DNA of 64,000 nucleotides from an uncultured Gemmatimonadales bacterium. Its GTDB lineage: Bacteria > Gemmatimonadota > Gemmatimonadetes > Gemmatimonadales > GWC2-71-9. The notes below the pieces were generated by a model. It did no database searches and was not told where the DNA came from. It saw only the letters and a list, made by a program, of their open reading frames with translations. Each line of letters starts with the position of its first letter. Positions within the stretch are counted from its first letter, which is position 1. This document shows positions 1-64,000 of the stretch, piece by piece. The position numbers and the translations under genes were made by a program. The stretch covers positions 448,001-512,000 of the forward strand of contig CAVZZO010000001.1 of the NCBI GenBank assembly GCA_963779755.1, read 5' to 3'.

Positions 1-136
1 CATCAGCACCGCGTTCCACAAGAACTACGACGTGGATGCCGACGGGCAGCGATTCGTGATGGTCGGAACCGGCGGCATCCCGCAGGTCATCCGGATCGAC
101 AACTGGCTGGTTGATTATCCGGAGCTCCGCAAATGA
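1..136 (+). CDS. 3' end of an upstream, probably kinase-beta-propeller, gene (partial)
   Basis: Frame 2 reads ISTAFHKNYDVDADGQRFVMVGTGGIPQVIRIDNWLVDYPELRK*. This matches the YDVxxDGxRF...NW C-terminus of the downstream paralogs. Its TGA overlaps the next ATG (ATGA 133-136). Confidence 0.8.
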   Translation, partial: ISTAFHKNYDVDADGQRFVMVGTGGIPQVIRIDNWLVDYPELRK

Positions 137-2796
137 GCGAGGACATGGCCACGCTTGCGGCCGCCCTGGCCGACCGCTACACCCTCGAGCGGGAGCTGGG
201 CGCCGGCGGGATGGCCACGGTCTATCTGGCGCACGACCTCAAGCACGACCGCCAGGTGGCCATCAAGGTGCTCCGGCCGGAGCTGGCCGCCGTGATCGGG
301 GCCCAGCGCTTCCTGGCCGAGATCAAGACCACGGCCAACCTGCAGCACCCCCATATCCTGGCCCTGTTCGACTCGGGCGAGGTGGGCGGCACCGTCTTCT
401 ACGTCATGCCGTTCGTGGAAGGCGAGTCGCTGCGCGACCGGCTCACCCGCGAGCACCAGCTGCCGGTGGGCGACGCGGTGCGCATCGCCACGGAGGTGGC
501 GAGCGCCCTCGATTATGCCCATCGCCACGGGGTGATCCACCGGGACATCAAGCCGGAGAACATCCTGCTGCACGACGGGCAGGCGCTGGTGGCCGACTTC
601 GGGATCGCGCTGGCGGTAAGCCGTTCCGAGGGCGGTACCCGGATGACCGAGACCGGGATGTCGCTGGGCACGCCGCACTACATGAGTCCGGAACAGGCCA
701 TGGGGGAGCGGGAGATCACCGCCCGGACCGATGTTTACGCCCTGGGCTGCGTGCTGTACGAGATGCTGGTGGGCGAGCCGCCCTTCTCCGGTCCCACGGC
801 GCAGGCGATTATCGCCCGGGTGATGACCGAAGAGCCGCGCTCGCTCACTATCCAGCGGCGGTCGGTTCCCGAGAACGTCGAAGCAGCGGTCTTTACCGCG
901 CTGGAGAAGCTGCCGGCGGACCGCTTCGCATCGGCCGCCGAGTTCGCCGCCGCCCTGGCCTCTGACGGGATCACCACCCGGCGGGTCACCCGCGCGATGC
1001 CTTCGGTACGGCAGCGCGGACTGCGCTCGCGCTGGATCGCGCCGGCCGCCGTCGTGGTGCTCGGCGTCGCCGCGCTGTGGGGCTGGCTCCGTCCCGGTCC
1101 CGCCCAGGTTCCCAGCCGGCAGCGGGTGGTCCTCTGGCGCACCACGGCCGCGGATTTCCTCAGTCCCAGCGCCCTGCGCATCGAGTCCCGGGTCGCCATC
1201 TCGCCCGACGGGGCCTGGATCGTCTTTGCCGACTCGGCCGGCGGCGACACCCAGCTCTTCCTCAAGGGACGCAACGAGCGCAGTGCCACGCCGATTGCGG
1301 GCACTGAGGGCGCCGCCAGTCCTTTCTTCTCGCCCGATGGAGAGTGGATCGGGTATCTGACCCACGGCAAGCTCCGCAAGGTGCGCGTCTCCGGCGGCGG
1401 CTCGATTCAGCTTGCCACCACCGGAAACACGACATATGAGGTTGGCACCTGGCTGGACGACGGGACCATCGCCTTTACCGACAACAGCGGCGGCATGTCC
1501 CGCGTCCCGGCCGAAGGTGGAGCGGTCACGGTCCTGCGCGCGCCGAGGAAGGACCACCGCGACGATCCCTCGGCTCTCTCCCCACTGCCGGGGAGCCGGG
1601 GCGTGCTCTTTACCGGCTGTCCCGGCAATTGCGCCAGCGCCTCGGCGCTGTACGCCTACGACATCCGGCGCGATACCACGCTGCTCCTGGTGCCCGATGC
1701 GGCGGGTGGGTGGTATTCGCCCACCGGCCACCTGCTCTACGTCAGCCGGGCTGGCGGGCTGTTCGCGGTGGGATTCGACCTGAAGCACATGAAGGTTACC
1801 TCGGGTGCCGTGTCCGTCGCCGACAGCGTGGCGCCGAATGGGCTGACCTTGTCCGCTTCCGGCACGGCGTTGCTCACCTTCGGCACCGAGAACTTCGACG
1901 GCTCGACGCTGGACTGGGTGTCCCGCGATGGAACCCAGGAGCCCTTCGCTCCCGACTGGACGGGAAACTTCGAGTATCCCGCCCTGGCGCCCGACGGCAG
2001 AACCGTCGCGGTGAGTATCCGGAATGGTGTGACGAAGCTCTGGATCCGCCGCGCGGATGGATCGCGGATCCGCGTAACGCACGGCGACCTGGGGAGCTGG
2101 CGGCCCAGTTTCAGCCCGGACGGGCGCAGCTTCGCCTTCATTACGGCCGACGGCGCCACATCCGATTCGGGGGCCAAGGACGCGTATCTCAGCCCGGCCG
2201 ACGGCAGCACCCCGCCGCGGCTCCTGCTCGATATGGTACCGGGGATCTGGGAGGTCGAGTTCAGCCGGGATGGGCAGTGGGAACTGTTCCGAACCGACGA
2301 TGCGGCATCGTACGGGGTGTTCTACGCCCGCCGCCTGCACGGCGATACCACCCTGCGCCTGATCCATTCGGACAGCAGCTTCAACACTCAGATGGCGCTT
2401 TCGCCCGACAGCAAGTGGCTGGCCTTCACCTCCGACCATTCAGGGCACTCGGAGGTCTATGTCGCGTCGTTCCCCGACATGCAGATCAAGTATCCCGTGT
2501 CGCAGGGCGGCGGGACCGAGCCTCGCTGGGCCCATAGCGGGCGGGAGCTCTTCTTCAAGAGCCACGGCCAGCTGATGAGCCTTCCGGTGAGGCCGGGCGC
2601 CGGGTTCTCCCCGGGGAGTGCCCGGCCGCTCTTTCCGGTCGGGCAATACGCCGATGCCATCAACCGGCAGCAGTATGACGTCAGTCCGGACGATCGCCGC
2701 TTCCTGATGATTCGCCGCCCGGCCAGCAGTGGCCGGCAGGAGGTGGTACTGGTGGAGCATTTCTTCGAGGACCTCAGGTCCAAGGTGAAGCCGTGA
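133..2796 (+). CDS. Hanks-type Ser/Thr kinase + TM + TolB/PD40-like beta-propeller
   Basis: GAGGMATVY, VAIK, HRDIKPEN, DFG and GTPHYMSPEQ motifs; hydrophobic WIAPAAVVVLGVAALWGWL; repeated SPDG/W blades. Confidence 0.93.
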   Translation: MSEDMATLAAALADRYTLERELGAGGMATVYLAHDLKHDRQVAIKVLRPELAAVIGAQRFLAEIKTTANLQHPHILALFDSGEVGGTVFYVMPFVEGESLRDRLTREHQLPVGDAVRIATEVASALDYAHRHGVIHRDIKPENILLHDGQALVADFGIALAVSRSEGGTRMTETGMSLGTPHYMSPEQAMGEREITARTDVYALGCVLYEMLVGEPPFSGPTAQAIIARVMTEEPRSLTIQRRSVPENVEAAVFTALEKLPADRFASAAEFAAALASDGITTRRVTRAMPSVRQRGLRSRWIAPAAVVVLGVAALWGWLRPGPAQVPSRQRVVLWRTTAADFLSPSALRIESRVAISPDGAWIVFADSAGGDTQLFLKGRNERSATPIAGTEGAASPFFSPDGEWIGYLTHGKLRKVRVSGGGSIQLATTGNTTYEVGTWLDDGTIAFTDNSGGMSRVPAEGGAVTVLRAPRKDHRDDPSALSPLPGSRGVLFTGCPGNCASASALYAYDIRRDTTLLLVPDAAGGWYSPTGHLLYVSRAGGLFAVGFDLKHMKVTSGAVSVADSVAPNGLTLSASGTALLTFGTENFDGSTLDWVSRDGTQEPFAPDWTGNFEYPALAPDGRTVAVSIRNGVTKLWIRRADGSRIRVTHGDLGSWRPSFSPDGRSFAFITADGATSDSGAKDAYLSPADGSTPPRLLLDMVPGIWEVEFSRDGQWELFRTDDAASYGVFYARRLHGDTTLRLIHSDSSFNTQMALSPDSKWLAFTSDHSGHSEVYVASFPDMQIKYPVSQGGGTEPRWAHSGRELFFKSHGQLMSLPVRPGAGFSPGSARPLFPVGQYADAINRQQYDVSPDDRRFLMIRRPASSGRQEVVLVEHFFEDLRSKVKP

Positions 2797-5414
2797 GCCT
2801 CGACCGCCTCGCCGCCGCCCTGGCCGACCGCTATCGGATCGAGCGCGAGCTGGGGGCCGGCGGCATGGCCACGGTGTACCTGGCCGAGGATCTCAAGCAC
2901 GACCGGCAGGTGGCCATCAAGGTCCTGAAGCCCGAGCTGGCCGCCGTGCTCGGCGCCGAGCGCTTCGTGGTGGAGATCAAGACCACGGCAGCGTTGAGCC
3001 ATCCGCATATTCTGCCGCTGTTCGACAGTGGCCGGGCCGTCGTTCCCCCTCTCCGCGACGCGGAGAGGGGGACAGGGGGTGAGGTCTTCCTCTACTATGT
3101 GATGCCCTTCATTGAGGGGGAAACCCTCCGCGACAAGTTGAACCGGGAGGGCCAGCTCGGTATCGACGAGGCGGTGAGGATCACCACCGAGGTGGCGGAC
3201 GCGTTGGACTATGCCCACCGCCACGGGGTGATCCACCGTGACATCAAGCCGGAGAACATCCTGCTGCACGACGGCCGGCCGATGGTGGCGGATTTCGGGA
3301 TCGCGCTGGCGGTGAGCGCCGCGGCCGGCGGACGGATGACCGAGACCGGGCTCTCCCTCGGCACTCCGCACTACATGAGCCCGGAGCAGGCGACGGCGGA
3401 GAAGGAGTTGACCAACCGGTCGGACATCTACTCGCTGGGGAGCGTGCTGTACGAGATGCTGACGGGGAGCCCGCCGCACACCGGGGCCTCGGTGCAGCAG
3501 ATCATCATGAAGATCGTGGCGGAGGATCCGGCACCGGTCACGGCGTTCCGGAAGAGTGTGCCGCCTAATGTGGCGGCCGCGGTGGGGAAGGCGCTGGAGA
3601 AGGTGCCGGCCGACCGGTTTGCGACGGCGAAGGAGTTTGCCGACGCGCTGGCGAATGTCCACTTCACCACGGAGGCGGCAGCAGCGGGCGCCGCAGGCGG
3701 CTATCCCCAGAGCTTCCGGAGCTGGGTCCGGAGTCCCTGGTCGTGGGCCGCCGCCGTGCTGGTGGTCGCCGCCGGTGCCTGGGCGGTGAGGGCGAACCGG
3801 GGGGCGTCCGCCTTGTCCACGGCGATTTTCGAGCCATGGACCTTCGAATCGCAGTCGATCTTCAACGCCCGCTTCGCCCCCGACGGACAGACGATGGTGT
3901 TCGATGCCATGCCCGCTGTGGGCCTGACACCCCGGCTCTTCGTGATCCGGTCCGACCATCCCGATCCCGCTCCCCTAGGGCCCGACTCGACCCACCTCCT
4001 GAGTGTGTCGGGGAGTGGAAAGCTCGCGATCCTTACACACGCCACCTACGTGGCTCACCGGTTGTTCCGGGGAACACTCGCGACGATCTCCCTGGGGACC
4101 GAGGCGCCGCGCGAGCTGGCCGCCGGGGTGCGTGAAGCCGACTGGGCGCCGGACGACACCAGCCTGGCCGTCATCCGCGACAGCGCCGGTACGGACCTGC
4201 TCGAGTATCCGGTGGGGACAGTACTCGTTCGGTCACAGGGGTATCTCTCGGACCCGAGGGTCTCGCCATCGGGCGATGCCGTGGCGTACTTCGAACATCC
4301 GGCGAAGTGGGACGACCGTGGTACCGCCGTGATGGTGGACCGCGCGGGCCGCACCGAGGCGCGCTCTCCCGAATCCTGGGGGCTTGAAGGAATCGCCTGG
4401 CAGCCGGACGGCAAGGCCATCGTGTATTCCGCTGCCGGAGCGCAGCTGGCGAGCCTCTATCAGCCGCGGGAGCTGGACCGATCTGGACGCGACCGGTTGG
4501 TACTCTCCGGCCCCGGCAATCTGGTGATCCAGGACGTCTCCCGGAGCGGCCGCCTGTTGCTGACGGAAGACCGGACGCCTTACGTGCTGGTTGGGCGAGG
4601 GACGGGTGCCCCGGATGAGAAGGCCCTGGGGGTGCGCGACCTGTCAAGCGTACCGGTGATAAGCCCCGACGGCCGGCATCTGGCATTCTCGGACCAGAGC
4701 GGGTTCGGCGGTCCCAACTACACGGTGTTGTGGCGCAGCACGGACGGCTCGCCCCCGGTTCCCCTCGGCGAGGGCGGGCCAGGGGGCATCTCCGCCGACA
4801 ACGGTCTTGTCCTGGCACTCGTGTACACCAATCCCCCGAAACTCATGCTCTACCCTACGGGTCCCGGCAGGTCACGGCGCGTCGATTCGGGACAGTTCCA
4901 GTCGCTCACGAAATCCGGTGCGCTCCGGGTCTCCCCGACGGACACCACCGTGTTCTTCTGTGGTGCGGAGCCGAAGCAGGCGGGGCGCTGCTATGTCGCA
5001 AAGCTTCCCGCCGGGACCATTACCCCGGTCACACCCCCGGGAGCCTCCCCTGGATGGCTCTCGCCCGATGGGAGTAACGTGCTCGTGAGAACGAACGGCT
5101 TCACGATCTACCCCACGGATGGCGGCCCGCCGCGGCCCGCGCACGGCTTCCGTCCGGGGGACCTCCCGATCCGGTGGAGCCCGGATGGGCACGACGTCTG
5201 GGTCTGGTCGAACCCACTCGCGATTTCGCCCATTCGCATTGATCGGATCGATCCGGTGACCGGCGCGCGCGCCGCACTCGTGAGCATCGTGCCACGCGAC
5301 CCGACCGGCGTGCGGCAACTCGGCTTCCTGACCCTGGCCGATGACCCGCACGGCTATGCATTCGTCGAATATCCCTACGTGTCGCGGCTCTTCACTGTGG
5401 ACGGGGTCCGGTGA
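2793..5414 (+). CDS. Ser/Thr kinase + TM + beta-propeller, with in-frame palindromic insert
   Basis: Complete kinase motifs, TM WSWAAAVLVVAAGAWAV, SPDG repeats; GTGA overlap with the previous gene. Confidence 0.92.
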   Translation: MSLDRLAAALADRYRIERELGAGGMATVYLAEDLKHDRQVAIKVLKPELAAVLGAERFVVEIKTTAALSHPHILPLFDSGRAVVPPLRDAERGTGGEVFLYYVMPFIEGETLRDKLNREGQLGIDEAVRITTEVADALDYAHRHGVIHRDIKPENILLHDGRPMVADFGIALAVSAAAGGRMTETGLSLGTPHYMSPEQATAEKELTNRSDIYSLGSVLYEMLTGSPPHTGASVQQIIMKIVAEDPAPVTAFRKSVPPNVAAAVGKALEKVPADRFATAKEFADALANVHFTTEAAAAGAAGGYPQSFRSWVRSPWSWAAAVLVVAAGAWAVRANRGASALSTAIFEPWTFESQSIFNARFAPDGQTMVFDAMPAVGLTPRLFVIRSDHPDPAPLGPDSTHLLSVSGSGKLAILTHATYVAHRLFRGTLATISLGTEAPRELAAGVREADWAPDDTSLAVIRDSAGTDLLEYPVGTVLVRSQGYLSDPRVSPSGDAVAYFEHPAKWDDRGTAVMVDRAGRTEARSPESWGLEGIAWQPDGKAIVYSAAGAQLASLYQPRELDRSGRDRLVLSGPGNLVIQDVSRSGRLLLTEDRTPYVLVGRGTGAPDEKALGVRDLSSVPVISPDGRHLAFSDQSGFGGPNYTVLWRSTDGSPPVPLGEGGPGGISADNGLVLALVYTNPPKLMLYPTGPGRSRRVDSGQFQSLTKSGALRVSPTDTTVFFCGAEPKQAGRCYVAKLPAGTITPVTPPGASPGWLSPDGSNVLVRTNGFTIYPTDGGPPRPAHGFRPGDLPIRWSPDGHDVWVWSNPLAISPIRIDRIDPVTGARAALVSIVPRDPTGVRQLGFLTLADDPHGYAFVEYPYVSRLFTVDGVR
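3044..3084. repeat. REP-like palindromic element inside a kinase CDS
   Basis: TCCCCCTCTCCGC-gac-GCGGAGAGGGGGA (13-bp stem) followed by CAGGGGGTGAGG; a second copy lies at 13732-13772. Confidence 0.85.
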
Positions 5415-8038
5415 GCGACGTGCCTGCCCGCCTCGCCGCCGCCCTGGCCGACCGCTACCGGATCGAGCGCGAGCTGGGCCAGGGCGGCATGGCCACCGTC
5501 TACCTGGCCCAGGACCTGAAGCACGACCGCAGGGTGGCCATCAAGGTCCTGAAGCCCGAACTCGCGGCGGTGCTGGGCGCCGAGCGGTTTGTCCAGGAGA
5601 TCAAGACCACCGCGGCGCTGAGCCACCCGCATATCCTGCCTTTGTTTGACAGCGGGCGGGCGGGCGGTCAGGCGGACGGGCGGTCGGATGACTTCCTGTA
5701 CTACGTCATGCCCTATATCGAGGGGGAGACCCTTCGCGACAAGCTGGACCGGGAAGCCCAGCTCGGCATCCACGAGGCGGTCAAGATCGCCACCGAAGTG
5801 GCCGACGCGCTGGACTATGCGCACCGGCACGGGGTGATCCATCGCGACATCAAGCCGGAGAACATCCTGCTGCACGACGGCCGGCCCATGGTGGCCGATT
5901 TCGGGATCGCCCTGGCGGTGAGCGCCGCGGCGGGCGGCCGGATGACCGAGACGGGCCTGTCCCTCGGCACACCGCATTACATGTCGCCCGAACAGGCGAC
6001 GGCCGAGAAAGAGCTCACCAGCCGTTCGGACATCTACTCGCTCGGCGCGGTGCTGTACGAGATGCTGACCGGCGATCCGCCGCACACCGGGGCCACGGTG
6101 CAGCAGATCATCATGAAGATCGTGACCGAGGACCCCGCCCCGGTCACCAAGGCGCGCCGGTCGGTTCCGCCCAATGTGGCGGCGGCGGTGAGCCAGGCGC
6201 TGGAGAAGGTACCGGCCGACCGGTTCGACTCCGCCAAGGCGTTCGCCGAGGCGCTGGCGGATCCCCACTTCAGGACCGCGCGCTCCGGCGCGGGTGGCGC
6301 GTTGTCGCCCACCGCGCCGGGCTTCCGGCCCTTGCTGCGCAGTCCCTGGTGGTGGGGCACGGTCGCGGTGGCCGCGGGAGCGGTACTGCTGGCCGTCGCC
6401 CTGCCCCGCCATGGGGCACCGGCCTCGGCGCCGTGGTTCACGGCCCAGACGTTCGATGCGCGTACGATCTTCAATGCGCGCTTCATGCCCGATGGGAAGA
6501 CGATGGTGTTCAGCGGCACGCCCGACGTTGGAACGGAGTCGCACCTGTACGTCATCCGGCCCGATCATCCGGACCCCGCCGCCTTCGGACCGGATTCGAC
6601 ACACCTGCTGAACGTCTCACAGGCCGGTGAGCTCGCCGTCCTCACGCATGCACGCTACGTCGGACGGCACCGGCTCTTTACCGGCACGCTGGCGACCCTG
6701 TCGCTTGGGGGCGAGGCGCCCCACGAGGTGACGACCGGCGTGCGCGAGGCCGATTGGGGTCCGGACGGGAAGAGCATGGCGGTGATTCGGGACAGCAGCG
6801 GCACCGACCTGCTGGAGTACCCGGTGGGGACGGTCCTGGTCCGGTCCCAGGGCTATCTGTCCGACCCCAGGATCTCGCCCTCGGGAGACGCGATCGCGTA
6901 TCTCCAGCACCCCGCCAGGTTCGACGACCGCGGGTATGCCGTCATCGCCGACCGTGCGGGGCAACCGCTGGTACGGTCGGGAGACTACCCCAGCATCGAA
7001 GGGATCGCGTGGCGGCCGGACGGGAGGAGCATCCTGTACTCGGCCGCGGGCGACGCAAGTGCCGGCGTTGCCGGCTACGCGCTGCGTGAGCTCGCCCGGT
7101 CGGGGCAGGACCGCTGGGCCCTCTCCGGCACGGGCGGCCTGACGGTACAGGACGTCTCCCCGCAGGGCCGGGTGCTGCTTACCGATGACCGGCAAATGTA
7201 CCGCGTCGTCGGGCGGGGGCCGGGCGCCACCGAGGAGACGAACCTCGGGGTGCGTAACCTTTCGGCCCGGCCGGTCCTCAGCCGGGACGGACGGTATCTC
7301 ATGTTCAGCGACATGAGCGTCACGGGAGGTTCCCACTATTCGGTGCTGCGCCGTGGCACGAACGGCTCGCCGCCGGGCCGCCTCGGCGAGGGAACGCCGC
7401 TGGCGGTGTCCCCGGACGGCGGGCTCGTTCTGGCCGGGGTGATCACCACGCCCCCCAGGCTCATGCTCTACCCGACGGGGCCGGGCACGGCGCGCCGCAT
7501 TGACGCCGGACAGTTGCAGGCATTCGACGCGTCCGCCGGTGACGTTCGCCTCGCCGGGAGCGACACCATCGCGTTCTTCTGCGGCACGGAGTCGGAGCAG
7601 GCCGGGCGTTGTTACGTTGACTCGCTGCCGCGGGGAATCCTCACCCCGGTCACGCCGCTCGGAACGTCGCAGGGAATCGTCTCGCCGGACGGCCGCAGTG
7701 TGCTGGCCCAGGTCGGCGACAGTGTGGCGCTCTATCCGCTGGGGGGAGGGGCGCCACGCCGGGCGCTCGGCGTCCGTCCCGGAGACTATCTGGTGCGCTG
7801 GAGCCCGGATGGACGGGAGGTCTGGGTATGGGCCAATTCCGGGTCGGTCGCGCCCCCGCATTTCGACCGCATCGATCCCCTGACCGGTGAGCGTGGCCCG
7901 CTGTTCACTGCCGCCTCCCGCGATCTCGGCGGGGTGCGCGGCATGTTCTGGCCGACCCTGGCCGACGATCCGCAGGTGTACGCGTACGACCAGTTGGTCT
8001 ACACATCGCTGCTCTACACCGTGGACAGTCTGCGATGA
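5411..8038 (+). CDS. Ser/Thr kinase + TM + beta-propeller (close paralog of 2793..5414)
   Basis: Kinase motifs; ectodomain collinear with the preceding gene (IFNARF, GPDSTHLL, GVREADW, YPVGTVLVRSQGYLSDPR). Confidence 0.92.
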   Translation: MSDVPARLAAALADRYRIERELGQGGMATVYLAQDLKHDRRVAIKVLKPELAAVLGAERFVQEIKTTAALSHPHILPLFDSGRAGGQADGRSDDFLYYVMPYIEGETLRDKLDREAQLGIHEAVKIATEVADALDYAHRHGVIHRDIKPENILLHDGRPMVADFGIALAVSAAAGGRMTETGLSLGTPHYMSPEQATAEKELTSRSDIYSLGAVLYEMLTGDPPHTGATVQQIIMKIVTEDPAPVTKARRSVPPNVAAAVSQALEKVPADRFDSAKAFAEALADPHFRTARSGAGGALSPTAPGFRPLLRSPWWWGTVAVAAGAVLLAVALPRHGAPASAPWFTAQTFDARTIFNARFMPDGKTMVFSGTPDVGTESHLYVIRPDHPDPAAFGPDSTHLLNVSQAGELAVLTHARYVGRHRLFTGTLATLSLGGEAPHEVTTGVREADWGPDGKSMAVIRDSSGTDLLEYPVGTVLVRSQGYLSDPRISPSGDAIAYLQHPARFDDRGYAVIADRAGQPLVRSGDYPSIEGIAWRPDGRSILYSAAGDASAGVAGYALRELARSGQDRWALSGTGGLTVQDVSPQGRVLLTDDRQMYRVVGRGPGATEETNLGVRNLSARPVLSRDGRYLMFSDMSVTGGSHYSVLRRGTNGSPPGRLGEGTPLAVSPDGGLVLAGVITTPPRLMLYPTGPGTARRIDAGQLQAFDASAGDVRLAGSDTIAFFCGTESEQAGRCYVDSLPRGILTPVTPLGTSQGIVSPDGRSVLAQVGDSVALYPLGGGAPRRALGVRPGDYLVRWSPDGREVWVWANSGSVAPPHFDRIDPLTGERGPLFTAASRDLGGVRGMFWPTLADDPQVYAYDQLVYTSLLYTVDSLR
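5655..5686. repeat. Four degenerate octamers (GGCGGNCR) inserted in a kinase CDS
   Basis: GGCGGGCG GGCGGTCA GGCGGACG GGCGGTCG; reverse complement of the TGACCGCC arrays at 44391 and 52755. Confidence 0.7.
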
Positions 8039-10956
8039 GCGGCATCATGAACCTCGACAGGTTCCAGGCCAGCCTCGCCGGCCGCTACACGATCGAGCGA
8101 GAGCTGGGGCAGGGCGGCATGGCCACGGTGTACCTGGCGGAGGACCTGAAGCACGGCCGCCAGGTGGCGATCAAGGTGCTCAAACCGGAACTGGCCGCCG
8201 TGCTGGGCGCCGAGCGGTTCCTGCGCGAGATCCGGATCGCCGCCAACCTGCAGTCCCCGCACATCCTTCCCCTGCTGGACTCGGGCGATGCCGACGGCCT
8301 TCTCTATTACGTGATGCCGTTCGTGCGCGGCGAATCGCTGCGCGACCGGCTCGCGCGCGACGGCGCGATGTCGCCGCCCGGGTCCGCGCGCCTGCTGCGG
8401 GAGGTCACCGACGGCCTGGCGCACGCCCACCGTCATGGTGTGGTCCATCGCGACATCAAACCCGACAACGTCATGCTCGCCGAGGGGCATGCGCTGTTGA
8501 TGGACTTCGGCGTGGCCAAAGCGATCGCGGCCGGCCACAGCGACGCGCCCGGCGGCGATTCGGCGACTCTCACTGACGTCGGAATCTCGGTGGGTACACC
8601 GGCATACATGGCGCCGGAACAGGCCGCGGCGGATCCGGCGATCGATGCCCGCGCCGACATCTACAGCCTGGGCGTCATGGCGTACGAGCTCCTCTCCGGA
8701 GCACCGCCGTTTACGGGCACGCCGCAGGCGGTCATGACGGCGCACGTCCTCACGCCTCCCGCTCCACTGCCGGATGCCGTTCCGCCAGCCATCGCGGCCA
8801 TCGTGATGCGGTGCCTGGCGAAGGATCCCGACCGCCGGTACCAGAACGCGGACGAGCTGCTGGCCGCCTTCGATGCGCTGGTGACACCCACCGGAACCGC
8901 GATGGTCCCGGGAGGCCGTCCCGCCGCCCGGCGGCGGAAAATCGCGCTGGCAGTCGTCGCCATCGCCGCGGTGGGGGCCGCGGCGTTCTTCGGCATCCGG
9001 AGCATGCAGCGTCATGCCTGGGTGAGCGGGACCGCGATCCCCGAGATGGGGCGGATGATCGAGGATGGCCAGATGGACAGTGCCTGGTATGTGGGCCTCC
9101 GAGCGCAGGCGATCGCGCCACGGGACACCATCCTTGCGGCGCTGTTCACCCAGTTGAGTCACGGTCGCCGGCCTTCGATCATCACCCGCCCGGCCGGGGC
9201 CACTGTGTATCGCGCGTCTCTCGGGGACACCAGCGTCTGGCACTACGTGGGGACGACACCTATCGACTCGATGGAACTCCCGTTCCAGACCGGCCTCTAT
9301 CGTTTCGAGAAGCCAGGGTACCGGACCCTGTACACGACCGGCATGTACCTGCCTTTTCCGCTGATGCTCAATACGGTCGCGGATACGGATTCGGCCCTGA
9401 TCCCCGTCGCCGGCGGGCCGCGGTACAGTACGTTTCTCGTCGGCACCGAAGGATCACCCGAGCTGTCGCTCCGCGACTGGAAGATCGATCGATACGAGAC
9501 GACCAACCGCCAGTACAAGGCGTTCGTGGAGGCCGGCGGATATCGCGACAGCACCTGGTGGGACTATCCGTTCAAAGAGGGCAACCGCACGCTCACGTGG
9601 TCTCAGGCGATGACACGGTTCGTCGACCAGACGGGACGCCCGGGACCCTCGACCTGGGTTGCCGGGGACTACCCGTCCGGGCAGGCCGACATGCCGGTCG
9701 GCGGCGTCAGCTGGTACGAAGCCGCCGCGTATGCCAGGTGGGCGGGAAAATCGCTCCCCACCGTGTACCACTGGGCGCGCGCCGCGGGCACCTGGCTCTC
9801 GTCGGCCATCGTGCCGCTGAGCAATTTGCAGGGCACCGGGCCGTGGAAAGTCGGTACACCGCGCGCCGTGAGTCTGGTCGGCGCATCCGACATGGCGGGC
9901 AACGTGCGTGAGTGGTGCTACAACGAGGAAGCCACCAGCGGCGAGCGCTACATCGAGGGCGGCGGCTGGAGCGACCCCACCTACGCGTTCGTCGACGCCT
10001 ACGCCCAGCCGCCGATGGATCGCTCCGCGATCAACGGCATCCGGCTCGCGCGGTACGATCCCGCGGACAGCAACCTCGCGCTCGCACGGCGGCCGCTGGT
10101 GCGTGCGTTTACCGACTACGCGAAGGTCCCATCTGTCCCGGACGCGGTATTCGAAGGCTATCGCCACCAGTTCGACTACGATCCGCTTCCGCTGGAGTCC
10201 CGGGTCGAACGCGTGGATTCCAGCAGCGACGAGTGGCTTGCCCAGTTTGTGAGCTTCACCGCCGCCTACGGCGGAGAGCGGATGGAGGCGTGGGTCTTCC
10301 TCCCCAGGAGGGGCACCCCGCCGTACCAGCCCGTCGTGTTCTTTCCCGGGTCCGGCGCGATCAACACCCGCACCAGCGCCCGACGGCGCGACATGACGCC
10401 GAGCTTTGTGGTGAAGAGCGGACGCGCGTTCGTGCTGCCGATCTACAAGAGCACCTACGAACGGTCGGACAGCCTGACGAGCGACATCCCCGACCAGTCC
10501 ATCTTCTGGCGGGATCACGTCATCATGTGGGGGAAAGACTTCCGGCGGACCCTCGACTATCTCAGCAGCCGGCCGGACATGGACAGCACCAGGTTCTCCT
10601 ACTTCGGCTACAGTTGGGGCGCCAACATGGGCGGGATCATTCCGGCGGTGGAACCGCGGATCAAGGCAGCGGTGCTGTACGTCGCCGGCCTCACCATGGA
10701 GCGGCCGAGGCCGGAGGTCGATCCCATCAATTTCCTGCCGCACATCCACATCCCGGCCCTGATGTTGAACGGGAAGTACGACTTCTTCTTCCCGACGGAG
10801 ACATCGCAGCGTCCGTTCTTCGAGCGGCTGGGTACTCCGTCCGCGGACAAGAAGTGGGTGGTGTATGAAGGCGGCCACGATGTACCACGCCCACGCCTCA
10901 TCGGCGAGACGCTCGCCTGGCTCGACAAGTACCTGGGACCGGTGAATCCCCGATGA
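8035..10956 (+). CDS. Ser/Thr kinase + TM + FGE-sulfatase (SUMF1-like) domain + alpha/beta-hydrolase
   Basis: Kinase HRDIKPDN/DFG; FGE-type motifs IDRYETTN, PVGGVSWYEAAAYA and DMAGNVREW; hydrolase GYSWG nucleophile elbow with downstream YD and GGH. Confidence 0.88.
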   Translation: MSGIMNLDRFQASLAGRYTIERELGQGGMATVYLAEDLKHGRQVAIKVLKPELAAVLGAERFLREIRIAANLQSPHILPLLDSGDADGLLYYVMPFVRGESLRDRLARDGAMSPPGSARLLREVTDGLAHAHRHGVVHRDIKPDNVMLAEGHALLMDFGVAKAIAAGHSDAPGGDSATLTDVGISVGTPAYMAPEQAAADPAIDARADIYSLGVMAYELLSGAPPFTGTPQAVMTAHVLTPPAPLPDAVPPAIAAIVMRCLAKDPDRRYQNADELLAAFDALVTPTGTAMVPGGRPAARRRKIALAVVAIAAVGAAAFFGIRSMQRHAWVSGTAIPEMGRMIEDGQMDSAWYVGLRAQAIAPRDTILAALFTQLSHGRRPSIITRPAGATVYRASLGDTSVWHYVGTTPIDSMELPFQTGLYRFEKPGYRTLYTTGMYLPFPLMLNTVADTDSALIPVAGGPRYSTFLVGTEGSPELSLRDWKIDRYETTNRQYKAFVEAGGYRDSTWWDYPFKEGNRTLTWSQAMTRFVDQTGRPGPSTWVAGDYPSGQADMPVGGVSWYEAAAYARWAGKSLPTVYHWARAAGTWLSSAIVPLSNLQGTGPWKVGTPRAVSLVGASDMAGNVREWCYNEEATSGERYIEGGGWSDPTYAFVDAYAQPPMDRSAINGIRLARYDPADSNLALARRPLVRAFTDYAKVPSVPDAVFEGYRHQFDYDPLPLESRVERVDSSSDEWLAQFVSFTAAYGGERMEAWVFLPRRGTPPYQPVVFFPGSGAINTRTSARRRDMTPSFVVKSGRAFVLPIYKSTYERSDSLTSDIPDQSIFWRDHVIMWGKDFRRTLDYLSSRPDMDSTRFSYFGYSWGANMGGIIPAVEPRIKAAVLYVAGLTMERPRPEVDPINFLPHIHIPALMLNGKYDFFFPTETSQRPFFERLGTPSADKKWVVYEGGHDVPRPRLIGETLAWLDKYLGPVNPR

Positions 10957-13478
10957 CGCGGGACCGTCTCACTGCCGCCCTGGCCGGCCGCTACCGCATC
11001 GAGCGTGAGCTGGGTGCGGGCGGCATGGCCACAGTCTATCTGGCCGGGGACCTGAAGCACGGCCGCAAGGTGGCGATCAAGGTCATGCATCCCCAACTCG
11101 CCGCCGCCATCGGGGTCGAGCGGTTCCTCGCCGAGATCCAGACCACGGCCAACCTGCAGCATCCCCACATCCTGCCGCTGTTCGACTCGGGCGAGGTGGA
11201 CGGTACCGTCTTCTATGTCATGCCCTTTGTCGAAGGCGAGACGCTGCGCGATCGCCTGGACCGGGAGACGCAGCTGCCCATCGCCGACGCAGTGCGTATC
11301 GCCAGCGAGATCGGCGCCGCCCTGGACCATGCGCACCGGCAGGGCGTGATCCATCGCGATATCAAGCCGGAGAATATCCTGCTGCGCGAAGGCCACGTCC
11401 TGGTGGCGGACTTCGGGATTGCCCTGCCGGCCGGGAAGGCCGCCGGAGCCCGGCTCACCGAGACCGGCATGTCCCTTGGCACGCCGCAGTACATGAGCCC
11501 GGAACAGGCCATGGGGGAGCGCGAGATCGACGGGCGCAGCGACACCTTCGCGCTGGCCAGCGTGCTCTACGAGATGCTGCTGGGCCAGCCCCCGTTCACC
11601 GGCCCCAACGCCCAGGCGATCGTGGCGAAAATCATGACCGCCGACGCGCCGTCCCTTACCACGGAGCGGCGGACCGTCCCACCTACTATTGATCGGGCGG
11701 TCCGGCGGGCGCTGGAGCGGCTCCCGGCGGACCGGTTCGCCACCACCGCGGATTTCGTCTCGGCGCTGCAAGCACCCTCCACTCCGGCGCCGGCAGGATG
11801 GCGGCGCCCGGTGCTCGCCGCCGGGATCGTGGTCATCATTCTTGCCGGGATCGCCGCCGCTGCCTATCTGTGGAGTGGCCGGCGGACGGGGGGAAGGCCG
11901 GACGCGGCGGACCGCCGCCGGATCGTCGCCGTCCTGCCGTTCCGCAATATCTCGGCGGATACGGCCCAGCAGTACTTCAGCGCCGGGATGACCGAAGAAA
12001 TCACTTCGCAGCTGGCCAAAGTCGCATCGCTGCGGGTGCTGGGGCGGTCCGCCACCGCGCAGTACGATACCGTCGCCAATCGCCTGCAGCGGATGGCCAG
12101 CGATCTGGGCGTAGGCAGCGTGGTGGAGGGAAGCGTGCGACTGGCCGGCGACCGGGTCCGGATCGACGTCGAGCTGACCGACGTCCAGTCGGGCCAGTCG
12201 CTCTGGTCCGATCAGTACCAGCGCCAGATCGCCGATATCTTCGCGGTGCAGGACGACGTCGCCATCCAGGTCACCAGCGCGCTGCAGGCCGCCCTGACGC
12301 CGTCCGAGGCCAAACGCCTTGCGCAGGCACCGACCACCAGCCCGGCCGCGCATCAGATCTACCTGCGGGCGCGTGCGTTGAATCCGACGGACCGGTCGGA
12401 GAACCTCGCCCAGGCGGAGCTGTTGCGCCAGGCGATCGCCATCGACACCGGTTATGCGCTGGCGTATGCCTATCTGGCCCGCAACTACATGTTCCGCGGC
12501 GTGGGCGGGGAACCAGAGTGGATCGACTCGGGCTTTGTCGCCGCCCGTCGCGCCGTGGCGATGGACTCCGATCTGGCCGACGGGTATTTCGCGCTGGGCG
12601 ACGTGCAGTCCATCCGCCTGAAGTTCGCCGACGCGCGCCGGTCCTATCTCCGGGCGCTCGAACTGGAACCCAGTCACGATGGGGCGATGGCCGACCTGGC
12701 CAACGTGTACACTGCGCTGGGCCGCTACGACGAGGCACTCGACTGGGCGCTTCGGTCCGCCCAGCTCGACCCCAATCATCCCCACGCGCCCTATCACGTG
12801 GGCCTGCCCCTCATCGCGCTGGGTGACGACTCCGCCACCGCCCGGTACCTGCATGCCGCCGAGCGCAAACGGCCGGCGGAACTACGGGTGCAGGGGCTGC
12901 TGGCCTGGCTGGACATGAGGCGAGGCGCCCCGGCGGCCGCACTGGCGCGAGCCCGCAAGATGGTGGCGGACAATCCCGATAACACCGAGGGCCGCCCGAT
13001 TCTGGCGGAGCTTGCCTTCCTCGCCGGGGCCCCCGATGCGGAGCAGCTGCTCCAGCCGCTGGTCGAGGCCGATCCCGAGACGCCGTCGCAATACGACGCT
13101 GAGGGACTGCGCTCCATGTTTGCTCTGACCCTGCGACAACACGGTGACGGCGGGGAGGCCGCGGATCTGTGGCGGCAGTCGGCCGCGGCGGCGCGGCAGC
13201 AACTCGCCGCCGGCGCGGAAGGACCGGCGGCACAGATGGAGCTGGCCGCGATCAACGCGATCCAGGGCAACACGAACGAAGCGATGGACTGGCTCGAAAA
13301 GGGCTATCGCGCCGGGTGGAAAGACGCCCGGCAGGTGGGGCTCGATCCATTCTTTGCCCCGGTCCGCCAGGACCCCCGGTACCGGGCCGTGCTGGCGAAC
13401 ATGCGGCAGGACGTCGCGGAGATGCGCAAGCGGGCCGCCGCGGCGCACCCGGAGCTCTTTCAGGGAACGACGCCATGA
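10953..13478 (+). CDS. Ser/Thr kinase + TM + TolB-N-like domain + TPR repeats
   Basis: Kinase motifs; VAVLPFRNIS...YFSAGMTEEI...VEGSVR; helical TPR-like repeats; C-terminal DPFFAPVRQDPRY. Confidence 0.9.
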   Translation: MTRDRLTAALAGRYRIERELGAGGMATVYLAGDLKHGRKVAIKVMHPQLAAAIGVERFLAEIQTTANLQHPHILPLFDSGEVDGTVFYVMPFVEGETLRDRLDRETQLPIADAVRIASEIGAALDHAHRQGVIHRDIKPENILLREGHVLVADFGIALPAGKAAGARLTETGMSLGTPQYMSPEQAMGEREIDGRSDTFALASVLYEMLLGQPPFTGPNAQAIVAKIMTADAPSLTTERRTVPPTIDRAVRRALERLPADRFATTADFVSALQAPSTPAPAGWRRPVLAAGIVVIILAGIAAAAYLWSGRRTGGRPDAADRRRIVAVLPFRNISADTAQQYFSAGMTEEITSQLAKVASLRVLGRSATAQYDTVANRLQRMASDLGVGSVVEGSVRLAGDRVRIDVELTDVQSGQSLWSDQYQRQIADIFAVQDDVAIQVTSALQAALTPSEAKRLAQAPTTSPAAHQIYLRARALNPTDRSENLAQAELLRQAIAIDTGYALAYAYLARNYMFRGVGGEPEWIDSGFVAARRAVAMDSDLADGYFALGDVQSIRLKFADARRSYLRALELEPSHDGAMADLANVYTALGRYDEALDWALRSAQLDPNHPHAPYHVGLPLIALGDDSATARYLHAAERKRPAELRVQGLLAWLDMRRGAPAAALARARKMVADNPDNTEGRPILAELAFLAGAPDAEQLLQPLVEADPETPSQYDAEGLRSMFALTLRQHGDGGEAADLWRQSAAAARQQLAAGAEGPAAQMELAAINAIQGNTNEAMDWLEKGYRAGWKDARQVGLDPFFAPVRQDPRYRAVLANMRQDVAEMRKRAAAAHPELFQGTTP

Positions 13479-15889
13479 GTGGAGCACCCCCGGGTCTGAT
13501 CGCAGCTCTGGCTGACCGCTACACCATCGAGCGCGAGCTGGGCGAGGGCGGCATGGCGACCGTCTACCTCGCCACCGACCTCAAGCATGGGCGACAGGTT
13601 GCTATCAAGGTGCTCAAGCCGGAGCTTGCCGCCGTCCTCGGCGCCGAGCGGTTCCTGGCGGAGATCAAGACGACGGCCAATCTGCGGCACCCGCATATCC
13701 TGCCGCTGTTTGACAGTGGCCGGGCCACCGTTCCCCCTCTCCCCGGTGGGGAGAGGGGGACAGGGGGTGAGGTCCTCTACTATGTTATGCCGTTCGTGGA
13801 GGGTGAGTCGCTGCGCGACCGGCTGACCCGCGACCGGCAGCTTCCGATCGGGGAGGCGCTGCAGATCTCCCGGGAGGTGGCCGACGCCTTGGGCTACGCC
13901 CACAGCCGGGGCATCGTGCATCGGGATATCAAGCCGGAGAATATCCTGCTGGAGAACGGCCACGCGGTGGTGGCCGATTTCGGCATCGCCCGCGCCGTCA
14001 GTTCCGCGGGCGGCGACCGGATCACCCAGACCGGCATGGCGGTCGGCACGCCGCTCTACATGAGCCCGGAGCAGGCGGCCGGTTCCGGCGATCTGGACGG
14101 CCGGAGCGATCTCTACAGCCTGGCCTGCGTGCTGTACGAAATGCTGGCCGGCGAGCCGCCCTTTACCGGCGCGACCCCGGCGGTGATCACCCGGCAGCAT
14201 ATGATTACCGAGGCAGCGCCGGTCACTAACAAGCGGCCGGCGGTACCCGCGCATGTGGCCGGCTCGCTGGCCCGCGCCCTGGCCAAGGACCCGGCCGACC
14301 GGTTCAACCCGGTGGCGCAGTTCGCACAGGCGCTCACCGATGGCCCAGCCGCCCCGGCAGCAACCGCGACGGCACCGGCCGACTCCTCCCGCTCACCGCG
14401 GCGCCGGTGGTTCGCCCTGGCGGCCGGCGGGGTGCTGGTCGTTGCCGCGGGCGCCTGGCTGTTGACCAGGACACTCCGGCAGGGAGGGGCCACAACAGCC
14501 GGGGTCATCCGGTCCATCGCGGTCATGCCGCTCGACGACTACTCGGCCGACTCGACCCAGGCGTACTTCGCCGAGGGAATGACCGACGAGCTTACCACCG
14601 ACCTGGCGAGCATCAGTTCGCTGCGGGTCATCTCGCGCGGGTCGGTCATGCAGTACGCCGGCGGCAACCGTCCTCCCGCCCCGGAGATTGCCCGGTCGCT
14701 GAACGTGGATGCGATTGTGGAAGGCTCCGTCACCCGCGCGGGCGACAGGGTGCGGATCACCGCCCAGCTGATTGACGCGCGGGCCGACCGTCATCTCTGG
14801 GCCCAGAGTTTCGAGCGGCAGTCGAGCGACGTGCTGGCGCTGCAGGCCGAGCTGGCCTCGGCTATCGCCAGCGCCATCAACGCGCGGATCACCCCCGCCG
14901 AGCAGACCCGGCTGGCCGCGGCACCGACGGTCGATCCGGCGGCGCACGACGCCTACCTGCGCGGCCGGTACTTCTTCGCCCGGCCGAACGATGAAAATCT
15001 GGAGAAGGCCATCGCGCAGTTCAACCAGGCGGTCAGTCTGAGTCCCGATTTCGCGCCGGCCTGGTCCGGCCTGTCCGACGCGTATCTGTGGGCGGCGTTC
15101 AACGAGGGGTTCATCAGTGCTCGCGAGGCCGGCCCCAGAGCCAGGGAGGCGGCCGAGCGTGCGGTGCAGCTCGACAGCACGTTGGCGGAGGGTCACACCT
15201 CGCTCGGGACTTATCTGGCGTGGTTCGCGCACGACTGGACCGGGAGTGAGCGCGAATTGCGCCGCGCCATCGCGCTCAATCCCAACTACGCCTTCGCGCA
15301 CGACCAGTTCGGACTGATCCTCAGTATCCTGGGGCGATTTGACGCGGCGATCGCCGAGGGGAAGCGGGCCATGGCGCTCGACCCCCTGTCGCCGTCTATC
15401 CTGATTGATGCCATGGTGGCGTTTGTTTACCGGCCCGATGTGCCGGCCGCCACCGCGCTGGCCCAACGCACCAGCGACCTCGATCCCACCTTCTTCTTTC
15501 CCTATTCGCTCATGGCCAAGCTCGACGTCCAGCTGGGGAAGGCGCGGGAGGCGGTTTCCCTGCTGGAGAAGGCCCGCACCATGGGGGCCCCCTCGTTTGT
15601 GACCGGCGAGCTGGCCTATGCCTACGGGATGACCGGCGACCAGGCCAGGGCCGAGGCGACACTCGCCGATCTGAAGAAGATGTCGCGCAGCGGCGAGGGG
15701 TTGCCTTATGACCTGGCGCTCTACTACCTGGGGCAGCGCAATACGGCCCGCACGCTGGACTACCTGGAGCAGGCGTTTGCCGCCGATGCCCAATCGCTGG
15801 TGTGGCTCAAGGAGGATACCATCTACGATCCGCTACGGCAGAACCCGCGGTTCATCGCGCTCATGCAGAAGATGCACTTCACCTCATGA
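13475..15889 (+). CDS. Ser/Thr kinase + TM + TolB-N-like + TPR (start revised to ATG 13475)
   Basis: ATGA overlap at 13475-13478 gives MSGAPPGLIAALADRY; IAVMPL...YFAEGMTDEL; TPRs; carries a palindromic insert. Confidence 0.9.
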   Translation: MSGAPPGLIAALADRYTIERELGEGGMATVYLATDLKHGRQVAIKVLKPELAAVLGAERFLAEIKTTANLRHPHILPLFDSGRATVPPLPGGERGTGGEVLYYVMPFVEGESLRDRLTRDRQLPIGEALQISREVADALGYAHSRGIVHRDIKPENILLENGHAVVADFGIARAVSSAGGDRITQTGMAVGTPLYMSPEQAAGSGDLDGRSDLYSLACVLYEMLAGEPPFTGATPAVITRQHMITEAAPVTNKRPAVPAHVAGSLARALAKDPADRFNPVAQFAQALTDGPAAPAATATAPADSSRSPRRRWFALAAGGVLVVAAGAWLLTRTLRQGGATTAGVIRSIAVMPLDDYSADSTQAYFAEGMTDELTTDLASISSLRVISRGSVMQYAGGNRPPAPEIARSLNVDAIVEGSVTRAGDRVRITAQLIDARADRHLWAQSFERQSSDVLALQAELASAIASAINARITPAEQTRLAAAPTVDPAAHDAYLRGRYFFARPNDENLEKAIAQFNQAVSLSPDFAPAWSGLSDAYLWAAFNEGFISAREAGPRAREAAERAVQLDSTLAEGHTSLGTYLAWFAHDWTGSERELRRAIALNPNYAFAHDQFGLILSILGRFDAAIAEGKRAMALDPLSPSILIDAMVAFVYRPDVPAATALAQRTSDLDPTFFFPYSLMAKLDVQLGKAREAVSLLEKARTMGAPSFVTGELAYAYGMTGDQARAEATLADLKKMSRSGEGLPYDLALYYLGQRNTARTLDYLEQAFAADAQSLVWLKEDTIYDPLRQNPRFIALMQKMHFTS
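13732..13772. repeat. REP-like palindromic element inside a kinase CDS (second copy)
   Basis: TCCCCCTCTCCCC-ggt-GGGGAGAGGGGGA followed by CAGGGGGTGAGG. Confidence 0.85.
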
Positions 15890-18534
15890 CCGATACTTCC
15901 GGGATCGCCGCCGCGCTGGCCGGTCGCTACCGGATCGAGCGTGAGCTGGGGCAGGGAGGCATGGCCACGGTGTATCTGGCCCAGGACCTCAAGCACGACC
16001 GGCAAGTGGCTATCAAGGTGCTCCGGCCGGAGCTGGCCGCGGTGATCGGGGCGCAGCGCTTCCTGGCCGAGATCAAGACCACCGCCAATTTGCAGCATCC
16101 GCACATCCTGGCGTTGTTCGATTCGGGCGAGGTCAACGGCACCGTCTTCTACGTGATGCCGTTCGTGGAGGGTGAATCGCTGCGCGACCGCCTGGTCCGC
16201 GAGCGCCAGCTGCCGGTCGCCGAGGCGGTGCGCATCGCCACCGAGGTCGCGGCCGCGCTCGACTATGCCCATCGTCACGGCGTGATCCACCGGGACATCA
16301 AGCCGGAGAACATCCTGCTCCACGACGGCAGCGCCCTGGTGGCCGACTTCGGCATCGCGCTGGCGGTGAGCCGGTCCGACGGAGGCACCCGGCTGACCGA
16401 AACCGGGATGTCGCTGGGGACGCCGCACTACATGAGTCCCGAGCAGGCGATGGGCGAGCGCGAGATCACTGCCCGGACCGATATCTACGCCCTTGGATGC
16501 GTCCTGTACGAGATGCTGGGGGGAGAGCCGCCGTTCTCCGGACCGACGGCGCAGGCGATCATTGCCCGGGTCATGACGGAGGAGCCGCGGTCGCTTACTG
16601 CCCAGCGCCGCTCCGTCCCCGACTACCTCGAGGCGGCGGTCTTTACCGCCCTGGACAAGCTGCCGGCGGATCGATTCGCCACCGCGGCGGAATTCTCGGC
16701 AGCGCTGGCGGGCCAGGACCCGGGCATCCGCACCACGGCGCGCCGGCCGGCCGCGATGGCCGGATCCGGGCCATGGCGGCGCGTCAGCCTGCTGCTTGGG
16801 GTGGCGACGATCGCGCTGGCCGGACTCGCCTTCTGGGCACTGACGCGCTCATCCGGACGTGCCGCACCGACGGTCTATGATGTCGGCCTCCCAGACAGCG
16901 CCAGGATGAATCTCGTCAGCAGCCGGTCCCGCATCGGACCGTACGGCGCGCAGGTGCGCAATCTTTCGGTGGACCCTGCGGGCAATTTCGTCGTCTACGC
17001 GGCGACCCGCGGTGATTCCACCTCGCTCTGGGTCCGCAGTCTTCGCACGGCCGAGGTTCGTGAGTTGCCGGGAACCGAGGGTGGCACCGGGCCACGGATC
17101 TCTCCCGACGGGGAGCAGGTCGCGTACTTCAATGACGACCGGATGATGGCGATCCCGATCGACGGCTCGGAGCCGCGCCTGCTGATGATGGCCAGCAGTG
17201 GCGCGATGATCGACTGGACGTCCACCAGCCAGTTCGTCACCGTCGACAACGACGGCTATCGCTTCAACCGCTTCGATCCGAAGACCGGTTCCACCCAGTC
17301 GGCCACGATCGACCGCTGCGTGTTCGGGGTGTGGGTTCCCGAATCCCGTGAGCTGCTCTGCTCGTTCAACGGCATTGCCCAGACCATCGAGCCGGAATCG
17401 AATGCCGTCACCACCATCCGCATCGCCAATCCCGACGGCTCGCCCGGCAACCCAGCGGCCGGCAGCGCCTTCCGCATGGTCGAGGGGAGGTACCTCCTCT
17501 GGCTGGCCACCGACGGCAACCTCGTCGCTGCCACCTACGATCCGGCCCGCCACCTTGCCGGGCCGCCGACCCGAATGCTTGCCGGCATCCGGCGCGAGGC
17601 GCTGGGCGAGGGGCAATACGACATCTCGGCGGATGGGACGCTGGTCTACGCTCCGGGGCTCGACGCGACCATTGGTCGTCTCGTGCGGTTTCACCCGGGT
17701 CGGAAGATCGAACCGCTGCCGATCGAGGGTGCCGACTACCAGCGCTACGACCTCAGCGACGACGGTCGCTGGCTTGCCGCGGTCACTCCGGGCAGCGATG
17801 CCATGGAGCTGCGCATTTATGACCTGCAGAACGGCCAGCGATCGACCTGGCTGCGCGCCGAAGCGATCCGCCATGCCATGTGGAATCCCGGCGGCGACCG
17901 GCTCCTGGTCGCCGCCCAGCACGATTCGACCTGGGCCCTGCTCCGCGGTTCTCCGGGATCGGGACAGCCCGCCGACACGCTGGCCACCTGGGGTCCGGGA
18001 GAGGGCTACCTCGACCCGATCGGCTATCCCTTCGATTCCCTCGCCATCGCGCTTGACTGGAGCTCGGGCGTCGTGGCCTCCTTCGACCCGCGACGCAAGG
18101 CACCGGTCTTCGATACCGTCCTGACCGGAGCGCGCTTCCCGAGCGTCGCGCCGGGCGGCCACCTGATCACCTATCAGACCGTGGACCAGAGTCGCATCGT
18201 CGTCACCACCTTCCCCGAGGCGAGCCGCCGGTGGCAGGTGGCCACGCTGGGGGTCGAGCCGATCTGGCTCTCCGACACGGAATTGCTTTATCGCTTCGGC
18301 GCGAGCTGGTATCTGGTCCGGGTGAACCCGACGACCGGCGAGCCCCAGGGCGCCGCCACCTTCTGGGGCAGGGATCTCAGGTTCTCGGACACCTCGGGCT
18401 GGTCCAATCGTCCCGACCATACCGGCGGCGTGATCTACGTGGAGAGCCCTCAGCAGCCGGATCCCGGTTACCTGCGCGTGATCCCCGGCTGGGTCGATCA
18501 GATGAAGCGCGCGGTAGCGAAGGCAAGTCGATGA
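15886..18534 (+). CDS. Ser/Thr kinase + TM + divergent beta-propeller (start revised to 15886)
   Basis: ATGA overlap gives MTDTSGIAAALAGRY; kinase motifs; TM VSLLLGVATIALAGLAFWAL; propeller repeats. Confidence 0.9.
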   Translation: MTDTSGIAAALAGRYRIERELGQGGMATVYLAQDLKHDRQVAIKVLRPELAAVIGAQRFLAEIKTTANLQHPHILALFDSGEVNGTVFYVMPFVEGESLRDRLVRERQLPVAEAVRIATEVAAALDYAHRHGVIHRDIKPENILLHDGSALVADFGIALAVSRSDGGTRLTETGMSLGTPHYMSPEQAMGEREITARTDIYALGCVLYEMLGGEPPFSGPTAQAIIARVMTEEPRSLTAQRRSVPDYLEAAVFTALDKLPADRFATAAEFSAALAGQDPGIRTTARRPAAMAGSGPWRRVSLLLGVATIALAGLAFWALTRSSGRAAPTVYDVGLPDSARMNLVSSRSRIGPYGAQVRNLSVDPAGNFVVYAATRGDSTSLWVRSLRTAEVRELPGTEGGTGPRISPDGEQVAYFNDDRMMAIPIDGSEPRLLMMASSGAMIDWTSTSQFVTVDNDGYRFNRFDPKTGSTQSATIDRCVFGVWVPESRELLCSFNGIAQTIEPESNAVTTIRIANPDGSPGNPAAGSAFRMVEGRYLLWLATDGNLVAATYDPARHLAGPPTRMLAGIRREALGEGQYDISADGTLVYAPGLDATIGRLVRFHPGRKIEPLPIEGADYQRYDLSDDGRWLAAVTPGSDAMELRIYDLQNGQRSTWLRAEAIRHAMWNPGGDRLLVAAQHDSTWALLRGSPGSGQPADTLATWGPGEGYLDPIGYPFDSLAIALDWSSGVVASFDPRRKAPVFDTVLTGARFPSVAPGGHLITYQTVDQSRIVVTTFPEASRRWQVATLGVEPIWLSDTELLYRFGASWYLVRVNPTTGEPQGAATFWGRDLRFSDTSGWSNRPDHTGGVIYVESPQQPDPGYLRVIPGWVDQMKRAVAKASR

Positions 18535-21491
18535 GCCTGGAGCACCTTTCCACCGCCTTGGCCGGCCGCTACCGGATTGAGCGGGAACTGGGTGCCGGCG
18601 GGATGGCGACCGTCTACCTCGCGGCCGACCTCAAGCACCACCGCCAGGTCGCCATCAAGGTGATGCACGAGGAGCTCTCCGCGGCGATCGGGGGCGAGCG
18701 GTTCCTCCGTGAGATCACCACGATCGCCAGGCTGCAGCATCCGCACATCCTGCCGCTGATCGACTCCGACAGAGCCGGAGGCATGCTCTACTACGTGGCA
18801 CCCTATGTCCGCGGCGAGACCTTGCGGGAGCTGCTGACCAGGGAGGGCCGGCTCGCCCCCGACCGGGCCGCGGCGCTGGCCCTCGAGATCGCCGATGCCC
18901 TCGCCTATTCGCATCGCGAGGGCGTGGTGCATCGCGACATCAAGCCGGAGAACATCCTGCTCCAGGAAGGGCACGCCGTCCTCGCCGACTTCGGCGTGGC
19001 CCGCGCCCTGACCGCCGCCGGTGGGACCACCATGACGCAGGCGGGGTTTGCCGTGGGGACCCCGGCGTACATGAGCCCCGAACAGGCGACGGCGTCCCCG
19101 GTGATCGACGGGAAGGCGGACATCTACGCCCTGGGCTGTGTGCTGTTCGAGATGCTGGCCGGTCAGCCCCCGTTCACCGGCAGCAACCTCCAACAGGTTG
19201 TCGCCGCCCATGTCACCACCCCTGCGCCGGCGATCGGCAGTATCCGCGACGACACTCCGCCCGCCCTCGCCGACCTGGTGACGGCCTGTCTCGCCAAGGA
19301 TCCGACGGCCCGGCCGTCCGCCGCCGTGGTCGCCGAGCGGCTCAAGACCACCACGTCGGGCGTATCGGCTGCATCCCGCGCCGGTGGGCGGGGGCGCCTG
19401 ATCGCCCTCACGGGAGCCGCATTGGCACTCCTGGCTGCCGGCGGGTGGTGGGCCCTGGGACGCAAGGCCACCTCGTCGACATCCATCAGCGGCGACGCCT
19501 CCGAGATCGCGGTCATGCCCCTCTCGGCGATCTCCGACAGCTCGCTGGCGCGGCTGGGCCAGGATCTCGTGGTGACACTCAGCACCACGCTCGATGGCGT
19601 CGGCGAGTTGCACACCGTCGATGCGCCGACGCTGCTGCTCAACACCCGGGATGCCCCCTCGCCGCTCCCTCTCGACCGGGCTCGCGAGATCGCGACCCGC
19701 CTCGGCGCCGGCAGTGTCCTCACGGGAACGTTGATTCACGAATCGGGACAGGTGCGGGCGGCGGTCGCGCTCTATCGGGTCGGTGAGGACACCGCGATCG
19801 CCCGGGCCAGCACCCTGGCACTCGCGGAGGATATCTCGGCCCTCACGGACTCCCTCACGTGGCAGGTGCTCCGGCAGGTCTGGCGCGGCGGGGCACCGCC
19901 GTCGCCGGTGCTGGCCGGGCTCACCACCTCCTCGTTCGAGGCGCTGCGGCACTTCCTCGACGGCGAGCGACACTTCCAGCAGCTCGACGTGGACGCGGCG
20001 ATTGCCGAGTATCGCCGCGCGTTCGAGCTCGACTCCAACTTTGTCCAGGCCTACCTGCGCTACGATGCCGCGCGGACCTGGAGCCTTGAGAACGCCGACT
20101 CTGCCGCTCATGCCCGCCTGCTGGCCCTCGCCGGCCGGCTGCCGGACCGCGAGCGGCTCTGGCTCGAGGCTACCGAACAATCCGGGCCGCTGCCTGAGCG
20201 GGTGGCCCGCTGGCAGGAGCTGATCCGACGCTACCCCGACTATCCGCCGGTCCTGATGTCCGGCGTGGACGGCATCGTGCACTCCGGCCCGGTCTATGGA
20301 ATCGACCTGGCCGGGGCGCTCCCCGTGCTCGCGCGGCTGGCCCGGCTCACGCCAGACAATGCCGACGTCTGGATGCACAAGGGCGCCGTGGAGGAAGCAC
20401 TCGGGAAGTCGGCAGAGGCGGCGCAGTCCTTCCAGCGGGGAGCGACAGCCGCACACGGGTTCTTCGGAGAGTTGCTGGCGACCACGGCCGCGATCAGCCG
20501 CTCGCTCGCCACGCCCGGCCAGCCGTTGCCCGATGATTGGGGTAACGCGGCGGTCCGCGCCTATGCCGACCTGCCCGCCGGAAACCGCCAGTTGGTGCTC
20601 AGCGGCCTGCTGTCCTTCGTCGATGGTCGGATTCCCGAGCGACTGGCGCTGGTCGAGAAGGCACAGCGCGACGGGCGCTACCAGGGAGAGGTCCTGACGA
20701 GTTCGCGGTTTGGCGAGGGGGTGCTGCGCATCGCCCGGGGAGACTGGACCGGCGGAGTGGCGGCGCTCCGCCAATACGAGGCCGCCAACGGTTCGGTCAG
20801 CGACCGACTCAGCGCCGCACGCCTCGCGACCGTCGGCGCCTGGCTCGGGATGGTCGATCCGGCCGTGGCCGCTGCTGCCATCGGTCGCGTCAGGGCCATG
20901 CCCGATGTGGAGCAGCAGGCCACCGACCGGATCGAACTGCAGTGGCTCGCGGGACTGCTGGCGATCGTGACCGGCGATGCGCCGGCCGTGGAGCGCACCA
21001 GCGCGACCCTGCGCAAGGAATCCAATCCGGTCGCGGCTCATGCCGCGGCATCCCTCCGGGCCGAGTGGCTCGTCAAGGAGGGCGCCGAGGGCGCGGCGGA
21101 CTCCGTTCAGGCGGTCAGCGATGCCATGATGCGAGAGGGGAAGTATCTCTTCGTGGCGGAGGTCGTCAATCGTTTCGTGATCGCCCGCGCGCTGCGCAAT
21201 CGTGGGCAGCCCGCCGCGGTCGAGCGCTACCTGATGTGGACCGACGCGCAGGTCAACACGGCCAGGACCTGGAGCATCCGTTTCGCTCTCGGCCCACTGG
21301 CGCAATTCGAGCGTGGCATGGCACTGGAAGAGGCCGGCAATCACGCCGGCGCTGTATTGCAGCTCTCCCGCTTCCTGGCCACGGTTGACCCGTCAGCGAC
21401 CGGGCAGCAGACGATGATCACCGAGGCCAGGCGTGTGGTGTCGGAGCAGGTCGGCGCCGACAGTGCCCCGAAACAGGGACTCGCCCCGTGA
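18531..21491 (+). CDS. Ser/Thr kinase + TM + TolB-N-like + long helical/TPR-like region (start revised to 18531)
   Basis: ATGA overlap gives MSLEHLSTALAGRY; kinase motifs; IAVMPL; Ala-rich helical repeats. Confidence 0.88.
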   Translation: MSLEHLSTALAGRYRIERELGAGGMATVYLAADLKHHRQVAIKVMHEELSAAIGGERFLREITTIARLQHPHILPLIDSDRAGGMLYYVAPYVRGETLRELLTREGRLAPDRAAALALEIADALAYSHREGVVHRDIKPENILLQEGHAVLADFGVARALTAAGGTTMTQAGFAVGTPAYMSPEQATASPVIDGKADIYALGCVLFEMLAGQPPFTGSNLQQVVAAHVTTPAPAIGSIRDDTPPALADLVTACLAKDPTARPSAAVVAERLKTTTSGVSAASRAGGRGRLIALTGAALALLAAGGWWALGRKATSSTSISGDASEIAVMPLSAISDSSLARLGQDLVVTLSTTLDGVGELHTVDAPTLLLNTRDAPSPLPLDRAREIATRLGAGSVLTGTLIHESGQVRAAVALYRVGEDTAIARASTLALAEDISALTDSLTWQVLRQVWRGGAPPSPVLAGLTTSSFEALRHFLDGERHFQQLDVDAAIAEYRRAFELDSNFVQAYLRYDAARTWSLENADSAAHARLLALAGRLPDRERLWLEATEQSGPLPERVARWQELIRRYPDYPPVLMSGVDGIVHSGPVYGIDLAGALPVLARLARLTPDNADVWMHKGAVEEALGKSAEAAQSFQRGATAAHGFFGELLATTAAISRSLATPGQPLPDDWGNAAVRAYADLPAGNRQLVLSGLLSFVDGRIPERLALVEKAQRDGRYQGEVLTSSRFGEGVLRIARGDWTGGVAALRQYEAANGSVSDRLSAARLATVGAWLGMVDPAVAAAAIGRVRAMPDVEQQATDRIELQWLAGLLAIVTGDAPAVERTSATLRKESNPVAAHAAASLRAEWLVKEGAEGAADSVQAVSDAMMREGKYLFVAEVVNRFVIARALRNRGQPAAVERYLMWTDAQVNTARTWSIRFALGPLAQFERGMALEEAGNHAGAVLQLSRFLATVDPSATGQQTMITEARRVVSEQVGADSAPKQGLAP

Positions 21492-21607
21492 CCCTCGGCA
21501 CGGCGGCATCATCTACCGGAAGGGCCGAAGGCCACCTCGGTGAACTATCTTCGGGTGATGCCGGATTGGATCGCGAAAATGAAGCGGCTGGCCGACGAGG
21601 CAAACCG

Positions 21608-22612
21608 GTGAAGCACCTACTGCAGCGAGCGCTCCTGGCGCTCGCGACCGTCATGATCCCCGCTGCCGTGACGGCCCAGACAGCCATGTCCGGCAACCCC
21701 GTCCTGCCGGGCTGGTACGCCGATCCCGAGGCCCACGTCTTCGCCGGTGAGTACTGGATCTATCCCACCACCTCGGACCGTTACGACAAGCAGGTGTACC
21801 TCGACGCCTTTTCCTCGCCCGATCTGATCACCTGGACGAAGCATTCCCACGTGCTTGATACCGCCAATGTGAAGTGGGCGCACCGCGCGATGTGGGCGCC
21901 GTCCATCGTGGAGAAGGACGGCTGGTACTATCTCTTCTTTGGCGCCAACGACATCCAGAACGACAGTACCCTGGGCGGTATCGGCGTGGCGCGGAGTCGT
22001 TCCCCCGGCGGGCCGTTCACCGACTGGCTGGGCCATCCGCTGATCGACAAATTCCATAACGGCGCCCAGCCCATCGACCAGATGGTCTTCCGGGACGTGG
22101 ACGGCAGCTATTACATCGTCTATGGCGGCTGGGGACACTGCAATATCGCCCACCTCAACGCCGACTTCACCGGCTTCGTTCCGTTCGCCGACGGCACCAG
22201 GTTCAGGGAAATCACGCCCAACGGGTATGTCGAGGGCGCCTTCATGCTGATCCGTGGCGGCAAGTACTACTTCATGTGGTCGGAGGGCGGCTGGACGGGG
22301 CCCGACTACGCCGTGGCCTATGCCATCGGTACCTCGCCCTTCGGGCCGTTCGAGCGGGTGGGCAAGATCCTGCAGCAGGATTCCACCGTGGCTACCGGTG
22401 CCGGGCACCATTCGGTGCTGCACGCCCCGGGTTCGCCGCACTGGTACATCGTCTATCATCGCCGCCCGCTGGGGGAGACCGATCGTGATCATCGGGCGGT
22501 GAGTATTGAAGAGCTGCATTTTGATTCGGCGGGCCGGATCCTGCCGGTGAGGATCACGTTCACCGGGGTGGCGGCCGATCCGTTACACGCGGCTCCACAC
22601 GGCGGACGCTGA
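21608..22612 (+). CDS. Secreted glycoside hydrolase family 43 (arabinanase/xylosidase-like)
   Basis: NPVLPGWYADP, WAPS, PIDQ, YVEG and GAGHHS motifs; signal peptide KHLLQRALLALATVMIPAAVTA from GTG 21608. An alternative GTG start lies at 21488. Confidence 0.88.
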   Translation: MKHLLQRALLALATVMIPAAVTAQTAMSGNPVLPGWYADPEAHVFAGEYWIYPTTSDRYDKQVYLDAFSSPDLITWTKHSHVLDTANVKWAHRAMWAPSIVEKDGWYYLFFGANDIQNDSTLGGIGVARSRSPGGPFTDWLGHPLIDKFHNGAQPIDQMVFRDVDGSYYIVYGGWGHCNIAHLNADFTGFVPFADGTRFREITPNGYVEGAFMLIRGGKYYFMWSEGGWTGPDYAVAYAIGTSPFGPFERVGKILQQDSTVATGAGHHSVLHAPGSPHWYIVYHRRPLGETDRDHRAVSIEELHFDSAGRILPVRITFTGVAADPLHAAPHGGR

Positions 22613-22633
22613 CGTCTTGTGCCTTGCCCCGCC

Positions 22634-22657
22634 CCCCCTCCCTACACCGGGAGGGGG
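22634..22657. terminator. GC hairpin between the convergent GH43 and multicopper oxidase genes
   Basis: CCCCCTCCC-tacacc-GGGAGGGGG; no U-tract; resembles the palindromic element family in this window. Confidence 0.45.
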
Positions 22658-22703
22658 ACCCGGGGCCGATTCAGCCGCGACGTGGGGCCATCCTTCCAGC
22701 AGG

Positions 22704-24005
22704 TCACATCGCGTGCTCGCAGTGCATCTCCGCATGCTGCGGCATTTCGCCGGCACGCACCACTTCGAAGTTCGCCATCATCCCCAGAGCATGGTGCTCC
22801 AGGATGTGGCAGTGATACATCCACATCCCCGGCCGGTCGTCCGGCATCCAGACGATGCGTGCCGTGGCCCGGGGCGGCAGGTTGATGGTGTCCTCCCAGG
22901 AGCGGTAGGCGGGGGGCTCGCCGTTGATCGAGAGCACCTGGAAGAAGAACCCGTGCAGGTGGAAGGGGTGGTCCATCATGGTGGTATTGACCACATCCCA
23001 CACCTGCAGCTCGCCCACCGTGACCGGCGCGTCGTGATGGTGCCGTTCGCCGTTCACCCGGAAATCGAGCCCCTGCCGCCAGTTGAGACCGGCGCCCAGC
23101 TTCACCGTCCGGGTCGGGGCGGCAGACGCGGGGGCGAGCGGCGCGATGGTACTCAGACGCTGCGGAATGGCCGCCCGGGAGGGCCGTGCTGCTCCCACGC
23201 GCAGCGTGGCGAAGCGTTCGGTCCCCCGCTTCTTCATGGTGAACCGGTTATAGGCCAGCGCCTCGACCGGCAGCACCTGGCCCTCGGCGAACGGGCCGGC
23301 CAGCAGCTCCACCCGGTCGCCGGGAGGCAGCAGGATTTCGTTTGCTTCCACCGGCTGCTCCAGGAGACCGCCACCGCCGGCGATGATCCGGAAAGGCAGG
23401 CCCCCGATCGACAGGCGGATGTAGCGGGCGCTGGAGGCGTTCACGATCCGCCACCGTTCGACCTGCCCGGCCGCCATCGTCAGCTCCGGCTCGGCCACGC
23501 CGTTCACCAGCCGGATGTCGCCCTCCCGGCCGTCGTGCCGTTCCCGGAAGCCGCCGAACTTGGCGAAACGGCCCTTCCAGTCCAGTCGCACGTCGTCCAG
23601 TACCAGAACCCGATCGGCATCCACCACGGGCTCGGCCGGGCCGCGCACCACGATCGCCCCGTAGAGGCCCTTCTCCAGCTGCACCGTCTCGTTGGAGTGC
23701 GAGTGATACCAGAAGGTGCCGGCATCGGGCAGCTCGAAGCGATATTCGAAGGTTTCGCCCGGCTGGACCGGACGCTGGGTCATCTGGGTGCCGTCCATCG
23801 CCGAGGGAACCCGCAGACCATGCCAGTGGATGGTGGTGGGCTCGGGCAGACGGTTGGTCAGCCGCACGACCAGAGTGTCACCCTGCTCGGCTTCGATCAC
23901 CGGACCCGGGACCTGGCCGTTATAGCCCCAGCCGGTCACCTGCACTCCGGGTGCCACGGCCCAGTCAGTCTCCCGGGCTTCCAAGTCCATTGATACGATA
24001 CGCAT
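22704..24005 (-). CDS. Multicopper oxidase (three-domain type)
   Basis: All four Cu-binding motifs: HWHG, WYHSH, HPFHLHG and YHCHILEHHALGMM; no obvious signal peptide. Confidence 0.93.
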   Translation of the reverse strand: MRIVSMDLEARETDWAVAPGVQVTGWGYNGQVPGPVIEAEQGDTLVVRLTNRLPEPTTIHWHGLRVPSAMDGTQMTQRPVQPGETFEYRFELPDAGTFWYHSHSNETVQLEKGLYGAIVVRGPAEPVVDADRVLVLDDVRLDWKGRFAKFGGFRERHDGREGDIRLVNGVAEPELTMAAGQVERWRIVNASSARYIRLSIGGLPFRIIAGGGGLLEQPVEANEILLPPGDRVELLAGPFAEGQVLPVEALAYNRFTMKKRGTERFATLRVGAARPSRAAIPQRLSTIAPLAPASAAPTRTVKLGAGLNWRQGLDFRVNGERHHHDAPVTVGELQVWDVVNTTMMDHPFHLHGFFFQVLSINGEPPAYRSWEDTINLPPRATARIVWMPDDRPGMWMYHCHILEHHALGMMANFEVVRAGEMPQHAEMHCEHAM

Positions 24006-24052
24006 CGTCGTCTCCTTGCAGTGCCGGTTGGGGGCGGTCAGCGATAGATGGC

Positions 24053-24074
24053 GGGGCCGCCATCCGGCGGCCCC
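24053..24074. terminator. Hairpin between the Cys-rich peptide and the multicopper oxidase
   Basis: GGGGCCGCC-atcc-GGCGGCCCC perfect 9-bp stem. Confidence 0.5.
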
Positions 24075-24081
24075 TGGTACG

Positions 24082-24153
24082 TCAGGCCGCGCAGGCGCAG
24101 GACGGCTGGCAATTGCAGTGCTGGCAGCACCGGCACTTCGCCTGGTCGGTCAT
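24082..24153 (-). CDS. 23-aa Cys-rich metallothionein-like peptide MTDQAKCRCCQHCNCQPSCACAA
   Basis: AAGGAG Shine-Dalgarno about 7 nt before the ATG; 7 Cys in CxC/CC motifs plus 1 His; directly upstream of the multicopper oxidase on the same strand. Confidence 0.72.
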   Translation of the reverse strand: MTDQAKCRCCQHCNCQPSCACAA

Positions 24154-24307
24154 TGTGTTGCTCCTTCCTGAGTGAGTATTGGACGGTCCTTCCTGACGCG
24201 GCCATGATAGCCCGGGAGGACGGGAGGAGCTTGAACGAAAGGGCTGTCTTTCCGCCGACGCGCTAACTGCCGATATTGTCACGGGTTTCAGGCCAGGGAG
24301 GTCGCCG

Positions 24308-25066
24308 TTGACGATTGCAGGACGCGGGGCGGTACACCTCTGGCCGGGGGGGACGCTGTGGATCGGAACGGCCTTCCGCCCCACTGATCCGCACGAGCAT
24401 CACGCCATCCAGATCTCGCTCGGCGGACCGGGCACCATTCAGTTCCGCCTGGGCCACGAGTCCACACCGCGGGTCTACCCGGGATGCATCATCGCCCCCG
24501 ACCGGCGGCACGCATTTCACGGCGACGGTAACCTCTTTGTCCATATCTGGATCGAGCCGGAATCGGCGGAGGGGCGGCGACTGCTGGGACGCCTGGGTGG
24601 CCGGGAGATCATGGATGCCCCGGCCGAGGTCAGGGAGGCTGCCCGCGCACTCTTTCCCGCCTGGGAGCGGCGGGCGACGGGCGAGGAGCTGATGGCCATG
24701 GCCCGGGCGGTGATCGGTGCCGCCGCCGGAGGCGAGCCGCCGGTGCCGGCCACCGATCCGCGCATTCTGCTGGCCATCCGGCTGATTCGATCCCGATTGT
24801 CGGGTCAGGTACGGCAACAGGATCTCGCGGCGGCCGTCAACCTGTCTCCCGGCCGGTTCCGTCATCTCTTCGTGCAGGAAACCGGTATGAGCTTCCGGAG
24901 CTTCGTGCTCTGGCAGCGGCTGCACCATGTCTTCGCGGCGATCGGCCCGGGCGGCCCGTCGCTCACCCAGGTGGCGCACGACGCCGGCTTCGCCGACGCG
25001 GCCCACATGACGCGGACCTTCAAGCGCATGCTGGGGCTGGCACCGAGCCAGCTGGCACCGGTGTAG
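24308..25066 (+). CDS. AraC-family transcriptional regulator, divergent from the peptide/MCO unit
   Basis: N-terminal cupin-like HEHHAIQ; C-terminal double HTH LAAAVNLSPGRFRHLF and VAHDAGFADAAHMTRTFKRMLG. Confidence 0.9.
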   Translation: MTIAGRGAVHLWPGGTLWIGTAFRPTDPHEHHAIQISLGGPGTIQFRLGHESTPRVYPGCIIAPDRRHAFHGDGNLFVHIWIEPESAEGRRLLGRLGGREIMDAPAEVREAARALFPAWERRATGEELMAMARAVIGAAAGGEPPVPATDPRILLAIRLIRSRLSGQVRQQDLAAAVNLSPGRFRHLFVQETGMSFRSFVLWQRLHHVFAAIGPGGPSLTQVAHDAGFADAAHMTRTFKRMLGLAPSQLAPV

Positions 25067-25177
25067 CGTCAGGCGGCCCCCTCCTTGGCTGGGGGGTGCC
25101 TTCGCCCCATCTTAGAAGGACGCTGCAGTCCCCAGCCTCTGATCCGAAGCGATTGCCTGGGCGGCCAACGACGCTAC

Positions 25178-25389
25178 CTTGCCGTCTTGCCGTCTTGCCG
25201 TCTTGCCGTCTTGCCGTCTTGCCGTCTTGCCGTCTTGCCGTCTTGCCGTCTTGCCGTCTTGCCGTCTTGCCGTCTTGCCGTCTTGCCGTCTTGCCGTCTT
25301 GCCGTCTTGCCGTCTTGCCGTCTTGCCGTCTTGCCGTCTTGCCGTCTTGCCGTCTTGCCGTCTTGCCGTCTTGCCGTCTTGCCGTCTTG
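25178..25389. repeat. Perfect octamer tandem repeat (CTTGCCGT)x26 + CTTG
   Basis: Counted directly; abuts an RBS-like GAGG and the ATG of a kinase remnant. Confidence 0.97.
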
Positions 25390-25399
25390 AGGATCCTCC

Positions 25400-25595
25400 A
25401 TGGCCGATGTCCTGACCAGGCAGCCCCCACCGGCTCTTCCACACGGATGCCGCAACCGGCGTCGACTACGCGCGGTACGCTGTGGCGGCCGACGGACGAT
25501 TTCTCATGGTGGGTCAGGGTGAGGGCGCAGCACGCCCCGCGCTGGTGCGGGTGGAAGGGTTCGTGAAGGACCTGCTGGAGCGGCCAGGCAGGTAG
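25400..25595 (+). pseudogene. Kinase-propeller gene reduced to its two ends
   Basis: ATG GCC GAT GTC CTG ACC (MADVLT, as in 38670 and 52784) is joined out of frame to ...RLFHTDAATGVDYARYAVAADGRFLMV...ALVRVEGFVKDLLERPGR*. Confidence 0.8.
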
Positions 25596-25661
25596 CTGGC
25601 GCCTTCCGCCGCGATGCCAGCACCTTCGGGTCTTGCCGGCTTGCCGTCCTGAGGAGCTCAT

Positions 25662-27143
25662 ATGAGTGATGTCCTGACCAGTCTCCAAGCCGCCCTGGCC
25701 GACCGCTACCAGCTGGAACAGCAGCTGGGCGAAGGGGGTATGGCCGCGGTCTATCTGGCCGATGACCTGAAGCACGGCCGCAAGGTGGCCATCAAGGTGC
25801 TGCGGCCCGAACTCTCGGCCATCATCGGGGCCGAGCGCTTCATCCGCGAGATCCGGACCATCGCGGCGCTGCAGCATCCCCACATCCTGGGGCTGATCGA
25901 CTCGGGCGAAGTGCAGGGCACGGCGTATTACGTCATGCCCTATGTGGAGGGTGAGTCCCTGCGGGACCGGCTCAACCGGGAGAAGCAGCTGCCGGTAGCG
26001 GAGGCGGTGCGGATCGCCACGGAAGTAGCGGGGGCGCTGGACTACGCCCACCGGCACGGAATCATCCACCGGGATATCAAGCCCGAGAACGTGATGTTGC
26101 ACGACGGCAGCGCGCTGGTGGCGGACTTCGGGATCGCGCTGGCGGTCTCCAGCGCGGGCGGGACCCGGATGACGGAGACGGGGATGAGCCTGGGGACGCC
26201 GCACTACATGTCTCCTGAGCAGGCGATGGGAGAGCGGGAGATCACGGCACGGAGCGATGTGTACGCCCTGGGGGCGATGACCTACGAGATGCTGGTGGGG
26301 GATCCGCCGTTTACCGGGAGCACGGCGCAGGCGATCGTGGCGAAGGTGGTGACGGAGACGCCGCGGCCGATGCTGCCACAGCGGCATACCATCCCGCCCC
26401 ACGTCGAAGCGGCGGTGCTGACAGCGCTGGAGAAGCTCCCGGCGGATCGCTTCGCCAGCGCGGCGGAATTCAGCGAGGCGCTGAACCGGCCGGGGCTGGC
26501 ACCCGCCACGACCAGAGCAATTTCAGCTGGCGGGCGTGCAGCTCCACCAGGCGCTCGCGCCTGCGGGATCCCCTGTTCATCGCGGTGGCTGCGGTGGCGG
26601 TGCTGGCGCTTGCCGGTGTGGCAGTGCTGCTCCGGCCCAGGCCGGCTCCGGCGGTAGTGCCTCCGATCCGGTTCGTGCTCACCACCACCGACAGCACCAG
26701 ACCGGCTCGCAGTTTCCCCTGGCCCGCGGCCATCTCGCCCGACGGCGGAACCGTGGTCTACAGCGTCTCCCCCGTGAACTCCAGCGGCGCTTTCCTTACG
26801 GCCCGGCTGTACTTCGTGCGCACCAACCAGCTCCAGGCACGGGAGATTCCCGGGACCCTCGGGGCGGCCCAGCCGTACTTCTCGCCCGACGGGCAGTGGG
26901 TGGGATTTGAAGCGCAGGGTAAGGAGCGTAAGGTCAGGCTCGACGGCAGCGCGCCGGTGACGATCGCCGAGGCCGGCGCCTATAATGGCGTCGACTGGAC
27001 CGTCAACAACGAGATTCTCCTGGGAACCTGGGGGCCATTTGCCGGTCTCTCCCAGGTGAGCGCTGCCGGCGGAACGCCGGCCGCCCTGACCCAGGTGGAC
27101 ACCACCAGGGGAGAGCGGAGTCATCTCTGGCCGCTCAGCACCC
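25662..27143 (+). pseudogene. Frameshifted, truncated duplicate of kinase 30186..32885
   Basis: Intact kinase domain; 1-nt deletion near 26545 (gctccacc versus gctcccacc in the paralog); propeller part nearly identical to the paralog until it breaks off after HLWPLST. Confidence 0.88.
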
Positions 27144-27415
27144 AAGGTGCTGCGGCCGGAGTTGGCGTCGGTCCTTGGCCCCGCCCGGTTCCTGGCCGAG
27201 ATCAAGACCACGGCCAGCCTGCAGCACCCGCACATCCTCCCCCTGCATGATTCGGGTGAAGTGAACGGTACCGTGTTCTACGTCATGCCCTTTGTGGAAG
27301 GCCGATTCCGATGGCCAGGCTGGATGACCCCGCGCTGGTGGCCGAGCGCCACACCTTCGCGGTCGGCGCGGGCCGTTTCTTCTTCAGTCTCTACGACCGG
27401 CAGAGTGATATCTGG
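27144..27415 (+). pseudogene. Two joined fragments of a duplicate of kinase 32941..35574
   Basis: 27144-27302 matches 33067-33225 (KVLRPELASV...MPFVEG); 27311-27415 is identical to 35410-35514. Confidence 0.85.
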
Positions 27416-27560
27416 ACAGGCCTTCGACAAAGCCGAGAGCCGCCTTGTTCTCCGGCTGGCAATACGCCGTGATCCCGTCCCAATGCCGCTCGATCGATTC
27501 CGCGAACTTCTCGAAGGGCTTGAGCCGCTGCCACCGCAGCGCGCGACGCCTTTTAGGTTT
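27416..27560 (-). mobile_element. ISL3-family transposase fragment
   Basis: Minus-strand RLKPFEKFAESIERHWDGITAYCQPENKAALGFVEGL resembles the ISL3 C-terminal catalytic region. Confidence 0.7.
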
Positions 27561-27651
27561 CGACCATCTTGAATGTCTTTGGATTCCTTTGCGCTCTTCG
27601 CGGTGAATCGCGAAACACCCGGCGTCGTGGAGCCGTCGCATGCGGCAGGCC

Positions 27652-29898
27652 TCAGCGCACGCCGATCTTTTTCACCATCCGGGCGAAGCGTGGGTCCGAC
27701 CGCAGGGGCTGGTAGGCGGGATCGAGATGGAGATAGATCAGGCCGGCTGAGCGGGCATCGAGCGCGCGCTGGAGAAAGGTGAACGCCTTGTCGAAGTCGC
27801 CCAGCGCGGCGTAGCCCATCGCCAGCACCTCGCCCCGGAGGTATTCCGTTCGGGCCTGGGTTTCCAGCCGTTCCATGATGGCGCGGGCTTCCTCCTGCTC
27901 TCCCAGCGCGACCAGCGGGCGGACGATCATCGCATCGTAGGAACGGACCGCGGTGCTCAACGACTGCCCCTGGCGGAACGCCTTGAGCGATTCCTCGATG
28001 TGTCCCAGCGCCAGCTGCGCCGCCCCGATGTCGAGATGGGCCTGGAAGTAACTGGGCTCGATCTCGAGCGTCTTGCGCCCCTGCTCGATGGTGGCGTCGT
28101 ACCGCTCAGCATAGAGCAGGAAGCGGCCGAGCCAGCGGCTGAAATGGGCGGAGAGCGGGTCCAGCACCAACGCCTTTCGAAGCTCCTCGACTGCCTCCGG
28201 CAGGCGACCGACCGCGGGCAGGGTGCTGCCGTAGACGAAGTGGGCTTCGGCGTAATTGGGGTTGAACTCCACGGCCCGGGCCAGCGCCTGGCTGGCGCCG
28301 TCGAAGTCCCACTCGTACCAGCAGAGGACCTTGCCGATCGAGGTATGGGCCTCGCCCAGGGTGGGCTCCAGCTGGATGGCGCGCGCGGCCGCCGACTTGG
28401 CCCGGGGGTAGGCTTCGTCGGGCGGCACCCAGTCGTCCGCCAGATTGCTCCAGCAGTCCGCAATGCCCGAGTAGGCCCGGGCGTATCCCGGGTCCGCATC
28501 GAGCGCCTGTTCGAAAAGCGCCAGCGCCTTGCGAAGGTCGTGCTCCGCCAGCCGATTGACGAAGAAACGCCCTTTCAGGTAGATGGTGTACGCCTCGAGG
28601 TTCTCGGTGGTGGGTTTGACCAGCGGCTGCTCCGCCGCGCCCATCAAGCGGACCTTGAGGGCGTCCACGATGGCCCGGGAGATCTCGTCCTGAATGGCGA
28701 AGACGTCCTCCAGCTGGCGGTCGTAGGTTTCGGACCAGAGCTGGTAGCCGCTGGTGACGTTCACCAGCTGAGCGGTGATCCGGATCCGGTTGCCGATCTT
28801 CCGGACGCTCCCTTCCAGCAGGGACGACACGCCGAGGGTGTCGCCGATCTGCCGGATATCGACGGTCTTGTTCTTGAACGCGAACGACGAAGTGCGTGAC
28901 GCTACCAGAAGGTCGGGGATCTTGGCCAGGGCGTTGATGATCTCTTCAGTCATACCGTCGCTGAAGTATTCGTTCTCCGGGTCGGCGCTCATGTTGGCCA
29001 GCGGAAGCACGACGATCGATTTCTCCGGCGCGGCGGCGCGCGGCACACCGGGCGGGGTCTGTCCGGCGCGCTCCACCTGCAGCAGCGCGTCGGCGAACTC
29101 GGCGGCGGATGCGTAGCGGTCAACCGGTGTGCGGGCCAGTGAACGGGTCACGATCTGATCCAGCTGTTCCGGGACATCGCGCATCGCCCGGACGTGCGGG
29201 ACGGGCGAGATGAACCGCTTGGTGATGATCGCCTGGGCGGTGGGGCCGGTGAATGGCTGTTCGCCGGCCAGCATTTCGTAGAGCACGCAGCCCAGGCTGT
29301 ACAGGTCGGAGCGGCCGTCGACGCCGGCATCGGCCGACGCCTGCTCCGGGCTCATGTAGGCCGGCGTGCCGACCGCCAGACCGGTGTGCGTGATGGATCC
29401 GCCCTTGGAGGACATCGCCTTGCCGATGCCGAAGTCGGCGACGAGGGCCGCGTCCTCGTGCATCAGGATATTTTCGGGCTTGATGTCGCGGTGGACGATC
29501 CCCTGCCGGTGGGCGTAGTCGAGGGCGGACGCGACTTCCCGGACGATCCGCAGCGCGTCGGTAAGGGGGAGCATCCCCTGCCTGTCCATCCGTTCGCGGA
29601 GCGACTTGCCCGCCATGTTCGGCATGACGTAGAACAGGAGACCGTCCGATTCACCGGAGTCGAAGACGGGCAGGATATGCGGATGGGTGAGCCGCGCCGC
29701 CATCCGGATTTCGCGGTGGAAGCGTTCGGCGCCGAGCTCGGCGGATATTTCGGGGCGCAGCACCTTGAGCGCCACCATGCGGTCGTGGCGCAGATCGCGG
29801 GCGAGAAACACCACCGCCATCCCGCCTTCGCCCAGCGGGCTCTCGATGGTGTAGCGTCCCGCGAGGCCGCGCTCGAGGCGTTGCTGCAGGTTTTCCAT
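27652..29898 (-). CDS. Soluble Ser/Thr kinase + TolB-N-like + TPR (no TM)
   Basis: Kinase motifs; SIVVLPLANMSADPENEYFSDGMTEEI; TPRs; no hydrophobic span in the linker. Confidence 0.9.
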   Translation of the reverse strand: MENLQQRLERGLAGRYTIESPLGEGGMAVVFLARDLRHDRMVALKVLRPEISAELGAERFHREIRMAARLTHPHILPVFDSGESDGLLFYVMPNMAGKSLRERMDRQGMLPLTDALRIVREVASALDYAHRQGIVHRDIKPENILMHEDAALVADFGIGKAMSSKGGSITHTGLAVGTPAYMSPEQASADAGVDGRSDLYSLGCVLYEMLAGEQPFTGPTAQAIITKRFISPVPHVRAMRDVPEQLDQIVTRSLARTPVDRYASAAEFADALLQVERAGQTPPGVPRAAAPEKSIVVLPLANMSADPENEYFSDGMTEEIINALAKIPDLLVASRTSSFAFKNKTVDIRQIGDTLGVSSLLEGSVRKIGNRIRITAQLVNVTSGYQLWSETYDRQLEDVFAIQDEISRAIVDALKVRLMGAAEQPLVKPTTENLEAYTIYLKGRFFVNRLAEHDLRKALALFEQALDADPGYARAYSGIADCWSNLADDWVPPDEAYPRAKSAAARAIQLEPTLGEAHTSIGKVLCWYEWDFDGASQALARAVEFNPNYAEAHFVYGSTLPAVGRLPEAVEELRKALVLDPLSAHFSRWLGRFLLYAERYDATIEQGRKTLEIEPSYFQAHLDIGAAQLALGHIEESLKAFRQGQSLSTAVRSYDAMIVRPLVALGEQEEARAIMERLETQARTEYLRGEVLAMGYAALGDFDKAFTFLQRALDARSAGLIYLHLDPAYQPLRSDPRFARMVKKIGVR

Positions 29899-30097
29899 GA
29901 TGAGGCAAAGATGCCACCGGACTCAGGCGAGTGCCAGTGGGTCCGCAGATGCCGCAGATGACACAGGTCATTCCTGGAGCGAGAGAAGCAGCCGCCGCGG
30001 GACCCGGACTTTGCTGGAAAGGGGCCAGTGCCCCATCTTTGGAAATCCACAGACTATACAGGCTGCGGCGGCTGGCGCCGGCTTGCAAGGACAGCAC

Positions 30098-30153
30098 CTT
30101 GCCGTCTTGCCGTCTTGCCGTCTTGCCGTCTTGCCGTCTTGCCGTCTTGCCGT
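30098..30153. repeat. (CTTGCCGT)x7 upstream of kinase 30186
   Basis: Counted directly. Confidence 0.95.
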
Positions 30154-30185
30154 CGTCCGACTGTCCGATCCCTGAGGTGTCGCCC

Positions 30186-32885
30186 ATGTCCGCTGTCCCG
30201 ACCAGTCTCCAGTCCGCCCTGGCCGACCGCTATCGCATCGAGCGGGAGCTGGGCGAAGGCGGCATGGCCACGGTCTACCTGGCCGAGGACCTGAAGCATG
30301 GCCGCAACGTGGCCATCAAGGTCCTGCGGCCGGAACTGTCGGCCATCATCGGGGCCGAGCGGTTCATCCGGGAGATCAAGACCATCGCGGCGCTCCAGCA
30401 TCCGCACATCCTGGGACTGATTGACTCGGGGGAGGTGCAGGGCACGGCGTACTACGTCATGCCCTTTGTGGAGGGCGAATCGCTGCGCGACCGGCTGATG
30501 CGGGAGAAGCAGCTGCCGGTGGCCGATGCGGTGCGGATCGCGACGGAAGTGGCAGGGGCGCTGGACTACGCCCACCGGCATGGGGTGATCCACCGCGACA
30601 TCAAGCCCGAGAACGTGATGCTGCACGATGGCTCGGCGCTGGTGGCGGATTTCGGGATCGCGCTGGCGGTGAGCAGCGCCGGCGGCACCCGGATGACGGA
30701 GACGGGGATGAGCCTGGGGACGCCGCATTACATGAGCCCCGAGCAGGCGATGGGGGAGCGGGAGATCACGGCCCGGAGCGACGTCTACGCGCTGGGGGCG
30801 ATGACCTACGAGATGCTGGTGGGGGACCCGCCGTTCACCGGAAGCACGGCGCAGGCGATCGTGGCCAAGGTGGTGACGGAGACGCCGCGGCCCATGCTGC
30901 CGCAGCGGCATACGATTCCGCCGCACGTGGAGGCGGCGGTGCTGACGGCGCTGGAGAAGCTGCCGGCCGACCGCTTCGCCAGCGCGGCGGAATTCAGCGA
31001 TGCGCTGAACCGGCCGGAGCGGGCACCTGCCACGACTAGAGCAATTCCGGCCGGCAGCCTTGCAGCTCCCACCGGGCGCTCGCGCCTGCGGGACCCGCTG
31101 TTCATCGGGGTGGCGGCGATCGCGGTGCTGGCGCTCGGTGGTGTGGCGATGCTGCTGCGGCCCCGGCCGGCCCCCCTGGTGGTCCCACCCATCAAGTACG
31201 TGCTCACTACCACCGACAGCACCAGGCCGGTTCGCAGCTACCCATGGCCCGCCGCCACCTCGCCCGACGGCGGCACCGTGGTCTACAGCGTCTCTCCCGT
31301 CAACTCCGGCGGCGCCTCCCTTACGACCCGGCTGTACTTCATGCGCACCAACCAGCTGGAGGCGCGTGAGATTCCCGGGACCATCGGGGCGGCCCAGCCG
31401 TACTTCTCGCCCGACGGGCAGTGGGTGGGGTTCGAAGTGCAGGGCAAGGAGCGCAAGGTCAGGCTCGACGGCAGCGCCCCGGTGACGATCGCGGATGCCG
31501 GCGCCTACAACGGTGCCGACTGGACCGTCAACAACGAGATTCTGCTGGGAACATGGGGGCCATATGCCGGGCTATCCCGGGTGAGTGCTGCCGGCGGAAC
31601 GCCGGCCGCCCTGACGCAGGTGGACACCACCAAGGGAGAGCGGAATCATCTCTGGCCGCTCAGTACCCCGGACGGCAGCTACGCGGTCTTTACCGTCTGG
31701 TTCGGTGGCCTCGCCTCGGCCCAGCTGGCGGTCGCCTCCCTCAAGGACGGAGCGGTCACCCGGCTTGGCATCAAGGCAATCCGGCCCCTGGCAATCCTCG
31801 ACGGGTGGCTGGTGTACCTCAAGGCCGACGGCGCCGTCATGTCGGTCCGGCTGGACGCCGGAGCCGGAACGGTGGTCGGATCCCCGATTCCGGTGCACGA
31901 CCCCGTTCCGGTTGTGCCCGGTCTGAACGGGAATTCCGAGATCTACATTTCCCGCGGTGGCGCGCTGATAACCTCGATCGGGAGCGCCACCGGCAGGATC
32001 TCGTGGGTGGCCCCGGGCGTTCCGCCCCGTGCCGTGGGGCCGTCGGCCGGCGAGTACCAGGCCCTGCGGCTTTCCCCCGATGAACGCCGCATCGCCGTGG
32101 TGACTGGCGACCATGGTCAGAGCGATATCTGGATCGAAGACCTGTCGCTGGGCACCTTTTCCAGGCTGACGACGGTCAATACCGTCACCTCCGTTTCGTG
32201 GACTCCGGACGGATCCGACGTTCTCTATTTCTCGACCGGCGAAACCGGGAACACGCTGTGGCGGCAGCGGGCATCCGGCGGGGTTGCGCCGGAGAAGCTC
32301 GTCGACCTGCCCTTCGCTGCCGGGGGGGCAGTCATGTCGCCGGACGGCCGCTCGGTGCTGCTCTCGGTGATTCCCGGAGACGTATGGAGCCTGCAGCGCC
32401 TGGTACTGGACTCGACCCCGGCGGTGCACGATTACCTTGTGTCCCACGCCAGCTTCCACGCGCCGGAGTTCTCTCCCGACGGAAAATGGGTCGCCCTGGT
32501 GGATGACGAGTCGGGGCAGGACGAGGTCTATCTCCGGTCCTATCCCGATCCTTCCACCAAGCTCCAGGTTTCCGTCGGCGGCGGCGTGGCCCCGATGTGG
32601 TCGGCCGATGGCACCCGGCTCTACTATCTGAGCGGTTCGGCGCTCGTCGAGGCGCGCCTGGCGACCCGGCCCGTCATCACATTGCTCGGCCGCGACACGC
32701 TCATGGCCTCCTTTCCCAGCACCGGGCTCGATGCACAGTTCTTTTCGGCCCTCTATCAGCCGACCCGCGATGGCCGGCGTTTCCTGACGGCGATTCCCGA
32801 GCAGAACGACTACCAGCTGGTAGTTTCGCCCAACTGGCTTACGGAGTTCCGGCGCCGGGTGGCCGAAAGCGGCGGAGCCAGATGA
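30186..32885 (+). CDS. Ser/Thr kinase + TM + beta-propeller (start revised to 30186)
   Basis: MSAVPTSLQSALADRY preceded by GAGG; kinase motifs; TM; SPDG repeats. The upstream ORF extension only translates the repeat. Confidence 0.92.
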   Translation: MSAVPTSLQSALADRYRIERELGEGGMATVYLAEDLKHGRNVAIKVLRPELSAIIGAERFIREIKTIAALQHPHILGLIDSGEVQGTAYYVMPFVEGESLRDRLMREKQLPVADAVRIATEVAGALDYAHRHGVIHRDIKPENVMLHDGSALVADFGIALAVSSAGGTRMTETGMSLGTPHYMSPEQAMGEREITARSDVYALGAMTYEMLVGDPPFTGSTAQAIVAKVVTETPRPMLPQRHTIPPHVEAAVLTALEKLPADRFASAAEFSDALNRPERAPATTRAIPAGSLAAPTGRSRLRDPLFIGVAAIAVLALGGVAMLLRPRPAPLVVPPIKYVLTTTDSTRPVRSYPWPAATSPDGGTVVYSVSPVNSGGASLTTRLYFMRTNQLEAREIPGTIGAAQPYFSPDGQWVGFEVQGKERKVRLDGSAPVTIADAGAYNGADWTVNNEILLGTWGPYAGLSRVSAAGGTPAALTQVDTTKGERNHLWPLSTPDGSYAVFTVWFGGLASAQLAVASLKDGAVTRLGIKAIRPLAILDGWLVYLKADGAVMSVRLDAGAGTVVGSPIPVHDPVPVVPGLNGNSEIYISRGGALITSIGSATGRISWVAPGVPPRAVGPSAGEYQALRLSPDERRIAVVTGDHGQSDIWIEDLSLGTFSRLTTVNTVTSVSWTPDGSDVLYFSTGETGNTLWRQRASGGVAPEKLVDLPFAAGGAVMSPDGRSVLLSVIPGDVWSLQRLVLDSTPAVHDYLVSHASFHAPEFSPDGKWVALVDDESGQDEVYLRSYPDPSTKLQVSVGGGVAPMWSADGTRLYYLSGSALVEARLATRPVITLLGRDTLMASFPSTGLDAQFFSALYQPTRDGRRFLTAIPEQNDYQLVVSPNWLTEFRRRVAESGGAR

Positions 32886-32941
32886 TGCTCGACCGTCTTG
32901 CGGCCGCCCCTGCGGCACACGCGTCTCGGAGATTGACCTGA
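32882..32941 (+). pseudogene. 19-codon mini-ORF, probable deletion scar of a kinase gene
   Basis: MMLDRLAAAPAAHASRRLT*; the start resembles MSLDRLAAAL; overlaps the upstream stop (ATGA) and the downstream start (TGATG). Confidence 0.6.
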
Positions 32942-35574
32942 TGACCCTTGACCGCCTCAGGGCAAGCCTGGCCGAGCGCTACCGCCTGGAGCGCGAGCTG
33001 GGCCAGGGCGGCATGGCCACCGTCTATCTGGCGGAGGACCTGAAGCACGGCCGCAAGGTGGCCATCAAGGTGCTGCGTCCGGAGCTGGCGTCGGTTATTG
33101 GCCCCGCCCGGTTCCTGGCCGAGATCAGGACCACGGCCAGCCTGCAGCACCCGCACATCCTCCCGCTGCATGATTCGGGTGAAGTGAACGGCACCGTGTT
33201 CTACGTGATGCCCTTTGTGGAAGGCGAATCGCTGCGGGACCGGCTGGAGCGGGAGAAACAGCTTCCGGTCCCGGATGCAATCCGGGTCGCCGCCGAAGTG
33301 GCGAGCGCGCTGGACTACGCCCACCGGCATGGGGTGGTGCATCGCGACATCAAGCCGGAGAACATCCTGCTGCATGACGGGCAGGCGCTGGTGGCGGATT
33401 TCGGCATCGCGCTCGCCGCCAGCAACGCGGGCGGCACCCGGATGACCAAAACGGGCATGACCCTGGGGACGCCGCAATACATGAGCCCGGAGCAGGCGAT
33501 GGGCGAGCGGGAGATCACGGCCCGCTCCGACGTCTATGCTCTGGGGGCTCTGACCTACGAGATGCTGGTGGGCGAGCCGCCGTTCACCGCGCCGACGGCC
33601 CAAGCCCTGGTGGCCCGGGTGGTGACCGAGACGCCCGTCTCTCCCCGGGCGCAGCGGCCGACCATCCCCCTGCCGGTCGATGCGGCGGTGCTGACCGCGC
33701 TGGAGAAGCTGCCGGCCGACCGGTTTCAGTCCGCCGCCGCCTTTGCGGCCGCCCTGCAATCTCCCGCGGTTCCGTCCGCCCAGCGCCGTTTCTTCCGACG
33801 GCGACCGGCCGGGATCGCGGTGGCCGTTCTCCTCCTGGTCGGTATCGCCGGTTTCATCCTGGGGCTCGCAGGGGGGAGCCGCGGGAAGACGCCGTCGTTC
33901 TTCGTCGGCCCCATGACCAAGGTGACCTGGGATGACGGCCTGGAAGTCTTTCCGGCCCTTGCTCCCGACGGGCGCAGCGTGGCTTTCGCCTCGGGCACCA
34001 GTATCCGGATGCGCGTCTACGTCCGCCAGGTGAGCGGGGGGCGCGAGATCCGGATCACCGACGACAGCACCACGGTGGAGTGGGATCCGCAATGGTCGCC
34101 CGACGGCAGCCGGGTGCTCTTCGTCACGACCGCCGGCGTCTTCAGCGCGCCCGCGGGCGGCGGGGCTGCCCGACAGGAGGTCGCGGGCGATCGGGGCCTG
34201 ATCACCAGCGCCACCTGGTCGCCGGACGGCAGGCGCATCGCCTTCTCGGCCGGCGACTCCGTGTTCGTGCGCGAGGCCGATGGCACCGTCCACCAACTGG
34301 CCTGGATGGACCAGCCCGCCATGTGCCGATGGGGCGGGAAGGATCTCCTGGCCTGCGCCGCCGGCAACCCGAACTACACCATGCCGGGTACCGTTTTCGG
34401 CAATCTGGGCCCCAGCCGTATTGTCGTCGTGCGCGCCTCGGACGGCGCGGTGCATACGGTGACCGACACCAGCGCGATGAACCAGTCGCCTGCCTGGCTG
34501 GCGGGAGGATGGCTGCTCTACCTCTCCAACCGCGACGGGCCCGCCGATATCTATGCCCTCCGGGTCACCGGGGATGGCGCGGTCGGCACTGGCCCGATCC
34601 GCCTGACCGCGGGCCTCGGCGTGTCGGCCTTCTCCACGTCCGCCGACGGGACGCGGCTGGCCTACGCCTCCGGCACCACGACGGCCAATGTCTGGTCGCT
34701 GCCGATCCCGGCACACCCTCCGGCCTCGGCGCGAGAGGCGACGCAGGTGACGCGCGGCCGGCAACTGGTGGAGAGTATTTCGATTTCCCGGGACGGGCGC
34801 TGGCTGCTCTACGATTCCGATGTCGCGGGCGACGTCAACATCTACCGGATGAGGTTACCCGACGGCGTGCCGGAGCAACTCACCTTCTCCGCGGGAGACG
34901 AATTCGCGCCCGACCTTTCCCCCGACAACCGCGTGCTGGCCTATCATGCCTGGGAAGGGACGTCCCGGGAGGTTTCCTTGCGACCGCTCGATGGCAGCGC
35001 AACGACCCGGCTGACCTCCACGGTCCAGCAAGAGGCGCGGCCCCGCTGGTCTCCCGACGGCCGGGCGCTGGCCTGGTATGATATGTCGCTGACCGGCGGC
35101 CTGTGGGTAAGCCGGCGGGATGACGTTGGGCACTGGACCGCCCGGCGACGGCTCAACCGCGGCTACTGGGCCGCATGGTCGCCGGACGGCGCCTTGCTCT
35201 CCTTCTCGACCGTGGTCGCCGGCGGGCGGCCCATGGTGATCCCGGTGGACTCGGGAGCCCCGCGGGACCTCATGCCGGGATCGGACTGGCCCCAGGTCAC
35301 CACGTCGGGCTGGAGTCCCGACGGACGCACGGTGTACTTCAAGGGCGTCGACTCGACCGGAGCGGCCGGGATCTGGGCCTTGCCGCGCGGCGGTGGAGTC
35401 CCGGTCCTGATGGCCAGGCTGGATGACCCCGCGCTGGTGGCCGAGCGCCACACCTTCGCGGTCGGCGCGGGCCGTTTCTTCTTCAGTCTCTACGACCGGC
35501 AGAGTGATATCTGGCTGATGGAACTGCAGCGGCCGGGTGGCGTTATCCCGAAGTCGCGACAAGGAGCCCAATGA
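32941..35574 (+). CDS. Ser/Thr kinase + TM + PD40/TolB-like propeller
   Basis: Kinase motifs; TM GIAVAVLLLVGIAGFILGLA; many PxWSPDG repeats. Confidence 0.92.
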   Translation: MTLDRLRASLAERYRLERELGQGGMATVYLAEDLKHGRKVAIKVLRPELASVIGPARFLAEIRTTASLQHPHILPLHDSGEVNGTVFYVMPFVEGESLRDRLEREKQLPVPDAIRVAAEVASALDYAHRHGVVHRDIKPENILLHDGQALVADFGIALAASNAGGTRMTKTGMTLGTPQYMSPEQAMGEREITARSDVYALGALTYEMLVGEPPFTAPTAQALVARVVTETPVSPRAQRPTIPLPVDAAVLTALEKLPADRFQSAAAFAAALQSPAVPSAQRRFFRRRPAGIAVAVLLLVGIAGFILGLAGGSRGKTPSFFVGPMTKVTWDDGLEVFPALAPDGRSVAFASGTSIRMRVYVRQVSGGREIRITDDSTTVEWDPQWSPDGSRVLFVTTAGVFSAPAGGGAARQEVAGDRGLITSATWSPDGRRIAFSAGDSVFVREADGTVHQLAWMDQPAMCRWGGKDLLACAAGNPNYTMPGTVFGNLGPSRIVVVRASDGAVHTVTDTSAMNQSPAWLAGGWLLYLSNRDGPADIYALRVTGDGAVGTGPIRLTAGLGVSAFSTSADGTRLAYASGTTTANVWSLPIPAHPPASAREATQVTRGRQLVESISISRDGRWLLYDSDVAGDVNIYRMRLPDGVPEQLTFSAGDEFAPDLSPDNRVLAYHAWEGTSREVSLRPLDGSATTRLTSTVQQEARPRWSPDGRALAWYDMSLTGGLWVSRRDDVGHWTARRRLNRGYWAAWSPDGALLSFSTVVAGGRPMVIPVDSGAPRDLMPGSDWPQVTTSGWSPDGRTVYFKGVDSTGAAGIWALPRGGGVPVLMARLDDPALVAERHTFAVGAGRFFFSLYDRQSDIWLMELQRPGGVIPKSRQGAQ

Positions 35575-35700
35575 CGCCAGTCCTGCAAGTCTTGGAGGTC
35601 GGCCGCAGATCGGGGGAGACCCGCCAGGCAAGAGTGGAAAGGACCGAGAACGGGCGCGAGATCAAGGGTATCGACTGAGGATTGAGGATTGGGGAGCGAG

Positions 35701-35781
35701 GAGACCAAGGCGGCCACTGAAGGGCATCTGATCGTGGTGGAAAATTTCTTCGAGGTGCTGCGGGAGTGGCTTCACCTGTAG
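35701..35781 (+). pseudogene. Orphan 3' end of a kinase-propeller gene
   Basis: ETKAATEGHLIVVENFFEVLREWLHL*; compare LIVVENWLTELRQRL in 38670. Confidence 0.7.
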
Positions 35782-35795
35782 AGGCGGAAGGACGG

Positions 35796-36855
35796 ATGAC
35801 CGGGCGGATCTGGCGACGGGTCGCGAGGCTCCGGCGCGCCAGCGTTCCGGCTCTGTGTCTGGTGCCGGCCTGCCTTTTGGCGCAGGCTCAGCCCCCCGGC
35901 CGGCCCCCGCCCGGCCCGATTACCCGGAATGCCTGGGAGCGGATCCGGTTCCGGCACCTCACCATCGCCGACGGCCTGTCGCAGAACGCGGTCCAGGCGA
36001 TCGCGCAGGACCGGCGCGGGTTTCTCTGGTTCGGCACCAAGGACGGGCTGGACCGCTACGACGGGTATGAGTTTCTCATCTTCCGGCACGATGCCGGCGA
36101 CTCCTTATCGCTTTCCAACAGTTCGGTCCGATCCCTGCTGGCGGACAGCCTGGGACAGCTCTGGATCGGTACCGAAGGCGGCCTCAGCCGGTACGACCCT
36201 GTTCGTCAGACCTTTCGTCGGTATCCCGGTGGGCCCACGCGGCCTATCATCAGCCTGGCGGAGGGAGCCGGTGGAGACCTCTGGATTGGTACCGAAGGCG
36301 GAGGGCTCTACCAGCTCCCCGCAGGGAAACGGGGGGAACGAGCAGCCGCGCTTCAGGCATTACACCTACCGTGCGGGCGACCCGGGGAGCCTGAGCGGCG
36401 ACACGGTGCACGTCATTCTCGTGGACCGCCGGGGGACGCTCTGGGTGGGCACGAACTCGGCGCTCGACCACCTGGAACCCTCCACTTCCGACTCCGCGGT
36501 CCTCCGCCATAAGCGGGACCTCCCCGGCGCAGGCGTGTACGCGCTGCACCAGGATTCGTTGGGCCGCCTCTGGGTCGGTCTGCGAGACGGCTTCTGTGTC
36601 CTGGACAGCAACGGGCGGCGGATGGTCCAGCGGTTCTCGCCGGCACAGACTGCCGATTGGGGCGTCGTGCGGGGCTTCGCCGAGGATGCTGACGGCCGGA
36701 TCTGGTCGGCCGGCGCCGGCCCGGTCGGCACCATCGCCTATTCCGTAGGGTTCAAGAGCGTGTCCCACTTCTCCAACCGATTCCAGGATCGCTTCGGCGT
36801 CCGCCCTTCGGTCTACCGGGCGGAGTACGCGGGGGGAGGGACCCGCCGCCCCTGA
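35796..36855 (+). pseudogene. Eroded hybrid two-component sensor/AraC regulator
   Basis: Reg_prop-type repeats (DGLSQNAVQAIAQDRRGFLWFGT); +1 frameshift near the G6 run at 36331-36336; then fused directly to an AraC HTH tail (IAYSVGFKSVSHFSNRFQDRFGVRPS). Kinase and receiver domains are absent. Confidence 0.8.
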
Positions 36856-37041
36856 AGACCGGCCCACCTCCCCGCCGTCTCTTCCCGTTGTCTCCAGGTC
36901 ACAGGTGACCTCCACGCTACGACCCATGACCCCGGCGTTACCACCCGGGGACGCCCTTCTCCCACCGTCCTCCTGACCGGTACCCGGACCTCCCGGGAAC
37001 CCCCGCCTAACCGTTGGAGGACTCACCATGAGCACCAGCGT

Positions 37042-37419
37042 GTGCCCCCACTGACCGTGTTGGTGGCGGACGATGATGCCGACATGCGGCGGTATCTGCG
37101 CGGTTGCCTGCTCGGGCTGGCAACGGGAGTAGATCGCGTGCTGGAGGCAAGCGACGGTCTGGAAGCCCTGACCCTGGTGCGATCGGGTCTGGTTCAGCTG
37201 CTCCTCACCGACATCGCCATGCCGGGGATGGACGGCTGGGAGCTGTGCCGCCTCGTCAAAGCGGATGCCGGGCTCCGGCACGTGAGCGTCCTGCTGATGA
37301 GCGGCGCCGAGTATCAGCTGTCAGGGAGAGCCGGGGAGGATGGTGTTCTGGTCAAGCCGTTTAACGCGCAGCAACTCACCCAGGTGGTACAGCAGCTTCT
37401 GAACAGCCGGGAGGCCTGA
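37042..37419 (+). CDS. Single-domain response regulator (CheY-like), possibly frameshifted at the 5' end
   Basis: VLVADDD, LTDIAMPGMDG and KPF motifs; the GGAGG-preceded ATG at 37028 is out of frame. Confidence 0.75.
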   Translation: MPPLTVLVADDDADMRRYLRGCLLGLATGVDRVLEASDGLEALTLVRSGLVQLLLTDIAMPGMDGWELCRLVKADAGLRHVSVLLMSGAEYQLSGRAGEDGVLVKPFNAQQLTQVVQQLLNSREA

Positions 37420-37420
37420 A

Positions 37421-38542
37421 ATGAAACGCATCTGGCTGGGACTGCTCCTCCTGTTTGCGGGGGTGGCGTTGTTTCTGGGCTTCAAGGGCGCCGTGACCGC
37501 CGGCAGCTCCATTACCCGGACCTATTATATCGCCGCCGACACGATCGATTGGAATTATGTCCCCGCCGACAGCGATCTCACCTTCGGCAAGCCGCTGCGG
37601 AAGGAAGGTTTCGCGATCGACAACGCGCCGCCGGTAATGGCCACGACATTCCGGAAGGCGGTGTATCGCGAATACACCGACAGCAGCTTCACAACCCGGA
37701 AGCCCCGTCCGCCCAAGTGGCAGCAGCTCGGCATCCTGGGGCCGGTGCTGCGCGGAGCGGTGGGCGATACCATCGTCGTAGTCTTCCGCAACAACACGAG
37801 CTTCCCTGCGAGTATGCATCCGCACGGCGTGTTCTACGACGAGGCCGACGAGGAGGCGCTCTACAACGACGGCACGTCGGGGCCGGATAAGCTGGACGAT
37901 TCGGTGCCCCCGGGGGGGACGCATCGCTATGTCTGGCCCATCCCCGAACGCGCCGGCGATCCCTGGAGCTGGTACGTTTACAGCGCGGAGACCGGCGAGC
38001 ACGCCGGCAGCTATCTGGTTCGCTCGGGAGGGCACAAGTGGGCGGACCTGGATGCCTATGATGCCGGATTCGGCCCCAAGGGCAGCGCCCGTTTCAACGC
38101 CGATGTGGGGCCGCTGCTGGCATCCTGGACCAGCTATATCCAGCAGGACGACACCACAGAGCGGCATCTGCCGGACAGCGCCAACGGATACAACATGGTT
38201 ACGCTAATCACCTATCATCTCAAGCCCGACAAGTGGCGCACATTCGAGGCCTCCGTGAAGGCAGTGGACCAGGTCATCGCCAAGCACGATTACCCGGTCC
38301 GCTATGCCTGGTATAGCATCGCCAATGGCGGCAGAGGGCCGGTCCGGGGACTGGCCATCTTCCACCAGGACTGGGCCAGCTTCAAGGAGCCCGATCCCAA
38401 CCTCGTGCAGACCATCACCCAGGAATACGGATCGGACCTGGCCGAGCACATCCTGCAGGACTTCAGCGGGAGCTACTACGGGGTCGAATCGGAGGTCCTG
38501 AGGTTTCGGCCGGAACTTTCGGTGCAGCATTCGGGACAGTGA
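37421..38542 (+). CDS. Chimeric ORF: signal peptide + first ceruloplasmin-like cupredoxin domain fused to an unrelated domain
   Basis: TYYIAA..WNYVP, KAVYREYTD, GILGPVLRGAVGD, SMHPHG and YVWPIPERAG, then abrupt loss of the expected WxYHSH motif. Confidence 0.65.
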   Translation: MKRIWLGLLLLFAGVALFLGFKGAVTAGSSITRTYYIAADTIDWNYVPADSDLTFGKPLRKEGFAIDNAPPVMATTFRKAVYREYTDSSFTTRKPRPPKWQQLGILGPVLRGAVGDTIVVVFRNNTSFPASMHPHGVFYDEADEEALYNDGTSGPDKLDDSVPPGGTHRYVWPIPERAGDPWSWYVYSAETGEHAGSYLVRSGGHKWADLDAYDAGFGPKGSARFNADVGPLLASWTSYIQQDDTTERHLPDSANGYNMVTLITYHLKPDKWRTFEASVKAVDQVIAKHDYPVRYAWYSIANGGRGPVRGLAIFHQDWASFKEPDPNLVQTITQEYGSDLAEHILQDFSGSYYGVESEVLRFRPELSVQHSGQ

Positions 38543-38550
38543 GGCAGGCG

Positions 38551-38574
38551 GCGCCGGGCCCTGGGGCCCGGCGC
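38551..38574. terminator. GC hairpin after ORF 37421
   Basis: GCGCCGGGCC-ctgg-GGCCCGGCGC; no U-tract. Confidence 0.45.
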
Positions 38575-38669
38575 GCGTCACTCTCGCGCCGGAGGGTACG
38601 ACCCCCTAGCTTGAAGCCATCCTTCTTCATTCCTGCCTGCCAACTGGCTTCACCCCCCGCGGAGGCCTC

Positions 38670-41381
38670 ATGGCCGATGTGCTGACCAGTCTCCAGTCCG
38701 CCCTGGCCGACCGCTACCTGATCGAGCGGGAGTTGGGCCAGGGCGGCATGGCCACGGTATATCTCGCGCACGACCTGCGTCACGACCGCAAGGTGGCGCT
38801 CAAGGTGCTGCGGCCGGAGCTGGCTGCTATCCTGGGCGGGGAGCGCTTCCTGGCCGAGATCAAGACCACAGCCAATCTGCAGCATCCGCACATCCTGAGC
38901 CTGTTCGATTCGGGCGAGGCGGGCGGCATGGTGTACTACGTCATGCCGTTCGTGGAGGGCGAGAGCGTGCGCGACCGGTTGCAGCGGGAGCGTCAATTGC
39001 CGGTGGAGGTCGCCGTACGGCTCGCGATCGAAGTGGCCGACGCCCTGGCCTATGCGCACGAGCACGGCATCGTGCACCGGGACATCAAGCCGGAGAACAT
39101 CCTGCTCCACGGCGGCCATGCCCTGGTGGCCGATTTCGGCATCGCCCTGGCCGCCAGCCGGTCCGACGGGGGCACCCGCATGACCGAGACCGGTATGAGC
39201 CTGGGCACGCCGCACTACATGGCCCCGGAGCAGGCCATGGGCGAGCGCGAGATCACGCCCCGGGCGGATGTGTACGCGCTGGGTTGCGTGTTGTATGAAA
39301 TGCTGGTGGGCGAGCCGCCGTTCAACGGGCCGACGGCGCAGGCCATCATTGCGCGGGTCATGACCGAACAGCCGCGCTCCCTGGTACTCCAGCGGCATAC
39401 GGTGCCGCCGGAAATCGAGGCGGTGGTGAACCGGGCGCTGGAGAAGCTGCCGGCCGACCGGTTTGCATCGGCTGCTGATTTCCGGGACGCGCTGGCCAAC
39501 CCCGCTGCGTTTACCCGTTCCGCTCCCACCGGCACGGCGGCATTCCGGGCGGTCGCGGCACCGGGAGGGCGGGACTGGCGCAGCCGCGTGGCCATTCCCG
39601 CACTGGTCGCCGCGCTGGTGCTGGGAGCCGCGGCGGTCTGGGCCTTCCTCCGGCCGCATCCGCCGGCGCCGGTCTCCCGCTATGGCCTGGCGCTGCCCTC
39701 CAGGTTGTCTGTGTCCAACGCGACTCGGCTCGCGATTTCGCCGGACGGCTCGCACCTGGTCTTCACGGCGCGGTCGGTGGGATTACCGGTCGGCCAGCTG
39801 TATCTCCGCGCCAGAGACAGCGAGCAGGCTATCGCGCTGCCCGGCACGCTGGGCGCCGGGAGCGCCACCTTCTCCCCCGACGGCCGCTGGATTGCGTTCA
39901 CGCTGACCGACGGCACGCTGAGGAAGCAGGCCGTCAGCGGCGGCGCGGCTATCCTGGTGGCCGATTCGGTCTCCATCCCCGAAACGGTTGCCTGGCTCGA
40001 CGATGGGACCATCGTCTATACCGGTCATCAGGGCCGCGGCTTATGGCGTACGTCCGCCGTAGATCGCGGCACCCCCCGGCCCGTGTGGCCGGCGGATTCC
40101 GGCCTGGTGGGCGAGGTGAGCAGCCTGCCCGGTTCGCGCGGCGTCTTCTTCGTTCGGTGCAATGGGAGCGGATGCGCCAGTGGAATCGTGGACCTCTGGG
40201 TACTGGACCTGGCGTCGGGGACCGCCCGGGAGGTCATGCCGGGCGCGCTGCTCGGGCGATACCTCGACACCGGGCACGTACTGTTCGTGCGAACTGACGG
40301 GGCGGCCCTCGTGATGCCTTTCGATCTGAAGCATCTGCGCGCGAGCGGCTCGCCGGTGCCCGTGCTGGACAGCATCGCGATCCGGCCAGGCGGCTACGCT
40401 CAGCTGGACGTGTCGCGCCAGGGCATGCTGGTGATGTTGCGGGGCTCGAGACAGGGGGAGCAGGAGCAGCTCCTCTGGGTGGACCGCTCGGGCAAGACTG
40501 ATCCGGTGGATTCGGCGCGCGTCCAGCTGACGGGAAACGGCAACGCCGGCTGGTCCTTCTCTCCGGACGGCCGGCGGCTCGCTATCAGCCTGCAGGATGC
40601 GGCCGGGGCGGCCATCTGGGTGAAGCAGCTCCCGGACGGCCCCTTGTCGCGCGTGACCTTCGACAGCACGCTGGCCTTCCGCCCCCGGTGGATGGCCGAC
40701 GGGAGGACGCTGAGCTATATCGGCGGGTCGGACTCCGGCCTGGCACTTTACTCGGTGCCTGCCGACGGTACCGGCAGGTCCCGGCTGCTGATGCGGACCG
40801 CGGGCGATCTGTACGAGGGGGCACAGAGCCCGGATGGCCGCTGGATTGTGGTGCGCACCGCCGGTGGTGTCGGCCGGGTAGGCCGGGACATCCTGGGATA
40901 CCGCAAGGGCGATACGGCCGCGGTCCCGCTCATGGCCAACCCCGCGTACGACGAATCCGCCTTTGCCGTCAGCCCGGACAGCAGGTGGATCGCGTACGAG
41001 TCAGACGAGACCGGCCGCCGGGAGGTGTACCTGCGGCCCTTCCCGGCTACCGATGGGGGAAAGTGGCAGGTATCGACCAGCGGCGGCATGGCCCCGGTCT
41101 GGGCCCGGACCGGGCGCGAGCTCTTCTTCGTGGACGGACAACGGCGAATGACGGCCGTGTCGGTGGCGGGCGGCCCGGCTCCGGAACTCGGAGGACGCAA
41201 GACGCTGTTCACCCTGTCACCTGATGACTATCTCGACGATAACACCTACTACGCGCCCTTTGATGTCGGCCCGGACGGGCGCTTCATCATGGCCCGCCAG
41301 GTCCGTGTGGACGCTGATACACCGCCGCTCATCGTGGTGGAGAACTGGCTGACGGAGCTGCGGCAGCGGCTGGCGAAGTAG
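38670..41381 (+). CDS. Ser/Thr kinase + TM + beta-propeller
   Basis: GGAGG RBS; kinase motifs; TM; propeller repeats. Confidence 0.93.
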   Translation: MADVLTSLQSALADRYLIERELGQGGMATVYLAHDLRHDRKVALKVLRPELAAILGGERFLAEIKTTANLQHPHILSLFDSGEAGGMVYYVMPFVEGESVRDRLQRERQLPVEVAVRLAIEVADALAYAHEHGIVHRDIKPENILLHGGHALVADFGIALAASRSDGGTRMTETGMSLGTPHYMAPEQAMGEREITPRADVYALGCVLYEMLVGEPPFNGPTAQAIIARVMTEQPRSLVLQRHTVPPEIEAVVNRALEKLPADRFASAADFRDALANPAAFTRSAPTGTAAFRAVAAPGGRDWRSRVAIPALVAALVLGAAAVWAFLRPHPPAPVSRYGLALPSRLSVSNATRLAISPDGSHLVFTARSVGLPVGQLYLRARDSEQAIALPGTLGAGSATFSPDGRWIAFTLTDGTLRKQAVSGGAAILVADSVSIPETVAWLDDGTIVYTGHQGRGLWRTSAVDRGTPRPVWPADSGLVGEVSSLPGSRGVFFVRCNGSGCASGIVDLWVLDLASGTAREVMPGALLGRYLDTGHVLFVRTDGAALVMPFDLKHLRASGSPVPVLDSIAIRPGGYAQLDVSRQGMLVMLRGSRQGEQEQLLWVDRSGKTDPVDSARVQLTGNGNAGWSFSPDGRRLAISLQDAAGAAIWVKQLPDGPLSRVTFDSTLAFRPRWMADGRTLSYIGGSDSGLALYSVPADGTGRSRLLMRTAGDLYEGAQSPDGRWIVVRTAGGVGRVGRDILGYRKGDTAAVPLMANPAYDESAFAVSPDSRWIAYESDETGRREVYLRPFPATDGGKWQVSTSGGMAPVWARTGRELFFVDGQRRMTAVSVAGGPAPELGGRKTLFTLSPDDYLDDNTYYAPFDVGPDGRFIMARQVRVDADTPPLIVVENWLTELRQRLAK

Positions 41382-41445
41382 AAACCGGATAACCTCGCCG
41401 GCCGGCGCGCGCACCTTGCCGTCCTGCCCGTCCTGAGGAGCTCGT

Positions 41446-44055
41446 ATGAGCGACGTCCTGACCAGTCTCCAGTCCGCCCTGGCCGACCGCTATACCATCG
41501 AGCGGCAGTTGGGCGAGGGCGGGATGGCGACGGTCTATCTGGCCGAAGACCTGAAGCACGGACGGAAGGTGGCCATCAAGGTGCTGCGCCCCGAGCTGGC
41601 GGCGGTGATCGGGGCGGAGCGGTTCGTGCGGGAGATCCGCACCATCGCGGCGCTGCAGCATCCGCACATCCTGGGGCTGATTGACTCGGGTGAGGTCACC
41701 GGGACGGCCTACTACGTCATGCCCTACGTCGAGGGCGAGTCGCTGCGCGACCGGCTCAACCGGGAGAAGCAGTTGCCGGTGGCCGACGCGGTGCGGATCG
41801 CGACGGAAGTGGCGGGAGCGCTGGACTACGCCCACCGGCACGGGATCATCCACCGCGACATCAAGCCGGAGAACATCCTGCTGCACGACGGCTCGGCGCT
41901 GGTGGCGGATTTCGGGATCGCGCTGGCGGTGAGCAGCGCCGGCGGGACCCGGATGACCGAGACGGGGATGAGCCTGGGGACGCCCTTCTACATGAGCCCG
42001 GAACAGGCCATGGGCGAGCGGGAGATCACGGCGCGGAGCGACGTGTACGCGCTGGGGGCGATGACCTACGAGATGCTGGTGGGGGACCCGCCGTTCACCG
42101 GAAGCACGGCGCAGGCGATCGTGGCCAAGGTGGTGACGGAGACGCCGCGGCCCATGCTGCCGCAGCGGCATACGATTCCGCCGCAGGTGGAGGCGGCGGT
42201 GCTCACGGCGCTGGAGAAGCTCCCGGCCGACCGCTTTGCCAGCGCGGCGGAGTTCGCGACCGCGCTGAGCGACACGACGGCACCGGTGGTGACCCGGCCG
42301 GGCGCCGCGACCACGACGCGACCGGTCCCTGCTCGGGCTCTCCGCCCACTCCCCTGGCTCGTTGCCGGCCTTGCCCTGGCAATTGCGCTGGCATCCTGGA
42401 TCCTGCGCCCGCGCGAGACCGGGGCGCCGGTCCTCCAGGTCGAGCTGGAACCGCCCCGGGGTGTGGAATTCGCGGAGTTCCGCTTTGCCGCCCTCTCCCC
42501 GGACGGTGAACGGCTAGCCTTCATCGGCCTGGGTGCGGCCGGCGAGCGGAAGCTCTGGGTTCGCAATCTGAGGTCCGGACAGGTGGATTCCCTCTCCGGC
42601 ACTGCCGGCGCGGAGGCACCGTTCTGGGCACCGGACGGCCGGGCGGTCGGATTTTTCGCCCGTGGATCGCTCATGCGGTTCGACCTCGGCGGCGGCGTGT
42701 CACGCACCCTGTGTCCGGTAGCCGACCTGGGAGGCTCCTGGAGCAGTCGCGGTACCATCATCTTTACCCGCTCGGGTCATCCCATGGTTGTGCCCGCCGA
42801 CGGTGGCGAGTGCACGGTCGTGGCCGGCGCATGGCGGGACGCCTCCCGGACCCTCTCCTGGCCGGCCTGGTTTCCCGACGGACGGCGGTTCGCGGGCAAC
42901 GACTCGGCGGGTCTGGTATGGAGTGATATCAACGGTGTCGCCCCGCGCGCCCTCCTTCCGGGGGCACATTTCGTCCAACTGCTCTCTCCGGGGGTTGCCG
43001 TATACAGCCGTCAGGGCCGCTCGGGGGCTGATATCGTCGCGCAGCGCCTAGACCTGAAACACGCAGTTCCGCAAGGGGAAAGGGTCACCCTGGCGAGAGG
43101 AATCCGGGCCGCGGGCCTGGTCCCGTCCTATACGGTGGCCCGGAACGGGCTGGTCTACCTCCAGACGGCACAGCTGGATGAGGGGCCGCTGATCGTCGAT
43201 GAGAAGGGTGCCATTCGAGACAGTATTTCTCTGCAGGGCACCTGGACCCTGCGGGCGGCGTGGAGAAGACCCGCGGTTGCGCTCGCCGGTTACGGCCTCT
43301 GGGTTTACGACCTCCAGCGGCGTACGACTGTCCCGGTGCGCCCAACGGGAGTGTTCATGTTCCCGGTGTGGAGTCCAGGCGATTCCCTGCTTGCCGCACT
43401 GGACGGCAGGACCGGGAAAACCATCCTGATAAACCTTCAGAATGGGGCGGATAGCACGATCGTTGACCAAACCGGCAGGGGGAACAGTTTCACACCCACC
43501 GATTGGACGTCCGACGGCAGGTATCTCATCCTGGTAGGGGAGACGCCGAACAACGAACGGCATGGCGCCCTCTGGACTCTGAGCACCGCAACGGGCAAGC
43601 TGGAACCGCTGGTGTCCGTGAGCGGAACCGCATCGGCGGGCGCTGTGTCCCCGGACGGGAAGTGGTTGGCCTACGTCTCTGACGAGACCGGCGAGCTGGA
43701 GGTTTACCTGCGCCCGTTCCGGCAGGGCGGGGCCGTCACCAGAGTCTCGCTGGCGGGAGGAGGGTTGCCTCGCTGGCGCCGCGACGGGCACGCCTTGTTC
43801 TTTGAGGGGCCGGATGGTTCGATCATGCAGGTGCCGGTGAGGGCCGATCCCGGCCTTCAGGTGGGAAGCCCGCAGGCGCTCTTCCGCTCGCCGCGCTGGA
43901 GTGCCCGCCTCTTCGCGGACCAATTCGGTGGCGTTCAGGCCACCACCACCTATGATGTGGGCGCGGACGGCCACGAGTTCCTGGTCCGGCAGCGGGTCGA
44001 AGGCAGCCCGTCGGCAACTCTACTGCTCAACTGGCAGCAACTGCTCGGACAGTAG
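41446..44055 (+). CDS. Ser/Thr kinase + TM + beta-propeller
   Basis: GAGGAG RBS preceded by degenerate CTTGCCGT units; kinase motifs; TM LPWLVAGLALAIALASWIL. Confidence 0.92.
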   Translation: MSDVLTSLQSALADRYTIERQLGEGGMATVYLAEDLKHGRKVAIKVLRPELAAVIGAERFVREIRTIAALQHPHILGLIDSGEVTGTAYYVMPYVEGESLRDRLNREKQLPVADAVRIATEVAGALDYAHRHGIIHRDIKPENILLHDGSALVADFGIALAVSSAGGTRMTETGMSLGTPFYMSPEQAMGEREITARSDVYALGAMTYEMLVGDPPFTGSTAQAIVAKVVTETPRPMLPQRHTIPPQVEAAVLTALEKLPADRFASAAEFATALSDTTAPVVTRPGAATTTRPVPARALRPLPWLVAGLALAIALASWILRPRETGAPVLQVELEPPRGVEFAEFRFAALSPDGERLAFIGLGAAGERKLWVRNLRSGQVDSLSGTAGAEAPFWAPDGRAVGFFARGSLMRFDLGGGVSRTLCPVADLGGSWSSRGTIIFTRSGHPMVVPADGGECTVVAGAWRDASRTLSWPAWFPDGRRFAGNDSAGLVWSDINGVAPRALLPGAHFVQLLSPGVAVYSRQGRSGADIVAQRLDLKHAVPQGERVTLARGIRAAGLVPSYTVARNGLVYLQTAQLDEGPLIVDEKGAIRDSISLQGTWTLRAAWRRPAVALAGYGLWVYDLQRRTTVPVRPTGVFMFPVWSPGDSLLAALDGRTGKTILINLQNGADSTIVDQTGRGNSFTPTDWTSDGRYLILVGETPNNERHGALWTLSTATGKLEPLVSVSGTASAGAVSPDGKWLAYVSDETGELEVYLRPFRQGGAVTRVSLAGGGLPRWRRDGHALFFEGPDGSIMQVPVRADPGLQVGSPQALFRSPRWSARLFADQFGGVQATTTYDVGADGHEFLVRQRVEGSPSATLLLNWQQLLGQ

Positions 44056-44153
44056 TCTCATGAGCCAGAGCGTCAGGCCTCGGACGGCAGGAGCCTCCGG
44101 TCCTGGCGCGGGACAGGAAGAAGCTGACGCAGGCGCAGGGAAACCGGTGATGA

Positions 44154-44204
44154 TACGACCGGCAGAGCGACATCTGGCTGATGGAGCTGTAACGGCCGGG
44201 TGGC
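44154..44204 (+). pseudogene. Orphan 3' end related to kinase 32941..35574
   Basis: tacgaccggcagagcgacatctggctgatggagctgtaacggccgggtggc is nearly identical to 35491-35541 (YDRQSDIWLMEL). Confidence 0.75.
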
Positions 44205-44277
44205 TGATCCATAGAAGAACCCGGGCCCATGCAGCACTCTCCCTGGCTGGAACGGGTCCGCCAGCCCATCTTGGATC

Positions 44278-44313
44278 CACAGATTTCACAGATTCCCCTG
44301 ATTTCACTGATCA
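44278..44313. repeat. Degenerate 9-mer tandem repeat (CACAGATTT-like) x4
   Basis: cacagattt cacagattc ccctgattt cactgatca; a related ccgcagatg x2 lies at 29943-29960. Confidence 0.65.
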
Positions 44314-44390
44314 GGCAGACTGCAGCGCAGCTCCGGCCCGATCCGAGAGGTTGACGGCTGGCGTGTTTCCGCCCTGGTGGCAACCTGGGT

Positions 44391-44430
44391 CTGACCGCCT
44401 GACCGCCTGACCGCCTGACCGCCTGACCGC
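44391..44430. repeat. (CTGACCGC)x5 abutting the RBS CTGAGGAG
   Basis: Counted directly. Confidence 0.93.
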
Positions 44431-44443
44431 CTGAGGAGACACT

Positions 44444-47119
44444 GTGCCCGACATGCTGACCAGTCTCCGGTCCGCCCTGGCCGACCGCTACCGCATCGAG
44501 CGGGAGCTGGGCGAAGGGGGCATGGCCACCGTCTACCTGGCTGAAGACCTGAAGCACGGCCGCAAGGTGGCCATCAAGGTCCTGCGGCCCGAGCTGGCGG
44601 CGGTGATCGGGGCGGAGCGCTTCGTACGGGAGATCAGGACCATCGCGGCGCTGCAGCACCCGCATATTCTGGGGCTGATCGATTCGGGCGAGATCAACGG
44701 CACCGCGTACTACGTGATGCCGTTCGTGGAGGGGGAGTCGCTGCGGGACCGGCTGAGTCGCGAGAAGCAGCTCCCGGTGACCGAGGCCGTCCGCATCGCC
44801 ACCGAGGTGGCGTCCGCCCTGGACTATGCTCACCGGCACGGCGTCATCCACCGCGACATCAAGCCTGAGAACGTCCTGCTGCACGACGGCTCGGCCCTGG
44901 TAGCCGATTTCGGCATCGCGCTGGCGGTGAGCACCGCGGGCGGCGGCACCCGGATGACCGAGACGGGGATGAGCTTGGGCACGCCCCATTACATGTCTCC
45001 CGAGCAGGCCATGGGCGAGCGGGAGATCACGGCGCGCTCGGACGTGTACGCCCTGGGCGCGATGACCTACGAGATGCTGGTGGGCGATCCGCCGTTCACC
45101 GGCAGCACGGCGCAGGCCATCGTGGCCAAGGTGGTGACGGAAACGCCGCGTCCCATGCTGCCGCAGCGGCATACCATTCCTCCGCACGTCGATGCCGCGG
45201 TCCTGACCGCGCTGGAGAAGCTCCCGGCCGACCGCTACGGCAGCGCGGCGGAGTTCGCGGCCGCCCTGGCGAACCCGGCCACCACCACGATGCATACCCG
45301 TGCGTTTCCGGTGGGCCGGCGGCGGCGCCGGGAGTGGATCGCCGCCGCGGCGATTGTGCTGCTGGCGCTGGCGGCGGGCCTGATGCTCGGCCGGCGCCGG
45401 GCCGTGGCGGGGAGCATCGGTCCCGCTCAGGTGGTGCAGGCCAGCCTGGCGCTGGGTGACAGTACGATCATCCGGGCCATCAGCAATGTGCGGCTGGCGA
45501 TCAGCCCCGACGGCCGGCGCATCGCATTCGTGGGTGGGGCGGGGGGCGAGGACGCGCTCTTCATCCGCGAACTCGACCAGCCCGCGGCCCACATGCTCCC
45601 GGACACGCGGGGTGCCTTCGCGCCATTCTTCTCTCCCGACGGAGCATCCGTCGGGTTCTTCACCGCGGCCGGCGGCCGGACCAACCTGAAGATCATCGCC
45701 ATCAGCGGCGGGGTGACGCGTACCGTGGCCGACTCGGTGGCCCCTTATGGCGGGGCGTCCTGGGGAGATGACGGAAAGATCTACTTCACCGATCTGGGCC
45801 GGGGCCTCTCCCGGATCTCGGACGTGGGTGGTGCGGCGACCAGGATTGCCGGACCGGACTCCTCCAGAGTCATCCAGGAGCTGGACTTTCCCGACGTGCT
45901 TCCCGGCAGCCGGTATGCGGTGGGGATGCTGTGGCGAGGATCTCCGGGTGCCAATCACGTCGGCCTGATCAACCTCGCATCCGGTGTCATCACCGACCTC
46001 GCGGAGGGGTCATACGCCCGCTATGCTGCCCCCGGCTTTCTGGTGATCGGGACATCCGACGGCCGGCTGCTGGCGGCTCCCCTGGACGCTCGCCATGGAA
46101 AGCTGGGGGCGCCTCCGGTTGCCGTCTTATCCCTGGTGCAGGCGGAGGGCGCCAATGGCACGGTGCCATTTGCCGTATCGGCCACCGGTACCCTGGTATA
46201 TCAGCCGGTCGCGGGCGATCGTGCCGGCCTTGTCTGGGTGGACCGGACCGGCGGCCGGACCAAGGTCGATTCGACGCTCACCGGTCTCCTGCCGGTCGCG
46301 GCCCTCTCACCCGACGGCCGCCAGATCGCGGTGAGCCGAAGCGCGGGTGGCGACAATCAGGTCTGGGTGATGCAGCTGGCCACCGGGGCTCTGAGCCGGC
46401 TGTCGTTCGACGTGACCAACGCGGCCCGGCCGGTCTGGACCCCCGACGGCCGCCAGGTGGCCTTTCTGGCCACCCGCGACAGCCGGCACACCGCCTGGAT
46501 CCGCCGGGCCGACGGGAGCGACAACATGCGGCCCGCGTCCCCCGACAGCGTTCCGCTGGATGAGATCGGGTTCGACCCCCAGGGACGCTATACCCTCTAC
46601 CGTACGGAGGGCGGGGGTCCCGGAACCCGGCACCTGCTGGTCAGCAGGAACGGGGTGGATACCGTCCCCCGGATCCTGGTGCAGTCCTCTTTCGATCACT
46701 ATGGCATGCAGATTTCGCCCGACGGCAAGTGGCTGGCATACGTGTCCGAAGAGTCCGGCATTCCCGAGGTGCAGGTCCGTCCTTTCCCCACGGTGGATTC
46801 GGCGCGGTTCGTGGTGTCGGTCGGCGGTGGCTCGGAACCGCTATGGGGTCCCGACGGTACCGAGCTCTTCTTCCGGAGCCAGCGGAGCGACATGATGGTG
46901 GCCCCGGTCACCACCGGCAAGCAGTTCTCGCACGGCACGCCGCGACGGTTCTTCGACGGCACCGGTCTCGCCGTGGACCCGTATCATCGCAGCTATGACA
47001 TAACGGCGGACGGCAAGCGGTTCCTCATGGTCACCTCGGGCGGCGAGGACGCGCCATCGGTGAACGTGATCTTCAACTGGGTCCATGAACTCCAGGCGCT
47101 GAAGGCGGCTTCGCGGTGA
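44444..47119 (+). CDS. Ser/Thr kinase + TM + beta-propeller
   Basis: Kinase motifs; TM WIAAAAIVLLALAAGLML; propeller repeats. Confidence 0.92.
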   Translation: MPDMLTSLRSALADRYRIERELGEGGMATVYLAEDLKHGRKVAIKVLRPELAAVIGAERFVREIRTIAALQHPHILGLIDSGEINGTAYYVMPFVEGESLRDRLSREKQLPVTEAVRIATEVASALDYAHRHGVIHRDIKPENVLLHDGSALVADFGIALAVSTAGGGTRMTETGMSLGTPHYMSPEQAMGEREITARSDVYALGAMTYEMLVGDPPFTGSTAQAIVAKVVTETPRPMLPQRHTIPPHVDAAVLTALEKLPADRYGSAAEFAAALANPATTTMHTRAFPVGRRRRREWIAAAAIVLLALAAGLMLGRRRAVAGSIGPAQVVQASLALGDSTIIRAISNVRLAISPDGRRIAFVGGAGGEDALFIRELDQPAAHMLPDTRGAFAPFFSPDGASVGFFTAAGGRTNLKIIAISGGVTRTVADSVAPYGGASWGDDGKIYFTDLGRGLSRISDVGGAATRIAGPDSSRVIQELDFPDVLPGSRYAVGMLWRGSPGANHVGLINLASGVITDLAEGSYARYAAPGFLVIGTSDGRLLAAPLDARHGKLGAPPVAVLSLVQAEGANGTVPFAVSATGTLVYQPVAGDRAGLVWVDRTGGRTKVDSTLTGLLPVAALSPDGRQIAVSRSAGGDNQVWVMQLATGALSRLSFDVTNAARPVWTPDGRQVAFLATRDSRHTAWIRRADGSDNMRPASPDSVPLDEIGFDPQGRYTLYRTEGGGPGTRHLLVSRNGVDTVPRILVQSSFDHYGMQISPDGKWLAYVSEESGIPEVQVRPFPTVDSARFVVSVGGGSEPLWGPDGTELFFRSQRSDMMVAPVTTGKQFSHGTPRRFFDGTGLAVDPYHRSYDITADGKRFLMVTSGGEDAPSVNVIFNWVHELQALKAASR

Positions 47120-47210
47120 CATCCAGCCCGATGGAGTGCCCGAACTGCTCGTCACCTACCGCTGGAAGAATGCCCTGCGGGCGCAGCTGCGGAGCGTCGG
47201 GAGTAATTGA
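47118..47210 (+). pseudogene. Probable orphan 3' end of a kinase-propeller gene
   Basis: DIQPDGVPELLVTYRWKNALRAQLRSVGSN*; compare ELFVVHDWVSELKARLKS in 47299. Confidence 0.55.
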
Positions 47211-47242
47211 AGAGAAAAGGACTGAGGACTGAGTAGGTTCGC

Positions 47243-47280
47243 ACCGCCGTACCGCCGTACCGCCGTACCGCCGTACCGCC
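47243..47280. repeat. (ACCGCCGT)x4 + ACCGCC upstream of kinase 47299
   Basis: Counted directly; followed by TGACCCGAGGAGG. Confidence 0.92.
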
Positions 47281-47298
47281 TGACCCGAGGAGGCCGCA

Positions 47299-49953
47299 GT
47301 GCCCGATGCGCTGAATAACCTGCAGGTTGCCCTGGCCGACCGCTACCGCATCGAGCGGGAGCTGGGCGAAGGGGGCATGGCCACGGTCTACCTGGCCGAG
47401 GATCTGCGCCACGAGCGCCGGGTGGCCATCAAGGTGCTGCGGCCCGAACTGTCGGCCATCATCGGCGCCGAGCGCTTCATCCGGGAGATCAAGACCATCG
47501 CGGCGCTGCAGCATCCGCACATTCTGGGGCTGATCGATTCGGGCGAGATCAGCGGGACCGCCTACTACGTCATGCCCTACGTCGAGGGCGAATCCCTGCG
47601 CGACCGGCTCAACCGGGAAAAGCAGCTGCCGGTCGCGGAGGCGACCCGGATTGCCGCCGAAGTCGCCGGCGCCCTCGACTACGCCCACCGCCACGGCGTC
47701 ATTCACCGCGACATCAAGCCCGAGAACATCCTCCTCCACGACGGCCAGGCGCTGGTCGCGGATTTCGGAATCGCGCTCGCGGTGAGCAGTGCCGGCGGCA
47801 GCACCCGGATGACCGAGACGGGCATGTCGCTCGGGACCCCGACGTACATGTCGCCCGAGCAGGCGATGGGTGAACGGGAGATCGGCCCCGCCAGCGACGT
47901 CTACGCCGTGGGCTGCGTCACCTACGAGATGCTCACCGGCGATCCTCCCTTCACCGGCAGCACCGCCCAAGCGATCGTGGCGCGGGTGGTCACCGAGGCG
48001 CCGCGCTCGCTCACCTCCCAGCGGCGAACGATACCGGCCAACGTCGAAGCGGCGGTCCTCACCGCGCTGCAAAAGCTGCCGGCCGACCGGTTCGACTCCG
48101 CCAAGGCATTCGTCGAGGCACTGCAGGACCCGCACTACGGCGAGGAGCGGACGCGGGGCGCAGCGGCGTCGCGCCATGCCGACCGGCGGATAGCCGCGGG
48201 GCTGGCGCTGGCCCTGGTCGCCGCAGTCGCCTTCGGCCTGGTCCAGTGGCGCTCCGCCCACCGCGCGCGGCCGAGCCAGGTGGTCCGATTTTCGGTTCCC
48301 CTGCCGTCCGCCATCCTCGTGACCAACGCGGCGCTCGGCACCAACATGGCGATCTCCCCCGACGGGCGCACGCTGGCCTACGCCGCCGTCGGCAAGGACG
48401 GCGCGGCACGTCTCTTCATACGCCCGCTGGACGAGGCCACCGCCCACACGATCGCCGGCACCGAGGGCGCGCAGCAGCCGTCCTTCTCTCCCGACGGCCG
48501 GTGGCTGGCCTACCTGGTCGGGACCGTCATCTGGAAGGTCCAGCTCGACGGCGGCTCTCCCGTCGAGATCGGCCCGACCGCAGTGGGACCGGTGGGGCTG
48601 ACCTGGAGCAGCAGCGGGAGTCTGATCGTCGGCACCGCGGCCGGGCTGCTCGCCGTGCCGGCCACCGGTGGGACGCCGCGGATCCTCGTTCGGCCGGATA
48701 CCGCTGCGGGTGAGATCTACTTCAACCAGCCGCGGGCCCTCGCTGACGGCAATACGCTGCTGTTCGGAATCCAGCCCGCCGGAGGCCTGGCCCGCACCAA
48801 GCTCGGCATTCTGTCGCTCACGACCAACACCGTCACGCGGACCGATCTCGGACTGATCGATGCTCTCGGCATGGTGGACGGTGCGCTCGTATACGTGACT
48901 GCCGCGGGGGCGCTCACGGCCATCAGGCTCGATTTGAAGACCGGCCGGACCAGGTCCAACCCGGTGACGCTCGGTGCCAGCGTACTGACGACCATCGCGG
49001 GAGCGAGCGAAGCGGCGCTGTCTCCCGCCGGAACGCTGGTCTATCAGGCGGCCAACGCCGCCGGTGTCGTCGGATGGGTCGGTCCGCAGGACCAGTTCCA
49101 GCCGCTACTCGGTGAGCCGCAGGCATACAGCTACCCGCGGCTCTCACCCGACGGCAGCCGGATCGCCATGACGGTCGGCAGCGGCGGCCGGGCTGACGTC
49201 TGGGTGTACGACATCGCATCGGCCACGCCCACCCGCCTTACCAACTCGGGGGCGCTCAACGACCGTCCCGAGTGGACCCCGGACGGCACACGGGTGCTCT
49301 ACCGCGCCGATCGCGGCAACCGTACCGCCATCTGGTGGCAGCCGGCCGATCTGAGCGGGCCGCCGGAGACGCTGCTGGGAGACGACCGGCACAACTACTA
49401 CGAAGGTGTTATCTCCCCGGACGGCAGGACGCTGGTCTATCAGGTGGATGACGGCGGGACGAATCAGGCGGATGTGATGGCGCGGGCGATCGCCGGCGAC
49501 ACCGCCTCGCGCCCCATCGCCGCCAGTGCGTACGTCGAGGCACAGCCCCGGCTCTCCCCCGACGGCAGATGGATCGCCTATGTGACCGACGCGTCGGGAA
49601 CCTCGGAAGTCGTGGTGCAGCCGTTTCCGGGCCCCGGCCCGCGGGTCCAGGTCTCGGTGGGCGGAGGCTCCGAGCCGGTGTGGGCCCGCGACGGGCGCCG
49701 GATTTTCTATCGTGACGGGCGGCACCTCATGGCGGCCTCGGTCACCACCACGCCGAACTTTGCCGTCACCGGCCGCACGGCGCTCTTCGCGGACGCGTAC
49801 ATGTTCGCCCAGGCGCCGCACGCCAACTACGACGTGTCGCCCGACGGCAGCCGGTTTCTCATGGTGAAGAGCGCCGCGGAGACCGAGCTGTTCGTGGTCC
49901 ATGACTGGGTGAGCGAACTGAAGGCGAGGCTGAAGAGCGCCGACGCCCGATAG
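47299..49953 (+). CDS. Ser/Thr kinase + TM + beta-propeller
   Basis: GAGGAGG RBS; kinase motifs; TM IAAGLALALVAAVAFGLV; propeller repeats. Confidence 0.92.
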   Translation: MPDALNNLQVALADRYRIERELGEGGMATVYLAEDLRHERRVAIKVLRPELSAIIGAERFIREIKTIAALQHPHILGLIDSGEISGTAYYVMPYVEGESLRDRLNREKQLPVAEATRIAAEVAGALDYAHRHGVIHRDIKPENILLHDGQALVADFGIALAVSSAGGSTRMTETGMSLGTPTYMSPEQAMGEREIGPASDVYAVGCVTYEMLTGDPPFTGSTAQAIVARVVTEAPRSLTSQRRTIPANVEAAVLTALQKLPADRFDSAKAFVEALQDPHYGEERTRGAAASRHADRRIAAGLALALVAAVAFGLVQWRSAHRARPSQVVRFSVPLPSAILVTNAALGTNMAISPDGRTLAYAAVGKDGAARLFIRPLDEATAHTIAGTEGAQQPSFSPDGRWLAYLVGTVIWKVQLDGGSPVEIGPTAVGPVGLTWSSSGSLIVGTAAGLLAVPATGGTPRILVRPDTAAGEIYFNQPRALADGNTLLFGIQPAGGLARTKLGILSLTTNTVTRTDLGLIDALGMVDGALVYVTAAGALTAIRLDLKTGRTRSNPVTLGASVLTTIAGASEAALSPAGTLVYQAANAAGVVGWVGPQDQFQPLLGEPQAYSYPRLSPDGSRIAMTVGSGGRADVWVYDIASATPTRLTNSGALNDRPEWTPDGTRVLYRADRGNRTAIWWQPADLSGPPETLLGDDRHNYYEGVISPDGRTLVYQVDDGGTNQADVMARAIAGDTASRPIAASAYVEAQPRLSPDGRWIAYVTDASGTSEVVVQPFPGPGPRVQVSVGGGSEPVWARDGRRIFYRDGRHLMAASVTTTPNFAVTGRTALFADAYMFAQAPHANYDVSPDGSRFLMVKSAAETELFVVHDWVSELKARLKSADAR

Positions 49954-50156
49954 CCCAGCGCCGCCACGCTGATCGACTCTGGCCCCTCGGTCTTGATCTC
50001 CCGGGTTCGGGAACGGTCGCTCTGACCAGGCCCGTCGTCCTTCCGCCAGTCACCCTCGACGAACTTCCCAGGCAGAGGCCCCCCGGCGGGGATTGCAGCC
50101 CAGACGGGTCCCGGCATCGCGAGTGCCGGTGTGCGCACCTGGGCTCCGGAGGGTTG

Positions 50157-50795
50157 TCAGCCGCCGCCCGAGAGCCCGGACAGGATGATGTCGAGCCCAC
50201 AGCGGAACTCCTCCTCGGCGTCACTGGTCGCCGCGGCGTTCGCGATCTCGATCAGGTTCGGGTACCGATCGGCCGGCAGAGCTCGAAAGCGGTCGATGAC
50301 CTCCTGCGGCTGTTCGCCCGCCTGCAGCGAGAGGGGACCGGCGAGCTCGGCCTGAGCCAGCCCGGCAATGAACCCGGAGACGGCGCGGAACGCGATCAGC
50401 AGCCTCTCACCGGAGCGCCCGCTCCGGGCGAGTCCCCGGAGCAATGCCTCACTCAGGTCGGCCATGGCGCGTGACCGGCTTCGCCGGGTGAGGATCAGCG
50501 GGACAACGTGAGGGTGCGCGCGAACCGAACGCCAGATGGCCGTGGCAACCGCACGCACTTCCTCACGCCAATCCTCGTGTGGCTCTGGCGCCCAGCGAGC
50601 CTCGGACATCACCGCATCGATCACCAGAGCGTCGAGCTCGGCCCGGTCCGCGACGTGATTGTAGAGCGTCATGGCACCGGTCCCGAGCGCAGCCGCCAGC
50701 GAACGCATCGATAACCCGGCGAGCCCGTGCTCGTCGACCAGGGCCAGGGCGGCCGTTTGCAGCTGCTCTCTCGAGATCTTCGCTGGTCGTCCCAT
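50157..50795 (-). CDS. TetR-family transcriptional regulator
   Basis: MGRPAKISREQL...GLAGLSMRSLAAALGTGAMTLYNHV HTH; TetR_C-like tail EEFRCGLDIILSGL. Confidence 0.92.
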   Translation of the reverse strand: MGRPAKISREQLQTAALALVDEHGLAGLSMRSLAAALGTGAMTLYNHVADRAELDALVIDAVMSEARWAPEPHEDWREEVRAVATAIWRSVRAHPHVVPLILTRRSRSRAMADLSEALLRGLARSGRSGERLLIAFRAVSGFIAGLAQAELAGPLSLQAGEQPQEVIDRFRALPADRYPNLIEIANAAATSDAEEEFRCGLDIILSGLSGGG

Positions 50796-50889
50796 GGTTT
50801 CCTTGACACGGGAGGAGGGTATGTTGTACAATAACGTACGGTGTACGTAAATCCCATGATCCGCCCGGCCGGGTGACCTGGAGGCACAG

Positions 50890-51402
50890 ATGGCTGATCA
50901 CATATCCCTCGCGGAACGGTACCGGGCAGCCTACTACGGCGGAGATTTCGAGTCTCTCCGTGGGCTGCTCAGCGACGATTTCACCTTCGCCGGGCCGGCC
51001 GCCAGTTATCGCGGCATCGAAACGTACCTGAAGGCGTCCGATCATGTGGCGCGGATGGTCAAATCGGTGGAATCCGAAAGAGTCTTTGCCGCAGGGAATG
51101 AGGTCTGCGCCATTCTGACGCTCGTGCTCGATCACAAGGTCGAGCGCCTGCAGACGGCGGAGTGGTACCGCTTCGAGGGTGACCGAATCGCCTCGATCCA
51201 GACGATTTTCGACACCGGCCCTTTCGTGCGCAGCTCAGCGGAGGGCGCGCGTACCGCCATCGATCCGGTCTGTCGCATGAGCGTCGACAAGAACGCACCG
51301 GCGGCCACGCGGGCGCACGGCGGCAAAGCCTACTGCTTCTGCAGTGAGGGGTGCGCCATTGCCTTCCAGCAAGATCCCCGCAAGTACATCGCAAACCCAT
51401 GA
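50890..51402 (+). CDS. SnoaL/NTF2-like domain + YHS domain protein
   Basis: GDFESLRGLLSDDFTF...EWYRFEGDRIASI; YHS-like DPVCRMSV...YCFCSEGC...DPRKY; GGAGG RBS. Confidence 0.82.
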   Translation: MADHISLAERYRAAYYGGDFESLRGLLSDDFTFAGPAASYRGIETYLKASDHVARMVKSVESERVFAAGNEVCAILTLVLDHKVERLQTAEWYRFEGDRIASIQTIFDTGPFVRSSAEGARTAIDPVCRMSVDKNAPAATRAHGGKAYCFCSEGCAIAFQQDPRKYIANP

Positions 51403-51492
51403 GGATCGCCGTCATCGAGGAAGCCCGTCGCGTGGCCGCAAGGGCGACGCGCGCAGGGCCCCTTCATCACGCCGTCGGGAGGAACCGAAATA

Positions 51493-51921
51493 ATGAATGC
51501 AATCTCCACCGCAGCGCTGTGGCTCGTGCGCGTCTCCGGAGCCGCCCAGGTGACACTCGGCTTGCTGTTCTGGACCCATCGGGCGCTCACGCTCGTGTCG
51601 GTGCACATGATCATCGGGCTCGCCTTCGTGGCGGGGGTCTGGGTGCTGGCGGGAGTGGCCGCGTGGGCCGGCGCCGGGGCGGGGCCCGCGCTGTTCGGCG
51701 CGGTCTGGGGCATCGCCGTTCTCGTGTTGGGGATGACGCAGCGCACCCTTCTCCCCGGCCGCGCGCACTGGCTGATCCAGGTGCTGCACCTCGCGCTGGG
51801 CCTCGGCGCGATGGTGCTGGCGAACTGGCTTGCCGCCCGGACCAGAACGCGACGGAACTCCTCGCTGTCCTCGTATCCCCAACCGGCGGCCTCGAACGAT
51901 GGGTCGCTGACTGCATCCTGA
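51493..51921 (+). CDS. Small integral membrane protein (about 4 TM)
   Basis: Hydrophobic helices with intramembrane His; GGAGG RBS upstream. Confidence 0.7.
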   Translation: MNAISTAALWLVRVSGAAQVTLGLLFWTHRALTLVSVHMIIGLAFVAGVWVLAGVAAWAGAGAGPALFGAVWGIAVLVLGMTQRTLLPGRAHWLIQVLHLALGLGAMVLANWLAARTRTRRNSSLSSYPQPAASNDGSLTAS

Positions 51922-51942
51922 CCCTTTCAACGATATAGAACC

Positions 51943-52455
51943 ATGCCCAGTGCATCTTCACCGAGCCGGAGAGCCACCGCGTCGGACATTACCCGCCAGG
52001 CGCTCTTCGCTCTGTTCCTCACCAGCGCTCATCATGCGTATGGCGCCTACCTCTACCACACGCCGTGGCGCTACCACGTGCTGCTGATCGCGGCCCCGGC
52101 GGCGCTCGTGATCGTCGGATCGCAAGCGGTCATCCGCTCCGATCCGACCAGTCCCAGGGCCACCGTCGCGCGGGGGGTCTTCGCGCTCACGACTCTGGCG
52201 CTCCCCGTGATCGCGTTCGGTGCGTTCGAGGGGTTCTACAACCACGTCATGAAGAACGTGCTCTACTTCTCCGGCGTGTCCGCAGCCGTGATGGCGCGAC
52301 TGTTCCCGCCGCCCATGTACGAGATGCCCAACAACCTTGTCTTCGAGATCACCGGAGTACTGCAGGTAGTGCCCGCCGTGCTGATCGTCGAACGATTCGT
52401 CCGCATGCGCCGGGCGCGCCGCCCTTCGACGGCAACGGGTGCGGCCGCGCGCTGA
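51943..52455 (+). CDS. Integral membrane protein, hypothetical
   Basis: About four hydrophobic segments; HHAYG and YNH motifs. Confidence 0.7.
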   Translation: MPSASSPSRRATASDITRQALFALFLTSAHHAYGAYLYHTPWRYHVLLIAAPAALVIVGSQAVIRSDPTSPRATVARGVFALTTLALPVIAFGAFEGFYNHVMKNVLYFSGVSAAVMARLFPPPMYEMPNNLVFEITGVLQVVPAVLIVERFVRMRRARRPSTATGAAAR

Positions 52456-52571
52456 CGGTGCTCGGACTGCCCCGGAGACTCCCGGGCGGTGGGTCATCCG
52501 CCGCCCCGAACCGGCCCCGCCCTTCCAGACTCTCGCCACGGACCCTACCTTTCAGACGCTCCCCTTTCCTT

Positions 52572-52605
52572 AGATAGACGCGCAATTCAGATAGACGCGC
52601 AATTC
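52572..52605. repeat. 17-bp perfect tandem duplication AGATAGACGCGCAATTC x2
   Basis: Seen directly. Confidence 0.85.
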
Positions 52606-52754
52606 CGCGTTGCCGGTCGTCCGTACCTGTCCACCCCGGAGGGGCTTTGGCTCAGGTCCCAGGAGGATTCGCCGCCACCCTGGCCTCGGCTGGTCGCATC
52701 CTCGATCCGATTGTCTCGGCGGCTGGCGCCGCCCTGCACTGAGCAATGCTGGTT

Positions 52755-52770
52755 CTGACCGCCTGACCGC
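52755..52770. repeat. (CTGACCGC)x2 abutting the RBS CTGAGGAG
   Basis: Same unit and context as 44391-44430. Confidence 0.8.
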
Positions 52771-52783
52771 CTGAGGAGGATCC

Positions 52784-55456
52784 GTGGCCGACGTCCTGAC
52801 CATTCTCCAGTCCGCCCTGGCCGACCGCTATCGCGTGGAGCGGGAGCTGGGCGAAGGCGGCATGGCCACGGTCTATCTGGCCGAGGATCTGAAGCATGGC
52901 CGCAACGTGGCCATCAAGGTCCTCCGGCCGGAGCTGGCGGCGGTGATCGGGGCCGAGCGGTTCGTGCGGGAGATTCGCACCATCGCGGCCCTGCAGCATC
53001 CGCACATACTGGGGCTGATTGACTCGGGCGAGGTCACCGGGACTGCCTACTACGTCATGCCTTTCGTGGAGGGCGAATCCCTGCGCGACCGGCTGAACCG
53101 CGAGAAGCAGTTGCCGGTGGCGGACGCGGTGCGGATCGCCACCGAAGTGGCGGGGGCCCTGGACTATGCTCACCGTCACGGGATCATCCACCGGGATATC
53201 AAGCCCGAGAACGTGATGCTGCACGACGGCAGCGCACTGGTGGCGGATTTCGGGATCGCGCTGGCGGTCAGCAGCGCCGGCGGCGGCACCCGGATGACCG
53301 AGACGGGAATGAGCCTGGGGACGCCGCACTACATGAGTCCCGAGCAGGCCATGGGGGAGCGGGAGATCACCGCCCGGAGCGACGTGTACGCCCTGGGGGC
53401 GATGACCTACGAGATGCTGGTGGGCGATCCGCCGTTCACGGGGAGCACGGCGCAGGCCATCGTGGCCCAGGTGGTGACGGAGTCGCCCCGCCCGATGCTG
53501 CCGCAGCGGCATACGATTCCGCCCCAGGTGGAGGCGGCAGTGCTGACGGCGCTGGAGAAGCTCCCGGCCGACCGCTTCGCCACCGCCGCCGAGTTCGCCG
53601 AGGCGCTGGCCAGTCCGGGATATCGCACGGTAGCGGTCGCGGCCCCGGGGGCCTCTACCGCCGTACCGCCATACCGCCGTACCGCCCTGTTGGTTGGTGC
53701 GCTGGCCCTTGTCGGAGGCCTTGCCGCGTGGGGCTGGCTCCGGGCGGAGCAGGCGTCTCGCCGGGTGCCCAGCTGGCAATACATCAGCCTGGGCGACAGT
53801 GCAGCGCTGACGACGAACGGGCGCGCCATGACGATCACCCCCGACGGCAATACCCTCGTCTTCAAGGACGACCGCCAGAATGGTCTTCTGTGGGTCAAGC
53901 GACGGGGCCTGCTGGATCCGGTGGCGATTCCGGGAACCGAGCGGGCTCAGGACCCGGTCTTCTCTCCCGACGGGCAATGGGTCGCGTTCGTGGCCGATGG
54001 CCGGCTGAAGAAGATCCGGCTCTCCGGCGGCGCCGCCGTCACCCTGGCGGATACCGTCGCCGGCCCCTACGGCGGCGCGACGTGGCTGGATGACGGGACG
54101 CTGATCTACGTGTCCCGCCATCTCAACGAGCTGCGGCGGGTAAAGGAATCCGGCGGTGGCAGCAGTCTCGCGCTGCAGGATTCCACCCTTATCGGGGGTG
54201 GCATCGGGTTCCCGGTGGCGCTGCCCGGCGCACGGGGTGTGCTGTTCCAGTATTGCGGCTCGGGCTGTGTAACCATGGCGATGCATGTGCTGGATCTGCG
54301 TACCGGCCGGCAGAGGTTGCTGCTGGATGAGGTGGCCCAGGCCTGGTACCAGGCCGGCCGGCTGTTCTACGTTCGCCGGGACGGCGCGGTGATGGCTGCT
54401 CCATTCAGCCTGAAGACACTGGAGCTCACCGGAGAGGCGGCGCCGGTCCTGGAAGATGTGTCCGTCCAGCAACTGAACGGACTGGCCCAGATCGCCTGGT
54501 CCGGCGCCGGTACGCTGGTCTATGTGCGGGGAAGCGAGGCCTCGGCCGACAACATGATAGCCCGGGTCAGCCGTACCGGAATCAGCACCGTCGCGGACAG
54601 CGCCTGGTACGGTCCGTTCAATTCGATCGCCCTCTCGCCGGACGGGCGCCGGCTGGCGGTAGGCGCCAGCGCCGGGGGGGGCCTCAATATCTGGATCAAG
54701 CAGCTCGACCGCGGCAATTTCGTCCGTCTGAGCTTCGGCAATTCCGATCGGCGCCCGGTCTGGTCTCCCGACGGCAAGGTGGTCGCCTTCATCCGCGACA
54801 GCGGCAGCACCAACGCAGTCTATGCCCGCCCGGTGGACGGCAGCGGCCCCGACCGCCGCCTGGCGCAGATTGACCGGCAGGTGCAGGAGGTCTCCTGGAC
54901 CGCGGACGGCCAGTGGCTGGTGCTGCGCACCGATAACGGCACCGCGGGGGCCGGCGATCTGGTCGGGGTCCGGACGAGCGGCGACACGACGCCAGTGCCG
55001 CTCGTGTCCTCCAGCTTTACGGAGCTCATGCCGGAGGTGTCCCCGGACGGTCGCTGGCTGGCGTACTCCTCCGACGAGTCGGGCAGGAACGAGGTGTACG
55101 TCCGGCCGTTTCCCCAAACCTCCGGCGGACGCTGGCAGGTCTCGAATGGCGGGGGCGCTGAACCCAGATGGTCGGGCGACGGCCGCGAGCTGTTCTATAT
55201 CAGTATTCCGGAACAGGAACTCGTCGCGGTCCCCGTGGGCCCGGGCCCCTCCTTCTCCGCCGGCGAGCCGCGGCCCTTGTTCAACACCCGGGGCTACAGC
55301 AGCGATGGAGGGTTCCACCAGTCCTATGCGGTGGCTCCGGACGGCCAGAGCTTCTACTTCCGCATGCCGCGCCTGGCCGCGGCTTCGGGCGACGCGATCC
55401 GGATCGTCTGGGTGGACCACTGGCTACAGGAGTTGAAGCAGCGGCTGAAACGGTGA
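52784..55456 (+). CDS. Ser/Thr kinase + TM + beta-propeller
   Basis: Kinase motifs; TM ALLVGALALVGGLAAWGWL; propeller repeats. Confidence 0.92.
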   Translation: MADVLTILQSALADRYRVERELGEGGMATVYLAEDLKHGRNVAIKVLRPELAAVIGAERFVREIRTIAALQHPHILGLIDSGEVTGTAYYVMPFVEGESLRDRLNREKQLPVADAVRIATEVAGALDYAHRHGIIHRDIKPENVMLHDGSALVADFGIALAVSSAGGGTRMTETGMSLGTPHYMSPEQAMGEREITARSDVYALGAMTYEMLVGDPPFTGSTAQAIVAQVVTESPRPMLPQRHTIPPQVEAAVLTALEKLPADRFATAAEFAEALASPGYRTVAVAAPGASTAVPPYRRTALLVGALALVGGLAAWGWLRAEQASRRVPSWQYISLGDSAALTTNGRAMTITPDGNTLVFKDDRQNGLLWVKRRGLLDPVAIPGTERAQDPVFSPDGQWVAFVADGRLKKIRLSGGAAVTLADTVAGPYGGATWLDDGTLIYVSRHLNELRRVKESGGGSSLALQDSTLIGGGIGFPVALPGARGVLFQYCGSGCVTMAMHVLDLRTGRQRLLLDEVAQAWYQAGRLFYVRRDGAVMAAPFSLKTLELTGEAAPVLEDVSVQQLNGLAQIAWSGAGTLVYVRGSEASADNMIARVSRTGISTVADSAWYGPFNSIALSPDGRRLAVGASAGGGLNIWIKQLDRGNFVRLSFGNSDRRPVWSPDGKVVAFIRDSGSTNAVYARPVDGSGPDRRLAQIDRQVQEVSWTADGQWLVLRTDNGTAGAGDLVGVRTSGDTTPVPLVSSSFTELMPEVSPDGRWLAYSSDESGRNEVYVRPFPQTSGGRWQVSNGGGAEPRWSGDGRELFYISIPEQELVAVPVGPGPSFSAGEPRPLFNTRGYSSDGGFHQSYAVAPDGQSFYFRMPRLAAASGDAIRIVWVDHWLQELKQRLKR
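53657..53686. repeat. ACCGCCRT octamer repeat inside the juxtamembrane linker
   Basis: accgccgt accgccat accgccgt accgcc encodes TAVPPYRRTA; same unit as 47243. Confidence 0.8.
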
Positions 55457-55459
55457 ACC

Positions 55460-55540
55460 CGACCCTCTCGACCCTCTCGACCCTCTCGACCACCCAAACA
55501 GGTCGAGGGGGTCTAGGGGGTCGAGGAAGTCGAAAGGGAG
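55460..55540. repeat. Inverted pair of 9-mer tandem arrays forming a long hairpin
   Basis: (CGACCCTCT)x3 CGACC, then a loop, then GGTCG AGGGGGTCT AGGGGGTCG AGGAAGTCG AAAGGGAG. Confidence 0.8.
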
Positions 55541-55546
55541 CGCTAC

Positions 55547-58288
55547 ATGGCTGAGATCCTGCCCCGTCTCGAGACCGCTCTGTCCGGCCGCTATACCATC
55601 GAACGCGAGGTGGGCGAGGGCGGCATGGCGACCGTCTATCTGGCCCACGATGTCCGGCACGACCGGAGGGTGGCGGTCAAGGTGCTGCGGCCGGAGCTGG
55701 CTGCGGTCATCGGCGCCGAGCGCTTCCTGGCGGAGATCAAGACCACGGCCAACCTGCAGCATCCCCATATCCTGCCGTTGTTCGACTCGGGGGAGGCGGA
55801 CGGCTTCCTCTTCTACGTCATGCCCTATGTCGAGGGCGAGAGCCTGCGCGACCGGCTGAACCGGGAGAAGCAGCTCCCCATTCCCGATGCGATCCGCATC
55901 GCGGGCGAGGTCGCCTCCGCCCTGGATTACGCCCACCGGCACCATGTGATCCACCGCGACATCAAGCCCGAGAATATCCTGCTGCACGACGGCTCGGCGC
56001 TGGTGGCGGACTTCGGGATCGCGCTGGCGGTGACCAGCGCCAGCGGGACCCGCATGACCGAGACCGGCATGAGCCTGGGGACCCCGTTCTACATGAGCCC
56101 CGAGCAGGCCATGGGGGAGCGGGAGATCACCGCCCGGAGCGACGTCTACGCCCTGGGCGCGGTGCTCTATGAAATGCTGACCGGAGAGCCGCCCTTCACC
56201 GGGCCCACCGCCCAGGCCATCGTGGCCAAGGTAGTAACCGAGGAGCCGCGGCCGCTGCTGCCCAAGCGCCACACCATCCCGCCCAACGTCGAGGCGGCGG
56301 TCCTGACGGCGCTGGAGAAGCTGGCGGCCGACCGCTTCGCCAGCGCGGCGGAGTTTGCCGCCGCCCTGAGTGACGGTTCCTACCGAACCACGTCCGCGAC
56401 CGTGGCCATGCCCTCGGCGCCGCGGCCGGGTGCCAGGCGCGGCTGGCGCAGCTACCTGCCGCTGGGTCTCGCCGCGGCGGCCGGGCTGGTGCTCGGGGCC
56501 GGCCTGCTGTTGGCCTTGCGCCCTTCGCCCGCCCCGCCGCCCACCGCCCGTTACGGGCTGGCCCTGCCCCGGGCTCAGGATCCGGACCCGATCTGGCCCG
56601 TGGTCCCGTCGCCGGATGGTTCCTGGCTCGCATACGTGGGGCCGGCCGAAAAGGGGAGACAGCTCTTCATCAAGCAGCGGGATCGCTATGGGGCGACGCC
56701 GCTCACCGGGACCCTGGGTGTGGTCACGTTCACCTGGTCGCCGGACGGTCAATGGCTGGCCTTCATCTCTGCCGGGCAGCTCCGGAAGATCCCGGTGCAG
56801 GGCGGAGCCGCCATCGCCCTCGCCGATACCACGAGCGGCAACCCGGGCATCGCCTGGTTGGACGACGGGACCATCGTGTTCATCCGCAGCGGCGGTAGCC
56901 GGCTGAAACGGGTTGCCGCCGTGGGGGGCGAGACCACCGATCTCCTGTCTGACAGCACGAGGCGTCAGAGGCCCGCCGGCCAGAGCCCGGGCGCCATCGG
57001 CTGGCCGTCACCGCTCCCGGGCGGCACCGGGGTACTGTTCTCACGCTGTGCAGCGAGTTGCAGCGGCGGCCAGGACCTCTGGGTGCTGGATTTCAAGGCG
57101 GACTCGGCCCACCAGGTGGTCCCGGGTGCCATCGAGGGCTGGTACCTCCCCACCGGGGATCTGCTCTATGTCCGGCGGGACGGCGCTGCCTTCGCTGCTC
57201 CCTTCAGCCTGCATTCTCTGAAGACCACGGGGCCGGCGGTGCCGGTGCTGGACAGCATACTGGTGATCAACGGAAACTATCCTCTCCTGGCAGTGTCGCG
57301 GTCGGGGATGCTGGTGCTGCGCCGGGGTTCTCCTCTGTCGCTGAGCCAGCAGTACCGGGCGGTCTGGGTTGACCGTAAGGGTGTCGAAAGCCCGGTGGAT
57401 TCAGGCTGGACCTTCCGGATGCCCCAGTTTGGGGGTAACTACGGCTGGGCCCTGTCTTCCGACGGGCGCCGGCTCGCCATCGGGCTCAATACCGATGCCG
57501 GTGACGACATCTGGGTCAAGCAACTGCCCCTCGGCCCGCTCTCGCGCGTTTCCTACGACAGCGCATCGGAGTACCGGCCCCGGTGGATGCCGGACGGGAG
57601 AGTCATGTTCGGTTCCAACCGCCCGGGCGAGGGTACGGGCGGGCTCTACGCCCGGCGGGCCGACGGCACCGGGTCGGATTCCCTGATCCTCCGTGCCGCC
57701 TCCGGGGTCTTCGAGGGCCAGTGGTCGCCCGACGGCCGCTGGCTCCTGTTCCGCACCGGGGGCACGATCAACCAGGCCGGCGGGAGAGATATCGTAGGTA
57801 TCCGGCCGGGCGTGGACAGCGTGCCGGTGCCGGTGGTGGTGACGCCGTACGACGAGGAAGCCATCGCGATTTCGCCCAGCGGGCGCTGGCTGGCCTACGA
57901 ATCCAACGAAACAGGGCAGACCGAGATCTTCCTTCGCCCGTTCCCCAACACCCAGAGCGGCAAGCGGCAGATTTCCAACGGAGGCGGGGTGGCGCCGCTC
58001 TGGTCCCGCGACGGCCGGGAGCTGTTCTACATGAGCGCCGGCCGGGATATGATGGCCGTCTCCATGGGGACCGGCGCCGAGCCCGCGATCGGCGCGCCGC
58101 AGAAACTGTTCCATCCGGACGACCAGATCTACATGACCACCACCGAGTTCTATACCCCGTACGACGTCGGCGCCGACGGGCGCTTCATCATGGCGAAGAG
58201 TATAACGCCGCCTTCGAGCGTCGAGTCGCCTCTGATCGTGGCGGAGAACTGGTTCGCAGAGCTCGAGGAGAAGACGGGGAAGCACTGA
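55547..58288 (+). CDS. Ser/Thr kinase + TM + beta-propeller (last gene of the array)
   Basis: Kinase motifs; TM; propeller repeats; ectodomain similar to 38670. Confidence 0.93.
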   Translation: MAEILPRLETALSGRYTIEREVGEGGMATVYLAHDVRHDRRVAVKVLRPELAAVIGAERFLAEIKTTANLQHPHILPLFDSGEADGFLFYVMPYVEGESLRDRLNREKQLPIPDAIRIAGEVASALDYAHRHHVIHRDIKPENILLHDGSALVADFGIALAVTSASGTRMTETGMSLGTPFYMSPEQAMGEREITARSDVYALGAVLYEMLTGEPPFTGPTAQAIVAKVVTEEPRPLLPKRHTIPPNVEAAVLTALEKLAADRFASAAEFAAALSDGSYRTTSATVAMPSAPRPGARRGWRSYLPLGLAAAAGLVLGAGLLLALRPSPAPPPTARYGLALPRAQDPDPIWPVVPSPDGSWLAYVGPAEKGRQLFIKQRDRYGATPLTGTLGVVTFTWSPDGQWLAFISAGQLRKIPVQGGAAIALADTTSGNPGIAWLDDGTIVFIRSGGSRLKRVAAVGGETTDLLSDSTRRQRPAGQSPGAIGWPSPLPGGTGVLFSRCAASCSGGQDLWVLDFKADSAHQVVPGAIEGWYLPTGDLLYVRRDGAAFAAPFSLHSLKTTGPAVPVLDSILVINGNYPLLAVSRSGMLVLRRGSPLSLSQQYRAVWVDRKGVESPVDSGWTFRMPQFGGNYGWALSSDGRRLAIGLNTDAGDDIWVKQLPLGPLSRVSYDSASEYRPRWMPDGRVMFGSNRPGEGTGGLYARRADGTGSDSLILRAASGVFEGQWSPDGRWLLFRTGGTINQAGGRDIVGIRPGVDSVPVPVVVTPYDEEAIAISPSGRWLAYESNETGQTEIFLRPFPNTQSGKRQISNGGGVAPLWSRDGRELFYMSAGRDMMAVSMGTGAEPAIGAPQKLFHPDDQIYMTTTEFYTPYDVGADGRFIMAKSITPPSSVESPLIVAENWFAELEEKTGKH

Positions 58289-58290
58289 GG

Positions 58291-58326
58291 AGGACGGCAG
58301 GACGGTAAGACGGCAGGACGGCAGGA
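58291..58326. repeat. (ARGACGGY)x4, reverse-complement copies of the CTTGCCGT family
   Basis: aggacggc aggacggt aagacggc aggacggc agga immediately after the last kinase stop. Confidence 0.85.
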
Positions 58327-58446
58327 TTGCGGGCAAGGACAGGCTGAAGCCTGCTCTCGGCCGCCGAATCTCTGAGGGGAAGGCTCCTCAGCCGCCACCA
58401 GCGACGCGGTCACGAATCCAGTGCTGCCGCCGAAGACGGCGTGAGC

Positions 58447-60015
58447 TTATCGGCCGGACACCCCGGCCCACCTGCGGACCGGCGCAATCGTCCCGGCCGC
58501 TTCGAACGGCCCGCAGGCATCGTCGCTCACCTCGGCGCTTCCGAGGGCCAGGGTGGCCGCATCGCGGTACGCCACCTGACAGCCGGTGATCCGGGCGTAG
58601 GAGCCGCTGCTGTCGAAGCCGCTGTCGGTGACCACCAGTTCGGTGTGGATCTCCTGGATGCCCTCGCCCGCGACCAGCTCGCCGCCCGCTTCGGACAGCC
58701 CCAGCCAGAACATCTGAGACGGAAAACTGCCCAGCTGGTGGGGCGTGGGACTGGCCGTGCGGACCTCCCAGAGGGTGCCGCCGGTGGATCGCACATCCTG
58801 GGTGTAGCTCTTGCACAGGGCGCGCGGGTCGGTGGTGCCGGGGATGGTGTCGGTAAAGGGGCAGGGGAGCCAGGGACCGGTGGTGGCGGCGGTGGTCGTC
58901 AGCCGGTTCACCGCCACCACGATCCGGCCGCCGCGGGGGTCGAACGCCGGCCGGGCCGAGGCGACATCGCTCGCGGTGGTGAGGGCCGCGGTACACTCAT
59001 AGGGGGTCACGGTGGGCTGGCCGTTGATCACCGTGTCGCGGCGCTCCTGGCGGAAACAGTCGGAGCCGGAGCCGGGATTGACGGATACCGGCAGGCTCGT
59101 GAGCGAGGTCCAGCCCGGGTGGTAGAGGGAGTAGAGCTGGATGTCGAAGGTGGTGGTGCTCCCGGTGGTGCTGCCCAGCACCCGCACGGCGCTGTCGTTG
59201 TCGTGGGAGACGAAGAGCGAGCTGAGATAGGTGCCGCCCCAGAGCGTATCCGGCAGGGTGAAGGGCGGCCCCTCGTGCCAGGAGCGGGAGCCCGCGTCGT
59301 AGAGGAATTCCCGATCGAAGTTCTGCGCTCCCACCAGGTCTATCCGGCGCCCGCCGTGACGCACGTTCACCAGGCCCGCGGCCTCGCCCAGCTCGGCCAG
59401 GACCTCGACCCCGCTGCCCTGGCGGGCCAGGAGCTGGCCATTGGCGGTCCAGACGTGGGTGCCGCAGAGGGGGGTGCCGGGTCGCTCCCGGGAGAGCAGT
59501 GAGAGGGCGCCGTAGGCATCGAGCTGGTAGATGGAATCGGCGCTGGGGAAGCCCGGGACCAAACGCGCCGTCTCTACTTGGCCGGTGGCGGGGTTGAATT
59601 TCGGTTCCCGGGCGCCGCGGACGATGTAGTCCTCGACCTGGGCAGCAGTGAGCGTTGGATCCATGGACCAGAGCAATGCGGCCACACCGGAGACGAACGG
59701 GGCGGCCAGCGAGGTGCCGTTGTCGGCCAGCACTCCTCCGCCCGGGATGAGAGCGCCCACGGATTGGGCGGGAGCCGCAATGGCCGTAGCGCCGAGGAAC
59801 AAGTTGGAGCCGCTCCACCTCTGGCCCTGGGTATCGGTGCCGGCCACGAAGATGATCTGATCCCGGAAACGGGCGAGTTCCGGCGGGGCGCCGCTCTGGA
59901 AGGGGGCGATCAGGGCCTGGAGCAGGCCGAGGTTATCACCTCGGGCGGAGAGGAGGTCGTCCACAGTGAAATCCGAACTACTGTTATCCACCGACTGAAT
60001 AAACAAGTTGCCGGC
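58447..60015 (-). pseudogene. C-terminal part of an S8 (subtilisin-family) protease interrupted by IS256
   Basis: Catalytic Ser motif GTSLAAPFVSGVAALL; continues in frame from the N-terminal part when the IS and one TSD copy are removed. Confidence 0.88.
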
Positions 60016-61389
60016 GGTGCCGTCCCGATTCGTGTAGAAAATTGAAATGGCGTATGCTTCCGGGATGATCGAACCCCGATCCGCCGAAGTGCGGATCTAA
60101 CCCGGAGGCATACGCCATGAGAGAAGTTACGGCCACGGAGCAGGGGTGGGAAGCACTGGTCGGGGCGGACCCGCTGACGGCGGCCCTGCGCGGCGAAGCG
60201 CGGCGCTGGATTGAGCGCATGTTGCACGAGGAATTGGCGGCCGTCTTGGGCAGCGGCCGGCATGAGCGGACCGCCGCCCGGCAGGGATATCGGCACGGCA
60301 CCCGGCGGCGGCGGGTGACGACCAGCCTGGGCCCCGTGGATCTCGCCATCCCGCGAGGGCGGGTGCAGGCGGGCGCCGAGCTGCGGGAATGGCAGAGCGG
60401 GCTGCTGCCGCGGTACGCGCGCCGAGCCCGGGCGGTGGATGCGGCGCTGGTCGGCTTCTACTGCGGGGGCGGCAATCAGCGGCGGCTCGCCCGGGCGCTC
60501 CGCTCGCTGCTGGCCGACGGTCCCGCCTCGCGGAGCACGGTCTCGCGCGTCGTGCGGGGGCTGCGGCAGGGCTACGAGGCGTGGCGCGAGCGCCCCCTGG
60601 GGGAGTTGGGGGTGCAGTATCTCTATCTGGATGCGATCCACCTGCATGTGCGGGTGCTCAAGCGGGTCGAGCCGCTCCCGGTCCAGGTGGCGGTCGGGGT
60701 GCGGCCCGACGGGCAGAAGGTGCTGCTGGATCTCCGGCTCTACGTCGCGGAGAGCGCCGCGGCCTGGGGCGACTTCGTGCGCGGGCTGGTGGAGCGCGGC
60801 CTGGTCGCGCCGGCGCTGGTGATCACCGACGGCAGCAAGGGTCTGCGCCGGGCGCTGAGCGAGATCTGGCCGCAGGCTGCGGTGCAGCGCTGCACGGTGC
60901 ATAAGCTGCGCAACCTGGCGGCCCACTGCCCGCAGCGGCTCTATCCGGCCGTCAAACGCGACTACCACGCCATCGTGTACGCCGCCGATGCGGAGGCGGC
61001 GCGGCGGGCCTGGGGGCGGTTTACCCGCCGCTGGGGCCGGGAGCTCCCGGGGGTGGTGGCGAGCCTGGAGGAGGCGGGCGAGGAGCTGCTCACGTTCTAT
61101 CGCCTGCCGAAGGCGCAGTGGAAGAGCCTGCGCACGACGAATATCGTCGAGCGCGTGCTGGAGGAGGTGCGACGGCGAGTCAAAACGCAGGGATCGCTGC
61201 CCAGCACCGACGCCGTCCTGGTGCTCGGCTACGGTCTGATCGCGACGGGGCAACTGCCCTTGCGGCGGATTGCCGGCTGGCGAACCTTGCCCCGTGTCAG
61301 TAACCGTCAAGCGGCTGCATGAGCGCCTGACACGCTTGGAGGCCCGGAGACAGCGCCCATTGATTTTCTACACAACTCGGGACACGACC
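60016..61389 (+). mobile_element. Complete IS256-family insertion sequence
   Basis: IRL GGTGCCGTCCCGATTCGTGTAGAAAAT; IRR (reverse complement) GGTCGTGTCCCGAGTTGTGTAGAAAAT; 8-bp TSD TTGCCGGC at 60008-60015 and 61390-61397. Confidence 0.95.
60117..61322 (+). CDS. IS256-family (Mutator-type DDE) transposase
   Basis: GYRHG, YLYLDAI, VITDGSKGL, QRCTVHKLRN and LRTTNIVERVLEEVRRR motifs; GGAGG RBS. Confidence 0.95.
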   Translation: MREVTATEQGWEALVGADPLTAALRGEARRWIERMLHEELAAVLGSGRHERTAARQGYRHGTRRRRVTTSLGPVDLAIPRGRVQAGAELREWQSGLLPRYARRARAVDAALVGFYCGGGNQRRLARALRSLLADGPASRSTVSRVVRGLRQGYEAWRERPLGELGVQYLYLDAIHLHVRVLKRVEPLPVQVAVGVRPDGQKVLLDLRLYVAESAAAWGDFVRGLVERGLVAPALVITDGSKGLRRALSEIWPQAAVQRCTVHKLRNLAAHCPQRLYPAVKRDYHAIVYAADAEAARRAWGRFTRRWGRELPGVVASLEEAGEELLTFYRLPKAQWKSLRTTNIVERVLEEVRRRVKTQGSLPSTDAVLVLGYGLIATGQLPLRRIAGWRTLPRVSNRQAAA

Positions 61390-62918
61390 TTGCCGGCTGC
61401 CAGGTAGTCATAGAGGGCTATCTTCAGCAGCTTCAGTTCGTCTGGGTCTGTGCTTCCGACAGCAGCGGAACTGTGGAGAATTCGTACACCGCTGGTCCAG
61501 GCAAGTGGAAGAAGCCGATCGGCGAAGTAGAATGAAAGGTCCTCCGGGATCTCGTTTCCGCCCCGGCCATAGGAAAAAAGATCGAGGTTCGCCCCCCAAA
61601 TGACACCGGCGATCCCTCCTTTGTTGTTCCCATCGGCAGCCAGAATAGACGCGACTTCGGTTCCATGCCTAAGCCCGACATCGGTGGTGTAGATGCTTGG
61701 GGCAGGAATGAGAGGTATCGCCTCAGGTTCGATTAGCGTGGCCGAGGGAAAGTCCTCCGAAGAACCATCGAAATAAAAATCGATCACGCCCACGTTCGCG
61801 CGATCAGGGGTGTATGTTCCCGTCTCACAACCCCATGCAAGGGGAGCACGTATTGCCAGACGGGAACGGGTTATGCTCGTTGGGGTTATCCAGTCATCAT
61901 GGCCAGCCCCGGGGCCATCTACAGGATAGCGGGTATGAAAGGTGATCCCGCTACGGCGACTCACCGGCGACGCGTAGGTTACGCCGGGTTCTTGATCATT
62001 CAAGCGGCGCTTGAGAGCCTCATAGGCCTCCCAGCTGGATCCTGGATCGGGAACGCGCACGATGTACGCTCTGGCATTCGAGAGACCCCCGATAATTTCC
62101 GCGTGGTAGCCTTGGAATAATTGTCGAATCGTCTTTCCACTGGTGGAGTCATCGAATCGAATGGCGAAAATGTTCCGGTAAAATACGGTCGCAGTGTCCC
62201 ATGGAGGTGAGATCACAATTGTAGTATCACGTGGGAAAGTTCCCGTGGGCGGAATTGCCGGCCGGCTGGTATCCGCATCGGCCGCTTCGGCATAGAGTAC
62301 CAGCTGGAATCGCAGCACCCCGGAATGCACCGCCAGCTCCAGCCAGCGAACCTGTGACGTCGCGCCAGCCGCCAGCTCATCTCTGGGCGGCTGGGCCGCC
62401 AGCAGCGTGTCGTAGCGCCACAGCACCGCGCCCGGCAGGCGCGGATCGGTGGCATCGAGAGCGGAGTCTGGATTCACGAAGTTGAGGTAGTCCGCGGTCC
62501 ACTCATTTTGCGCCAGGCCGGGCGCTTCCAGCACGGTCAGGCTGTCTTCCCAGCCGTAAAGCCGGGCGGGCGCGCGGAAGGGCTGCGAGGTCTGGTTGGC
62601 CAGGGCCAGGGGAAGTCGCACCCGGTCGGCTGGGCCGTCATAGACCGGGGTCCCCACCAGCACGGGCCGCATGCCGCCGCAGGCAGCGCCCGAGGCCGTC
62701 ACGAAGGCGCTGTCGTCGTCTATGGTGATGGTCTCCTTGCCCCGGACCTCGACCTCGAACCGGGCACAGCCCTGCTGGGCCACCGGATACACCGGGCCGA
62801 GCGGTTTCTGGAGGGCCGTCCCTGGTGTCCCACGGCAGGCAAGGAGGGAGCAGAGGAGCAAGAGGATGCACGGCTCGAGGGAGCGGTCGGGCAAACGCCG
62901 CGTTGGCGCCACAGGCAT
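61390..62918 (-). pseudogene. N-terminal part of the S8 protease (putative lipoprotein)
   Basis: Hydrophobic ILLLLCSLLAC lipobox-like start; catalytic Asp (VGVIDF) and His (HGTEVASILAA); cut by the IS at YLAAG. Start position uncertain. Confidence 0.82.
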
Positions 62919-63066
62919 TTCCGGGGAGAGGTGGGCCGGCGACCGATCCAGGGACACCTGCTCTACTGGAGTGAGCCTACCGCCGGGAACGCGGCTGTCA
63001 AGATCCGGTGAGAGAAGAGGTGGTAGGGGAGAAGGCGCCGCCAAGATCGAAACCTATGATCCGGTT

Positions 63067-63139
63067 CCCTCTTCCCAACAGGGAAGGGGGTCAGGGGGTT
63101 ACGCCCTCACGGGGTTGTCAGGCCCTCACGGGGTTGTCA
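63067..63139. repeat. Palindromic-element variant plus 18-bp direct repeat in a divergent promoter region
   Basis: CCCTCTTCCC-aaca-GGGAAGGGGGTCAGGGGGTTA, then GCCCTCACGGGGTTGTCA at 63103-63120 and 63122-63139. Confidence 0.7.
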
Positions 63140-63205
63140 AGAACGTGCATGGAGCCCAACATGGCTCTGGGCAAATACGATATCCTGTTCCGCAGGAGGC
63201 CAGTG

Positions 63206-64000
63206 ATGCGTAGGTCGGGAGGGTTCGTCCGGCTTGCCGGTGCGGCCGTGTTCTGCTGTGCGGGGTTCTGCGCGCCAGGCCGGCTCGGTGCCCAGGATGC
63301 CGGATCGGGCCAGAGTCTGGTCATCCGCGGCGGGACCCTGATCGACGGCACGGGAGCCGCGCCGGTGGCTGATGCGGTGGTGGTCCTCCGCGGCGGACGG
63401 ATCGCGGCCGTCGGGAAGGCCGGCACCGTTCAGGCGCCCGCGGGCGCCCGCGTGATCGATGCCCGGGGCAAGTGGATCATTCCGGGTCTGGTGGATGCCC
63501 ACGTGCACTACAGCCAGACCGGCTGGTTCGACGGGCGGCCCGACGCGGCAGACGTGCGGGCGCAGTATCCCTATCCTCAGGTCGTCGCCTCCCTGCGGAA
63601 CCATGTGGACCGCTTCTTCCGGGCCGACCTGTGCTCCGGCGTCACCGCCACCTTCGACGTGGGCGGCTATCCCTGGACCCGCGCACTGCAGGCGCGCGGT
63701 GAAGAAGATGCATTCGCCCCGCATGTCGCCGCCGCCGGCGCCCTGCTCTCCACGGTGGACTTCTGGCTCAACCTGCCGGATGAGCGCCAGTTCGTCTTCA
63801 TGGCCTCCGACAGCGCGGTGCGTGCCGAGGTCCGTTCCCATGCCGCGCTCGGCTCAGCCGCCATCAAGGTGTGGTACATCGTGCCCCGCTCCTGGACCAG
63901 CGCGGACAGCGCGCATTACAGCGCGCTGGTGCATCTGGCAGGAACGATGGCGGACAGTGTGGGCCTGCCGCTCATCGTGCATGCGACCGGGCTGTGGGAA
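63206..64000 (+). CDS. Secreted amidohydrolase-family protein (partial, runs off the window)
   Basis: AGGAGG RBS; signal-like N-terminus; LVIRGGTLIDGTG...IDARGKWIIPGLVDAHVH metal-binding HxH. Missing from the ORF track because there is no stop in the window. Confidence 0.9.
   Translation, partial: MRRSGGFVRLAGAAVFCCAGFCAPGRLGAQDAGSGQSLVIRGGTLIDGTGAAPVADAVVVLRGGRIAAVGKAGTVQAPAGARVIDARGKWIIPGLVDAHVHYSQTGWFDGRPDAADVRAQYPYPQVVASLRNHVDRFFRADLCSGVTATFDVGGYPWTRALQARGEEDAFAPHVAAAGALLSTVDFWLNLPDERQFVFMASDSAVRAEVRSHAALGSAAIKVWYIVPRSWTSADSAHYSALVHLAGTMADSVGLPLIVHATGLWE

What the first reader, a model, noticed from the sequence alone, without database searches (positions are those of the whole stretch)
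1..58288. Giant tandem array of receptor-like Ser/Thr kinases: constant kinase, variable ectodomain repertoire
Seen: 17 intact Hanks kinase genes, a partial one at the left edge, one pseudogene and several remnants in 58 kb, all but one on the same strand. The roughly 280-aa kinase is highly similar between copies, while the post-TM parts diverge strongly or belong to different folds (12 propellers, 4 TolB-N/TPR, 1 FGE plus hydrolase). Known: such kinases are numerous in Gemmatimonadota and Acidobacteriota annotations but largely uncharacterised. Inference: the locus is a bacterial receptor repertoire, analogous to plant receptor-like kinase clusters, in which many ligand-binding ectodomains feed one shared phospho-signalling output and evolve by duplication, swapping and loss.
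Basis: partly seen in the sequence, partly recalled or inferred. Interest (0 to 1): 0.9.

Follow-up and report, generated by a model that had tools for sequence, protein, structure and literature searches.

The report
Tandem receptor kinase array, kinases homogenised
A soil-type bacterium carries a row of two dozen membrane sensor kinases whose outer sensor parts are old and distinct while their inner kinase parts keep being copied over one another, a large example of a known kind of bacterial signalling gene expansion.

Summary
The window holds 17 intact PknB-like Hanks kinase genes, the end of an 18th at the left edge, one frameshifted and truncated copy, and three remnants; only one gene lies on the minus strand. 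Twelve carry PD40-type beta-propeller ectodomains, four carry TPR, and one carries FGE-sulfatase plus a hydrolase-like tail. The array runs beyond the window, with 24 intact genes in 111 kb. Ten of them, plus a GH43 gene, are joined by overlapping stop and start codons.

The "swapping" inference is supported:
- Nucleotide identity falls from about 90% to about 40% at the end of the kinase domain.
- Kinase dS is 0.29-0.5 where ectodomain dS is saturated.
- Kinase and ectodomain trees reject each other (AU p down to 4e-7).
- In a second Gemmatimonadales genome with a rearranged array of about 33 genes, orthologous ectodomains carry different kinase subtypes.

The ectodomains are not hypervariable. 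They are old orthologous lineages under purifying selection (dN/dS 0.13-0.30).

"One shared output" remains untested. Membrane kinase expansions with periplasmic repeat domains are already described in Planctomycetota and myxobacteria, so this is a large new member of a known kind. The added finding is concerted evolution of the kinase module.

The parts
1..136 (+). 3' end of kinase gene L4 (C1:445471-448136), PD40 propeller type. Its stop overlaps the K01 start by 4 nt.
133..2796 (+). K01, kinase-TM-PD40 propeller, 887 aa
2793..5414 (+). K02, kinase-TM-PD40 propeller, 873 aa (K02/K03 kinase subtype)
5411..8038 (+). K03, kinase-TM-PD40 propeller, 875 aa
8035..10956 (+). K04, kinase-TM-FGE-sulfatase plus a DLH-like tail (DLH just under its cut-off), 973 aa
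10953..13478 (+). K05, kinase-TM-(sub-threshold TolB_N)-TPR, 841 aa
13475..15889 (+). K06, kinase-TM-TolB_N-TPR, 804 aa after start trimming
15886..18534 (+). K07, kinase-TM-divergent double-propeller ectodomain, 882 aa. No Pfam hit over cut-off; hhalign 99.5% to the PD40 ectodomain family.
18531..21491 (+). K08, kinase-TM-TPR, 986 aa
21488..22612 (+). GH43 glycoside hydrolase gene. Its start overlaps the K08 stop by 4 nt. It is the last gene of the overlapping run L3-L4-K01...K08-GH43.
25419..25592 (+). Remnant: the last ~57 aa of an L2-like ectodomain (67% identity)
25662..27142 (+). Pseudogene PS, a K10-type copy. The kinase domain is intact (ORF 25662-26657). A 1-bp deletion frameshift lies near 26546, and the copy is truncated at K10 residue 494.
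27138..27305 (+). Remnant: kinase fragment, residues ~43-98
27652..29898 (-). K09, kinase-(TolB_N-like motif)-TPR, 748 aa. No TM-like segment found. The only minus-strand member.
30186..32885 (+). K10, kinase-TM-PD40 propeller, 899 aa. Its ectodomain lineage is widely conserved.
32941..35574 (+). K11, kinase-TM-PD40 propeller, 877 aa
38670..41381 (+). K12, kinase-TM-PD40 propeller, 903 aa
41446..44055 (+). K13, kinase-TM-PD40 ectodomain, 869 aa. The ectodomain was modelled at pLDDT 90.3 as an all-beta multi-propeller.
44444..47119 (+). K14, kinase-TM-PD40 propeller, 891 aa
47299..49953 (+). K15, kinase-TM-PD40 propeller, 884 aa
51421..51558 (+). Weak PD40-like remnant (39% to K16 over 46 aa, E 4e-4)
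52784..55456 (+). K16, kinase-TM-PD40 propeller, 890 aa
55547..58288 (+). K17, kinase-TM-PD40 propeller, 913 aa

Best explanation
The locus is the core of a 111-kb tandem array of 24 intact genes, 17 of them in the window, in a Gemmatimonadales-like genome. The genes encode bitopic Hanks-type (PknB-like) Ser/Thr kinases.

Protein layout. Each protein has an N-terminal catalytically intact kinase and, in 16 of 17 window genes, one membrane-spanning segment. The C-terminal domain is presumed periplasmic. It is a PD40 multi-propeller in 12 genes, TPR in 4, and FGE-sulfatase plus a hydrolase-like tail in 1.

Evolution. The sensor halves are old, distinct, conserved lineages under purifying selection. 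The roughly 800-bp kinase halves are repeatedly overwritten among neighbours by gene conversion or unequal recombination. The exchange boundary sits at the end of the kinase domain, so linker, TM segment and ectodomain travel together. Genes are also gained, lost, reshuffled and possibly exchanged between lineages.

Inferred working (not shown). A ligand binds the propeller or TPR domain, the receptor dimerises, the activation loop is trans-autophosphorylated, and cytoplasmic substrates are phosphorylated. Because the kinase modules are kept alike, many receptors probably act on overlapping substrates.
For: Shown by calls:
- Domains and motifs. The nearest solved relative of the kinase is M. 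tuberculosis PknB (E 1e-57).
- Structure: the K13 ectodomain model has pLDDT 90.3 and pTM 0.85. Its best PDB matches are multi-propeller proteins such as tricorn, LRP6 E3E4 and megalin (E ~1e-14, TMq 0.30-0.34).
- Operon: 9 junctions with a 4-nt overlap and 1 with a 1-nt overlap link L3...K08 and GH43.
- Sharp identity break at nt ~800-840.
- Kinase identity of 91-95% beside ectodomain identity of 26-39% for K10/K13/K14/K16.
- Kinase dS of 0.29-0.53 against ectodomain dS of 1.1-1.5 for the same pairs.
- Same-codon use at identical residues is 0.68-0.81 in the kinase and 0.38-0.51 in the ectodomain, which is the baseline level.
- AU tests: ectodomain data reject the kinase clade K10+K13+K14+K16 (p 3.8e-7). 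Kinase data reject the ectodomain clade L1+K11 (p 0.003).
- Mosaic tracts: K10-K13 agree at 99 consecutive polymorphic sites, L4-K01 at 69 and L3-L4 at 59. Seven of 136 pairs reach the lowest attainable permutation p.
- Kinase identity falls with distance along the array (Mantel rho -0.25, p 0.033). Ectodomain identity does not (p 0.63).
- Second genome G069: about 33 kinases in about 125 kb, in rearranged blocks.
- The ectodomain ortholog of K07 (88%) carries an L3-type kinase (87%, against 78% to K07). The K14-type ectodomain (65%) carries a K02-type kinase (82% against 66%). AU rejects the K07+r76k pairing (p 0.0026) and the K14+r47k pairing (p 1e-60).
- Ortholog dN/dS is 0.13-0.30 in ectodomains.
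- The same ectodomain family is fused to wHTH DNA-binding domains in 5 of the 120 listed homologs, as expected of a portable sensor module.
Against: - No ligand, topology experiment, substrate or expression data exist, and the TM call is only a hydropathy scan.
- K09 in the window, and R1 outside it, lack a TM-like segment, so not all members are receptors.
- The kinase-versus-ectodomain AU test for K12+K17 is only borderline (p 0.042), and K10+K15 is not rejected (p 0.18).
- By BLAST rank, 9 of the 14 clear G069 ectodomain orthologs still have the matching G000 kinase as best hit. Exchange is therefore episodic, not universal.
- The Sawyer-type test used 2000 permutations, so Bonferroni-level significance rests on my analytic estimate rather than on the permutations.
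- G069 is a metagenome bin, so chimeric assembly across the repeated kinase segments cannot be excluded.
- The distance effect is weak.
Confidence: 0.8

Rival explanations
1. The genes arose by recent whole-gene tandem duplication. The ectodomains then diverged very fast under positive selection and the kinase stayed constrained, with no recombination involved.
For: The kinase is a constrained catalytic domain. Kinase and ectodomain identities are positively correlated overall (Mantel rho 0.38, p 0.024).
Against: - Synonymous divergence differs between the halves of the same gene: dS is 0.29-0.5 in the kinase and saturated in the ectodomain.
- The identity break is abrupt.
- K13-type and K10-type ectodomains have orthologs at 52-98% identity in other genomes, so they predate the kinase similarity.
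- Ortholog dN/dS is 0.13-0.30.
- The trees are incongruent.
Confidence: 0.03
2. The array is an immune-like or arms-race repertoire. The ectodomains would be hypervariable recognition modules diversifying against phages, competitors or hosts, as in plant resistance-type receptor clusters.
For: The layout is a constant signalling module with a variable recognition module in a tandem array. There are pseudogenes and remnants, and an IS256-family transposase lies nearby.
Against: - Ectodomain orthologs are conserved at 83-98% between two genomes whose rpoB is 80% identical at the protein level.
- Whole-domain dN/dS is 0.13-0.30.
- Hundreds of conserved K10-type homologs exist across Gemmatimonadales records.
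- Site-specific positive selection was not tested.
Confidence: 0.05
3. The C-terminal domains are not ligand sensors. They would be periplasmic scaffolds or enzymes (TolB-like, peptidase-propeller-like, FGE or hydrolase) whose activity or assembly the kinase controls from inside the cell, or that only localise the kinase.
For: PD40 propellers occur in TolB and in peptidase N-terminal domains (weak DPPIV_N and Peptidase_S9_N hits). K04 carries enzyme-type domains. A GH43 gene is translationally coupled to K08.
Against: The same propeller family is fused to a different cytoplasmic output, a wHTH DNA-binding domain, in other proteins. That is typical of sensor modules. No catalytic peptidase domain accompanies the propellers. 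GH43 does not follow the K08 ortholog in G069.
Confidence: 0.1
4. The array is an assembly artefact, with repeats collapsed or expanded.
For: The array contains about 800-bp segments at 85-95% identity.
Against: - Every copy has its own distinct ectodomain, 8.9-60% identical among propeller-type members.
- The reading frames are intact, with precise 4-nt overlaps.
- An independently assembled genome holds a homologous array with shared blocks.
- Reads could not be inspected.
Confidence: 0.02

Closest known systems
Mycobacterium tuberculosis PknB-family receptor Ser/Thr kinases (PknB, PknA, PknE; PDB 1MRU, 1O6Y, 3F69 and others)
   Same: The kinase domain is clearly homologous (E 1e-57 to 1e-45 over residues 9-275). 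The layout is also shared: an N-terminal kinase, one TM segment and a C-terminal extracytoplasmic domain.
   Different: PknB carries PASTA domains, and mycobacteria have 11 dispersed kinases (recalled). Here the C-terminal domains are PD40 propellers, TPR or FGE, and 24 genes lie in tandem.
M. tuberculosis PknD, a receptor kinase with an extracellular six-bladed beta-propeller sensor (Good et al. 2004, seen only as cited in passages of PMC2877116)
   Same: A Hanks kinase joined through a TM segment to an extracytoplasmic beta-propeller that is thought to bind a ligand.
   Different: PknD has a single gene with a single NHL-type propeller. Here the PD40-type ectodomain is about 550 aa and matches multi-propeller structures. 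No sequence match to PknD's sensor was seen.
Lineage-specific Ser/Thr kinase expansions in Planctomycetota ('Ca. Uabimicrobium amorphum', 525 kinases) and myxobacteria (PMC11032199, passages read; Perez et al. 2008 as cited there)
   Same: These are membrane kinases with a cytoplasmic Pkinase domain and periplasmic WD40 or TPR repeats. The Pkinase trees show species-specific clades, which those authors read as duplication and/or recombination. Some duplicates lie side by side.
   Different: This case is in a different phylum and uses PD40 rather than WD40. Here the exchange of the kinase module is shown directly by domain-wise dS, AU tests and a two-genome comparison. The genes form one array, with a 10-kinase run of overlapping genes.
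Plant receptor-like kinase gene clusters
   Same: Tandem arrays of single-pass receptors with a conserved kinase and varied ectodomains, evolving by duplication, unequal recombination and loss.
   Different: There is no homology beyond the kinase fold. In this array the ectodomains are conserved lineages under purifying selection, and it is the kinase half that is homogenised.
PD40/TolB-type and tandem beta-propeller proteins (tricorn protease 1K32, LRP6 E3E4 3S8Z, bacterial DPP-IV 5YP1)
   Same: These are the fold-level matches of the K13 ectodomain model (E ~1e-13 to 1e-14). PD40 repeats match by Pfam.
   Different: TM-scores are only 0.22-0.34 and sequence identity is 9-15%. There is no peptidase domain. 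The number and arrangement of blades was not determined.

Membership tests
Hanks-type (eukaryote-like) Ser/Thr protein kinases, PknB-like | Pkinase (PF00069) profile match above the curated cut-off | tested here: met
   17 of 17 window genes score 154-184 bits against a cut-off of 31.7. The pseudogene scores 172 bits.
Hanks-type (eukaryote-like) Ser/Thr protein kinases, PknB-like | Catalytic motifs: the VAIK lysine, the HRDxKPxN catalytic loop, DFG and the APE/SPE motif | tested here: met
   All 24 array genes and the pseudogene keep them in the alignment. The motif names are recalled textbook knowledge.
Hanks-type (eukaryote-like) Ser/Thr protein kinases, PknB-like | Kinase activity | not testable with these tools
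   This needs an autophosphorylation assay.
Bitopic receptor kinases (cytoplasmic kinase, one TM segment, extracytoplasmic sensor) | A single hydrophobic segment between the kinase and the C-terminal domain, with basic residues on the kinase side | tested here: met
   16 of 17 window genes have a 19-aa window with mean Kyte-Doolittle hydropathy of 1.4-2.8 at residues ~287-332, mostly preceded by R/K runs. K09 has none. This is a crude scan, not a topology predictor.
Bitopic receptor kinases (cytoplasmic kinase, one TM segment, extracytoplasmic sensor) | Ligand binding by the ectodomain that changes kinase activity | not testable with these tools
   There is only indirect support: the same ectodomain family is fused to wHTH outputs in other proteins.
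PD40 / TolB-like beta-propeller domains | PD40 repeat matches over the cut-off and a beta-propeller fold | tested here: met
   PD40 scores 32-110 bits against a cut-off of 20.9 in 11 genes. K07 joins by hhalign at 99.5%. The K13 model is all-beta at pLDDT 90.3 and matches propeller proteins.
Paralogs under concerted evolution (gene conversion) | One segment of the paralogs shares much more recent ancestry than the rest, with a sharp boundary | tested here: met
Paralogs under concerted evolution (gene conversion) | The converted segment groups by genome or neighbourhood rather than by orthology of the rest of the gene | tested here: met
   L4, K01 and K07 kinases cluster together in G000. The kinases of their ectodomain orthologs r65k and r76k cluster with the L3 type in G069. 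AU tests reject the orthologous pairing. One relative genome was compared.
Paralogs under concerted evolution (gene conversion) | Mosaic tracts longer than chance allows | tested here: met
   Runs of 59-99 agreeing polymorphic sites were found. Seven of 136 pairs reach the minimum permutation p of 0.0005 with 2000 permutations.
Fast-diversifying receptor repertoire (plant R-gene/RLK-like arms race) | Elevated dN/dS or hypervariability of the recognition domain | tested here: not met
   Whole-ectodomain dN/dS is 0.13-0.30 in 14 ortholog pairs, and conserved orthologs are found in many records. Site-wise selection was not tested.

The most novel reading that the evidence does not exclude
The uniformity of the kinase module is selected for, not a neutral by-product. 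In this reading the array is one many-input signalling hub. Dozens of ancient, distinct periplasmic sensors would be kept wired to the same substrates, and to each other by cross-phosphorylation or hetero-oligomers made from a 10-kinase translationally coupled operon, through continual conversion of the kinase cassette. Sensor cassettes would also move between lineages and receive the resident kinase on arrival. The K10 ectodomain is 96-100% identical in nucleotides to its counterpart in a genome whose rpoB is 82.5% identical, while the K10 kinase half is only 71-96% identical.
Probability: 0.2. Interest if true: 0.75.

Novelty: new member of a known kind. Interest (0 to 1): 0.48.

Why it matters
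Gemmatimonadota and Acidobacteriota are abundant soil bacteria, and their many Ser/Thr kinases are unstudied. This locus gives a concrete, well-delimited model with three useful properties.
- It contains a set of conserved sensor lineages, some found in hundreds of records, whose ligands could be sought.
- It is a natural experiment in which the same sensor is joined to different kinase subtypes in different genomes.
- It is a clear case of concerted evolution confined to one domain of multidomain bacterial genes.

If the kinase homogeneity is functional, it would mean a many-to-one wiring of bacterial Ser/Thr signalling, which differs from the one-to-one insulation of two-component systems.

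Tried and rejected
- Sequencing runs (after a size slip): no RNA holder is listed. One soil DNA run holds 0.10 of the words.
- A sample of 61 family genomes held no K13-type ortholog; the best match was 33-38%. The ortholog-bearing genome was reached through the search for related loci instead.
- I asked whether the perfect octamer repeats upstream of K10, K14, K15, K16 and the pseudogene are kinase-specific switches. They are not. G000 has 86 octamer and 193 heptamer perfect arrays genome-wide, and only 5 of the 86 lie within 300 bp upstream of a kinase start. None lies upstream of a kinase in the G069 array.
- Two rpoB dS attempts picked wrong high-GC frames. One search is the valid one.
- AU tests for L4+K01+K07, K01+K07, L2+K11 and K12+R2 on ectodomain data, and for K15+r111k and K15+r31k+r111k on kinase data, did not finish. 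They are not used.
- In one search a naming bug labelled K09 as 'K10' for TPR-type hits. This was allowed for when reading the table.
- Literature searches (syntax errors) listed no paper on Gemmatimonadota kinase arrays or on gene conversion among bacterial Ser/Thr kinases. These are word searches of an open-access library and do not prove absence.
- The search of earlier findings returned only an unrelated note.
- Considered and rejected: assembly artefact, whole-gene duplication with fast ectodomain divergence, and an arms-race repertoire (see rivals).
- No complex prediction was run, because a kinase dimer would pass by likeness to solved PknB dimers.
Full report
WHAT IS THERE

The window is G000:C1:448001-512000, at 66-71% G+C throughout. 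Seventeen long ORFs carry a Pkinase domain far above Pfam's cut-off. For four of them the longest ORF starts too early. Trimming to the conserved N-terminus gives proteins of 748-986 aa. All keep the catalytic motifs. The nearest solved relatives are the M. tuberculosis PknB, PknA and PknE kinase domains and pneumococcal StkP.

A hydropathy scan finds one TM-like segment right after the kinase in 16 of 17 genes. K09, the only minus-strand gene, has none.

The C-terminal halves fall into three classes:
- PD40 repeats over the cut-off in 11 genes. K07 has no Pfam hit over cut-off but is homologous to the same ectodomain family (hhalign 99.5%, 488 aligned columns).
- TPR in K05, K06, K08 and K09. 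TolB_N is over its cut-off only in K06.
- FGE-sulfatase plus a sub-threshold DLH match in K04.

An AlphaFold2 model of the K13 ectodomain, built from a 60-sequence alignment, has pLDDT 90.3 and is all-beta. Its best PDB matches are multi-propeller proteins. I did not determine the number of blades.

It is flanked by a kinase fragment and by the tail of an L2-like gene. A fourth, weak remnant lies at 51.4 kb.

Other genes among the kinases:
- a GH43 hydrolase;
- a multicopper oxidase (minus strand);
- an AraC regulator;
- a frameshifted Reg_prop/AraC gene;
- a Cu-oxidase_3-like ORF;
- a TetR regulator.

THE ARRAY IS BIGGER THAN THE WINDOW

The genome has 68 Pkinase matches in 4.23 Mb (65 genes by my tblastn criterion). 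Four more intact members lie to the left of the window and three to the right. That makes 24 intact genes between C1:429036 and C1:540434.

From L3 to K08, ten kinase genes and then GH43 are joined by a 1-nt overlap (L3/L4) and nine 4-nt ATGA/GTGA overlaps. This run of about 28 kb looks like one translationally coupled operon. That reading is an inference from the overlaps; no RNA data were available.

All 20 relatives searched also carry 15-62 kinase matches. Adjacent kinase-propeller genes are seen in other family members and in Acidobacteriota records.

CONSTANT KINASE, DIFFERENT SENSOR: WHY

Within the array the kinase domains are 50-95% identical, while ectodomains of the same fold class are mostly 20-40% identical. 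The extreme case is K10/K13/K14/K16, with kinases at 91-95% and ectodomains at 26-39%.

Selection on the protein alone does not explain this:
- Nucleotide identity drops from about 85-95% to about 40% within about 60 nt at the end of the kinase domain.
- Kinase dS is 0.29-0.53 in those pairs, while ectodomain dS is saturated at 1.1-1.5.
- Restricting to identical residues, to avoid alignment error, gives the same picture. The same codon is used at 68-81% of kinase positions, against 38-51% of ectodomain positions, which is the background level.

The trees disagree. The kinase tree groups K10, K13, K14 and K16, then L4, K01 and K07, then L2 with K11, and L1 with K02 and K03. The ectodomain tree groups L1 with K11, K12 with K17, and K10 with K15. 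AU tests gave these results:
- Ectodomain data reject the K10-K13-K14-K16 clade (p 3.8e-7; with K15 added, p 0.006).
- Kinase data reject L1+K11 (p 0.003).
- Kinase data reject K12+K17 only marginally (p 0.042).
- Kinase data do not reject K10+K15 (p 0.18).

Inside the kinase domain there are mosaic tracts. K10 and K13 agree at 99 consecutive polymorphic sites (nt 651-788), L4 and K01 at 69, and L3 and L4 at 59. Seven of 136 pairs reach the lowest attainable permutation p. Kinase identity declines weakly with distance along the array (rho -0.25, p 0.033), and ectodomain identity does not.

A SECOND GENOME

The K13 ectodomain has an 83% ortholog in a Gemmatimonadales metagenome-assembled genome. 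That genome (G069) has 63 kinase matches, about 33 of them on one strand within about 125 kb, again with overlapping genes.

Blocks are shared with G000 at 72-91% nucleotide identity, but order and content differ. For example, the K08 ortholog is followed by the K13 ortholog rather than by GH43, and K01 and K02 lie elsewhere.

Fourteen G069 genes have an ectodomain at least 60% identical to a G000 array member. For nine of them the same G000 gene is also the best kinase match, for one it is the second best, and for four it ranks 3rd to 23rd. The clearest cases are:
- The K07-type ectodomain (88%) carries an L3-type kinase (87%, against 78% to K07).
- K14-type (65%) and K15-type (62%) ectodomains carry K02/K03-type kinases (81-82%, against 66%).

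In a joint kinase tree, L4, K01 and K07 form one clade in G000. The kinases of their ectodomain orthologs r65k and r76k sit with neighbouring G069 genes in the L3-type clade. AU tests reject K07+r76k (p 0.0026) and K14+r47k (p 1e-60).

More distant K13-type orthologs (52-60%) also carry different kinase subtypes, by inspection of the sequences. The kinase half is therefore exchanged among paralogs while the linker, TM segment and ectodomain persist. This is concerted evolution of one domain.

THE SENSORS ARE OLD AND CONSERVED

Between the two genomes the ectodomains have dN/dS of 0.13-0.30. K13-type homologs fall from 83% to 52-60% and then to paralog level at or below 35%. K10-type homologs number at least 559 at E <= 1e-100. 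They run 98, 87, 86, 78% and then many at 52-68%, and the records that carry names are Gemmatimonadales or Gemmatimonadota. This contradicts the idea of a rapidly diversifying repertoire.

The same ectodomain family also occurs fused to wHTH DNA-binding domains (5 of the 120 listed hits). That fits a portable periplasmic sensor module.

AN UNEXPLAINED EXTRA

The rpoB genes of the two genomes are 82.5% identical in nucleotides and 80.3% in protein, with dS 0.625. Four non-kinase segments of the G069 stretch match G000 at 69-80%.

Several array genes are closer than that:
- The K10 ectodomain is 96-100% identical in nucleotides (dS 0.063), while its kinase half is 71-96% identical (dS 0.32).
- The L4 ectodomain has dS 0.18.
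- The K04 kinase has dS 0.12.

Either sensor cassettes have moved between lineages and then received a resident kinase, or the bin is chimeric across the repeated segments. One housekeeping gene is a thin baseline, so this stays open.

HOW IT LIKELY WORKS

Shown: domain make-up, intact catalytic motifs, a TM-like segment, the propeller model, gene overlaps, and the evolutionary pattern.

Inferred from established knowledge of PknB-type receptor kinases (recalled): ligand binding to the periplasmic domain promotes dimerisation and activation-loop autophosphorylation, followed by phosphorylation of cytoplasmic targets.

The genome has 8 FHA matches and 3 PP2C_2 matches, none near the array. That is compatible with many kinases converging on few partners, but it does not show convergence.

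COMPARISON WITH WHAT IS KNOWN

PD40 and TPR are listed among the domains most often tethered to prokaryotic Ser/Thr kinases (PMC2877116, passages). PknD is the solved example of a propeller-bearing receptor kinase (cited there).

Massive expansions of membrane kinases with periplasmic WD40 or TPR arrays are described for Planctomycetota and myxobacteria. Those papers also report species-specific Pkinase clades, attributed to duplication and/or recombination, and some tandem duplicates (PMC11032199 and PMC8567305, passages).

My word searches listed no paper on such arrays in Gemmatimonadota or on gene conversion among these kinases. This is a limited search.

VERDICT

This is a large new member of a known kind. 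The most useful addition is the domain-restricted concerted evolution.

Noticed in passing
window 25178-25389, 30098-30154, 44391-44434, 47243-47280, 52755-52774, 53656-53686, 55460-55526, 58291-58326: Perfect tandem octamer or nonamer repeats lie just upstream of several stand-alone kinase genes: CTTGCCGT x26.5 and x7.1, CTGACCGC x5.5 and x2.5, ACCGCCGT x4.8, and CGACCCTCT x3.6. One more (TACCGCCG x3.9) lies inside K16 in the juxtamembrane segment. Genome-wide, G000 has 86 perfect octamer and 193 perfect heptamer arrays from a few related unit families, with up to 26 copies. They are not specific to kinases and are absent upstream of kinases in the G069 array. Their role is unknown.
   Followed up: partly
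window 58447-63044: An IS256-family (Transposase_mut) gene at 60117-61322 (+) sits between two minus-strand ORFs (58447-60006 and 61368-63044). Each ORF matches part of a subtilase S8 peptidase, so the peptidase gene appears to be split by the insertion.
   Followed up: no
window 35766-36855: Two overlapping ORFs carry Reg_prop repeats and the end of an AraC-type HTH domain. This looks like a frameshifted Reg_prop-AraC regulator gene between K11 and K12.
   Followed up: no
window 30186-32885 versus G069:C2 (L020/L021, r92k): The K10 ectodomain is 96-100% identical in nucleotides (dS 0.063) to its counterpart in a genome whose rpoB has dS 0.625. The kinase half of the same gene has dS 0.32. This suggests lateral movement of a sensor cassette followed by kinase replacement, or a chimeric bin.
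   Followed up: partly
window 27652-29898 (K09) and C1:512731-514965 (R1): Two kinase-TPR members lack any TM-like segment. A conserved 'S-I-[AV]-V-L-P-[FL]' stretch of the TolB_N-like region follows directly after the kinase. They may be soluble relatives of the membrane-bound K05, K06 and K08 type.
   Followed up: no
window 21488-24005: A GH43 glycoside hydrolase is translationally coupled to the last kinase of the overlapping run, and a three-domain multicopper oxidase lies on the opposite strand next to it. GH43 does not follow the K08 ortholog in G069.
   Followed up: partly
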